Source: Pocillopora damicornis (Eukaryota). From it: a stretch of DNA of 64,000 nt. The notes beneath the pieces are model-generated. The model was not told the DNA's origin. It saw nothing but the letters and a program-made list of their open reading frames with translations, and ran no database searches. The translations under genes and the position numbers were made by a program. Within the stretch, counting starts at the first letter, position 1. Every line of letters starts with the position of its first letter. Location: assembly GCF_003704095.1 (NCBI RefSeq), contig NW_020845410.1, positions 930,001-994,000 on the forward strand, given 5' to 3'. This document shows positions 1-64,000 of this stretch, in pieces.

Positions 1-122
1 ATGATAATAATGATGACGATGATAACACTACAGATGTACAAAGATATCCTCCAAATTCTTTTTAGCAGTCAATGCTTGTTCATTATTTTGTGCCCAACCA
101 TGTTTTTAAATGACATTTTCAG

Positions 123-3100
123 AGGGTACCTGAAGTAGACAGCCTGCCATATGGAAGCAAATCTCCAGCTAAACAGCTTTCAAGCTCCCCTTTTAGAGGA
201 AAGCAGAAAGAGCCTGGTAAAGGGTCAGAGACAGAGATTACTGGAGAGCACCTCAAGGGTACACCACCTCGACCACAATCCAGCACTCCACACAGTGGCC
301 CAGAAAAACTAGGGTTAGAAGGTGGGGTCACTTTGGGAGCTCAAAAGGTACATATGTGGTTGTTTTGTTGTTAAATCAGAGCAGAGCAGTGTTAAATCTA
401 AACGACTCCAAACAAATTTCATTTCTTTCAGAACTCTCCTTCAAAGAAATCAAAGACAGCCCAGGCTTCTCAACCACAAATATCAGCTCCAGGCCCCAGC
501 AGCACTGTTCCTTTACTTGGAACGAGGCTACCAATTGATCCAGGAGCACACCACTTCTGTTTTTCTATTGACCTGCGCAGTATTTCCAATCTTGATGTAA
601 CATCTCCTGTTAACTGTTTCCTCAGGTTTGTCTGTCAAAAATTGACCAAGTTTGTACTAAGTAGACCATAACCAATGGAATGAATAAGATGTTTATTCTC
701 CCTCCAGGTACACATATCCTTTCTTTGGCAGTGCTGCACCTGTTATCACTAGTCCTCCTGTACAAGTCCAACGCAACATGGAAGTTCTTCTACCAAAATC
801 ATTCTGTGCCTTTGACTTTGCATCATCGCCAATACTTCTTCAACAAACTCTCACAAGGTTAGCAAAGATGTCAGCTCTTTGAATTAGACCAATGTCAGTG
901 CACCTACCCCTCTCCTAACCTCATGAGAGTCAACTGATAACAAGTTAGGGTTAATGTTAAGTTAGGGAAGAGGTAAGTATGTAGTTGTTGAGATACTGAC
1001 ATTGATCCATGAAATTTAAGTTTGCAATCAATTGTCAATAAAACAAAGCTAAAGTAACCAATGGTGACCAATCAGTGAAGAGATTGGCATCACAGGGAGC
1101 CAATGACTGAGCTGAAGCGTGGGAAGACCCTATTGATCAAATGGGGATTGGTTTTTCTTTGGCATCTGATTTTTTGAGAAGACAGACGTGTGTTCCTGAC
1201 AGATCACTTTGTGTAGTTAATCAAAAGCAGTTCAGTCCTAGATTACTTGGATTACTCTCAATTTGTTTTTGTTTTACAATAGAGTTCCCCTTGTGATTGA
1301 GGTGTGGCATAAAGACAGCATGGCTGGAAATCTTCTGATTGGAGTCTCCAATATGTTACTGGCCTCTGTCCTAAGTGCCAATAAAGTTCAAGTCTTGTCG
1401 CAGGTGAGAGTCAAGTTTAAATTATTTGATAGAAAATCGGTTTGTGCTTCGTCAAGGCATGATACACTAGCACAATTTTCAAAGCACAGCTCAAGTGTTT
1501 TCAATGAAAAAAAAAAAAAAAAAAAAGAAAGGGGGGGCAGCGATCTGATACATTTTTTCTCACCTTGACAGCCATTGCTAAATTTTTGCATTTGTCATAT
1601 TTATATTTCGTGTGGTAAGGGTAAAGAAGTGACTGGCTACAGGCAAATTTATAACGAGAGGGTGATAATCTTTACTACAGAAAAGTAAGTGCAACAATTT
1701 TGTATAGACTCAATAGATAGTTACAGAGTTTGTACAGACCAAAGCTTTCTTTATACATCATTTAATTCAGTTGACGTTGCAGTGGGCGAGAGGCTGGGAG
1801 GGGTCTGGCTCGAATAATTTCTTTTTCATGCCAGAACCCTCGTAGACCTTTCGCACGCTCACAACCATTATAAAAATCAGAATAGTGTTTTGTTTGGTGT
1901 GTTTGTTTCTTTTTATGTTTCTTTTTTAATCTTCATTTAACGATGATGACAATAAACCTCTTTCTCAGGCCTGCTCGGAGAATCGGTGAGCTTCATGTGG
2001 TTCTCGGTTTAGAGGACATGGGCCCAGTGAACATACAGCGCTTGATGGAGGCAAACGAGGTAAGATTAACCCTGTAACCCCTGAGGGTGACCAGCATCTA
2101 ACTTCTCAATAAGGTATCTGACTGCTGAATCAAACATAAGGCTCATGAGAATTGAGGAAATGATCGTAAACGTGAAATGCTCCTGAGTTTTATTTTAATT
2201 CTCCCTTTCAGTGCCATAGGAAATGTATAAAGAACAGTATGGAGAAGATGTATGCTGATATTAGGGCGTAAAGGGTTAAAGAAGGGGGGGTGGCTTTTTA
2301 CAGAGACAGGAGGGTGAGGAAGTTTATCACTGAAACTCGACATGACGCAAATCCTAAAAGATATGGTGTAGAACTCTTAGGTGTGATCAGAAGGAACGAA
2401 GCTTTGCGAAAACCAAAATTAAATCTTTGCAACGAACGTTCCTCTTTTTGTATTTTAGTACAGTCTTTCCTCTTCACTTGAAAGTAGCCAGACATCTAGT
2501 GCCATTCCTCTCTCTGAGCCGCAGCGTGTTCCGCCCGCTCAGCCCAAGCCTCCTCCTGTTACTGACCCACGTGACACAGAAGAGTACAAGACCGCGTTAG
2601 AACTGGAGCTTTGGAAGGAGCAACAGGAAGAGATGTTTCAAGCACAGGTGAAACTCAACTTTGCGATGGAAGAAAGGCACCCCAGTAGAAGACCCTTTGA
2701 TGAGGAATGAATAAAACTGTTATTGAACTGTTTTCCTGTAATTTCCTGTAAAGTGCACATCTTTCCATAAAAACACAGTCGAACTGAGTAGACAAAAGTA
2801 AGCCGTTGAGTCAATGGTCTTCAAAGATTGGTCCCTCTGTCTGTATTGAATATGTTTCCCTTCTGTCAAAACAGATGCAGCATCGAGAAAACTCGCACAT
2901 GAAAGCTCTTGCTGAGGAATGGAAAAGACGAGATAAAGAGCGCGAACTGATGGTGAAGAAAAAGGTGCAACAGAAACCTCATTTTGTTTAATTATCCATC
3001 TATTTTTGCCTTTTAATCTATAGGCTTGATGGAATGTACTTTTGTATAATTTTTAGCTGGAAGAATATTCAAGATTGGAAGAAAAGATCAAACAGTCCAT

Positions 3101-5495
3101 CGCTGATCTGGAGAGGAGAGAAAAACTTTTGTCCACCAATGAGGCTCAGGTTTGTTAGAGAGTTTGTAAGAGGATTGCAAGATTCTAATTTGATTTCATG
3201 CGAATATTTCCTCCATTTTAATTTTTAGAAGCTTTTAAAAGTACGTAAGTTAGCCCTTAGTGTTGGGCTAGTGTTGGGCTTATGGATCAAATGATGGAAG
3301 TTACAATCTTAAAGTACACGGAAGTCGTTAACTTGTGTAAGAAAGCAAAATTGAGGACCTTTGAGAATAGGGAGCATTAGATGCCTTTTGCTTTCGATCG
3401 CTTTTAAATAGTTGATGGGCAACGCTTTCAAAATTGAATGTAATGGTTGCCTAGGTGATGCACTTGAAGGAAGAACTGGAACGAGAACACGAACGACGGA
3501 CTACAGAAATGAGAGAAGCTGCTCGAAGATTGAAAGATGACTGCTCACATCAAGTAGAAATGGAGAGGTTTAGTTTTATTTATGACTGCCTTTTAATCAT
3601 TGCTTTGCGCATCGCTGTTCATCGTATTATTGATAAGAGAGTCACACGCTCGATTCACGTTTTAGGATGAGGTGTGGGCAAGCGGGGGTGGGGTGATGGT
3701 GGTGGAAGTGTGCGTCGATTTTTCATAGCTGACATCGTTGTTGTAAGGAGTCATGATATTTTGCTTCCTCTCGATACCTTCAAAAATCATTGTTTGCTCC
3801 TTCCCTTAAAAATATCATTTCACTCCGAGTGTTTTGTGACAGATGCTTTTGGAGTTAAAACTTCCATTGTTAAAAAAGCGATTGCAGACTTTTTAACAGA
3901 GATTACAATATAGTGGTAATCAAGGTTTAGTATTTAACATTCCTCTCTCCAGGCGTGTTATCGTTCGCTTTACGAAAAAAATTCGCATACTGACCGAAAT
4001 ATTCATAAAACTCTACCACGCTATTGCATATTTATAGCGCTAGTTGTGAGCTTCCTCCTCGCAGTCAAAGTTACAGACTTTGAATTGAGTAATTTTGTTT
4101 CAAGAATGAAAGTCAAGGACCTGGAGGAACAGAAACAGAGACTAGTGGAGCAAGTGAGTGACATTCCTTCTCCGATTGAGGTACCAGTTTTGTTTCGTGG
4201 AATTATTATGTGGAATAACTCGGCATTACTATTTTGTTCAGGTTTACGAAGCAGAGAAACGATATCAAGCGAAAGAGAATGAGTTCATGGCTTACAAGGA
4301 GCAACAGCTGACGAAACCTGAAGTAAAGCTCGAGTCCGAAATAAATCTTTTAAAAATGGAAAAGGTAAACTGTTATTACGAACGTTTATATGTTGTTTAA
4401 TTATTTCTTTTCTTTTATCTTCTGACAAAAATTGTTGAATTGAATGAAAAGGTCTGTTTTAACTGTTATGAGTCATCTTTCCCCCAACAGACAGAACTTG
4501 AACGTAAGTTAGAAACGGCGAACAAGTCAAAGATTCACTACAAACAGCAATGGGGCCGAGCGCTAAGGGAACTGGCGCGACTGAAACAGCAAGAACAGAC
4601 CGCTGCCAGAGCGCGGCTCAAAAAACAAGAGCAAGAGCTGGAACACATGCGCCTGCGTTATCTTGCCGCCGAAGAGAAGGAGGTATATATTGTGTGCGCC
4701 TGCTACACCTTGTGCCAGCATAGTCCCTTTTATTTAATTATTTGTTACAGAGCTGTATTTTTTTCATTATTAAATATGTTCTATTATTTAGGTTGTTAAA
4801 TCTGAGAAAGAAGAGCTGGAGGAAATAAAACTTGAGTTAGCCAGGTGAGTAGTTTGGTATTATTGTTGTTGTCAAATGCTGTAAAGCGTTTTTTAAAATG
4901 TCCAATAGGCTCTTATTGACCTTATGGCAGGGCTAAAAATTAACTCCAGTGCTTGGTGGCCAGTCGGGCCAGTTTCCTTAAATTCTTAGTGGCCCTATCC
5001 CAAAATGAAGTAGCCCTCGCATAATTTACATTGCAACTTTTCGAAATTCTGTAGCATAGTCGCACATCGGGCGTTCAAACCTTAACTTTTAGTGGCCCTG
5101 GTCAGTTTTAACTCGCCAATGGCGACCGTGCGACCGCCAATTTTTAGCCCTGTTATGGTACGATTATATGAACTTTGAGAGGTCATGGAAGTTTTTTTCT
5201 TCTTTGCAACAGATTAAAACAACAGGAGGAGGCGAAAGCACGGGTAAATCAAGCGCCGACTGAAGAGCAGGAAAAAACATCAGCCGCCAATTCGTCACAA
5301 AGAAGAAGTGTTAAGCATTCACCTGGACTCACATCTGTTCATGAACATGACGAAGAAGACATTGATAGCAGAATAGCGAAACTGATCGAGGAAAGAGATA
5401 CGCTGTTACATACGGGAGTTTATACCACTGATGATCGTATAATAGTTGAACTAGATCGACAAATAAGAGACGCTATAGCCAGTAGGGGCACGTGA
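123..5495 (+). CDS. CEP120: Centrosomal protein of 120 kDa, 3' part (third C2 domain plus coiled coil); 5' exons lie upstream of the window
   Basis: Fifteen GT-AG exons join in frame (2031 nt including TGA): 123-347, 432-625, 708-857, 1283-1403, 1620-1684, 1969-2059, 2459-2647, 2875-2964, 3057-3149, 3455-3567, 4105-4153, 4242-4364, 4491-4682, 4792-4844, 5213-5495. The translation contains [94 protein letters not shown] and [29 protein letters not shown], all matching vertebrate CEP120 as I recall it. Confidence 0.96.
887..1007. repeat. Palindromic MITE-like element in a CEP120 intron
   Basis: Ends gaccaatgtcagt / actgacattgatc are near-perfect inverted repeats; an internal inverted pair (acctacccctctcctaac / gttagggaagaggtaagt) is also present. 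Confidence 0.55.
2070..2275. mobile_element. piggyBac-type MITE (206 bp) in a CEP120 intron
   Basis: Structure TTAA|CCCTGTAACCCCT ... AGGGCGTAAAGGG|TTAA: TTAA duplication at 2066-2069 and 2276-2279, CCCT/AGGG termini, 10 of 13 TIR positions match; no coding capacity. Confidence 0.7.
4928..5152. mobile_element. hAT-like MITE (225 bp) in the last CEP120 intron
   Basis: Perfect 14-bp TIRs CAGGGCTAAAAATT / AATTTTTAGCCCTG, flanked by a perfect 6-bp direct repeat TTATGG (4922-4927 and 5153-5158). Confidence 0.85.
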
Positions 5496-6245
5496 TATAA
5501 GGGGAGAAGGTTAGGGTTGGTTCGAATTAATCCGGATTGGTTTATTGATTGCAATTTTCTTGATGTGAAAAATCAGGAGTAGTGCGGTGAAGAAAAGAGG
5601 GAGGGGAGGGGAGGGGTTTGGGGATGCTAGAGAAAAAAAAGTAAGAATCGTTGAAATAAGCACTGCGCACTTCCGGTAGGGCAGGGGAGGGGGGGGGGAC
5701 ATTTGAGATTTGAGAAGGGGCCCGGAATCGTTAGACTACGAGCAGTCCCTCTGGGAAGATTCAATTAATATCGACGAGGCTTCGCTCTCCTAGAGGCCTC
5801 GCTGATTTCAACAGACCGCTGATTTCAACAGACCAGCATGACAGTATAGGCTGAAAAGGAGGACTGATCGTAGTGTAGGGAACCTCGAAAAGAGTTGAGT
5901 AGTGATTGTGAGCTTATCAATTATGGTCTTTCTTCAATAATCCTATAATTTTGTAGTTACTGATTTAAAAGTCAAGGCCAAGTGTTACAGCTGATTCGTA
6001 ATCCTTTAAACCAAATGTGGAGCGATCACAGATTTTGTGTTATGTGTTTGAAACTGGGTTTCTTACGACACTGGAAGAAATAACTGATTGTTTTTTTCTT
6101 ATTGACGACGCTATTCGCACAAGGCACAGAACACAATTTTAACATTTTCAATAGCGCGAAGAGACCCTTCCTAACTTAGACCAACTTAAATTCTGAGACC
6201 TTTCCGCGGAACTGAAAGCATTGAGTAATTTAATTTGCGAGAACC

Positions 6246-6299
6246 GTGTGTGAGTGTGTGAGTGTGTGAGTGTGTGAGTGTGTGAGTGTGTGAGTGTGA
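6246..6299. repeat. (TGAGTGTG)n octamer tandem repeat, about 6.5 units
   Basis: Directly visible in the sequence. Confidence 0.95.
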
Positions 6300-8190
6300 C
6301 TCCTTCATTGAAACACAGTACACACCTTAACAAAATTAATGCCAATAAAATTAAGACATGCAACTAACTCTTCCAGAAATAGAAGCGAATTCACTTTCAA
6401 TACGTTTCGTACAATTTAAAAATTTCTTGCGCAATCTCTGCTGCTGCTTGGCTTCATTGCTCGAAAAATTGCATTATTTTTCGGTGACGCCGGTTGAGGT
6501 TGTTGCCAAGGAGAGTAAAGAGTCTATCCAAAGGCGTGTGAAAGTGGTTTGCAACTAAAAATCTGTACGCTGTACGTATTCTGCTGTTCAGGACACTCAG
6601 ACGCACTCTGACTGATACAGCCAAGTTTGCAGTGGGAAGGAGCAGCCTTAACGAAACTTTCTCCCCATCGAACTCCCGTAGACAATGCCATCACAGTTTT
6701 TGGATAAAAAACAAAGCAAAACAAAGACGCAGATGTTGTTGATGAAGTATTTTTACTTTCCGAGCATTCTTTGAATCTACTAGTAATTTAAATAACTAAA
6801 TGAATGCAATTTTCGCTGTTTAAAATCTGAATATAATGCGTTTACAAAGTTTCTTTGTAAATATACATAGGCGTGTCCTTTTTTTGGTTTTAGTTTGTTT
6901 AGTTTGACCATTTGTGAAAGAAACTGTAGAATTATTTTTGGTAAGCGCACTAACAAACAGCGCCGTAGTAACGGTGGAGCGGGAAAACGACGAAGGTTGG
7001 GTCCGGTCTAGAGATCAACTCGACTCAAACCTCTCTTGTTTTTCCGCTCTGCTGCTTCTGGACGCCTTCTCTTGTCTTATTCGATTTACTAACTGAACGC
7101 CTGGAGTAGCCTGGATTTTTGATCATTGTATCACTTTATGGTTGCTTTTTTCCTCATGGGAAAAAATTTTGTTCGTACTTTTGAAAAAGAACTTCACTTT
7201 AGAAGTCCGGTGAGCGAATGGATGAGTTTACCGCTGGTTGTTTCACAATCTGTTCCTAGATAGACAGAATCTTTTAAAAAAATTGTCTTCAAAGGAGCCA
7301 ACCACTCCCACTTTCTGCACCTCTTCTGTCTCAAATGCAAATCAGAGTTTGGACTAATTGTGTGTCGACCAAAAACCGCAGCAATACTTGTGGGTTGGGC
7401 TTCAACAGCTTAGCATCTGATGCCAAGTGGAAAGTCAAGTTCCGGCCCTGTGTGATAGAATCTAAAGCGAGTGCTCTAGCCCCATTAAGTTTGCAAGTTG
7501 AAACTATATGGTAAATCAGTGTTCAATCTTTCGCAGACCTAGAATACATGGCTTCTTTGCTGCGCTTTCGGTGCGCAGATTAATCTGCTCTTTTCAGCCA
7601 TAACACCACGTAAGGCAGAAGGCCAACTGGAAAAAGATTCGTTCAAACGCAAATAGCGTCTGCCGATAAATTTCCATTGAGCATCGTCGCTGAATTGATC
7701 CACTCACGAATATTTCAGATATGGTTGAGTGCCTCAAGAATTCTTTTGTGTTCGTGTTAAATAAATTTCCTTTGATATTTCTTTTCAAAAAAAAAAAAAC
7801 AAACTCAATCTTTTGGAGATGTGTTTTATAAAGGTGGAAGAAATGACTTTTTATCTGAATAGAACAGATCAGATATAGGCTCAAAGACAAATACACAATT
7901 CGTCCATCAATGATACTATATTCTCTTGTCTCTGAAAACCTCAGTGAGCACGAATAATTGAAAATCAGCAACCAGAAAGATAATAATCCAATCAGATCCG
8001 TGCAGAGAACAAATCCGTGATCCACGTGGGATGGGCTTATAATTGATTCTAGAATCCGCGAGAAGGGTTCTTCTCTGTTGCTAGACATAAGGCATTAACA
8101 ACAAATAAGCTCTTCCTGGTAGTCATCACCAGTTATCAGCTTACGGTTACGATAGCGAGAGACATTTCGATATTAGAGTACTTCGAGGAG

Positions 8191-11100
8191 ATGAAAAGGA
8201 CATATCAAAATGAGTTGGTGAGTAATTGTCTATGAGACTGTTAAATTGTTACTCAGTAGTTCATAGTTTCTGTAGTTCTTGATGGTTCTAATTGGTCACC
8301 TGAACAAGCGGAAAAAAGAGCAATCTTACGAGAAGACTAGCGCTGACACCGGCCTCATTAAATAACAAGTAACTCTTACCAGACAAGCAATGAAGGCAAC
8401 TCTCTGTCTGTTGGCGCTAAAAACAAATAAGTTAGTTGGTGCAATGGGAGGTGTTTAAATCTTTTATCCCACTTGATACACTGCCGAAGTTATAACATGT
8501 TGTGGTGAGTTCTGTCAAGATTCATATCATATCTGTGGTGACAGTAGTGGTGAAAAAAAATTTTACGGTTCTCAAGATCACTCAGATACTTGAAGCCTCT
8601 CGCAAGCTACAGAACAATCACTTAAACTCAATTTACACTGTTTTACTCTACCATTAATTTATACAGTGTTACATTTACAAGTTTAACCCTTCCAATTAAT
8701 ATCATCTACTGAAATAAGACGTGGTTTCTCACACGTAACAGACAAAATTCTTGATCCTTACAAACAATAACATCAAGGCAGGCAAGGTCAGTTTATTTTT
8801 ATAGGCATTTAAATAACGGATCTTATTAAGGATTCGATTATTTCAGGTCGACTGCTCCTCGACTAAGAGGGCCTTTGCGGCAAGCTCTCAGTCGCAGGGA
8901 AAGCGATACATAATAACCTCTGCCGCTGTTAGGAACTGCTTGTACGAAAGAAAACAACTGGTGTTCATCGACGCAAACAAACTACTAAGACTGAATTTTG
9001 AGGGCTTTAACAAGCAATTATGTAAGTTTATTCATTCGTAAATCCGTTATTTTACAGGCTTAGTCTCTCCTAATACGTAATATTTTAGATTTACTCACGA
9101 TACCGGATATAGCGTGTTCGCGAACTTTTCAAGTCAACCATAGCCTCCCTTCTGGCACACACATGATCCACGCTTATAAATGATAGAGCGGTCCTTATAA
9201 ACGTTTCTTGAAAGTTCAGACTCTATCTATTTGTCTTCTTACTCAAAGAGGAGAAGTAATTCATAAAACCTGTTGTTATGCTCGAGATAGTTTTTAATTT
9301 GTCCTGGAATGATTAAACTTTTTTTCATTAATAACTAGGGATTGCATTCTAGATTATTTTCATTGTTTTAGGATAGTGTGTCGTTTCATTTGAAGTCGTG
9401 ACCTTCGCCTTTTTTCCATTGTCTTGGAAAGCTAGAAATACCGCTTGTCATTTTTTGGAAAGCTTTAATGAACCGTGCTCTTTAAACATGGACGCTATTG
9501 TTAAAAGTTTTCTGACGGTAACTAAGAATAAGTAGAATTCCAACGCCTACTGGTATGAATAAGGCAGGTCTATTGCAACTTAACTGACACGTTTCTGAAG
9601 ATATCAAGAAAGCAAAAAGCAGATGGCTAAGGAAGCCTTGTAGTCACTTTTTTACTTGCTTACAGAACTCTCTAAAATACTCAATTGGAAAGGTAATGTG
9701 TCGTTAAGTTATGCAAAAATTTAAGGCTACATCTAAATGCTAAATTTATTCTATAGCTTTGTGTACGTGCGCCGTGCTTTTTCATTCAAACCCCTTTATC
9801 ACAGGAAAACTTTCGCAAGAAACCCTCACTCCTAGAAAACAATCACGCTATCTGTAGAAACTTGCTAGCGTCTAGTCCACATTACTCCAAAATCTGAAGT
9901 ACTCGTTTTGAGCAGTTCTTTTTAAAAAGGTCAATTGTTTTGTGCAATTGTTTTGTGCAATTGTTTTACAATTCGTCAGGAATACCCGAGGGATCCAATC
10001 TTCTCACACCTCATAAGAGTAAACACTTATGCCTTTCTTTGTTTGCTATAGACGCTTAACCGCCTGAACAAGCGTCCAAAAAAAAATTTGAACCCCGGAT
10101 CGTAAATCTTGCGCCGAAGACGTGAACGCGTGGTTAAATGAGAATACCCTTTTTTTCAGTGTGTCTTCTCTGTAAGAAAGACTATTCAGAACCTTGTCCC
10201 TTACATGGTTTGGGCCATGCGATCGTAGACAACAAACGTCTGCAGGGGAGCAGAGCTATGAAGTCACTCCCACCGGAAGTGAGTTTGTGCAGATCAAGTA
10301 TCCCTGGGACCGGGTTAGGAGTTTGTACTAGAAAACACATTCCTGCTGGCACCTGTATTGGGCCATTTGAGGGCAGGAGAATCCGACCAGAGGAGGTCAA
10401 ACCGGGCATGGATACGTCGTATATGTGGGAGGTAGGAGGCTAATTCCTTACCATATCTGATACGTTGGGTTCTGTAGTGATCAAACGAAAGATTGTCCTG
10501 TACAACAATTAAGAAAATTTTAAGCGTTCTGGGAGGTTGATTCTACGAGACCAAGCCCTATTGCTTAGTGAAATGATCTGCTCCATCACAGGGTACCTAC
10601 CAGCGTTCTATCAGCCTCTAGTCCCTCCTTCGGTGGAATGCTTCTCCATCACAGGTTACCTATTAGCGTTTTATCAGGCTCTCTCAAGAGTTCTTTTGGG
10701 TGGAGAGGGGGGAATTAATAATAAAAGTCTAGCTGTATTTGCTAATTTTTTGTTTAGTGATCCAAATAAATCGTACAAGCCAAGGTTTATCGAACCCTTT
10801 GCAGGAAACTTGTTGGTTCCATAACGTCTATATGCATATTAAAAATGTATGGGAAGAAGAAATACTGATTTTGGGAAATTTGCAGCTAAGAACAGCCAAG
10901 AGAATAGAAATCTCTAGAACTTATTTAAACTAAACAGGAAATATTTTTTAAAAGGTTATAATGGACATTTTAAGCTGATGTGTTTTTTTTTTCATTCTTT
11001 ATTTTTAGATTTTTGACGGCAGCAAGTTAACTTGTTTCATTGACGGCAGTGATGAAGAGACATCAAGCTGGATGCGTTTTATCCAGTGCGCACGCTCAAA

Positions 11101-12058
11101 AGTTGAACAAAACCTCTATGCGTTTCAGTACAAGGGCGAAGTTTATTATCGTGCATTCAAAGACGTTGCTGTTGGTAAAGAGCTTCTTGTGTGGTATGAT
11201 GAACGATATGTACAGCATTTTGGAATACCTTTTGGATATCAGAGCATGTCCTTCGTCAAAGATTTTGAAGGTAATTATGGTTGTTAATTATCCATTGGAA
11301 ATGTTTAAGTAGTATCATCAATATGGTTTGCACAAGCATTTAAAATATTCTAAAGAAAAATATAACACGTCAGACGTCTTTCCAAGTAAAAATGTAAGAT
11401 ACAGACTTTAAAAATGATTTACCTTTGTATCCGTATATTTGATGAGACATCTGTCTGTCAATCTTCTTCAGATGCTCGGCCAATGGTAAAAGAGCAGACA
11501 GGGGATAACAAATCTGCGCAGCAGAAACCTGTGTGTGCTCCTGCTAGTTTACTTCCCAGACAATTATCATCTGACAGCGATGTAGATGGTCAGCGATCCT
11601 CTTCTAACAGTGACGTAGAAAGTGACGTCAGTGACCCTGGAAATACATTAGTGCCCTTTCCCAAAAAATCTCCAGAAAGGGAATTTACTTCCTGGCGGTG
11701 CCAGCAGTGTCGCAAGACTTTTACTCAGCGGGTGGCCCTACAACTTCATGTCTGCCCATGCCAACCATCCAAGCCTTACCAGTGTGGCCAGTGCAGCCTA
11801 GCTTTTTGCAATTCTTCTCAGCTCCGTGCGCATGTCACGTCGCATTCAAGTGAAAAACCATTTAAATGCGGCTTCTGTTCGCGCGCTTTTGTCGGCGCGA
11901 CAACACTAAACAATCACATTAAATCTCACTTCGGGCAGAAGCCTTTTGGCTGTGACAAGTGCGGAAAAACGTTTTCTCAGCCTGGACTTTTATCCAAGCA
12001 CCAAAGAAATCCCCGCGAATGCAAAAGCGACGTATCCCCTCCAACCGTCAATAGCTAA
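8191..12058 (+). CDS. PRDM6: PRDM6-family PR/SET zinc-finger protein, copy A (~440 aa)
   Basis: Exons 8191-8217 (MKRTYQNEL, less certain), 8847-9021 ([16 protein letters not shown]), 10160-10431 (knuckle CLLC-x7-CPLH, SET N-half GPFEG...YMWE), 11009-11270 ([11 protein letters not shown]...ELLVWY), 11472-12058 (four fingers including [10 protein letters not shown]). Total 1323 nt, in frame. Confidence 0.9.
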
Positions 12059-13696
12059 CCTCCGCTCACAGTTCAATTTGTCGAAGAGTGTTTGTTTTGA
12101 AATTCTTGGCCATTTAGAGGACTTCTGACAAGTTTTCATTAATTTTACACATATAGTTTGTGCGGAAAAATAAAAGTGAATAATTATTCAAGTTGTTAAA
12201 ATCGCAGCAAAAAAAGCCAATGTATGGAGCAATAAGTAAAACAGACAAATGGAACAAATAAAGTTAGAGAACAATGCTTAGACTAGTTTTTTAATTTCAT
12301 CGATAATACCGAGTTTTAATAATTTTATTTTTATTTTTAGTATCATAAAAATCATTTTATAGCAAAGGCACTCGAACATAAATATTATTATTTTCATGAT
12401 AAAGGAAGGAGGAGAGAGACTGGAGACCAAGCCTATCCTTAAAGACTGATCATGCGAGAACCTTTTCTTCAGAGGAGTTCTGGGTATTCAAATGAAGATA
12501 TTTTGCTCGCAAATTATGCCTGCAGGTCTCGTAGGCGTTCTGGTCACATCTCGTCTGACTCAGTCGACTTGTTTTTTCGACTGGATTACGTTTTATGTTC
12601 TTGCAAAATGTTTACGCGATAAGTTTTGATGCTGTCCCTGGTATTTAACTCTATGTCGGCATCTTTGTAAAGAAAAAATTCTAGATCATTGTCTTATCTT
12701 TCGTTTACCGTAGAGTTCATTTTAATCTTCCTTTGTTTTTATGGCTCATTAGCTTGGAATTTTCTAGTGATGTTTAAAGGAAAGAACTAAAGAAAATTGA
12801 CGTGGCATCCATTAGAGCAACGTAGAATTAAAAAAATCCGTTGAACGTTGATGAAGGAAGCTATGCTCACTTAGCAGAGCGAGCACCGCTTGCACACATT
12901 TTTCAAACGGCTAGTGACCGAATTTGCGCATTGATAAATACGTGGTCTTAGTTAACCTCGCTTAGTTGTCTTTGTTCTCTTTGTCTTTTGCATTCCCCAA
13001 TCAACTCTAAAAGTCTTTATTCTGCACCAGAACTAAAAGTTCAAGTTTTAAAGACTTTTTGTCGTTTGGTGCAGGGTTTGCATTGAGACAAAACAGACTG
13101 GTATCATAAAAACTCGCTCCCAAACAAGTTACGAAAATAGAATAAATTTACAGATGAACAACAGAGATAAACTTGAAACTGTGGAAACATCAGCTTCATT
13201 TCTCCGCATGAGCAGCCAAACTGAACAGTGATCACATCAGCTTCAAATGGGGGCCACAAAACAAATTGAATATCTTGTGTAATGCTTGAAATCCTTACTG
13301 GGCTGGAATTGAGATTTTACTCTGTTTCTGCAGCCTTGCTGTAGCGTTTTCAAAATATCTTATGAAAAGAGCCTGAGGTTAACCTGAAGAGAAAATCAGA
13401 AGAAAAGTGCTTTAAAGTCTATTGTTCCTTATTTCTTATTATCTGTGGTAATTCTCCGTGAAGGTAATTGACTTTTGTCTTAATTCAAATTATGTGAATA
13501 GTGCATAAAAAGGCATACGTGGAAACACCACCGTCTTTGGACAAAGTAGTTTTCTGTCCTTTTAAAGTCTAATCACACGTCCACTCTTAGTTACGCACGG
13601 GGTGAAAAGAGAGCGCTTTGCGAGTCAGAAGGCGTACGATTCTATACTCCCCAAACTTAAGAAGATTTAAAGATCGACGATTTAAGAGGACTGCAA

Positions 13697-16600
13697 ATGG
13701 AAGTTAAAAACAAGGTACGTTCAATTTCTAGAGAAATCTTATTTTGGGTGACCACCTTAAGAGTGACGTTGAATGATCCATCGGAACGCAAACACCAATT
13801 CGACGAATCTTTAATAAATGGGGGGATAACGCCTTAGTTGCATGAAACATTGCATGTCTCTCATGCTTTCGATTGTTAGGACTAGTTTTTTTGCTTGTAA
13901 CGATTTGTAAAATCGTTCTTGATTTCTCTCGTTTCTTCACCTTCTTGTTGTTTAAAACCTGTTACGCCCCACCGAATTGAGTTTCCTACCAACTCGTCCT
14001 GATCGACGCACGTAAGCGTCTGGAGGCGAGATTTCGACACCAATCGTTTGTAAGCAACGAAAGACAATTTTGAAACACATTTCAAGTGGTTTTCCTTCGA
14101 TTTCACCCCTGAAAACTCGTGGAATTGAGTTTCTAAATCTCATTATGCAAGAACCTAAACTTTTGAAGGGGAAAAACAAAAGCTAAATACCGATGTTATT
14201 TGCATGACGTTTTTCATATATTTTCACCCTTGAAAACAATTTTCAAAGTTGCCATCCATTTTCAGTGTTCTTGTGGGTAAACAGACGGTCATGGTTTAGA
14301 ATAGAAACAAACTTTCTGAAAAATCTTGCTAACAGCTTGGAACAATGATTGTAATTCATTAAACCGAAAAACCGATCTGCTTCAGTGCCTTCGGAAATGA
14401 GGTATTCGTAAATCATTACTGTCGAGTGAATGAATCACGGACGAAGTTGACATTGCTCACTAATCACTAAAGTTTAGTCAAACTTAATTAACTTCCGATT
14501 TCCGAAGGTGATCTTGAAATCAACTCCTACACAACATTGCGATTGTTAAGTGTGCAAGTTGAAGGTTTCAATTGCTTAAAATTTCGATTGAATCCCGTAG
14601 GAAAATCGACTAAGTGTTTCCTTCTTTCACTGACATTTTTTATTTGTTTTTTTTTTTCAAATTTTTCTGTAATGAAATTTTAATGTTTCTGTGCTTGAAT
14701 TCTAACTAACGCAAACTTTTCCACATTTTACAGACGAGAAAAATGAACGAACCTTTTGGAGGAAAGAGCGTAAGCAGTGTGTATCAGCCCGTGACTAAGA
14801 AAGTGAAGCTCACGCCTCCTTCATCCAAAAGCGCACCGGTTTCAAACTTGAAACAGTTATCTTTTACTATGGCTGATGTACAGAAGTGCCTTTTTAACGT
14901 ATCTACTGTCCATCCAATTCACAGCCGTGAAGCCTTAGGAAAGAAAGATGGAGTTGGTTGTTTTTGTAAGTGTTTCGTGTGGGAGTTGTTTGCGCGAAAT
15001 GATGCACTTAATTCTGTGTCGATGGATTTTTTTAAATAAAAGCAAGCCAGGTGGTGTCTGTTCCTTCCATACATCATATAACAGCACCAAATTCTCGTGA
15101 TATTACTCGTGTTCTTTTATTACCGAAAAAAAAGCTTTGAATAGTTATCGATAAGTGTAAGTTTGTTATAATTTTTTTCACCGCGATTTTGCGTGCGTAG
15201 AGCTAATGCAGCTTTATCCCTTCTCTATTGTGTCATAAATCATAGCAATATTGAAATAAATTATTATTATTTTAGGGTGTGATGCAAGCGCAACAGACCC
15301 AAGCTTTAACTGCCCGCATCATAAACATGAAACCACTGCCACGAAGCAGACAAGACAATTGCCTCTCGCTTTAAGATCATTTCCGCCGGAGGTTGGCTTG
15401 TGTGTATCCAGCATTCCTGGGGAAGGATATGGAGTCTGTGCTAAGCAAAAAATTCCTATCGGGGCATGGATTGGTCCCTATGAAGGAAAGTTTGTGAAAC
15501 CTGAGGAAATTTCTTCGACTTCCAACACTTCTTACATGTGGGAGGTAGGGAAGTTGAATGATCGACTCTTAGAATAAAGTATGATTTGTTTTTTTTCTTT
15601 GTGGAGTTTTTTTTGTTAATTTCTCCGTTTACGTTCACAGATTTTTAAAGACGGTAAACTGGCGGGCTTTGTGGATGGTAGTGATGAAGAGTATTCCAGC
15701 TGGATGCGGTTCATCCGCTGTGCTCGTCACAAAGGGGAACAAAACCTGTTTGCCTTCCAGTACTTGGGCAAGGTCTACTATCGTTCATTCAAGACCATCC
15801 AGCCCGGACAAGAAATGCTGGTGTGGTACGATGACAAATATCCTCAGTACCTTGGCGTTCCAAGCTCAATCTTTGATTTGGGTTCTCTTACAGTCAATGG
15901 TGAGATTTTAAGTTATGTTTTAAGCATTGGCTGATAATTTCTGCGATTTGTGTGGGAAGGTTTGTTAAGTTTGAAAAACGGATAAATTGAAACGTCTTTT
16001 CTTCATAACTTCTACAGGAAAGTCAAACAATTCGGATGCAGCAGAAATTGTACGCTTGCCGTCCGAAACCTTGACACAAAATCAGTATCCCCCTACCCCT
16101 CCCAGCTCAGTTCCTTCTCCTGGAAGCCCACAATCACCAAACAGCCAGCCAATCAGCCCTCGCCAACACTCACCTTCCATGCCAATCGGTGGAGAGCCTT
16201 TGAATGGTTTTCAGACGGAAGTGTCCTCCGCCTTCGACTTTTCCTCTGTCACTGCAGCCAACTCGTCCAATCCACTTCCATCGCCAGAAAGCGAGAGGAG
16301 CAATCCTCCCTCACCCACTTCTTATGAAGACGGGCAAAACAACGCCACTAAAATCAATCAGCCCGCGTTTAGTAGCATCACAGAACTAAGTTTGTGGAAA
16401 TGCGGCCAGTGCAAAAAGTCCTTCCCTCAAAGAACCATGCTCCAAGTTCATGTGTGCAATGAAGCCCCAAAGAAGCCATACCAGTGCGGCCACTGTTCAC
16501 TTAGCTTCGCCCACCCAGCTCAGCTGCGCGCTCACGCTGTCATTCACGCCAGTAAGAAACCATTCAAGTGCGGATACTGTTCACGTGCGTTCGCTGGGGC

Positions 16601-16739
16601 GACCACATTGAACAACCACATCAGAACGCACACCGGTGAACGCCCCTTTGTTTGCGACAAGTGCGGAAAGAACTTTACGCAAGGATCACAACTTAGCAGA
16701 CATCAGAGAATACCTGGAGACTGTGTGGCACGAGCGTGA
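13697..16739 (+). CDS. PRDM6: PRDM6-family PR/SET zinc-finger protein, copy B (~499 aa)
   Basis: Exons 13697-13714 (MEVKNK, less certain), 14734-14965 ([12 protein letters not shown]), 15276-15544, 15641-15899, 16018-16739. Total 1500 nt, in frame. Knuckle CFWC-x9-CPHH spans a splice junction; SET has [24 protein letters not shown]; the C-terminus WKCGQC...[17 protein letters not shown]...HQRIPGDC parallels human PRDM6 as recalled (HQRMPNEC). Confidence 0.92.
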
Positions 16740-19134
16740 AAGGAATGGAAACAATTAACCTTCATCTGATAGTTTTTAAAACTTTGAGTGCTCCTTAGGA
16801 AAGCTCATGGCTCAGATCTCAGATCTAACTGTTTGTTGTGGCAAAGTTTGTAGATTTTTATACGATTCATTCAAAACGGAAAACACAAGTGATTCATTCG
16901 GGAAAGTGCGTGGAGACGAAACTTAAGAACTAAAGCAACTTCGAGTTTTATGTCTAAGAAACGTAGAAAGTCGTAATTGTAATTACTTGTCGTAAAAATG
17001 TAAATATCCAGAGCGTTTCACTGCGTGACATAAATGTTACCACTTTTACTAGTAAGATGAAAAATTGTACATACGGATGGACATTTTGAGAAGTTGTTGC
17101 TCGAATTAATTGACTTTTGAAAATAAAAGGCTTCATCTGACCCAAACCATTTGTGGTCATTCCATCTGAGTGTAACTGAAAAGTTGCAACAATCTTCCGA
17201 CATGTAATTGCGAATCCATTGATATCCAGTTAATTCCGGAAGACACTCGTAAGATATCTGTTTCGTGCGAGATCTTACGCACAAGATGCTCAAACGCGTT
17301 TAAGAGCACTTTTTCACGTAAAAGTTTTCTCACATTTTCAAAAGTGCCATCAGCATTTCAGCATAAGTTTCCTTAGAGTCGTGTTTCCTTATTTGCATGT
17401 TCACAGCTTTGTCTCAGCCTCACACATTGCCAAACGCAATGCCACGAAAAAAAAAACATCTGCTTCTGAGTATAATTAATTGCTAAACGCAATGCCGTGA
17501 AAAAAAATTTAACGAGTTCTGGATTGAGAGAAGAAACTTATGCTTTTGAGTATAATTAAGGTATAATTGTTTTGCAATTTATGTAAGCCTTCCCAGGAAT
17601 GGCCACTATTTATATAAATCTCAATTTAGCAGGCACGAAAAAAAAAATTATATCTATCCGCTTTTGGCAATTGTGGTTCTACCCTTCAGCGCAGTTACCG
17701 ACCGGTCGGTCGGCAAACGATCTTTTGCCAAATTTTGCACTGTTAAAATGAACCATCAGACGAATTTCTTTAGTTGCGTCAGGTTTTAGTTGTTTTATCT
17801 TTATTCAAAGTGTTTTGTCGTTGCCTCGCCCACAGGTTTCAATACCCTTTACCAAGAAAGCCGTCACATACCATTGATTTCAACACAACCACGTATCTGC
17901 TCTCAGTGCTACAACCAAATGGCCGAACTTTCCCTTTTTGTGTTCAGTTTAGCATCGCAAATCGAAGACATGTACACTTCAGATTGTAGGAATCGAGGAA
18001 TGACAAGAAAATTTCATGTTTGCCCATTGAAATTAATAGTAATAAATTCACTACGATTCCCCAAACGGTTCACTGATTTTTCTGAATGGAGTTGATGTAA
18101 ACAGTGAAGGAACCCAGTGACATTGGAGTTGCTCATTTGTATGCGAGAGTTTAATGCGCAACTGACTTTGTTATTAATTACAGCGTCGCATTAAAATATG
18201 ACAGGAGTAGTAATGAGCCCGGCTTTTCAAAGAGAAGTCTGGTGATAACCTTTTCTGCATAATAATCTTTCGTCGTACTTCCTACCAGACAAAACCGGGT
18301 TTAAAAGGACTAAACAATTCCTTTAATATTATACCACTGGTCGTGTGATCATCCGCGCACGGCCATCATTTCGCTGTGCGACATCAACCTGCGAAAAACG
18401 AACAAGAAAAAACTTTTTTGTTTTTCTTTTTTGTAAATTACTCCTGGGACGTGACCATGAAGTCCTTAAAGCTTGTTTTATTTATAGCATGAGAAAAGGT
18501 TGAGGAAATCGCAAGTAGCCACTCAAAACTCCTTAAAATATTCTCGGATGCGCAATCTTTTTTGGTTAAATTGAAACATAACGGAAACGGAAGTGCGCCA
18601 TCATCAGCCCCCGCTTCAGGTGATATTCGTCACTTTTTCCGATAACGATTTCCAACTTCCATAACTTAGTTGCCTTTGTGTAGACTTTTTTGCGCGTATT
18701 TATTAAAAGTAATAACATAATAAATTAACATGTGGGGTCAAACGCGCATGACTTATGTGCTTCTGTTCGTTATAAGTGCAACTTTTCGTAACTTATATCG
18801 TTGCTGGATTTCAAGGCAACTTTTACTCAAATGCTCACCTCTGTTTTATTCATTAAAATATATCTTGAAGAAAATGTCCCTAACAGCTAAAAGGTCTTTT
18901 CATTTGTTGCTAATGTTAAAAAGTTTACTTATAATAAAAGCCATTGAGGAGTGCGTTGCAAATGTAACGATGAAAAAAATATGTAGTTTAATGACGTTAT
19001 TGCTATCCTTGTGCAATGACGCAAGAAAAGGCTTCCTACATCTGATTTGAGAAGAACGAAGTTATTCTGGATTCTAAATGTTTGGAAAAGAAATGGATGA
19101 ATCCACAATTTTTTTAAAATTGCAACGAGATATC

Positions 19135-19251
19135 TTTTTTTACCACTGTCGCAAAAAATCTTTCTCTAGGCATGCTTTGAATCGATTCTTACCTTTTTTT
19201 TTACTACTGTCGCAAAAAATCTTTCTCTAAACATGCTTTGAATCGATTCTT
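19135..19251. repeat. 61-bp tandem duplication just downstream of the gene C stop codon
   Basis: tac(c/t)actgtcgcaaaaaatctttctcta(gg/aa)catgctttgaatcgattctt occurs at 19141 and 19202. Confidence 0.9.
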
Positions 19252-19351
19252 TTTTTGCGAAATCACTTGATTAGCTTGTCAACTATAAACCGTTACATAT
19301 AGTTAACAATCACAAGTTTCCTAAAAAGAGAGCCAGATTGCTAGAAATGCT

Positions 19352-22300
19352 CTAGTCAGGCAGGCCGTCATAGGGAACACAATCTCCGGGTATATTCTCG
19401 TGCTTGTGAAGCTGGGAGGCCTGAGTAAAGTTTTTTCCACATCTCACGCATGAAAAAGGTTTTTCACCGGTGTGCGTGCGCACGTGGTTATGAAGAGTTG
19501 TTGCGCCCGCGAATGATCGTGAACAATAACCGCACTTGAATGGTTTCTCACCCACATGAACGACAGCGTGCGTGCGCAGCTCGTTTGGATAATCAAATGT
19601 CTGAGAGCACTGTCCACAGTGATAGGGCTTACGTGGCATGTTGGGGCATACGTGAATTTGAAGCACCGAGCGTTGGGCAAACGATTTCCCACACTGACCG
19701 CAGTTGAAAAGGTTCGCATCGGAACCATCCGAACTGTTTTCATCTTCATCAACAGACCATAACTGCGCATGCCTCTCGCCTATTTTTGACAGCGCGATTT
19801 TTGAGCCGTTACTGTATAGACCTCCAGAAGACATGGTGTCATGATGGCTGTCGTTTTGAATCGTTTGTGTATGTCCGCTGTTTAATCCAGAAGGTTTAAC
19901 TGGACCTTTATGAAGAAATCGCGCGTCCTCCGAAGAAGGAGAATTTTCAATCATTTGCACACTGTTTTGTAATGGCGCACCATCGGCTGTCCAGGAAACA
20001 TGGCGGACGCGTATGTATTCTTCAGCTGATGCACGTAAACTGTCGCCTCTGATAGAGGTGCTTTGAGTTAAGCGGCGTTTGACACCAGGTTGATCACGTG
20101 ACGGTAGCGTGGATCTGACTCCGGTTGTAAATTGAAGATTATCTTTCCAGGGACTGGATGAAGACTGATTTAAATGGGAGGAGCCTGGATTGGAATTATC
20201 ATATGGTATTACAACTACCATTTCGGGATGTTGTCTTTCTTCTATATCAAGAACAAAATAGTTGTCTGAAAACCGCGTTGGGGGGGGGGAGGGGGGGGGA
20301 GGAGAGTTACTGTATTTCGACGAGTTAACAGGGTATTTTTCATTTTCAGGAAACAATTTTTCAAAATGAAAATTAGAAATATATGTCTCATCAATGCCAG
20401 TTATACGCGTTAAACCATCCGTTACTTAACTTTATAAATTGAAGTTACATTTTATTGGGACAGGAAAATCTCGGAGTAGAGGGCGGATGATGATGAAGAC
20501 GTAATACAGGACTTCACTTAAAATGGGCACAATTTCTCCACATCCAGCAAAATAATTCTTAGGAAATTATTTATGTTGGTAGCGGACTAAGAATGATTGC
20601 TATTATAGTGACTTTACTTACCAACAGGATTATCGAGGGAAATTTCATATATTTCAAGAGGGATGCCCATATATTGCGGGTACTTCTCGTCATACCAAAC
20701 CAGCAGTTCACCTCCCGGAGGAATGTCCTTGAAAGCTCTGTAATAAATGTTACCACAGTACTGAAAGGCGTACATGTTTTGCTCGGTTCCATTCCTTGCA
20801 CATCTGATGTATCTCATCCAACTGGACTTGTTCTCATCGCGTCCGTCAATGTAATAAAGTAACTTTCCCTCGTGAAATATCTTTTGAAAAGAGAGTGATA
20901 AAATTAGCTTAAGAACTGAAAATAAGTTAGCACTTGATTTCTCGGAGGCTTAATTGGTTACACTGCCAAATATATTTTGAAGATTTGAAAATTAAAGTAT
21001 AGAAAAAAAGAAAAGTATAAAATAATCACTGGGAAACGCTTCAATTAAAATCAGTTGTGTGGATCGCCCTATTTCAGCCTGTGATTTAACGCAAACCTCA
21101 AAGGATAATTTACAAAATGTTTCACGAGGATGACTCTGAATTTAGATACTTATCATTCAATCTTTACATGAAAATCGTAGATAAAACCAAATCTACCTCC
21201 CACATATATGACGCATCAGACCCCAGTACCACCTCCTCAGGCCGCACCAGTTCCCCCTCGTATGGTCCAATCCACGTGCCCACTGGAATGATCTGTTTTG
21301 CGCAGACTCCATAACCTGCCCCAGGAATACTGGAAATGCACAAACCCACCTCATTTGGAAACGATTCGATCGCATTCGGCAATTTTACGATGTTATTGTT
21401 TGTGTCATTGTTGTTTTTGACTTTACTTGTCAGTCGGAATGACAGTTGAGGACCATGGAGCTGACATGGCTCAGTCCGTTCCAGATGACATCCTTTACAC
21501 CCTAGGGGAGGGGAGAGTGGGTATGATACAACTTAACGTTGATATGCTTGAAAGATTGCGCGTGCGTTGTCAGCTCGATTATGTAACTGTTTTTCATTTG
21601 GAATATGGCAAAACACTTCGTTTGACAAAAGATTTTTGAAACGTTATAAAGAAAGTCATCAGTATGTTTCATCCCATTTGATTCTAACGAATCCTAAAAT
21701 GGGTGTTAGCCCATTTCACTGACAAGGATAAAAAAACGACGTGAATTGAGTGGAGCTATTTATAACCTTATGTTTTTGAACTTCAAGTAACCTAACATTA
21801 TATAATAAGCTCAGTTATGTACGTATTCAAATTGGTTCTCACTTATATATATATATATCTCAGTAATAAATCACAGAGGACGTCAAAACGTGGTAAGAAC
21901 ATAAGTGACACACTCGGCTGCGCCTTGTGTGCCACTTTTTTGTTACCATATTTTGACGTCATCTGTGATCTATTATTGAACAGACGGACGGCAACTTGGA
22001 ATCTATTTGTCAAATCGACCCGATTTAGAGGCAAACGAACCGCGGCACGTGTGAAGAAGTGACTATATGAAGTTATTAACCACGACACAGCTACTGCTCT
22101 AAGAAATAAGAGGAACGGTTTGATCTGCTTATGATAACAATGGCTAAACCGGCATTTATAACTCATAAAAGTTCTTTGATTCCAGATTATAATAACTGTT
22201 GTTGCAACTTGACAGTAAAAAACAAGCGAATAACTGGGGTGCTGGAAGGCTCCTCTTGATAAAAACTTCATTTTGAGCACACTGAAGTTCTTTTTCGAGC

Positions 22301-23451
22301 TTTTTCGTTTCACTTTGATAGATGCGCAAATTTCAGGTTACATTTTAGCGTCAAACAAACCCTGTTAATTGATATAAGTTCTTTAGACTTGAAGATAATT
22401 ACTAGTAATAACCCGTGAGAGGCACCCTTCGCCGTAAAGTGAAAGCCGACTTCTGGTCAAGTTGACGCCGAACCTTTTTTCCTTATACAATGACATATTA
22501 TGCGAGCTACAAATTTCAAACAACCAAACTGAACAGATAAATAACACCATAATCTCTGTCTAAAAATATCGGATGATGATATCTAAATTTAGCTAAACAT
22601 ATGCCTCATTCTTTTGTTATTTTAACACGAAAGACTGCACTTTGCTTAATGCATTTTTCAATTTTTCTGAGGTACGAAAAAATTGTGCAGACCTCGAGAC
22701 TTCGTTAGCATTTGCATTTCGAGCGTGTGCCCAGAATCGTTCAAGTCATCCCTCTTTCGCTTGACAGCGAAAACTCGGCCGAAAGCTTTAGTGCTTGTTA
22801 ACGGTCAGTTAATTTTAAACAGCAACTGAAGGTACACAGTTTCTTTTAATTTCCTGTTGTTCAGGATCATTCGCAATTGCGGTGGGTGAGTGAATTTCGC
22901 GAAAGTAATTCATAATGTGTTGGATGAATGTTTCAAAGTTGTGTTTGGTATTGTATATTTGTCCCGGCGAATTGTTCAATTCACCCCGAAAATATGAGGC
23001 AAAATGAACGCCACCTGGTTACCTTCTGAGAACACTCATGAACAACTTAAATAAATCTTTATCCACAAGTTATGACTCTACAAGAAATTTAAGCACAGTT
23101 AGTTTCTATCACAGGAATAATTAAACTGCAAACCACAGAGTTGTTTTAACAATACCGATGTAAACCCGCGAAACCGTGGTTACGGAAATATTCGTTAAAA
23201 ATAACTTTGGCAAACATTTGACAAAATGGCGACTTACAGTAGCGGATCGCTTCTTCTTTGTGTAGACCTGAACTTCTAAAATCGTCCGTGCTCACAGAAA
23301 TGACTTGATTTCGCTGGTATAAACATTGATGAAGATCCTCTATGCTACAGAGGTTGACATCCGCGGCATGTGAGCGAACTCTTCTCGGCGTTCGAGATGA
23401 TAATGTGTGTTCACTTGCGGATTTAGGTCTTGAAATGCCTGCGTTACTCAT
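19352..23451 (-). CDS. PRDM6: PRDM6-family PR/SET zinc-finger protein, copy C (~555 aa)
   Basis: Exons in transcript order: 23451-23238 (CSIEDLHQCLYQR), 21501-21197 (CKGC-x7-CQLH knuckle, GPYEG), 20880-20622, 20241-19352 (alternative in-frame acceptor at 20265). Total 1668 nt, in frame; four fingers ending HENIPGDC. Confidence 0.9.
21865..21974. repeat. Hairpin/palindromic interspersed element in a gene C intron
   Basis: aataaatcacagaggacgtcaaaacgtggtaa is inverted relative to ttaccatattttgacgtcatctgtgatctatt (~32-bp imperfect arms); preceded by a (TA)n run. Confidence 0.7.
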
Positions 23452-25938
23452 CTGAAATTCAAACGGTAAATCGATTTATCACAAAAGAGACGCAGGACTC
23501 AAGTGCAAGTACACTTATATAACACCTTGTCATCCATCGCTGCTCCCCGCAAAATCGATTGAAATAACCCAAGGGAATTCAGGTGAAGAAAATACTTTGA
23601 TTTTACGCAATACGCGCCAAGACCAGATTAAACTAAATTAAGATTAGTACCATTTTGACAAAGATGTTAGCGAGGGTTACCACTGTGGTTGAAATCACAA
23701 CAATCACCACAAAATATTTTCGAGTTGCTAAGATTCAATAAGGTTTCCAATGTGTGATTACTTTGTTTTGACTTGAACGACTTTGACGACCTTGTGACGT
23801 AATGAACTCTTACACCGTGACTATGGCCAAGAGTTGACCGTTAGCGTGAATTTATTTTTAGCAAGTACCAAAGTTATTTTATGGTTAAGGTCAAATTTGG
23901 GCAGAGAAATCGTCCATAAATGCATTCTTTTGGTGTTTATCCCTGTGAGTAGAGTTCCTTTTGCTCATCTTCATTGTTTTTTCTTCGCTCGATCAACTCC
24001 AGCTGCTACTTTCGACAGAAGTTTATCTAGAAGGTTATGCGTAGGCAGTTGGAAAACATTGTACCATTGCAGTTATAAAGATAAATCACTTGAAGTTTGA
24101 GTGATCTTTTTGTGGTGACACGAGATCGGATCTGCTGCGCAGAAGATTTGGCGAGTCTTGTGTTCTTTAACTAATCAAGCGGAACTTGGAGATAAAATAA
24201 ATGCAAATTTTGCGTGAGAACTTCCAAAACTTTGAATCCAAATGAACTATCTCAAGGAACATTTCAAATTGAGGTACATTTGATTAAACGGAGATTTTTT
24301 GAACGCATTCGATTACTTACCTGCTGAAAACACGAATTAATTATGATCAGTTTTCTGCCACTTTTTTATTATTGCTATCGATTAGTATTATTTTTAAATA
24401 ATGCTGTTATGAACAAAAGTTTCTAGATCTGCTGAGAGCAATGATATTTATAACCATCTGAAATATCAATTGGCTATTACAACAAACAGACAAGCCTTAG
24501 GTAAACATTTTAGGTCTTCCAGAACACGTTATTTGGTTTCTGTGTCGATTAATATGCACCTCTCATCAGAAGTTATATAAGCAAACTTTTACATCAACAA
24601 GTCAGTTCCCAAAACATTGCCTTACCTGCGGATCGCCTAGCTGGGATTGCGGAGGCCTAAAGTATAACCTTAAAGGTACTTAGTTCCAAGGCATATCTCA
24701 AGGAAACTGCTGCAAAAACTAGCAACAACGCCTGTTTCGTGCAAGAAACTCTTCGTTGCTTTCATGGGAGACTGATTAAGGTGTGCTCGGCTACTCATAC
24801 TGGCTCAATAGAAATGTCAACATTTGATTGACATACGAGCGACGTCACTTTCACCTGCGCATTGTTCGAAAGGGTTTCGCTGCATAAATGATATTCCTTG
24901 ATGAAAATTTAAGTTAATTACAGAGTTAAATCTTGTGTGTATTTCTATGACAGCTTCCTTAGCTCTGCGTAAAGATCAGAGCTCAAGTATGCTGGATTCC
25001 ATATCAGGGAATTTGAGAAATTAAATTTTTTTCAAAGCTTCTTTATTTTTCTAACCCAATGAGAGAGGCAATGGCAATTGATTGGCGTGTAGATCTCACA
25101 AATGAAAGCTGCATGATTAATGATATAGCACTTCAAGATCATGAGGAAGCATGGAGAAGAAAGTCTATTACCGGATGTTTATTGAACCTGACACCTCTTC
25201 TGAAACACTGTGGTTTGGAAGCCCTTCAGGTCTTTATTACTCCAGAATGTCTGAGGGGCTCATAAAAGGTGAAATTTACTCAAACTTATAAATAATTACA
25301 AGCAGATGGTCAAACGGTCGGTTCTAACAGTGTTGCCAGATATTTCTCGTGAGCCTTGCAGTTTTAAGCCGTACAAAACAATGATATGAATACGTGGAAG
25401 ACTCTGAATGATTTACTCTTGCAATCTTATTTTCTCTTTATGGCTCATTTTGTACAGGATTGTTGTTTTTATCGTTTACATAATGTCCACGCCACAACAA
25501 TGAATATTAAGTTTCTGTAATAAGTTACAATGGTCGTGGTAAGTCATGTCTTCAAACAATACAGGATTTTAATACAATATCAGTAGTCTGTCTTATTCTC
25601 TTCTGTTGATAAATAAATTGAAAGGGGACATTCCTTTACATGTTCCAAACACCATTGTGTTGTTGCAGGAAAAGAGAAACATAAGTGAATACTAGAGGGA
25701 AGGCGTATTAGTCCGAGTCTTGCTCAACACTCATGATGGTTTGTCTCCAATCGGTATGATTCAAATTTAAATCTGCTTTAAAAGGTATTTGCGCAGCATT
25801 TTTCCCATTAAGAATGAAGTGTAAACTGAAAAGTTTGAATAGGCGTTATTTCGCGTGATACATTCAATTGAATGATTTTTGCAAACTTAGCGCCAATACA
25901 ACTGCGGTTCTTCACGTTTTTCTGGCCTGTTGGGTCAG

Positions 25939-26173
25939 TGTGCATTTGATGTTACATGAAGTCCTACTTTCATTCTGTTCCTTAATTTGTCATTATGAGG
26001 GAATTCACACTTCCTCACCCTAGAGAAGACGTTTTCCAGTGGCTAACAATCGTTGGAGCTGTGCATTTGATGTGACACGAAGTCCTGCTTTTATTCTGTT
26101 TTTTAATTTGTCACTACGAAGGAATTCACACTTCCTCACCCTGGAGAAGACGTTTTCTAGTGGCCAGCAATCG
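25939..26173. repeat. 121-bp-period tandem duplication overlapping the gene D stop codon
   Basis: Units 25939-26052 and 26060-26173 align without gaps and differ by scattered substitutions. Confidence 0.92.
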
Positions 26174-29100
26174 GCCTCCAACATGAGATCGAATGTGATT
26201 GTTCAAAGTGGTTGCCCCAGTGAAAGATCGTGAGCAGTATCCGCACTTGAAGGGTTTCTTGTTGACATGGATGACAGCATGCGCTCGCAATTCACAGACA
26301 TTGTTAAAATGGGCTGGGCAGTGACCGCACTGGTAAGGATTTGGTGGAACCTGGGTACCAATTGCTTTCTGGTTCACAGACATTTCTGGAAAAGTTGGAG
26401 CTGTCCTTACGCTAAGCTCTGTAGCCCTGGATTTGTGATTTACTATTGCTGTCTCCTTTTCAGCAAAATTTAATTCATCTCTTGGCAATGAGAGTGATTT
26501 AAATAATTCAGAACGATCTGGCTTTGCCTCTGTTACTTCATCAGCCCTATTCCCTTTCAGCGGACTAAAACCATTCTCAAAGACGGACTTCATGTTTGAC
26601 ACAAGTTTCATCGTGCCTTGCTTCTTAGGAGAGGGAAGCTTTTCAACGCAGGTTTTACGTATAGGAGAGCGCTTTCCTTTTCGAGAAACTGGATTATATC
26701 CAAATTGGCTCCTAGGATGAGAAACAGGCGAAGGAGGAGGACTGGGAAAGAATGAACTTTGTGGACTGGGGTCGAACTGCTGGTTTGTTGCGTGTGGAGA
26801 GACAACAATCACTTCATCAGATTGAGAGCTAGCACCTAACAAGAAATATAAACTGCAGGGTTAGCAGCTGAAAACTTTCACATCACCATAAGCCAAACTA
26901 AGCTCTACCTTCTTTGGTATACAATAATTACAACCTTTAACGCTTTCTTTACCAGAGGTAAACTGCTTTTATCTATCACAGGATCCCCTTTGAAACCTTT
27001 AAAACACTTCCCCTTAGGCTAACTCTAGATTTCAAGGTGATCGCAACTAGGTTGACGTCACTTTATAGACCTTGAAGTATCATCACATGCGCTTCAACTC
27101 CTCAGCTACATCTCCCACTACAGTTGGAATAACGTTTGTTTTATTTTCCGTCATTTGTTACTTCAGGATATCCGTTAAATTGCAGGTATCTCTTTCACGA
27201 ATTTAGCCCAAAATCAGCAGGGGACTGTCTGGAAGTGCCTTAGGCTGGCCATCTTAATTGTGTCTTTGAATTTAATTAGAAAATACTCACACTCCTCCTT
27301 TGAAAGTTACGCAGAGTACCAAGAATGGTGACATACCTCGTGTAATTCTCGTCTTCGAGTCCGATTCAGGACTCAGCGGTTGTTGTTAGTTTGTTTTGGT
27401 TTATTTTCACAAGGAATATTTGAACGTCAGAGGAAAAAGGATCACTTACCACTTGGTATGACAGCACCCATGTCAAACATAGTAGAGGGGATACCAAGGT
27501 ACTGTGGATATTTGTCATCGTACCACACCAGCATTTCTTCTCCTGGCTGGATGGTCTTGAATGTGCGATAAAACACCTTACCCAGGTATTGGAAAGCAAA
27601 CATGTTTTGTTCTCCTTTGTGTCGTGCACTGCGGATAAAACGCATCCAGCTGGAATAATTTTCATCACTGCCATCAATGTATCCTGCTAGTATGCCGTCT
27701 CTGTAGATCTAGTGGGAAATGCAAATACGTAATTGACTATTTAGCAAACACCCCTCCTCCCCCCCCCCCAAAAAAAATATATAAATGTTTTGAGTCTACC
27801 TTGCGATTGAAAATTTTACATTTAAAATATTTTTCATGGTGTATTTCCCTTGAGAAGCCTTACCTCCCACATGTAAGATGTGTCAGCAGTAGGAGACATT
27901 TCCTCAGGCTTCACAAACTTTCCTTCATAGGGCCCAATCCACGCACCAATAGGTATTGTTCGCTTGGCACACACCCCATATCCTGGCCCGGGAATGCCGG
28001 ACCGACACAGGCCAACTTCCGGCGGAAGTGATCTTATTGCAAGTGGTAATTGATTTTTTTGCTTCATGCCAGGGCTCTCTAATTTGTGTTGAGGACATTG
28101 AAACTTTGATTCTACTAAACTTGCGTTACACCCTAAAAATGATTAAAATCACAAAAATTATATTATTCCTTAGGTGTGAGCAGTTTACCCTGTGTGAAAA
28201 AAAACGAAACAAAGCAAAACAAAAAAATAAACAAAGCACAAAAAACACACACAAAACACAGAGCAAAACTAAAAAATAACGCGTCAAGTTGAAGAAGGTT
28301 CCTAAATAAGGCATTGCATCCCTCTTCCCATGACCCATTGCGCTTCTCTAGTCCCTTGCTCTATAGTTTTCTCTATTATTTATCGTGAACCATATGTAAG
28401 AGAAAGGCTGTCATACGCTAATTTTTACGAAAACTTCGGGGAGATCAAAATCCAAGAAGGACTGTGTACTAAATGTCTATTAATAATGCATCAATATATG
28501 AAAATAAAAAAAGAATTAAACATTGGAAAATGGCAATCATTTACTCCAGTATACTCACAGAAGCAATCTTTTTGTTCCGTTACCACTGCCTGTCCGATGT
28601 TAATGGGTCGAATACTATTCTTGTCGAACAAACAGCTAAGTAAATCTTTATAGCTGAAGCTGTTTCCTGTCAAATTTCTTTGAGAAGGACTGAAACTAGC
28701 GTAGTTCTTCTGAAAAAATGGGAAGAAAATTCTCTGTCGAAATTTCAAGATTTCGTCTTTATTTGAAGGAACGAGAAGAGAACTTCCTTTAGGTGTGAAT
28801 TAAGTTATCAATAATGCTAATAATAATGACGAAAACAATGATGATGACGATAAATAAACACTTGACTGACTTCGAAGGAACTCTTTAGCGCGTAAATAAA
28901 CTCGCTTCAAGTAACAATCAATGATCAAAAACTAATTTTTGAAGAATAAATAAAATGCATCGACTGACAGGATGTTTAATCAGATATTTTAAGATTTAAG
29001 GTAAGAAACAGCTTAGGCTGCTTAAAATCTAGACATAATTTTTACTATATTTCCTTCCACTTACAAAGCTGGAAACTTAGATTTAGCGGAAATAGCTGTC

Positions 29101-29363
29101 AAACATTAACGCAGTGTTGTATGACCAAACTAAATTGTCAGTTTTTGAATGACCCATATAAACTCGGTATTTACCTGCATGGATATGAACCTGTTGGGAC
29201 ATTAGCTAACAGGTTTAAACGGTAGTTACTGAAATACAAATCCATATCGGACCTACTTCCTCAAACAATGACATATTCGGGATGGTACTGTTTATGTGTT
29301 TTAACTTAACACTTATTCATATAAAAATCTCGTACAATTTCTTACCTCGTGTATATGCTCCAT
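26126..29363 (-). CDS. PRDM6: PRDM6-family PR/SET protein, copy D, with only two zinc fingers (~468 aa)
   Basis: Exons 29363-29346 (MEHIHE), 28709-28559 (FSYKDLLSCLFDK), 28132-27864, 27708-27450, 26835-26126. Total 1407 nt, in frame. SET intact; only fingers 2 and 3 present. Confidence 0.88.
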
Positions 29364-31784
29364 CTAATTGAAGTATTTTGTAGGTTTAACCAAGGCGCTG
29401 TGCAACAACTCAGTTCTTGTGATACAAAACCCGATCGGTTTGTCTTTATTGCAAGAACGCGCGCAAGACAATCCGCAAATGTGCGCCTCGGTCTGTTTCT
29501 CAACTTTGTGATATTTATTGTCTAAAGAGACAGTTAACACTTTGACGCCCTTTATACCATTGAATTAAATGTCCTCGTGTGAAGAGAGTATTGTTTTCAC
29601 ACAGAGTAACTGCATAATGTAATACAGGTGGGCTCGAAAACAATGCCACTGGTTTCACTAATTTCGCGCCATTTTCGCATGCATTAGCTACATAATTTTA
29701 GAGCCGCAACCATTTCCCTCAAGCCAATATTTAACACCAAATACAGGTTTTTAAGCTGTTTCAAAGTGAATGAAATCATAATAGTACGGCTATCAAATTT
29801 ATCACAATCTGACGCAGTTAGAAAAGATTGGTAAATTCGCTTGAAAATTTTAGAAGTTTAACTTGCACTGAATTGTGTTTTTTGGCGCCAAAACTGGTAA
29901 TATATTCGAAAGTTATGCTAACACATTTGCCTTCCTTTTGTTTACAGCATTTCGAACAGTTCGTCACGTATAAGTAATTATTTTGATTATTTAGCATCTC
30001 CTTGGACTATTCATCGTTGATGATTCCATTTCTTGGTTTAAAACAGCAGTTCTACTTCACTCGGCTGTCTTGCTAGCAGTCCTCTTCTTGTTTCTATCAC
30101 GTGTAATCGAATTTTGCTCAAATGTACGAAGGAATCAAACCCATGATAACTTTGAATTTTCGTAAAATTTTCCAAACGTCAGATCCCTCATACACGGAAA
30201 AATCCTTTTAGAAATGTTTTACCCTCACACAAATTGAATTTCAATACCCTAATTATCCTTTTCGGAACCATTGCTAGTACAGAGTTAATGAAATCTTTAC
30301 AATGTTCTTACGTAATCCTTTTAAAAGCTAAACGTAATGTTTCTAAAGAGCCCTTAGAAGAAAAAGGATTTAAATATTCAGTCTCTTTTGTTTATCAAAG
30401 CAACCTGCGACGGTACAATTCATTAAAAACTGTTGACGTTTGTCTTGTTAAAGAACGGTTTCCTTTCGTGCACAGATAACGGCACGCATTACTAGTGTAA
30501 TTTATCATCACTGCGTCAAGTTTTGACAGGAGAACGGTTCCTTGAGCTCTAAGTTATGCACAATCAATTTCTTATTTAAATACCGAAACACCGGACTACT
30601 TTGTAAAAAGTGTCTCTAAATATAAATGACTTTTTGAATTGTCCGCTGCAAAAGAACTCACTGCTCCGTGAAGAACTCATTAGTAAATGTCAATTTTTAA
30701 CAACAATGGCCGATAGATATCTTTAGGAAACAGGAGACAAAAGGAAAGATTCCTGAGAAGCTTTTAATTCATGATTTAAAGAAGAAAACACTGCATGTTT
30801 TGGCATGGAATGCAGTCTTTTTAATCTTGTAGGGAACAATCGCCTAATTCCTATTGTTGGTAGACATTACTTTGTGAATCCAACATACCAGTGTGTTAAG
30901 CTGTGCAGAAGGCCCAAGTTATCAATGTTTCATGCCTCTTTACTGCAGTAATTTCGATAGCTTGTTAGAAAAAGAAGTCAGCAGATTAAGTTAAAGAGAA
31001 CAGTTTTCATATAAGTTGCCCAAGTTGAGCTTTGACAAGGACCTCTTTCACATATATCCAAATGCAAATAGCACGGCTGCTGTACATAAAAGAAGCCGTC
31101 AGAAATAAAAGAAGTCAAGCGAAGCAGATTTATTACCTCTTGTGAATTAAAACTGGCGGGAAAGAAAGACATGTAATATACAGCGCATTAACATGCTTAC
31201 CTAGATAAGCGAAATTGACAGCCTGACGTTTCAAGGGGCGGAGATGGTTAGTCTCATACCCATGTCTCACAACCGTACAGTTCAATAAATATGTATGATC
31301 TGGGTAAAAGGTTGGAACTTGATCACCCACTAGTCCTTCCAACAGCCCTCCACGCGCCCCCCCCCCCCCTCTCTCCGCTCCCGCTCTGTAGAAAATATTT
31401 ATACTTATCAACTATTATCTGCTCTGTCGTGGGGCAGATAAGGCTTCCTTCACAACAAAGAAGACACTGTGACATGTTAAATAACTTTATTGCCTTTGTC
31501 TATCTACGCTGTGAAATAGTAATGCGATATGTCTATGAACCTTGATAAACTATACACAAATGTACACTTGTTAGAAAAAGTCTTTCGATAAACGCGCTGG
31601 CATTTTGTGCAAGGACGCTACGAGCAGTTTCTCCTTTTAAAAGCTTAACTTCTCTGACTTTTTTGTTTTCCATTTTGATCTAGTATCTCATTTTTACATT
31701 TTAACTGTGGTTTCTTTCGACTGAATTAGTAGTTAAAAACTTTTTTTTATAAATGTAACTAAAAAAAAAAAAACCTCACGTAGT

Positions 31785-34700
31785 TCATGTTGACAACGTA
31801 TGTGTAGTCACAGTATCCGTTCTACTTTTTTCACTCACAAGATCACACGATTCCCGCGCGTGTCTCGCGAGGTGCATAGCTTGTGAAAATGTCTTGCCGC
31901 ACTTCTCGCAGCTGAAAGGTTTTTGACCCATGTGGGTCCGCACATGATTGTTTAGCGTTGTTGCCCCAACGAACGTGCGTGAGCAAAAGCCGCATTTGAA
32001 CGGCCGCTCTGTTGTATGAGATATCACATGCGCGCGCAGGTCTGAGGAGTTTGTGAATGTCTTACTGCACTGTCCACACTGATAAGGTTTGGTGGGTTGG
32101 GTTGGACACACGTGCATTTGCAATGCAACTCGCTGAGTGAAGGTCTTATGGCACTGTTGACATCGCCACGATGTTAACTCGCTTGTTTGGCTGGTAGGGC
32201 TTGGTATCTTATTGTTGCCACGGTTACCGACGTCACTTTCCACGTCACTTCTCAAGGGAGACCGCTGATCTCGTGGTACGCTTTCTAACGATGATCGTCT
32301 TTGATGCAAAGTGTATGTTGGAATCAGTGGTGGAAGTTTCTTTGCTTCAGGTGGCGAAGCTTTCGTACCTGAAAATACGTTTTGTGGTAACTTAAGTAAA
32401 AAATGAAACAATGTGTGTGCAAAGATATTTAACAATAGATCTTCTACCTCTTTCTGTTCATGGTAAATTTAACATGTGCAGTAACTATTGCACCTTTTTC
32501 GGGTCACATAAAGCTAACATAGCATCATTTATTAGGTGATTAGCTATTTATCCGTCTAATTACGTACATTGAGAACTCCAAAGAGGGCTTGTACTGAGCG
32601 GGAACTGAGAACTAGTGACTGTTCTGGTATATCGAGTAGTGTCTTGAGGTTTAAATGGGGATGATGTCGAGTTTATTGGTCGGTTGGGCTGTTGCGATGC
32701 CATTTTTTCTTGTTTTCTGTCGTGCGTGGCTGTAGATGAAGAGTTATTGACAAGTTGTGAAGATTGCTTAGTTTGTAATGTCAGAAATCTAGCTGACTTT
32801 CTGACTAATTGACTTACGGAGCGACCTCATGGTAGATTCAGTGACTGATAGGATAACTGACAGATTGTCAATTAACTGACTTTCTGGCAGAACGACTCAC
32901 AAAAGAGCTGACTGACACACATTCGACTTATGAAGCAATTACTGCAAGGTTTAATGGAGTGATCAGCTAAGAAGGTAACCAGCTCAACTGCTGGCTGGCA
33001 GTTTTGCCCACAGAGTGATAATGAGGAATTTTCAGCCAACTTATTCACTAATTACTCGCCTCTTTATCAATCCAGCTGTCTTCGCATGAGTACCACTATC
33101 TATCTTTCCCAGTCATTTGTCTCCGGTCTCCACTAATATTGGTCTAGTTATTATTGTGACTAAATCCATCTTGACTCACTTACTGACTGATGCAAAGGGC
33201 CTGATGCAAGATATTGAAGAAAAGCTTATAAGGTACTTACTACCTTTACTTGAATATCGATTTGACCCAATGTCTCACCTGAAGAAGCTCCACCTGGCAT
33301 AGCGTTAACTTGTACCCCGAGCGGAATGCCCATGTACATTGGGTATTTGTCGTCATACCATACAAGCAGTTCTGTGCCTGTAGGAATATCTTTGAATGCT
33401 CTGTAGTAAATGTTTCCGTTATACTGAAATGCATACAGGTTCTGTTCGCCCTTATGTCTTGCGCAGCGGATAAACCGCATCCAGCTGGAACAGTTCTCGT
33501 CACTCCCGTCAATGTAATGAGACAATGTGGAACCTTCGTATATCTGTGGAATTGATTGAAGTTAACAAGGTAATTTGGTGTTGTTAACTGAGTTGATAAC
33601 GTAAATTGGCCACCGTAAAGAGTTTAAAAGCTGACGTTTCGAGCGTTAGCCCTTCGTCAGAGCGATTGAATAACTCTGACGAGGGGCTAACGCTCGAAAC
33701 GTCAGCTTTTAGACTCGTTACGGCGGCCAACTCACGTTATCAACTCAGTTGACAACACCAAATTACCCTGTTATACTCTCTTACCAACGCGGCGCCACAA
33801 TTTCTTTAGAAACTTACCTCCTTTATGATTGAATTTAAGTAAACTGCAGATATGTACGTATTTGTATCGTTCTCGTGCGTGTTTCGCGGCCACTTAGGAG
33901 GCTAGCAAACGGGTCTATGATAGACCTGTGCTCTCATCTCAAACTACTTCGACGATTACCAGGAAACTGTTTGATACCCAGAAAACGTTCAGAGTTCAAA
34001 CTGGACTTGTACTCCTGACTCATCGTTTATTGGCAGGCATTGGAGAAAACTACAATAAAAGTGTCTTAACCCTTAACTCTTCACCTGTGAAATTTAACCT
34101 GTCGGGAAGGACTCGACCTCTCCCAATAAGTCTTGGTCTTGTTTTCTTGAGGAAAACAAGTTTTTTATATAACTGTTCCCAAACCAGTTCGGCTGTATTA
34201 CAGTTGTGGTCAGCCTCCTACATTTTGCCTTTTTACAATAAATTTCTCATCATTGTTCTTTTTCTTTCGGTAACAACTGGCCGCTGTCTTTCAACAGCGA
34301 GATAAGGCTCAAGTTCGCAAGCGTTTTCATACTTCCTATTTCAATTTACCTCCCACATATGTGACGTATCCATTTCTGATGTGACGTCGCTTGGACGAAT
34401 TCGTCTTCCTTCAAATGGACCAATCCATGTCCCCGTAGGGATGGGCTGATTGGTGTACACACCGCACCCCTCCCCCGCTGAGTAGGAGACTCCAAACTTG
34501 CATTCCGGTGGTAAGGACTTGACGGCGTAGCTCACACGTCTGTCGGTCAACGGCTGAGTGGGTTGCCTGTGTAGGGCGCATGATCTGGGGGGCATTGTTT
34601 GACAAACTTCACACGCTGAAGGAAAAATTAGTGATCACAATAAAACTGCTCCGACCCTCTTTAGGAATATTTTCACTGATCTTTTCAGGAGTGACCAGTT

Positions 34701-37119
34701 AGTGCTTTCCCCCTACGTTATCACTGGTTTATTCTGGTTATTCGGCAACGACCATATAAAAGAACTGAGAGATATTTTTCGATTTAGCGTCAAGCAACAT
34801 CACGACCTGGACAATTCATTTTGTAAGTAATAATAGCAAAATCAGACTTCACACGATTGAGTTAAATTAAAACTCTGTCGTTATCTTTTCCATGATTAAG
34901 TGGATAGTACTTGATGAAAGTGCAGGCTCTGACATGTTCTGTCTACGCTAGATACTTATAAAAACTAGAATTATCTCTGGCAATTAGAATTTCAATAAAT
35001 CTCTTTGTGCTCCCCATTTTTTTTGCCCTGAGCAATGCTTCAAATAGATAAAACATTCCATCTGCCCACTCGCGCGACGCTGCCTGTCAGTTCAAGTAAG
35101 TGGAAAAGTCTGTGGATTTGTTTGCTTAAATTTTCCATACTTTTCTCAAGATCATTAAATCAAATTTCTTGTGACTAAATTAAGAATGGAACTTGATGAT
35201 CAGTAGCTTTATTATAGGTTGTTTTTTTAATCCCAATGCTCATCAACGAGTTCCCTGATCCATGCCTAAGATGGAATTATGTAGCATTCGCTAAGTTTCA
35301 AAGCCAACGTGTATTGAGGATTCGATCTTAAGATATAACCAAAAAAAGCTCAGGAATGAAAATACTTTAAATATTTTCTACCTTTTTACTTTAAACAGCA
35401 ATGCATCCGTGTACGTTATTATCATAATTAATTGAATAGTATCCCCCCAGTCTCGTATTTTTGATTGAAAAGATTTATTAAGGAGTTGTATTATGAACTT
35501 TAAAGACCACAAAACTGTTATCGCAAATAGCACTCATTGAAATAATGACCAATTTAGCTTTCTTTCGCCTATTCGAACGGAAATCTGCGGTACATACTAG
35601 AAAATATTGCACAATTTTGACGAAAATGTTTGGATTTACGTCACGTTCGGTCTAGACCTAATTTTCGTGCGACAAAACTCAGTTGTAAATGGGTTTTAGT
35701 TAATTGCATGACTACACATCATAGATATGGCATCCAGACGGTGAACAGAGCGCTTCCAATGCAAGTCACAATTAGGAAAAACATCAGATCTAGATACACT
35801 ACCAATCATTCCGAATTTATGTTTCTAAATGCTAAAATACTTGTTAAGATGTTAATATTTTGTTATGATGTTAGTAATTGTCATAGAATTAAATAATTTT
35901 TCAAACAACCACTGTGGTTTTGAGGGGCATAATATTTGACCGAGGCCTTATGAATGACCCAATTTCCGTTCAGCACCAGCTGTTTGATCTTCTCGGAAAC
36001 AAGCCCTTCAAATAACAAATTAACAATATTCACTAAGCCTCACCGGATAGCAGTTCAGATAACTATTGTTGCGACATATCTTCCGCCCGTTTCATCTTAC
36101 GTGATTATACACAAGACACTATTTAGACGGCTTAGATGGTTTTGCTTTCAAGCACAAATTTTTTTCGAGGATAAATATTTGCTGTTTTTGATCGTAAAGG
36201 AGAGAACGCGATGGTTCGTTTCTCAATTGCTAGGTACAGACGAGGAAATACAGTATTGCTGGACGCATCATTAATTGTTAAAGCCAAGCAAAAAGGCATA
36301 GCCGTCCTCTACAAAACCGTAAATACCTGAGAGACAATCTTAGGCCAACGAAAGTAAATCAGAAAGTTGGTCAAAATGCGCGCGTGTCCTTTCTCACAAA
36401 CACGCGCCTTGACGCGAGGTCGCGCGTGACTGATTTTGGTTTTTAGGCAAAACATTTTCCGTGCACGAAACGTTGTAAAAGGTGTTTACAAAAATTACCT
36501 GGATTGAGTGCCTCTTGTGCTACAAAACGCCCTGCCGACTGAGAACCAAGTTCGTCTTTATTCACCTGCCATCGTGTTGTCTGGCCATAAAGGACGGTAA
36601 ACACTTCTGAAGCGGTGAAATATCTGGGACTCTGATTTGAAGGTGCATTCGGTTCCAGGTTAGACGGCAAAGCAATCTGGTTCAACTAAAAAGATTTTAT
36701 ATGTCACAACAATGGCACCGTTTCTCGAATTAACTTGAACATTAAATCTACGTGAGATAGCATATGTAAATTAATTAGGTCTGAGTGTCACAGCAGAACA
36801 ATTGGTGCTTTAAATTGCAAATGCAATGAGTGATATCTGCCTTAGCAGTCGATCATAGAAAGAGTCTGGTGGAAATAAGTGCTTCCAACAGTAAATTAAC
36901 AAATATATAGCCACAGTCCTGAAACACAATATGTTTTCTTTTTTAGCTAGGAGGCATAGAGAAGACAAGTGATAAAACCCTCCTTTTTGTTCCCCGCTGA
37001 AATCATAATATATTTCGTTTGCTCTACGCGGAACATTCCCAGAGTTACTTTCTCTGTTTAATGCTTACCAAATTTATCTCTAGCCTCCTTTTAGTCTCTT
37101 CACTAAACAGATGAGACAT
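31785..37119 (-). CDS. PRDM6: PRDM6-family PR/SET zinc-finger protein, copy E (~450 aa)
   Basis: Exons 37119-37069 ([17 protein letters not shown], less certain), 36685-36499 ([13 protein letters not shown]; alternative donor at 36490), 34615-34350 (CEVC-x7-CALH, GPFEG), 33543-33279, 32368-31785. Total 1353 nt, in frame; four fingers. Confidence 0.9.
33630..33663 (-). ncRNA. Minimal type I hammerhead ribozyme motif
   Basis: Minus strand reads GCU-CUGACGA-A-GGGC-UAAC-GCUC-GAAAC-GUC-AGC: CUGANGA and GAAA boxes, stem II GGGC/GCUC, loopless palindromic stem III ACGU, GUC cleavage triplet, short stem I GCU/AGC. Confidence 0.65.
33673..33706 (+). ncRNA. Minimal type I hammerhead ribozyme motif (inverted partner copy)
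   Basis: ACU-CUGACGA-G-GGGC-UAAC-GCUC-GAAAC-GUC-AGC; same core, with stem I weakened by a G>A change. Confidence 0.55.
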
Positions 37120-40100
37120 TTTGGCTGGACACGTCTGGTTTGTTTGAGTCCTCTGTCATAAATTCTGTTAGCTGAAGGCTAAAATGCACCGATGGATTTA
37201 AAAACAATCTGAACACTTTGGACGGGCGTTGAATTAAAGTTCCAAAATGTTCTTTTCAGTTTAAGCTGTCACTTATTCACGCTTGGCTTCAAATAAGCTA
37301 TATAAAGTTATGTGATTGGTCAATCTTACCCTTTACTTCTATAGTGTTCTTTTCATTGTCATCATGAAATAACTTGAATTTGAAATAAACCCCATTTCTA
37401 AGTGAGTGCAGCACGAGATATGCACGTGAAGTTTTGGCAGGCTGTTTCAATGTGTAGCCTGTGGTCTTGTAGTAGTTTCGTCTGTACCGTCATAGGGTCT
37501 TCTTGTGAAGTATTTCCATTCTTGTGTCTTTTCGTTTATAACTTTGAATAGATCATGTCCTTATTTGAGTTAATTGTTCAAGAATTTCTAAAGCCACTCA
37601 ACCATAGAAAGTGTGTGATATAAAAAAAGCTCAGGCTAAATTCTGTTTGACACGTGGTGACGTCGAGACGTTAGATCATTAATTCATTTGAAAGCAAGGC
37701 AAGATATTCCGCAAAGTGTTTCTCTAGTTTTCTTTGATTAGCAAAGAAGGCAAAAGTTCACTAAGGTCATTCGAAAAGTAGTCATAATTTGCATTATAAG
37801 CGTTAAGTAATCACAATGAAACCATACAATTGCTCTTGATTGAAACTTGTCAAACTTACTCGAAAGAGGAACAGACAATTTTCAAGACATATAGACTTCT
37901 AAAACCACATAAATCTTGAGGAATGGTTGACTCAGTTTTTTAAATCGTGATCTGTTCCTTTCACCGATGGATTTCTCTACATAATGAGCAGTCATTGTCT
38001 TCAATCGTCTTGCCATGACGTAGAAGAAAACGAATTAGCGAAGTGAAGATACTTGAAAGGTTTCATCTCGCCTCGTCTGTACTCCGCACTTGTGGTTTGA
38101 ATATTTTTAGACTTGGAACGGGGAATACGTACTTCTACACCGAACAATTGAACGAGGTTTTAAAGGAATTTGATAACAAAACGGTGTTCAATTACGCTAA
38201 AAGACAATGACTGCGTACTAAAAATACATCCTTCCGTTGGGAGGTGAACTTTCTAGGCCTTAAATGACGAACATCCGAATCATCAACAAATATTAACGGC
38301 AGGATCCGGAAATATGTCAGAACCGGCGGAGAAGAGAATAGCTTTCACACAGTATCAAAACATACTTATTCGGACTCATGAGCCTACAATGAAGTACTTC
38401 GTGAGATTTTAATGTTTAATCATTTTTCCAGACTTTATTGGTACGAACTGACTCAAATATGAAATAAATGAGTCATTACGTCATAGGAAGGTCTCAATGG
38501 GGTCAAACGAGCAAAATTTCACCGTCAACCATTAAAAAGAAAAAATATTTTAACCGTGAACTGTCATAAAGTAGACCGATCAAAAGTAGCCGTCAAACGT
38601 TTTAAAGTTCTCTAGAATCTTTTATTTTAGCCGCTTGCCACGAACAGTTCTAGATCCCGAAACATCTTAAGACTGGTGAACCAGTAGTCTTAGTCGGGTT
38701 TCCAAATTTGTTCTCTTTCAGGCCACTTTCTGTAATTTTCGCCTTAACTGGCACGTTGCAAATTGTGATATTTTACTGGATAATTAAATATTTAAAAGAT
38801 AGCTGGCTACGTTAATAAATTCTTTCATAACGCGCTTTGCTACGCCATTTCCCCCGTTCGACCAAATAAAAACTTATAGCAAGTTGTGATCATGTCGGGC
38901 GTCCTGAAAGCCGTCATCAGCTTTTGTCGTAAAAGCGGAAGAAAAGCCCTGTGAGCGATACACACTAAGAGTTTCCCTCGAGGAAGGACGTAAGCATATT
39001 GGGAGTTTTCGACAACTTATGACTGATTTCCTCGGCCGGTTTCAGCGACTTGGTGCTGTGTTAAATCTGGAGTTGGGCTCATTTGCGCTCAAGCTGAACC
39101 GGCTGGTAAAACCGAACTACTTAATGGAAAACTGAAAATTACAGTCTAACAAACCAAAAATAACTCTATATTTTAACTGTTGTCCGGACTGAGAGCGAGT
39201 TAAACGGTGAGACGTGCTCTGAGGTGTCGACTTGTTGCAAATGTTATTGTTGTGAAGTATCAAAGTACAAGGTTTTTCAAGGTTACCATTCTTGGATAGT
39301 CTAAGAACCCCGCACAGAGAGTTTCCTGATTGTCGTCTGTTTTGTCTAGTTGTCTGATCTCTGTCTTTCTGAATTGGTCGTGTTTTGTACTTTATCGTAA
39401 GTTTTTTACAACTGTTCAGGTTTGACTGATTATTCTGAGGTCCTCATGTAAGTCTTGTGCACGAAATTCTGTAAGACAGAGCTCGTTGTTTTTACCTTTG
39501 AGTTGTTTGTGAAGCGTGTTTCTCGAACAATGACTTCCGATAGTGGTCATGTTTGGGTTTTTCCACCGACCGGCTTGGTTAGGACCAACGCCAAAGTTCC
39601 TGTTTTTGTTTTATTTTACTTTGTTGTTTATTTCTACAAGTGTCTTGAAAGTATTTTCGGGTTGGCGCTTTGATCAAGAGATTTAATCCCCAAAGTCAGT
39701 CGCCCCTAACCCAAACATGCTGGCCAATAGTCGGTACTTAGAGACATATACAAGAGAGACGATTTAGTAATGGTAGTTGACTGTAGAACTTTTACGACGA
39801 AGAGGAAGAACTAAGATGGTATAAAGAAGAGTCTTGTTACCTCTCACTAGCGCGGGTCAGCTTCTCAGAAGTTAGTTTCTCCGCCATTGCGACGCAACAT
39901 ATTTGGTGGGAACCCAACCTGGATTCCCTCGTCTTTTAACCAGAACCCTTGACGGTTTTCAAATTAAACCCAGAGTAAATTTTCTTTACCGTCGAGTTCC
40001 CTCCAACAGCTATCCTATGACTTATAAGCAGTGTCACAAGCCAATCTGAAGTCTAATACAACGCAAGTGAAGGAGTAAGAGAGTGCAAGAACACTGTCTG

Positions 40101-42198
40101 AAGCTGCATTATGTCAAATTGACTATTGAATGATAAAAGGCCAGTTTAGCATATAAACTGAAGTTCTCTTTCGTTCATAGAAATGTAAATACATGAATGA
40201 AAATAACAGGTGCATGTCATCATATGCAGGATATACATTCATTGTTTTTTTCCTTACCTTAATGTCGTGGTTTATACTCAACTTCGAATTATCGACGGCG
40301 GAGGTAAAACTCTGAGTATTGAGCAATCACTGGTACCATCAAGGCTACCCAGCCCTTTTTCAAAGAGTCTCTCGTTCTTAAATGATAAAAGTGAAAAATT
40401 GCAGTTTGGGGCACAGTTAAAACAGCCTTCCTCACATATTCATTCACTCGGTCATGTTCTCTGGTCGCGCGTGAATCAGCAAAATCTGTCTCGGACGACG
40501 AACTTTCTCGAGGTTGGTTGTTAGTATCTTAGGCAATGACATGATGAACACGCACGCTGACAGAGCAGATTTTTTTATATGTTTACTTTCGTATAACATA
40601 AAAATATCAAATTTACGGTGATGACTTAATAGTGAGTTCATAATCAACCAGTTATTAATATCTGGATGTTTTTTACCTAAAAACGGGCTGATATCATTGG
40701 ACACATTTGCAGATTAAAATACGTGACTACGAACAACAAATGGTTTATACGTCGAGTCATCTCCATGCATGGAACTTTTTTTTTATTTCCGAATTCCATG
40801 TATGACAAGAATGAACTCCTTGCCAGCCTGTTCCAGGCTTCCAGTTAGTTAACGGTGCGCGATGGCCGTTTGCACGCAGATAAGAACTGAGTCTGTTCGC
40901 GACCCTCCTCAAACTTCTGTCCCTTTTTCTGCTCAGCGCGATTATGGTGCTGCGTTTACTAAGTAAGCGTATTGAACAGGCCAACTTCTCATAAAATTTT
41001 GCCAAATTTTAAGTTAAAATAATGATAAGAAATGCTAGAATTTTAGGGGAGTCTTCTCATTTCTTTTACTTAGAGATACTGAGTGGATTAACCACCAGTT
41101 CTTAGTATGTGTCAATAATGAGATTTATGATCATCTGTTGGCTGAATTTGCTTTTAGATGTGAGTGAAAAAGTGAAGGGATAATGTCGCATTCATACCTT
41201 ATCGCTGAGTGTAACAGACTAGTGGGGTTGGATGGAGACCACCAATCCAAAATGCCGCGGTCCCCTATAATGTTCATTTGCCAAAGTGACGTAATCGAAT
41301 AATCACCCCAAATATTAAAGACGAACAAAAACTTTTGATAAAACATGGAAATTATTTACTTATAATTGACTTTTTAATTCACATTACTAAAACGAATGGC
41401 TTAAATTCTGAGTGTACCTTTTTGAAAGGTTTGATAAATGTACAAAATGTCGATGACTATTTACAAGATGAAGTCTATAAAGATATATGTTGAACGCTTT
41501 TAAGTAGTTGCCTTAATCTTAAATGTTTACTTTTATAAGTATATTAGATAATTATTTACTAAGGTGAGTAAAGATAAGAAATTTAGTTTTGTTATCTATT
41601 TTTGAACTTGATGTCCGGTTATTCCTCTCTATCAATATGATCCTCAAGCGTTTTGTTTTTCTGTTTAGTCCAGTCATCATGATAACGAGGTGCTAAGTAA
41701 GCATCTAAATATAGACTAGATTTGTTTTTCTATACAACTGGTTTGGACTTTTAAGTACAGGTGTATTTTGAATACAACTCATCGCGACAATGAAATAAGT
41801 AAAATAAAAAGCGACTCCGACTTTCTCACAACCTCACTACGGTTTTTATGAGCTGGAATAAAAAAAGATTTATTTTCGTAAATTAACCTACGAGGAAGTT
41901 AGATGTCTAAAAAATCAATCCCTCGGCTTTGTTTCACTTACTTGCTCGTCTTTGTACAGAATTGGAAAGGTAATATTTTTAAAAAAATTATGAACTAATA
42001 AATGAGTGCTGACTGCACAAGCGAATTATTTATATTCCGGTGTGTATGAAAGGCGAAAATCGTAGCGTAAGCATAACCTTTAGGTAATGTCAATAACTAT
42101 AATATCTTGAAAGACGGTGCTGCTAAAAGTACATTTAGAGTGTGAGTTTCCTCTGTACAGAATGTTGTGTAATACGAACAACACGAATGTGTTATGAA

Positions 42199-44729
42199 TC
42201 AATACTTGTCTCTGGGGAAACATTCGTAAAGAGATCTCTTGTGCTTGCTGAGCTGCGATGCTTGTGAAAATGTTTTGTAGCACTTGTTGCAGGTAAAAGG
42301 CCTTTCTCCAGTGTGTGTTCGGACATGATTGTTAAGAGTTGTTGCTCCGGCGAAAGTACGTGAGCAAAATCCGCACTTGAATGGTTTTTTCCCAGAATGA
42401 ATGACAGCATGCGTGCGCAGCTCGTTTGGATGCGCAAACTCCTGCGAACAATGGCCACATTGGTAAGGCCTGTTTGGATTCCTTGCACAGATGTGCATTT
42501 GAAGCAAGCTGCGCTGAGCGAAAGACTTGTCGCATTGACCACAATGCCAGATCTTTGGCTCGCCATTTTCCAAGATGAATTCCCCATCAGCAACACGAGG
42601 CCATTCACACGGCAACTCCGTCTTGTCATGAAGGTCCTTGAGACGTGCTTCCTCCAATTTTCTAAGCATCTCCTTGGGTCCGTCAGTCTTAGGCATGTTC
42701 TGTATTTTCGCCCTCTTGTTGATGCCATTACTTTCCTCATGTTTCCTCTTGATGTTTTCCTTTTGAGCCTGTTTGTTTACATGGACCTCTCTTTCTGTCG
42801 CCCTTGGAGTCTGCGCAGTTCTTGTAGGAGGCGAGTCAAGTGGTGTATTCCTATTAGAAGATGTTTGTAATTGAGGAGAGGCCTGTTTTACTGCTGTTAT
42901 TGTCGGAGGAGGAATGGGGGAGACCTGATGTCCATCTGTATTGGTCGTTGCCATTACCGGGTAAGGCCTGGACCCTAAAGGGTAAAGTGCACTAAAGTTA
43001 GAATCACTGTCGAACTTGGAAAACTGCCTGACAAGTTTTACATTTCTTGTTATTAATGCCAAAATCGTTATTAATTTTTGTCTAAGCCATTCACTTCCCT
43101 GTCAATTAGATCATTTTTCTTCCAACGTTGACAGGTGGGAATAATTAAAGGGTATTATCGAAACGAAGGCGATATAGCCAGTTGTGTGGCATTCTGTTTG
43201 TGTCCTCGTTAGAGGCAACGAGTATGAAAGAGATGTCGAGAAAACCTGGACTTACCCATTGAATTCAAGTCATGAATGCTCATCGGAATCCCAAAGTATT
43301 GTGGGTAGATATCTTCGTACCATACAAGCAGCTCTGTTCCTATAGGAATATCCCTGAATGCTCGGTAGTAAATGTTGGCACAGTACTGGAAAGCGAAGAG
43401 ATTTTGCTCGCTTCTGTGGCGGGCACATTTGATGAATCGCATCCAGCTGGACGAGTTCTCGTCCGTTGCATCGAGATAATACAAAATTTGGCCTTCTTTG
43501 TAGATCTAAAATGAGGAAATGTCAAATTTAAGTCATCCATCGAAACGCAAGCACAATGGAAAGTTTTTTATATATTCTGTTTGCTGTGTTGGAATGGTTA
43601 AATTCTATGTAAACCTGCGACATTAGTTGATGAAGAGAGGAGAAGTAGTCTGACAAGTAAATTGACGAGCAGAAAGCAAAGTACTTTCCATTCAATCATT
43701 CATCGTAAAACTGCACATCCTGGAAATCCTGCTTTTAAGCTTAGCTTCCAGGTTTAAAAAAAAAATACTTTCCTCAATACCTAACTTGAAACTATATATA
43801 AGTTTTTGTCTCGTACCTCCCACAAAAAGGAAGAGTCCATATTGGGTTTTACATCTTCTGGATTAATCCGTTTCCCCTCATACGGTCCAATCCACGTTCC
43901 GACCGGTATGTGTTGTTTGGCGGACACTCCATATTTCTTGCCAGGAATGCTGGACTTACACAACTGAACTACATCTGGGAACGACTTCATGGCGTAGCTG
44001 TTCAAGTCCCCTGGAACGCTCGGCTCTGATTGGCTAGAAGGAGGATGAACAGGGCAGCGGATTGTGTAAATCTTGTTACAGATCCTGCAAACTGAAGAAA
44101 AGAATGAGATTTTAATTTCTTCCTAACTTCAGCGATTTTATATATATATATATATGTATATTCACTCCAAAAAATCGTTACGTTTTTTTTAAATCAAAAT
44201 TCTTTCCGAGAACCATTCGCTTCTAAATTTACACTTTATATTTCCTATGATTTAGGCTTTAGGTCGTACAAATCCACAACGAAATTAAGAAACCTTTTTG
44301 TATGTTATTGTTGTCGACATATTTCGGGTTTGGAAGTGATTCAGCCAAAACGGAAATCGCTCGACTAGTCATTTTGGAAAAGAGCTAGGTTAACAGAATA
44401 GTTTTCTTCTGAAATTGGCGCTGGCCTCTTAGAAAGCAAACAAGCTGTAAATAATAATTCAAACAAACAATCATGTCTGGAAAAAACAACATCAACCTAC
44501 ACGAGGATGGCTTGTCCATTCCTGTACCGTTTTCTTCCAGTTTCTTGTTCTTATACTCTTCAATATTAATCGTCTCAACATTTCCAGTCTTCTGGTGCAG
44601 ATAATTATACAGGTCCTCGGCAGTGAAGGAAAAAATCCGTGGTTTTATTGCTTCTTTATGCTGTTTTGCCTTGACAGTGCTCAGATGTGGTCTCGCAAGT
44701 GTCGTCTTTTCAACAGTGGATGCCTGCAT
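42199..44729 (-). CDS. PRDM6: PRDM6-family PR/SET zinc-finger protein, copy F (~509 aa; start uncertain)
   Basis: Exons 44729-44501 ([13 protein letters not shown]; donor position uncertain), 44091-43817 (CRIC-x7-CPVH, GPYEG), 43505-43256, 42974-42199. Total 1530 nt, in frame. The ATG at 44729 overlaps a pyrimidine tract plus CAG acceptor (exon would start at 44723), so an upstream exon is possible; one candidate is ATGATG|gtaagt at 48889-48884. Confidence 0.88.
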
Positions 44730-47700
44730 CGTAAGAAAAACAGTACGAGTGTAACTATAGGAATAGGATCACTTAAGTGAAGACACGATAAATATATATG
44801 CCGGTCATATACAATGCGGTTTTACTACTACGCTAAATCCTCACGCGTCACAAAATAAAAATAGCAGTACGGGGAAGCATTAAGTCAATATATGAGTTAT
44901 ATATTGGCTTCTGTTTACTATACTGACGCGTGTTTTTTGTGTGCTATTGAAAATCGATAAAGCGATAAGTTTTGTAACATCATCAAACAGCAATTTTTTA
45001 TCCAAACCAAACCAAAATTTAGAAACAACAGCAAAAACAATTACAAAGGCGGTTAACTCTAAACAAATTCTTATTGTTGTCAGAGACTCCTGGTGCGTAC
45101 ATTTACTTGGCATCACAGTCCAAAGCTGTTTTAAAAGCAATTATTATGTGTTTTTGACAAAACTACAGCATTGCTCATTGCAATATTTGGAGAAAAAGGG
45201 TTATGTTTCACATGAGAAACGATACAAAATAAAACTCATTGGCGTTTAGTTCAATGACAATTCGTTTCTAAACAACTATCATTTGAAATCAAGATACAAC
45301 TCAGTGTTTTTTCTTGCTTTTTCAGTTTGTACCAGTTTCCTCGCCTTTATAAGAGGAAAATTTGAATCAAGGATTCGTTTGAGGTGTGTCGGTTTTGCTG
45401 TCCAGGGGTCCAATTGTTGCTTGTAAGCGTTGCTTAGGTAAGGCAGCACTTGGGGTTATTTGGGGCAGGAAAGAGTCATCATTAGATAAAATATTAATGA
45501 TTTGTTTTTGCAGATTTGTATCATTTCAAAGTCGGGATTACCTCTGCTCACGTCAGCGCTGACGCAAAATAAGCGTAAAATGAAAACAATTAAAATCCAT
45601 TTATACGATGTTTGATCAATCGGAAAATCAGCCTAGGTATCATAAAAAAACTAAACAATTGTCAAACTACCTTATATTGGTATAGCCAAAATGATTTATT
45701 TGTCCGCCAAATATTTAATTGCGTTTCTTGGTTTCTATCACATGAAGAGTTTTGAGGTGGAATGGATAGATGGCGCAAATGTTTCCTTCACATTTTGGGA
45801 GAAGATTTCTCAATTTTTTTAATCTACCAATGAAAAAAAAGAATTGCTTCAGTGTTCTCTTTGGAGGAGTTGACAGTCAGGTTTTCTGCTGCTCAAGTTA
45901 TCAATATCGTAGCTGGATGTATTACGAAAGAATTCAAGGAAGAAGAAACTTCAGTGAGGGAATGATCCTGTAGAAACAGATGATCATGTAAAAAATGGGA
46001 AATTTCCCGAATTTCTTGTCTACAGAAGTTGAAAATGTACAACTTGCATTTAACTGTTCAAAGATATATAACAGCTCCCTTGATAGTTGACATCATGGAC
46101 TGTTTTTAGCGCAATCGTATTTTTTACTCACAATCTCTTCTTAGTAAACAGGAAATCTTTGTCGCTTTCTCCGCGCCGGACATCAGACCAACTAAGCTTT
46201 ATGTGATTATCTCTTAGCGATTTCCCACGCTTGTAGAATTCCTTGTAGAATTAAGAGCTCTGACTGTAACCCCCTTTGTGAATGATCTTACCCAGGTAAA
46301 ACGATTATCGATAAAAATTGGCATTATTAAGAGGCAATACTTGTTGTTATGTTATGAAGCACACTAAAAATACTCTGGGCCTTTGCTATGGTAACCTGGC
46401 AAAATTCTCGAAAAGGCTTGAAACTTACAGGGAATTTTACAAATTAAACTTTGCCCAATGGTTTAATTGTAAGATTATTTAATGATGTTGTTATACCCAC
46501 GTCACATTTCACTTTGACGTAAAGGAACCAATGATATACATTGCAAGTGTATTTAAAACTAGTCATTAATTTTGATCTTAACAATGAGCCTTAGAACAAA
46601 CAAAAGATACCTCAATAGCATTGCAGGTGACGTTGAGATCTGGGTTAATAATGACACGTGCATTAACCTCAGCCAAAGTAAACGGTCTCATGATTTGAAA
46701 GAAAAAGCGAGAAAAACAGCGTACGTGACCTCTCCCAAAGTTATCTTGATTTTGATATTTTTGTGCTGAGTGAATTTGCCAATAACCAAAATATAGTTCA
46801 ACAACAATTAAAAGTATTTTTTCTAGCTCTATGCCATCGTCTTGTCTTACTTGAATCAATATATTTAAAAGGCCAGTATAGATATAGTGGTCTCATCATA
46901 ACAGTTGAAGATATATCGAGAGATAAATATTGGAGTCAACAGCAATGTGTCGAGACTGAGTAAGAATGAGGTAACTGTGGAAGTATGAGAATTTTTTAAC
47001 TGGATTGTAGATGAAAAACAAAAACAACAACAACAACTTTCGTTTGCAAATGAATGGAGATGGTTTCCTTGACTTGTATCATAGGCATGAGGAATAGTTG
47101 CTGTGTTTTACCACCAAACTGTTTCACTTATCCAATTATAACAACTCGAGATATTGTACTTTGTGTTTTAAGGACAGACGGAGCAGTCAAAGGCGACGTC
47201 TGTCTTAATCAGGTATTATAGGTCTTGAAATAGTGCCAAAAGATAATTTCGTCTGACTCGTGTATCTGGAAAAATTTTCTATACTGAAAAAAGACCGGAA
47301 TTTTTTTCCCGGATCAGTAAGAGTCAACACAATTCATATTTTACGAAGCAAATTTGTGGCAAAGAGATCAAAATTTGCACCAAAACAAGACACGAGGAAA
47401 TTGTCCATTTGAAGTTAATGTTGTTTCTGAAAAATATTGCGACTTCGCTGTCTGCCGCTTCAGCCAATACTACAACACTACAAGTTCTTTAAAAATCAGC
47501 ACTGTAACAAATAAAAGCCTTCATATTCCAAATATTGGCTGTCATTATTGGATATATTGTCTGTTTCATCTCCAAGCGAATTACTCTGCTACGAGTCGCT
47601 ATACACTGTTTACACTATAATGTTTTCTTCGGTTTCCAAGTGACAAAATAGCAGAACAAAAAGTCCACTATAAGTGCTGCTGATTATTATCCCCTTTTGG

Positions 47701-50700
47701 CCTTAAAATAGTTTGTTTGACGCTTTGATTATCCAAAATAGGAAAACTTTTGTGATTAATTTATCTCGTCCAATAAAAAATAAATTTTTATAATGGACTG
47801 TTATAATTAACATTACATCATATTTTAAAAATAATATATTTATTATTTGAAGCTATGATTTTTTATCTCAAAACTAAAAGTAGACGTCCTGAACTTTCGA
47901 TTCTTGATTAAAGAAAGTGAAAGAAATTTTGAAACTTGCAAGATTAAGTTTAAAGCTGTCATGTAATTTTATGTATAAAACATTGATCATTTGTTGCGAA
48001 TTCAGATGGACATAACACACTGAAAAGTGATTCATCAGAGTTATATAATCCCTTGTTTCAAATGTCCTATGGTTTTTTTATCTTCTTATCTATTTTGTGA
48101 TGTTGTCAAAGTTTTTGCAACTAAGCAAGATACAAATTCTTAACATCAATAAATTAGACAATAGTTTCTACAAGGATTTACTGAATAACTTGCATTTCAT
48201 AGATTTTTTTAAGACAGTGACACCAAAATATAGCAAACAGGTTATTGCTCAATTCTGAAATCCGCTTTTTTAATGCGCCGAGTAACAAAAGTGAATTCAG
48301 CTTCATTGATGAGGTAACCAAAACAGTCGAAAGTGAATCGAGTGCCCTTGAGCGCACATTTCTGGCGTGCAGAAAGTAATTAATTTTCCACTCCAATGAT
48401 TGCACATGTTTTTGTGAATAGGAACGCACTCATGCGTGAATTGCAGGAGTCGGCCACAACACGTAATACAGTGCCTCTACTTTTCAGCATTAGTTCTAAT
48501 ATTGAATAATCCATCCATTAGGCGCCTGACTGCTGGCACTAAAAATATCCGTTTATCTCCAAAGCAAGGAAATTCAGAATAAAACGCTCCACGACGAGGA
48601 TTTAAATAATAATCCGAAACAGGAAAAAAAACCAAACTCGTCGGGTGTTGTTAAGAATAGAAACTAAGGTAGCTCTATTACACAGGTAACTTTATGGCAA
48701 AATGAACATCGCTTCATGTAGAAGAGTTACGTCGTACTAATAAAAAAAGCAAGTAAAATACGTTTCGTTCTTTTAACCGCTATGAAGGCAAGCACTATCT
48801 TGTTTTCTGTTCAGTAATGGCTCAATTCTCTGTCATGGTCCGTAAGTTGTATAAACTTTATCAGTTTCGGCGCGAAAACTTACCATCATCTTTCTGTCTG
48901 TAAACTGCGTCACTAGACAAGTAACTTGTTCCTCTTCAAAAATCTTTAGATTTCCCCTGTTGCACAAAGATTAAAGAGAATCTGATGATCTTGGCTCTGA
49001 ACGCGATTTGTGGAAGCGTAGACTATAACTTAACTTGTTCACCCCCGAAACTAACGTCTCACAACTGGCGTGCGTCGTAGAATACACTGGGCTATTATGA
49101 TGTCAAAACTGGTTTGGCCGTTTCGAAAACAAGTGATCATGTGTCACTTGTTATGGTAATGGTTTATCACGGTTGATGGAACAAAGATCTTTCTAAATAC
49201 AATATAGACAATAAAAGGGAAAAAAACAACTTAAGTATTAATTAACGAACTTTCATGCAGACTAGATAATTCGATTCTAACTATAGGTCAATTTTATTAA
49301 GTTACGAAGAGCGCAAGTTCTTCGTGGTAGACGAGTCTTTTTCAGTTGCAAGAGATATCTCTTGAAGTGCAGAGGCTTTTGCGCAGATGGGCTTAAATTG
49401 GTTTTTCGCCTGCGGGTCAGGCTTCCCTGAGTTCGCCTTTTTAGGGCTTTGTCTCAACACGTTTCGAACTTAAGAATTTAGCGTCAAAGAAAGACGCTTT
49501 TGTTAACGAAACAGAATTTAATATCATGTGCTTTTGTGTTCGTCTTTTCTACGCATCGCTTACTTCCAGCTGCTTTCAAAAGTTTTTCCTGTTTCGCTGA
49601 AATAATTAACCGATAGAAAATTCTCAGGTTTTGCAATGAAATTACTGGCCCAAAACGAGCACTGATAAAGCATACCCAAGATATGCGCGTACGAACGGTC
49701 CTCATGCAAAGCTCTGATGATCAATATTGTCACAGCAATTTCATTTTCGTCGTTTTAAATTGATCCATTCAGTTCGCTTTCGTTAGCATCTCAGGTGCTA
49801 CCTTCAATTGCTAAAGTAAACTCCAAGTTTAATGAATGTGGTTTGGGTAAATATATCGATGCTCTGTATGTAAACACGAGGTACTTAATATTTCAAAGAC
49901 TTTTCCCAAGACAGGAATGCCTTAACACAAAGGCAAATTACTTTTCGAAGGTGCAATATGAACGAAAACATGAACTGGTTTCCTGACAGACTTACAAACA
50001 ACAAGACAGGAAAAAAAATAACATTATTGGAAGAGAATATTTTCAAATTTCTCAGAAACATTTGAAAACCGTATCACCCGCTCTTTTGCATACGATAGAC
50101 GGTTTTATTTCAACTCAGATAGTTTTCTTCTCTATATTGGTTTTTGATAGTGTTTTCCCGGTTGATTGGTAAAGATTCTGTTATCTTTCCCTCTAATGTC
50201 AACTCGACTTACACCGATAGGTCATGAAATTGAACCTTACCGTTCTTAATCAAAGCGTGAATTAACATGAAAAAAATTCTGATTATTTAGAAAACTATGC
50301 GATGAAATATAAAACTGCATCTCGTCATATTCGTCATATTTCCAACATGAAAACAATATCATTTTTATGCCGCTAAGCAGCACGTTATCGATTTTTTTCT
50401 GAAACCAATATAACCTCTTTTGTTATCCGATGGTTTTGTTTCCAATTGAATGCATCATTTCGACTGAGTTCCGCATTGCCCGACTTAATTATTGTAATTA
50501 CTGTGCCTGCCATGCCAACATCAAGAGCTTCGTACCAAAAGGAACTCTAAAATGGACGAAATCTTCTAGAGTTTTCTTTGTAACTCTATAGGAAATAAAA
50601 GCAAATTGGTAGACTCTTCTTTAAAGCGTTGACGACGTCATCACTTCTAAATTTGTAAAGATTTTGTTGTGCGTCTGGTATGTAGTCAAGTTCAAACCAG

Positions 50701-53286
50701 TCAGATTTTCTCAGCCTCGACCAAAAAAGAATTCACGATTTAATAGATTATACTGAGCGGTCAAACTTTGAGAAAACTAGCATTCATCTTCTTGAGATGA
50801 ACATCATCTGCAAAAGTACATGATTGAGCACGTCTCATCTTAAATGAACGCGTGATTAGTCAAGCTTGGAGTCAAAAATGATTGATGCTGTTTAGTCATG
50901 CTTGAGCTTCGACCCTCTTTACAATAAGCCCTGACTCCATCACAATATTATTTCGAAAATTATTCTAAAAACTATTATTTCAAAACAAATTTACGTTTCC
51001 AAACAAATGAGCGGATTTTACTTTAACCTTTGGAATTTAGGTAGTTTGTAGACTTTTTGATTAATCGTTTGTAATTCTAACATTACTCGAGATAAGTTCA
51101 CTGCACTGCGATATACTTGTGCAAAACCCGCCTTAAACGACAGACAAGTTGGCTCTTATTTCTCATGTTTCGATGATAATAATAATATTACTAATAATAT
51201 TAATATTTTCGATGATAAAGTTTGATGTCCTGTTTGTTTTTGACGCCTTTCGTGTCATTTCTCACCTTGAAATATTTAATTGCGCTCAATTATCATATCA
51301 CAGCATTGAGTAGAAAAAAAAACAACAACAATAGAGCAGAATCATCAAATTAAAAGCAAATCTATGTCAGAGAAACATTTGTCCACCGATCTGCTTACGA
51401 GATCTGATAAACACCGCGTGTGGCTAGCTGATATTAGTGGAGCTATCGTCCCATAAACTTTGGAAAGAACGGTACCTCCAGCAAACTAAGGCCGAACAAC
51501 CTAGGTACATAGCCATATCTTCAATATCTCGATGTTACGCAGACAGACCATGAAAGGAAACGGAGTGTCAAAGACTGTTCGCTTATAAACATTTTGTTTT
51601 ATTTAAGAGAAGGTTATTGCAGTTTAGACCTGACTTACACTGTATTTGATTAACTTCAAACGTTTTTAATTCACCTCGAATTTTAAATTTCAAAACCCAT
51701 TGAGTTTTATAAAGATGTTAAGCTATGGAAAACATCAAAAAAGTTATTCATAGCTGATGGTTTGAATATTTCGGCTCCGTTTGATTTTTTGCTTCCTTTG
51801 GTAAAAAGTGGTCAGTGCTTAATGAATATCTAGCACCTCACGTCGCTACAGCCTAAGGATACCAGGATTGAAAAAAAGTTCCGCTCTCAGGTCTTCTTGA
51901 TGAGTAGTGCGTAGGAGCTCTAACCGCCCAAAATTCCTGTTAAGGTGTTGTGCCACTTCAGATTCCTACGCGGCAAGCCTCAATTTCTAAACAACAATAC
52001 AAAAATTCCACATTCCAGACATCTTCATAAGCAGCATCAATTTATAAGCATAGCTCTGTTGTCAAATCCTGTAGATTTGAACTAATGATAATTCAAAGCA
52101 GGAATGTTTGCAGTTTACACTTTGCTGCACCTCATTGTTCGAGCCACTTGTTAAGCGAGCAGTTTTTCCGCTTTGATTGACGTCACGTCGTGAGAGTAAT
52201 TGCCCCGCTCGCCAGAGGCCAATTTTACGCCCTGTGAGTTTTCCTGTTTGTGCTCCGTTCACGCCGTTCTTAATGGGAAACCGAAAAACGCTTGAAATTT
52301 GCTGCAGATGAGTTTCGAAGCAGTGAATATAGTTTTTATTTTAAAACCTTCGGGGAACATGTTCTGAAAGTTTTTGAACGACACGAGTACTTCTTATCAT
52401 CAGGCATTTGTAGCAAGGTGGGACAGGAAGAACGCAGAGGCTTGTCAAACGGATGTGATATTGCAAGTGTTCAATATTTCCAATGAACTTGAAAATCAAT
52501 AAGTCTACAAACAACTTCATTATTTTGCTTGAGCTCATTTGAACCCCCCAGATTGCTCATTTTCTTGTAGTAATAGATGAGAATTAAATTCTATTTTGAG
52601 ACTGAAAAGTTCTTCAAAGGGTCACTAAATTTATGTTTATTTAAAGAACTTGATCGTGAAAGAAGGCGAGGCGAAAGGTTAATTGCACTGTCGTAATAGA
52701 TATGATGAATATATTACTACGCGGAAACAGTATCTCTATTTATAAGTCAATCTGGTTAGTCTTAAATTTCCAATGAAGTCACAGTGCAAGCAGAGCAAAA
52801 CCGCATAAGTTCTACAAATGTGTAATGCGATGTGATACTGTCATGAGAAACTGCAAGTTGCTGATCACATCGGTCAGTTGTTTACATAACTGGAAACTAA
52901 TCCTGTATCATTATAACATCTCAGTCTTTTCTTATCTTCTGATCTAATTTCGTCATAAATAACATACATGAAAAATTTTTTATCCTCTTTGGCAAAGAGA
53001 AATGCAGGTTCAGCTGACACGATATAGAGGAGGGTTGATTCGGGGCAGTAAAGGATTATTCGGTGTAAAAGATAGTGACAATATGTTAAGCCATGCGTTG
53101 AACTTTTTTTGCGGTTAATAATTTATCATACATTCAGGAAATTGTTGTTTTGATTGAAAGCGACCGTTTTGACCATAAGCACAGGGTTTAAATAAATTAT
53201 TTTTTACCGTGACTCGCGCGCTTTGCTTCTGCATAATTAAAAAAAAATATTTATCGAATTTTTTTTTTCGTGTATATAATCAATAA

Positions 53287-53447
53287 GTAATCACATGATA
53301 TTTCCCTGGCAATTTGGAATGAATGACGCTAATAAATTTTCTTAAAGAACAGAAATTGCACTTTCCCACGGGCTTGTGCATTTTGCTGGTTTTTGAAAAA
53401 AATTGCTCGTTATTCAATCCAAATTGCACTCGAAATTATGTGATTAT
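53287..53447. repeat. Degenerate palindromic MITE-like element
   Basis: taatcacatgatatttccctggcaatttggaatgaat is inverted relative to attcaatccaaattgcactcgaaattatgtgatta. Confidence 0.6.
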
Positions 53448-53646
53448 GTGAACGCTGATTCGGTTAGTACTTAGGATGGATATTGTGAATCACCCCCAGA
53501 TCTTATTATGTGTCAATCGTGATCAGTATTAATTTTTATGTGCAGGGGAGATGAAATGCTCTCACCTAGTTTCGAGTGCGTGTTCATAACACTTACGAAG
53601 CGGTAAGGCCAAATGGATTGTTCAACAGTAAACCCATTGATTGATA

Positions 53647-53845
53647 GAGTAATCTAGTGTTATCAACTGAGTTGATAACGTAAATTGGCCATCGTAGAGA
53701 GTTTAAAGGTTAACGTTTCGAGCGTTAGCCCTTCGTTCGCTCTGACGAACGTCAGACTTTAAACTCTTTACGGTAGCCAATTTACGTTATCAACTCAGTT
53801 GTTAAAAAGAAATTACCCTGTTATACTCTCCCACTGACGCAGCAC
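53647..53845. mobile_element. Decayed second copy of the hammerhead-bearing palindromic repeat
   Basis: Shares caactgagttgataacgtaaattggcca, cgtttcgagcgttagcccttcgt, ttacgttatcaactcagttg and aaattaccctgttatactctc with 33569-33826; both hammerhead cores are damaged. Confidence 0.8.
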
Positions 53846-54891
53846 CTGAAAATGAGCATCATGTTCTTCAACGGGTTTCGAACCCGTGCCTTGGCCTCAC
53901 CTTTCACCTGGAAATATCATTTAGTTTCCATTTTATTCCGAGAATTTCCGTTGTGTATAATATGTTGTCAGCCTGACATGATAATTCAAAGTGATCTAAG
54001 TGAGATTTTTACGCCCTGTTATTTGCTCCAAAGTTCTTGTATGTCACAAATGAACTAATATACACCAATATGATAACACTTGCGCGAAAATGTTATCTAT
54101 CCTGTAAATTCTTTTCAACCGCAATAGTACTGGTTATATCACAAATATGAACAGCTCTTGAAGCAATGCAACCGATATAGCTATAGCAATTAGGTTAAAT
54201 TATCTCGATATCTTATCAATACTTTTTCATTAGCAGGCCGTATTTGCTCCTCATAAACAATACAGTGTTCGCCTCAAACGAAGCTTGTACAGCTCAAGAT
54301 AATTTGGTTTTATTAACTGAGTTGATAAATTATAATCGTCAATTAAAGGTGCACTACAACTAATAGCCTTTTTACATCAACGGCTTGTATACATAACCAC
54401 TTGCTAAGGATAATATTCAAAGACGCTGTACGCGTCATACGTCGGTAAATAACTATGATAATTAATAAAAGCCGTGCCGTGCCAAAACAGGTTTATTTAT
54501 TTTAATAAATTGCGTTAGAAATTTCAAAAATGAGTTGATTTGAATGTAAGCTAATCACATAGCCTAAAGAGAAATCCAATTCTTTTTACGGTGAAACAGT
54601 GAAATAAGTGGAATGTTTATATATTAGGGACACGCGAGAGAGAAAGAAACCAAGCCGAACTACAATACAGCGTTCTTCATCTAAAGAATCTACTCTAAAG
54701 TAAATAATTCAGTGGACATAAACATGTTACCTCCTGTACATGTGAAGCTAAGTTTAAGATTAAAATCCCCCTCGTTGTCATTCCATGGTGTTTTACTCAC
54801 TTCACTTGGCACATTATTTGTAATACATAATGAGAGTTATCATTTTTAAGATTTCAGTCAGGATGCAGCTAACTTCATTCCCTGAAAAATT

Positions 54892-57800
54892 TTAATTTAC
54901 GCAAATCCTACGATGTCGACTAAGCTGGGAAGCTTGTGAAAATGACTTCCCACACCGTTCGCACGAAAATGGCTTCTCTCCAGTATGCGTGCGCATGTGA
55001 TTATTCAAGGTGGTCGCTCCACTAAACGATCGCAGGCAGTACCCGCATTTGAAGGGCTTCTCGCTAACGTGAACAACTGCGTGCATACGCAGTTCTTTTG
55101 GTTGAGCAAAAGATTCATGACAATGGCCACATCGGTAGGGCTTACAAGACATGCGCGAACAAAGATGATTGTTCAGAAGAGAACGCTGAGTGAAGGACAT
55201 TTTACACTGACCACATTTGAAATCATCACACTCCCTGAAGTTCTCCAAAACTTTCTCGTATATCTTGCGGTATCCAGTAGTCAGCTGAATTCCTGTGGTG
55301 GTTATCGAGTTGTTTTCTGCAGGTGACATACTATTGCTTGATTCTTGTTGCCTTCGAGGCCGCTTGAGAGGTCGTTCTGTTTCTTGAAGGAATGATTTGT
55401 CCACCAGCCGCTTACAAGGAGGGGAGCTGTAGTTAACATTAGGCTTGCTGCTCCTTGCTTGATGGTCAGCTTCTTGACTGACATTATCAGGAGAGTTTTC
55501 TTGTTCCGTCTGTGGTTGCGCACTTGAAATAGTGACGCTGTCAGCATGCTTCGTGCTTGATGCTTTTCCTTCGAAATCTAGAGAAGAAAATGGGATTTCA
55601 TTTGAAAAAGATGAAAACAAATTATATAATTAATTGCTGAAATAGCATCTGATTCAAAACAGTCATGTGTAAAATATCTTCATTTATGCATGTGTATTTT
55701 CTGAACTCAAGGATTGAAAGGCAACGTTTTTCGAAATTCGTCGTAGAATAAAAATTTAGCTAATGTGAGTTAATTTACTCCTTAATTTGGGTCCATTTGA
55801 AGAGCAATCTCTTAATATTTGCTAAATATGGCATCAGAAACATAACGTTTTTGAGGCATATAATAATTTTGTTTAACTGGTTTTTAAGAAATATTTCACC
55901 TGGAAAGTGTTGTGAAATATCCTTCGTCCAGTTACCGACAGGTATCCCCATGTGCTGCAAGTAATAGTTATCATCATACCACACCAATAACTCTGTACCA
56001 CTTGGTATTTCACGGAAAGCGCGATAAAAGATACTTTTGTTGTGCTGAAATGCAAACATGTTTTGCTCCTCTTTGTGACGAGCGCAACGAATAAAGCGCA
56101 TCCAGCTCGAAGTATCCATATCACTACCGTCTAAAAAAAAGGCCAGTTTCTCGTTCTCGTAGACCTGCAGCAAGAGAGAATAACGTATTTTTGTTGGAGC
56201 TGACCTTAGTGCTATTGGATCAGCAAAAGAAATGACGAACTTAAACAGAGAAAAAGAAAAAAGGGTTGTGAATTTTATTTGCTCAGCCTTCGAGTTATGA
56301 GTTATTTGTCTTGACCTTTACAGAAGGAAAGGGGTTGAGTCTTCCAAAGGAGCCGAATTCAGTAATAAGACTTAGAAAACCTGACGCATGATTTATCAGT
56401 GAGATACAGTGAACTTGCAGCGATTCAGGCAAAACAGTGCAACGGTGTAACAGTGCCTGATTTCGGGATTGTGACATTTCAAAGATTAAAAGTTGTTGTA
56501 TTAATTTAAAAGTGATAAACCTATGGTCTACGCGCGCACATACCTCCCACATGTATGACGTGTCTATATCCGGAGTAACGATATCAGTTGAAAGGTACTT
56601 TCCTTCATATGGACCAATCCATGTTCCCACGGGAATATGCTGCTTTGCGCAAACTCCATAACCCTCCCCTGGGATTCCAGACAGGCAAAGTTTCACTTCA
56701 TCCGGGAACGAGGCCACAGCGTAGCTTAGTTTTGCATTCCTTGCAGACTTTTTTTGACCTGTTTCCATGGCTACATCAATCCATCTTCCATCTGGCGTTG
56801 TTTTGGGGACCTTGGATTGTTGTTCTTTTGGATAATAATGAGTGTCAGTGAAATAAACTAATTTTTATTAGGAGCTAATTCATTTTTTATATTTCTATTA
56901 AGTTATTTTCTTTATCAGTATTCCGAATTAGTCTGTCAAAAGCCTAATACTCTGACAGTTAAATAAAGTCTGCCACAACACCATGGACGCAACTGAAATG
57001 TTGCGTAATGTTAGAACATAATATTTGGTGGGATTAAGTGTCAAATTTTTATTCTTTTCACCACGATGGAAAGAAATAAATCGTTATCTCTTAGTTTAAT
57101 TTGTTCGACCCTCAAAAATTAAAGGTGTTCTTGTTAGCAGAATTTATAGTTATTGCATCGCCACTTTTTCACTGGAAGTGCAAATCTCTTGTTTGTGGAA
57201 CCGTTTTGGAGACGCACAGAACAGAAAATAAATATCTTATTAACCTTCACCTACTAGTCTACACTATAAGCTACGGATCCTCCTTTGTTTAGTTTCGCTG
57301 TACGACTTATGCCAGCGCTTGATTCATATGCTGAAGGGAAAAACTCGGTCCGTAACTTATGTTGCTACGCGATTCAGGAGGTTCGAGTGCCAAGAGCTAA
57401 AAGCAACCAATTAGATTGCTCCATTTATGGTCCCGCAAGGGCTCATATTTTCCCAAAATCGGACCGGGTAATGTCCCAGTTGATCCCGCGCGACTCCGGG
57501 GAGGATTTTGCCCGATCAAATCAAGGTAACTGTCCACCGGATAAATAGTTCTAAGACCGTAAAATGTGTAGTTAGAAACTCCGTGTATTCACAACGAACT
57601 AGAAAAATCGTGACGTGAAGGTCATGACGGTACGGACCTCGTTGCACTCGGTCCCTACCGACACGGACTTGTGGCTGGTCATATACATACATGTGTGGAC
57701 CCCGAAATCGTTTAGTAAGAGTTAACGCTTTACTTCTTCATCGACCTATTATTTAATAATTCATCAAAAATTATTTAATATAATTAATCTACCGTACGAT

Positions 57801-59867
57801 TTTAAAATCTTTATCGACCTTTAATTTACCTGAGCTTTCCATGTCTTCTTCAGTCATCGTTTCTAAAATGTGTACCTCTTCCACAGAATTTCTTCCGTAC
57901 AGAACATACTGCAGATCTTCTTCAATAAAATGCCCCCGGCACTGTGAAGAAGTATCAGATCCGGTTGATGATGGCGGACCGTCCATCTAATAGAATTAAA
58001 GTACAAGATATGTGAATATTCCAGCAAGCATTACCATTTTCATTATCAACATTCGTTTATAAGCGACAAAATTGGATTTAAAGTTGGGTAATTATAAGAT
58101 ACCTTCCTGACACAAATATTTCAACTAGTTACTGTCTTCACTAGATTTTCTTTAGTCTGAAAAATCGTGCTAAGCAGTGTCCAATGAAATTCTGTCGCAT
58201 GGTGTCGTTGCGCAATGTTGCAACGGAGTTAGTTCCGGAAATCGGAGCTAGTGCGTAACTAATCAGATATGTGGAAATTTATATGGAAAAAATCGTTCTC
58301 TGTCTTGTTTATTCAATGATTAGAAAATAATTTATATCCGGTTAATCAAAGGATCAACGTAATCATCTGATTTCGGAAATTAAAGAGATATCCTTCCAAC
58401 TGAATATTGCGAAACTGCCGTGATCGATTGCTTACGATGGTAATCAGGGCTACTTAAAACTCGATCTCTGATTGGTCAAATTGCGGCCGCACCCCAAAAA
58501 GGAAACCTCTTCAAGTGGTGTCGAAACTTCCTGCTAAATTGCAAAGAACGACGAAGGAATATAAGATACATTTCAATGAAAATGGATCTTTGAGTTTCTT
58601 TTTTGTAATTTATTTTTTCATACACGTTGAAAATCCTACGACAAATTAACAATACATCATACAAAGAGGGTTTCAGAAAGGTTAAGCGTCAGCCGCAAAA
58701 CGGCCAAAACATTTTGCCGTTAAGCCTTAAAATTGACAAATTTTAACCGTTAGTCGTAAAAGCCATCATCTGTTTGAGACCACTTAGGAACATTTTCTGT
58801 AGTTGTGCTATCTCCTAAATTGAAACTATTCAGTATTGTGATTAAAACACTGATCGATTGAAGATATAAAATCAGTAATCGTTACAGTTCAATTCCTCAA
58901 AACTGAACTATAATCTCGGTGAAATAACGAGTTTAATGACTCAAAATTGACGATGTATGATTGGGTTAGTTGCTCAATCATTGTCTGCTAGTAAATTTAG
59001 CCATGTTTAGAATTGAATGTTTCAAGAAAAATGTCGCTGCTTGAAGTGATCCTGAATGTCGCAAGAACATAAATGTCTACTGTTCTCTTTAAATTACATT
59101 TTGTTTACGCACAATTCAGCTCTTTCTTCCTAGTACGCAAAAGAAAAAAATCCCAAAATTTGAATGACTGAAATCGTCAAACCAACAAGTGGTATTGATT
59201 CGATTGCGAAACGAAATATATACAACAGCAGAAGTCCTTTTCAATTCGTAGGTACAATAGTTTACATTAAATAGCTTACGAGAGAGGTTCTAATGACAAC
59301 TCGGCCACTTGAATGTTTGCACGTCTCTCCTAACACTTCGACGTGTATATTTCAGTGACAATTTAAAATCAAAATACGATTTATGTGCACAGAAATAGCT
59401 TTCAATAATCCAACATAATGGGGCTGGTGTATTCTTTGTTTCACCGGTGACATTTTTGTTTAAACGTTCTTGTGAAAGTAAAACAAAAGACGGCCAGGGA
59501 CCATTTACGACGGCTGCAGAGCCACTTTCATCAGAAAGGGGTCAAGAAAAGGGAGGCTCACAAAGTAAATAGAAAAACATTTAAGACAAACAACTGGAGA
59601 ATGGTGAACAAACCAGACTATTACACAGAAGTGATGGCAAAACTGAGCTGAGTTCTCGCCACAAAATGTTCTGAGGAAAGAGGCGGCAACAAAATGAAGA
59701 ACAGCGCTAAGTAGAAACTGAACAAAACTCAGTCTCGTATTCCTCCATTATTTCGTATACGTCATGGCTGAAAAGGTGAAATAATTGCCTTTCTTCTAAT
59801 GATCATCAATAATAACAGACCTATTTTGCCTTACCTTTGAAAGCTCTTGGATCTCTTCCAAGTTCAT
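54892..59867 (-). CDS. PRDM6: PRDM6-family PR/SET zinc-finger protein, copy G, no zinc knuckle (~484 aa)
   Basis: Exons 59867-59835 ([11 protein letters not shown]|gtaagg, less certain), 57986-57830 ([13 protein letters not shown]), 56857-56544 (acceptor approximate; GPYEG), 56164-55900, 55577-54892. Total 1455 nt, in frame; four fingers. Confidence 0.88.
58665..58784. repeat. Possible degenerate MITE with internal accgt-type repeats; related sequence near 38490-38600
   Basis: Imperfect inverted ends gagggtttca / tgagaccact; a ttttaaccgt motif is shared with the 38.5-kb segment. Confidence 0.3.
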
Positions 59868-62800
59868 CGCCGCCTCATCAACTGCGAGTGTTTCTTAGAA
59901 AGCCCTGTTAATCTAATGCATGCTACTTTACCAAATGTAATTCGGTTATCAACCGACCAATTAGATCAATTTGAGCACGAGGCCTCTTTACATCTAGCAC
60001 AAATACTTGGTTATTTTAAGAATGATCTATTAAGAATCCTCCTTGCCCTCGCGGTGTTCAAAAGTACTCCGTATTTGTGGAACACTGAAGACAATGTAAT
60101 AAATATTTAATGAGGGCGGCCATATCAATGGCAAGCTTCAAAAACGAGCGAAAAAAAACTTCCGATATCTTGCCCTGAAAGCTGGAACAATAAGTACTTT
60201 GAACACGAGAATCATCTTTTAGTTTTTATACCCTTTTTTGAGTTCCTGGTTCACCATCAAAGTGAGATAAATGACCGCAGTGCGCATTTTGCTTTGGAGC
60301 CGTTATCAATATCTATTGCAAGGGAACACTGAGTGCACGAATCACGACATACTATACTGTAACTTCAATCAAACTGCAAAAAACGGCAAGAAAGAAAGTT
60401 TATATGTCTTGCAGCCACGTAGCGAAGTACTCGTTTGTCGCAGAGAGAAGTATTAAGATTTATCTTTCGGCTTTCAAAAACTGATTTGTGATATGCAACA
60501 AGTGCTACGTTCCAACAACGAAGTGGTTAAGTGCCGCAAAAAGAGAGCCTTGAAAGAAAGTATAAATACCGCAGTTTAACCGCAGTGCCAAGATATAAAA
60601 TTTGCGTTTAAATATTTTTCTCTATGCTTTCACTTAACTATGTAGCAACGAAATGCAGCTTCAATTTTTGTGCTTTGAATTGCGTTAGAATGGAGCTGAA
60701 TGAGCCACGCTTGAACCCACGTGCTGGTAGGTTTTCAATGCATGACAGCAGTAGATCGGGGTGGGGTTTATTTGACATTAGTGAGCTGTGCCCTTCAATC
60801 CTTTCTGATCAGAATAACAGAGGCAAACAATTGGAAACAGTTTTGAGACAGCCTATTCAAATGCTTTTACAGTCCAAAAGAAACAGCTTCAATAAATATT
60901 TGCTTTTTCTTTGAAATTATTTCAAAAAGGAATTCAACGATGCTTTTAAACAGGGCAGAGTTGCTACAATGCGTTTGACGTAAACAAATGACAAGGAACT
61001 CAAAACCCCGACGTACCTGCATAAAATTGCAAAAATAAAATGCACGCTTTTCTAGAATATTAATGGATAGCAAATCTTACAAATTTCAGTGACATTTCAA
61101 AGTAAATAACACAAATTTGTCATGATAGTTAATCGTACCTTGTATGTCAACGAACGTTGCTGATTTGATTTTAGCAGATTTAAGGGGGCTAACGTTTCAA
61201 CAATTTCAACTCTCTTTTACAACGTCTACGAGCCATCAATTCATATGACATTTTTGCGATTAAAAGTGACTGTTTCTCTTAGGGCCATATGGCCTTTTTC
61301 TGAGAGCTAACAAATTCAAAGTTAAGTTTCAAAATTGACACTCTTTATGATGATATCACCCTTGCAAATCAACGGCTTATAACACGCGATGTATAAGCTC
61401 CAGTCTTGGTTTCAAAATCAAATGAAACAAAGAATTGAATCAGTATAAAATCGCTAAACATCCTTAAATAAGGAGATACATAATGCTTGCGTACAGCAGT
61501 TTGTGTTTCCAGTGAAAGCTCTTAAACGGTGAGTGCTCAACTAAAATTTTTAAGAATCGATTCTCTCCCTGAAGGTCTGATATTTCCTATGAAACCTGAA
61601 ACGAGGTATGTATCTGTGGTATAAAATTTTGAAATATTTAATGGAATTAAATTGACTGAAATGAAATCAAAAGCATAAAATACTTTGGTGGTTGCCTAGA
61701 ACTGCAGTTGGGTTGTTTTACCAGTGGTAAAAACCAAGAAAATATATTTATAATTCCTGTTTGGTTTTTACGTGTCTTGTTTCCACTTCCTGTCACTTGA
61801 ATTAATAATTCATTATAAACATGATACTTTGTAATAAGCTAAGTGAGAAGCCGAAGTCCTTAAATGGAACTCGAAGCTGAAACCTTGGCTGATGGATCAG
61901 TTAAAGCCTAGGCAAGCCAGCTGAACTAGATGTGGGAGCCACGAGTCTCTTGAAATTCGGTATTCTTGCTTTTATTTCCCGTCTGTCGCAGCTTTTAGTG
62001 AGCGAATTCCTCTGTTAATGCACTTTTTATCATATACTGCAGACTTCTGCCATCTGTTTCTTGTAGATCGACAGAGAAGAAGTGACAGGCACATGAAAAA
62101 GGCGAGTTCTTTACGACTATTAGCTTTGCACCGTGGAATATCGACAAAAAATTTACACGTTCTGAAAGGTGCAACGTTTTCAAGCGAGTATTATCTGTAT
62201 CCTCCTCGTGTTTGATTACTAATAGCGCGTTACTGAAGCGCACTTGTCAGTAGCTTAAATCTTCAACGTTTTTCTTTAAATTTAAGGGTGTAACATTTAT
62301 ATTGAGGAGGATGACAAAAAGATTGTGATTAACGCAACAAAGACAGCCATCCGAGGCCAGTAGCCTCTAAAATGACTTGCATTTATCATTAATCACACTT
62401 CAGTTTAATCTGGTTTGAAAAATACTGCATTGTATTAGCTACTTGCAGTATTCAACTTTCTTTTGTACCCGGATTCTTTTCCCGCCATTTTTTTGCGCAT
62501 GTGCAAAGCCTCTGCACTTATGTGACAAATTTCTATGAGAATTGAGGCCTGAATTCACCTTTGGGTTTTTTCAAAAACGTATTAACTTCCTTCACTATTT
62601 CTCAAATAACTCTTTTTCCTACTTAGTTTGTATTTATGCTTCAGACCAAATTCGTTAAGTTTGAATGAAAGCCTGAAGATTTTTTCCGGAAAAGACAATT
62701 CCATTTAATACTCTTTAGGTTGTTTATTCTTTACCAATGTTCTATAGCTTGTAATCTCTCTCTAGAACCAAAAAATCGCGGGTCATGAGGAAACTTGTGA

Positions 62801-63019
62801 TCAATTGATGTCAGTTATACCGAAGCAACAGGCAGTCATTACGACAGTCCTTCTTTGTTCCAAAAAATACCCAAGAACTTGAAAATCCCTCGAATACTAA
62901 CTAGTTTAAAACTCACTGTTGAATGGATTAGTTTTGCTCAGCCGCGCAACTGTTAACAAATAGGATTTTTCAGACTGAGTGAAACTACTAGTTTCAGAAA
63001 TTCAAAACACTTCTCAGAA

Positions 63020-63054
63020 GTCGAGGGCACATGAAACTTTCATGTGCCCTCGAC
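63020..63054. repeat. Perfect 35-bp palindrome (17-bp arms, 1-nt centre)
   Basis: gtcgagggcacatgaaa-c-tttcatgtgccctcgac. Confidence 0.95.
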
Positions 63055-64000
63055 GAGAAAACAAAATGATGCCAGGAGCTTTTTTCAGCATTCAACTTCC
63101 AGGCCATAATATTGCTCCTCTTCCATAAGCGTTCCTGCAATCAGCTATAATGCTATTGAAATAACTTCTTCGCAGTTTACTCGTTGCTCCTGTCAGGATT
63201 CCGGCAAAATTCTGAGGATTAATATCAGGGCTGTATGGTCAATATACAAATATTAAAATACGCCTTTAAGGCATATTGCATCCACTTTAAGCCGTTTGAA
63301 GCTAGTACATGAACACCAGTCAGTTTCAAAAGACTAACAATCTGAGTTGTGGTAAATACAAGACTTACTCAATCCTGACCTGCTTTCGTGACAAAGCGCG
63401 AATCACACAAACCTCTTTTTTTTAATTTATCCAAGATTTTCCGTGTTGCGGGTGAATGATGTCATTCTCAATGAGATAATGGCCCAGACGTGAACAATAT
63501 TATGGAAAACAATCATTCCTATAGTGCACAATAAGTTTCTTTCTGGCTAGTACAAAGTTCCGCATACATTGTCGGTCAATGAAAACAAATACAGGGCAAT
63601 TTTAGAAACCTCCACAAGAGCGAGTATTCCGTTTCCGATGAAGAATGTCATATATTGCTAAGGAAATTGTTCAAGTTTTCCGTTTCCAGGTTTCTTATAT
63701 AAGATGACCTCTCAGATTAAAATATCCCACACGGATATGAGTGTAAGGATGTTTTTCTTTTAAATTCTTCTTCTTCTTCTTTTTTTTTTTGTAAAGAAAT
63801 GCAGGCTTAAGCCTTCTTCATCGCGATCGACATTAACAGATAATCCAGTCTCAGAATTATCAAAAAGAGAATTGGGCACTTCGTTCGTATGTGACAGAAT
63901 TTATTTTGATTATTTGCCAAACTCGAGTATAGCGCTATCCGGTTTAGCTAAAAACTTATCGCAGAAAAAAAAATATATAAGTGGTCTTTTTAGTTCTCAT

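What the first reader, a model, noticed from the sequence alone, without database searches (positions are those of the whole stretch)
8191..59867. Array of seven intact, divergent PRDM6 paralogs in about 52 kb
Seen in sequence: seven genes share one architecture and the same intron positions (phase 1 at the start of the SET N-half exon, phase 0 after (M/L)WE, phase 1 after the SET domain, all fingers in one terminal exon). None has a frameshift or internal stop, and their linkers and introns do not align, which points to old duplications kept by selection. Established: PRDM6 is single-copy in human; the [23 protein letters not shown] and HQR.P..C fingers are PRDM6 hallmarks. I recall that several Prdm6 paralogs have been reported in anthozoans, so the expansion itself may be known; the physical cluster with no intervening genes is the notable part. 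Inference: a clustered family of chromatin regulators that may specify cell types combinatorially.
Basis: partly seen in the sequence, partly recalled or inferred. Interest (0 to 1): 0.85.

Follow-up and report, generated by a model that had tools for sequence, protein, structure and literature searches.

The report
Conserved PRDM6-family gene array in coral
The window holds seven real, expressed or selectively maintained PRDM6-family transcription-regulator genes lying side by side in a Pocillopora coral genome; they are part of a larger array of about ten that is old and keeps its gene order across corals, which makes it a solid but fairly ordinary example of tandem gene-family expansion.

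Summary
The seven genes exist where stated: two on the + strand and five on the - strand. All share the stated intron phases: phase 1 before the knuckle/PR exon, phase 0 after (M/L)WE, phase 1 after the PR domain. All fingers lie in one last exon. RNA contigs confirm the splice joints of c1 and c2.

Corrections to the finding:
- c4 has only fingers 2 and 3, a form conserved in two other corals.
- c5 has an extra linker exon.
- No start codon was found for c4 or c5.
- The array continues past the window, with three more members within 26 kb, one from a SET-only lineage.

PRDM6-family membership is well supported. The fingers are 60-69% identical to fish PRDM6. Fish PRDM6 finds the cluster first in this genome. 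A pre-SET motif is shared with deuterostome PRDM6. The clade has 100/99 support against PRDM9.

Strict orthology is unresolved: two non-cluster coral genes group nearer to bilaterian PRDM6 (AU p=0.12).

The duplications are old. Each copy tested (c1 in genomic loci only) has its own coral orthologues, and some have sea-anemone ones. Order c4,c3,c2,c1 is kept in another coral; a third keeps c3,c2,c1. dN/dS is 0.06-0.35.

RefSeq already names these genes PRDM6 in a sister species. I found no paper describing the cluster. Combinatorial cell-type function is untested.

The parts
8191..12217 (+). c1, PRDM6-family gene. E0 8191-8217 is predicted only. E1 8847-9021 carries the pre-SET motif. E2 10160-10431 carries the knuckle and PR N-half. 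E3 11009-11270 is the PR C-half. E4 11472-12058 holds the linker and 4 fingers. The 3'UTR runs to at least 12217.
   Evidence: RNA joints 10431|11009 and 11270|11472, E2 start at 10160 and transcript end near 12217 all come. A loose end of the RNA contig matches the E1 end at 9021. An orthologue in locus L009 is 75-79% identical, with dN/dS 0.16-0.27. The 'GPYEG' tyrosine is Phe.
13549..16739 (+). c2. E0 ends at 13714 and holds the ATG at 13697. E1 14734-14965, E2 15276-15544, E3 15641-15899, E4 16018-16739 with 4 fingers.
   Evidence: All four coding joints, plus the E0|E1 joint, are seen in RNA contigs of three studies. The boundaries are read. The transcript protein P0131 is 89% identical over E4. 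dN/dS is 0.06-0.13.
19352..23451 (-). c3. E1 23451-23238 holds the ATG. E2 21501-21197, E3 20880-20622, E4 20241-19352 with a long linker and 4 fingers.
   Evidence: The spliced transcript protein P0002 (556 aa, related species) maps as four blocks onto these exons at 73-87% identity. Splice sites are read. dN/dS is 0.07-0.24.
26126..28709 (-). c4, a two-finger variant. E1 28709-28559 has no ATG found. E2 28132-27864, E3 27708-27450, E4 26835-26126 holds only fingers 2 and 3, then a short tail.
   Evidence: Fingers 1 and 4 are absent in all three frames and Pfam finds fewer fingers. The same two-finger end is present in Oculina P0145 and in locus L009. dN/dS is 0.13-0.35. An RNA contig of run X1 runs from c2 E3 into c4 E3 sequence, a weak sign of transcription.
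31785..36685 (-). c5. E1 36685-36499 has no ATG found. E2 34615-34350, E3 33543-33279, extra linker exon 32729-32568, E4 32368-31785 with 4 fingers.
   Evidence: The transcript protein P0170 (481 aa) maps to E1, E2, E3, the extra exon and E4 at 42-89% identity. The extra exon has phase-1 sites on both sides and is 162 nt long. The 'GPYEG' tyrosine is Phe.
42199..44729 (-). c6. E1 44729-44501 holds the ATG. E2 44091-43817, E3 43505-43256, E4 42974-42199 with 4 fingers.
   Evidence: P0133, named 'putative histone-lysine N-methyltransferase PRDM6 isoform X1' in Pocillopora verrucosa, maps as four blocks at 94-100% identity. Junctions are read.
54892..59867 (-). c7. E0 59867-59835 holds the ATG. 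E1 57986-57830, E2 56824-56544 has no zinc knuckle, E3 56164-55900, E4 55577-54892 with 4 fingers.
   Evidence: P0174 (P. verrucosa 'PRDM6', 473 aa) maps as five blocks. The main blocks are 90-99% identical; the short first block is a weak match (40%, E 0.05). Junctions are read.

Best explanation
The window contains seven members of an old tandem array of PRDM6-family genes in a Pocillopora coral. The whole array has about ten members spread over roughly 80 kb of one scaffold.

Each gene encodes four parts: a short N-terminal region with a conserved pre-SET motif; a zinc knuckle, degenerate in some copies; a PR/SET domain split by a phase-0 intron; and, in one terminal exon, a variable linker plus four zinc fingers of the pattern C2HC, C2H2, C2H2, C2HC.

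The array arose by repeated local duplication and one inversion. At least two lineages existed before sea anemones and stony corals split. Most of the rest existed before the stony corals diversified. The copies have since been kept by purifying selection with their order and orientation.

By homology with vertebrate PRDM6, the proteins most likely act as finger-tethered transcriptional repressors or chromatin regulators. This step is inferred, not shown here. The paralogues differ mainly in linker, N-terminus, knuckle and the finger-2 helix, so they probably diverged in expression and partners rather than in DNA target. Two lineages have simplified: c4 keeps two fingers, and c9, just outside the window, belongs to a lineage with none.
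For: - Seven gene sets with identical intron phases.
- Pfam PR domain and C2H2 fingers found on the window's own exons.
- RNA splice joints for c1 and c2 in three studies.
- Spliced transcript or RefSeq proteins of related species map exon by exon onto c2, c3, c5, c6 and c7.
- Finger region 60-69% identical to catfish PRDM6. The eight best hits of that protein in the 234-Mb genome are all finger exons of this cluster.
- The PR/SET part of P0133, the 94-100% identical protein of a sister species that stands in for c6, scores 142-164 bits against bilaterian PRDM6, versus 106 (PRDM12), 104 (PRDM9) and 94 (PRDM14) for solved structures.
- The pre-SET motif is shared with Branchiostoma, Saccoglossus and catfish PRDM6 and absent from the PRDM9 rows.
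- The family clade has 100/99 support against PRDM9/7.
- Copies c2-c7 each have coral orthologues in the tree. c10 groups with Nematostella/Actinia proteins, and c3+c7 with a Nematostella protein.
- Order c4> c3> <c2 <c1 is repeated in another coral assembly, and c3> <c2 <c1 in a third.
- Two adjacent family members lie together in Nematostella.
- dN/dS is 0.055-0.35 at dS 0.5-1.0 for eleven of the E2-E4 exons of c1-c4 (c1 E2 had no match in L009).
- Three further members lie on the same scaffold.
Against: - Function is inferred from vertebrate PRDM6 only. No binding, repression or methyltransferase evidence exists for any of these genes.
- Transcription in this genus was shown directly only for c1 and c2. 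There is a weak hint for c4.
- Start codons of c4 and c5 were not found, so completeness of those two is not proven.
- The trees hold only PRDM6-like and PRDM9/7 database proteins (the 124-row tree also one PRDM12-like gene of this genome). The other PRDM subfamilies were compared only through bit scores to solved structures.
- In the careful tree, bilaterian PRDM6 sits with two non-cluster coral lineages (94/80 and 91/95). The cluster may therefore be a sister lineage rather than co-orthologues.
- dN/dS was computed per exon with a simple Nei-Gojobori count at fairly high dS.
Confidence: 0.85

Rival explanations
1. The cluster genes are not co-orthologues of bilaterian PRDM6. They would be a separate, cnidarian-retained sister subfamily. 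The strict PRDM6 orthologues would then be the non-cluster genes on scaffolds C4119 and C1639, which in Nematostella lie on a different chromosome.
For: In the careful tree, bilaterian PRDM6 groups with the C4119 lineage (94/80) and then with the C1639 lineage (91/95), not with the cluster lineages. The quick tree shows the same. The C4119 lineage keeps a knuckle plus 'HGPLHSLRKLV' almost identical to deuterostome PRDM6. The Nematostella members of these lineages are on a 22.2-Mb record, while the cluster-type ones are on a 19.0-Mb record.
Against: The AU test does not reject a single cnidarian clade (p=0.122). The cluster fingers are closer to bilaterian PRDM6 (60-69%) than the C4119 fingers are (48-49%, three fingers only). 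The conserved knuckle is also present in PRDM9-like proteins, so it is an ancestral trait and does not show kinship.
Confidence: 0.3
2. Some or most copies are decaying duplicates (pseudogenes), or the array is an assembly artefact made of duplicated haplotypes.
For: c4 lacks two fingers. No start codon was found for c4 or c5. c1 has long branches in the tree. Only two copies have direct RNA support.
Against: The copies are only 35-77% identical in protein, and their introns do not align, so they cannot be collapsed or duplicated haplotypes. The c4,c3,c2,c1 order recurs in one independent assembly of another species and c3,c2,c1 in a second. The two-finger end of c4 is conserved in two other corals, with dN/dS 0.13-0.35. 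The c1 orthologue shows dN/dS 0.16-0.27. All E2-E4 frames are open. DNA runs of a further study hold 96-99% of the sampled words of the 6-kb stretch tested.
Confidence: 0.04
3. They are truncated PRDM9 paralogues. A 2026 preprint (10.64898/2026.09.07.749791) describes such 'SET + zinc finger' forms as old and conserved in Hexacorallia.
For: The domain make-up, SET plus fingers, is the same. That preprint reports such paralogues predating the Actiniaria/Scleractinia split, some of them on one scaffold.
Against: Coral PRDM9-like proteins (P0196, P0199) and vertebrate PRDM9/7 fall outside the 100/99 clade that holds the cluster lineages and bilaterian PRDM6. The four fingers are a fixed, conserved set aligned residue by residue with bilaterian PRDM6, not a fast-evolving array. 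The pre-SET motif is absent from the PRDM9 rows.
Confidence: 0.03

Closest known systems
Vertebrate and other deuterostome PRDM6 (PRISM), a PR/SET plus four-zinc-finger transcriptional repressor
   Same: Both have the pre-SET motif F(T/S)xE(D/E)LxxYLYG, a zinc knuckle, a PR domain and four fingers of type C2HC-C2H2-C2H2-C2HC. The finger helices are nearly identical, for example [10 protein letters not shown]. Finger identity is 60-69% and PR-domain identity 46-51%. The introns before the knuckle (phase 1) and after (M/L/F)WE (phase 0) are shared with the Saccoglossus and Branchiostoma genes.
   Different: It is single-copy in deuterostomes (established knowledge for human), against about ten clustered copies plus at least two dispersed relatives here. 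The deuterostome genes split the PR C-half and the fingers over several exons, whereas here all fingers are in one exon. The knuckle is degenerate or lost in c2, c4 and c7. c4 has two fingers. The first of the three PRDM9-type catalytic tyrosines is Phe in c1 and c5, as it is in catfish and Saccoglossus PRDM6.
Anthozoan proteins annotated 'putative histone-lysine N-methyltransferase PRDM6' (Pocillopora verrucosa, Oculina, Acropora, Montipora, Porites, Nematostella, Actinia, Exaiptasia, Dendronephthya)
   Same: They are the same family. c6 and c7 are 98-100% and 90-99% identical to two P. verrucosa entries. Copies c2-c4 and c6-c7 have a named orthologue in another coral; c5's closest database proteins are unnamed and c1's orthologue was found only in genomic loci. 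Several paralogues lie on one chromosome record in Oculina and Nematostella.
   Different: The databases list them as separate proteins. I found no description of the physical array, its conserved order, the two-finger lineage or the finger-less lineage in the papers searched.
Tandemly duplicated gene clusters of coral genomes (Noel et al. 2023, PMC10236652)
   Same: The origin is local duplication. That paper counts about 30% of Pocillopora and Porites genes as tandem duplicates of various ages.
   Different: That paper stresses immune and disease-resistance families and does not mention PRDM genes. This array is a developmental-type transcription-factor family. Its members are old, highly diverged and syntenic across genera.

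Membership tests
PRDM family (PR/SET domain zinc-finger proteins) | PR-type SET domain | tested here: met
   PF21549 matches all seven E3 exons (E 1e-27 to 2e-30, profile positions 50-123). It also matches the three E2 exons tested (positions 3-49). PF00856 also matches.
PRDM family (PR/SET domain zinc-finger proteins) | C2H2-type zinc fingers C-terminal to the PR domain | tested here: met
   PF00096, PF13465 and PF13894 match all seven E4 exons. c4 has only two fingers.
PRDM6 subfamily | Fixed set of four fingers (C2HC, C2H2, C2H2, C2HC) alignable with bilaterian PRDM6 | tested here: met
   Six of the seven copies align residue by residue with Branchiostoma, Saccoglossus and catfish PRDM6. 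Identity to catfish is 60-69%. c4 keeps fingers 2 and 3 only.
PRDM6 subfamily | Pre-SET motif and zinc knuckle N-terminal to the PR domain | tested here: met
   The motif is present in the E1 of all seven copies and in the three bilaterian PRDM6 proteins. It is not found in the PRDM9 rows. The knuckle CxxC...CxxH is complete in c1, c3, c5 and c6, degenerate in c2 and c4, and absent in c7.
PRDM6 subfamily | Groups with bilaterian PRDM6 to the exclusion of other PRDM subfamilies | tested here: inconclusive
   The clade has 100/99 support against PRDM9/7. A PRDM12-like gene of the same genome falls outside it in the quick tree. Bit scores to solved PRDM12, 9, 14, 11, 4, 1, 5 and 2 structures are lower than to PRDM6. 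A tree with all 14 subfamilies was not possible with the sequences at hand.
PRDM6 subfamily | Reciprocal best match with bilaterian PRDM6 | tested here: met
   Forward: the SET region of a c3 orthologue finds PRDM6 of Branchiostoma, Saccoglossus and catfish (E 1e-48 to 1e-42) ahead of any PRDM9 (E 1e-33 or weaker). Back: catfish PRDM6 against the whole genome gives the cluster's finger exons as its top eight hits.
PRDM6 subfamily | Direct (co-)orthology to the single bilaterian PRDM6 gene | tested here: inconclusive
   Non-cluster lineages C4119 and C1639 group nearer to bilaterian PRDM6 (94/80 and 91/95). A single cnidarian clade is not rejected (AU p=0.122).
PRDM6 subfamily | Transcriptional repressor or histone methyltransferase activity | not testable with these tools
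   Sequence only. Two of the three PRDM9-type catalytic tyrosine positions are kept in all copies. The first is Tyr in c2, c3, c4, c6 and c7 and Phe in c1 and c5. The mapping of these positions to PRDM9 rests on my recollection of the PRDM9 literature.

The most novel reading that the evidence does not exclude
The array would be a deeply conserved, jointly regulated transcription-factor cluster. Its order and orientation would have been held since before stony corals diversified, and in part since the coral/sea-anemone ancestor, because members share regulatory elements. Individual paralogues would mark different cnidarian cell types, for example cnidocyte or neurosecretory subtypes. The two-finger and finger-less members would act as natural modulators of the full-length ones.
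Probability: 0.15. Interest if true: 0.7.

Novelty: new member of a known kind. Interest (0 to 1): 0.4.

Why it matters
PRDM6 is thought to be the oldest PRDM subfamily, present in the metazoan ancestor (Vervoort et al. 2016, PMC4760075). It is single-copy in deuterostomes and lost in protostomes.

A stable array of about ten members in corals shows that this ancient regulator diversified strongly in one lineage. The array has partly sea-anemone-age members, conserved gene order and naturally simplified forms. It offers a compact locus for asking how duplicated chromatin regulators divide their work.

A 'PRDM6-like' gene is listed among cnidocyte specification and differentiation genes in Nematostella (10.1101/2022.05.11.491463; PMC13193452). 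Knowing which paralogue that is would be useful.

For annotation, the result warns that 'PRDM6' labels in anthozoans cover at least ten distinct old lineages. Gene predictors may also fuse neighbours: an 803-aa Porites model may be such a fusion, which I did not check.

Tried and rejected
- tblastx between the regions upstream of the seven genes found nothing at E 1e-4.
- Rfam at gathering threshold found no RNA family anywhere in the window.
- Exact-sequence look-ups of the Oculina and Acropora proteins P0135, P0138, P0145 and P0147 returned nothing, so named chromosome-level synteny could not be read.
- A kinase gene next to the Nematostella pair has no counterpart in the window or in the 40 kb beyond it.
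- The supplements of Vervoort et al. are not held, so their Prdm6 copy numbers for cnidarians could not be read.
- Pfam on open frames of the intergenic spacers and flanks gave only a weak C2 hit outside the array. No open frame of 75 aa or more in the spacers resembled a gene.
- Rejected readings, listed under rivals: assembly artefact, pseudogene array, and truncated PRDM9 paralogues.
- Spliced proteins of the window's genes were never joined or sent to any tool. Every search used single exons by reference, and the window's genes entered the trees as separate per-exon rows. The joined step was left out.

Full report
WHAT IS THERE

The window is positions 930,001-994,000 of a 1.5-Mb scaffold in a 234-Mb, 4,393-contig assembly. 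It holds no N. Two of the genes encode proteins 94-100% and 90-99% identical to RefSeq proteins of Pocillopora verrucosa, so the genome is a Pocillopora. From memory, the assembly size and contig number fit the published P. damicornis draft; that is an inference.

tblastn with the exons of one copy finds seven sets of three conserved exons. I call the genes c1 to c7 along the window. c1 and c2 are on the + strand and c3-c7 on the - strand, so c2 and c3 lie tail to tail.

GENE STRUCTURE

In every copy the exon carrying the N-half of the PR domain ends with (M/L)WE directly followed by GT (phase 0). The next exon opens after an AG with I/V-F/Y and closes at a phase-1 GT of good consensus. The last exon opens at a phase-1 AG and runs through a variable linker and all fingers to the stop. 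Pfam on the exons themselves puts the first intron between profile positions 49 and 50 of the PR domain model and finds C2H2 fingers in all last exons.

I found it in all seven copies. It carries a motif of the form F/I-T/S-x-x-D/E-L/V-x-x-x-L-Y/F and joins the next exon in phase 1.

Start codons:
- c1, c2 and c7 have one more short first coding exon ([26 protein letters not shown]).
- c3 and c6 start inside the motif exon.
- For c4 and c5 the motif exon starts at an acceptor with no in-frame ATG. Their start codons must lie in exons I could not find.

The exon coordinates are given under 'parts'.

DIRECT SUPPORT FOR THE MODELS

Contigs of polyA RNA libraries from three studies, laid on 10,100-16,099, show these GT..AG joints:
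- c1: 10431|11009 and 11270|11472.
- c2: 13714|14734, 14965|15276, 15544|15641 and 15899|16018.

These are exactly the predicted sites. The c1 contig ends near 12,217. Its 5' loose end matches the end of the c1 motif exon at 9,021. One contig of run X1 leaves c2 exon 3 and continues into c4 exon 3 sequence. That is a chimera of two similar transcripts and a weak sign that c4 is transcribed.

For c3, c5, c6 and c7 the support is indirect. Spliced transcript or RefSeq proteins of related species (P0002, P0170, P0133, P0174) map block by block onto the predicted exons.

1. c4 is not a four-finger gene. Where finger 1 should be, the frame reads unrelated residues. After finger 3 the frame runs into a 15-residue tail and a stop. 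No other frame holds finger 4. This is not fresh decay. The Oculina orthologue P0145 and the orthologue in an unnamed coral assembly (locus L009) end the same way, after fingers 2 and 3 with a similar tail.

2. c5 has an additional 162-nt exon (32729-32568) with phase 1 on both sides. It matches residues 234-287 of the transcript protein P0170.

3. The zinc knuckle CxxC...CxxH in front of the PR domain is complete in c1, c3, c5 and c6. It has lost its first cysteine pair in c2 and c4. It is missing in c7.

4. The array does not end with the window. A search of the whole genome with one PR exon finds three more members on the same scaffold:
   - c8 at 997.4-1,000.8 kb on the + strand, with four fingers.
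   - c9 at about 1,003.0-1,003.3 kb on the - strand. Only the PR C-half exon was found. Its database relatives are 330-395-aa proteins with a SET domain and no fingers.
   - c10 at 1,017.9-1,019.9 kb on the + strand, with four fingers.

   Related genes lie on three other scaffolds (C1639, C4119, C4013).

IS IT PRDM6?

Five lines agree at the level of the family.

(a) The SET region of a c3 orthologue, searched against 5.8 billion proteins, finds dozens of anthozoan proteins named PRDM6. It then finds Branchiostoma, Saccoglossus and catfish PRDM6 (E 1e-48 to 1e-42), and only then PRDM9/7 (E 1e-33 or weaker).

(b) Catfish PRDM6 searched back against this genome gives the finger exons of eight cluster genes as its eight best hits, at 60-69% identity. 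Ordinary zinc-finger genes score 34-45%.

(c) Against solved structures, the PR domain of the c6 orthologue scores 106 bits with PRDM12, 104 with PRDM9, 94 with PRDM14, and less with PRDM11, 4, 1, 5 and 2. Against bilaterian PRDM6 it scores 142-164 bits.

The pre-SET motif is present in all three bilaterian PRDM6 proteins (FTPEDVDFYLYG, FTYDDLYYCLYG, LTSEELDYYLYG) and was not found in the PRDM9 rows.

(e) In a careful maximum-likelihood tree of 55 database proteins (285 columns of PR and finger domains), all PRDM6-like proteins form a clade with 100/99 support. Vertebrate and mollusc PRDM9/7, coral PRDM9-like and two Clytia proteins are excluded.

The window's genes entered a 124-row tree as separate rows per exon, never joined. 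For c2-c7 and c10, all exon rows of a gene fell into the same lineage as its database orthologues. c8's finger row fell in a sister sub-branch of its own lineage. c1's rows have long branches and are placed without support: E3 and E4 next to c5, E2 elsewhere.

Gene structure agrees in part. The Saccoglossus and Branchiostoma PRDM6 genes share the phase-1 intron just before the knuckle and the phase-0 intron after (L/F)WE. They have further introns in the PR C-half and within the fingers.

The WE intron is also present in a PRDM12-like gene of this genome (C4013). It is therefore a PRDM-wide feature, not a PRDM6 hallmark.

WHAT IS NOT SETTLED

It is not settled whether the cluster genes are the co-orthologues of the single bilaterian gene. 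In the careful tree, bilaterian PRDM6 groups with the C4119 lineage (94/80) and then with the C1639 lineage (91/95). The cluster lineages form an unresolved comb.

The best tree that holds all cnidarian sequences together is 7.1 log-likelihood units worse, which the AU test does not reject (p=0.122).

The C4119 lineage keeps a knuckle and following 'HGPLHSLRKLV' almost identical to deuterostome PRDM6. Coral PRDM9-like proteins have a similar knuckle, so this is an ancestral trait. Its fingers are fewer and more diverged than those of the cluster genes. I give the 'sister subfamily' reading about 0.3.

AGE, SELECTION AND SYNTENY

Copies are 35-77% identical in the conserved domains. The closest pairs are c2/c4 (76-77% in the PR domain) and c1/c5 (67% in the fingers).

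Each lineage has its own members in other corals:
- c2 and c4 in Oculina, with an Acropora protein at their base.
- c3 in Porites.
- c6 in Oculina and Porites.
- c7 in Desmophyllum and Montipora.
- c8 in Oculina and Montipora.
- c9 in Montipora.

c10 groups with Nematostella and Actinia proteins (97/94). c3+c7 group with a Nematostella protein (95/89). So at least two lineages predate the split of sea anemones and stony corals.

A 21-kb locus from an unnamed coral assembly (L009) carries orthologues of c4, c3, c2 and c1 in the same order and orientation. Each is the clear best match of its counterpart, except the PR-N exon of the c4 orthologue, which scores marginally better to c2. A third assembly (L014) repeats c3, c2, c1. 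In Nematostella two family members lie 7.5 kb apart.

Per-exon Nei-Gojobori estimates between the window and L009 give dN/dS of 0.055-0.35 at dS 0.5-1.0 for eleven of the twelve E2-E4 exons of c1-c4; c1 E2 had no match within L009. This includes the fast-evolving c1 (0.16-0.27) and the two-finger c4 (0.13-0.35).

These results rule out an assembly artefact and a pseudogene array.

SPACERS

No open frame of 75 aa or more in the spacers looks like a gene. That includes the 10-kb gap between c6 and c7 and the 5.5-kb gap between c5 and c6. Pfam on flank and spacer frames found only a weak C2 hit at 1.2-1.6 kb, outside the array. 'No intervening genes' therefore holds as far as these tools see.

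HOW IT LIKELY WORKS

What is shown is the domain make-up, conservation, transcription and splicing. What is inferred, from what is established for vertebrate PRDM6, is that these are nuclear transcription regulators. In that picture the fingers tether the protein to DNA or to partners, and the PR domain and flanking regions recruit repressive chromatin enzymes.

Among the paralogues the helix of finger 3 is nearly invariant (GATTLNNH in six of seven; c3 has GATTLHNH). Fingers 1 and 4 vary little. Finger 2 varies most. I therefore expect similar DNA targets, with divergence mainly in expression and in linker- or N-terminus-mediated partnerships.

Of the three tyrosine positions that I recall as catalytic in PRDM9, two are kept in all copies. 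The first is Tyr in five copies and Phe in c1 and c5, as it is in catfish and Saccoglossus PRDM6.

The two-finger (c4) and finger-less (c9 lineage) members could act as modulators of the others. That is speculation.

KNOWN OR NEW

Public annotation already names these genes PRDM6 in P. verrucosa and many anthozoans, several per genome.

Vervoort et al. (PMC4760075) place Prdm6 in the metazoan ancestor and list it among subfamilies with duplications. The main text says nothing on cnidarian copies or clusters, and the supplements are not held.

Noel et al. (PMC10236652) show that about a third of Pocillopora and Porites genes are tandem duplicates. They do not mention PRDM.

A 2026 preprint on cnidarian PRDM9 describes old SET+finger paralogues of PRDM9, which the tree separates from the present genes.

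Two Nematostella papers list a 'PRDM6-like' or 'prdm6' gene among cnidocyte specification and differentiation genes.

I found no description of the array, its conserved order or its reduced members. Given how common tandem arrays are in corals, I rate it a well-documented new member of a known kind.

LIMITS

- Only one 6-kb stretch could be checked with RNA.
- The trees lack most PRDM subfamilies.
- dN/dS covers c1-c4 only.
- The species names of loci L009, L014 and L015 are unknown.
- Spliced proteins of the window were never joined for any search. Exons were searched singly by reference, and the joined step was left out.

Noticed in passing
G000 scaffold C2045: 997,363-1,000,768 (+), about 1,002,991-1,003,296 (-), 1,017,888-1,019,870 (+); loci L001 and L003: Three more members of the array lie just beyond the window end. 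c8 and c10 have four fingers. For c9 only the PR C-half exon was found, and its database relatives (P0152, P0181 and others) are SET-only proteins without fingers.
   Followed up: partly
G000 C4119:509,923-511,300 (L006); C1639:about 53,100-55,500 (L005); C4013:about 435,600-437,300 (L007): These are dispersed relatives. The C4119 gene has a knuckle almost identical to deuterostome PRDM6 but only three diverged fingers. The C1639 gene is cut by a 100-N gap after finger 1. The C4013 gene looks PRDM12-like and shares the intron after MWE.
   Followed up: partly
window 100-5,500 (+): Open-frame pieces rich in coiled-coil-like sequence (for example 4401-4796 and 5172-5492), plus a weak C2-domain hit at 1242-1565, suggest a flanking multi-exon gene unrelated to the array. 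GC skew is high at 2-6 kb.
   Followed up: partly
Rfam at gathering threshold found no RNA family anywhere in the window. I did not run the more permissive search.
   Followed up: partly
window 12,743-13,714 (+): In one RNA run a 973-nt contig runs unbroken from 12,743 to the donor of the first c2 exon at 13,714. Other runs cover only 13,549-13,714. This may be a long or alternative 5' leader of c2, or unspliced or intergenic RNA.
   Followed up: no
window 25,900-26,200 (-), just after the c4 stop: The tail of c4 and the sequence about 150-240 nt downstream of the c4 stop share a repeated stretch. It is translated as RLLATRKRLLQGEEV*IPS**QIK in one frame and appears again, slightly changed, in another. 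This suggests a small local duplication or inserted repeat where finger 4 once was.
   Followed up: no
P0121 (Porites evermanni, 803 aa) and the 856-aa Nematostella model in L008: Some public gene models of this family are much longer than their relatives. They may be fusions of neighbouring array members made by gene predictors.
   Followed up: no
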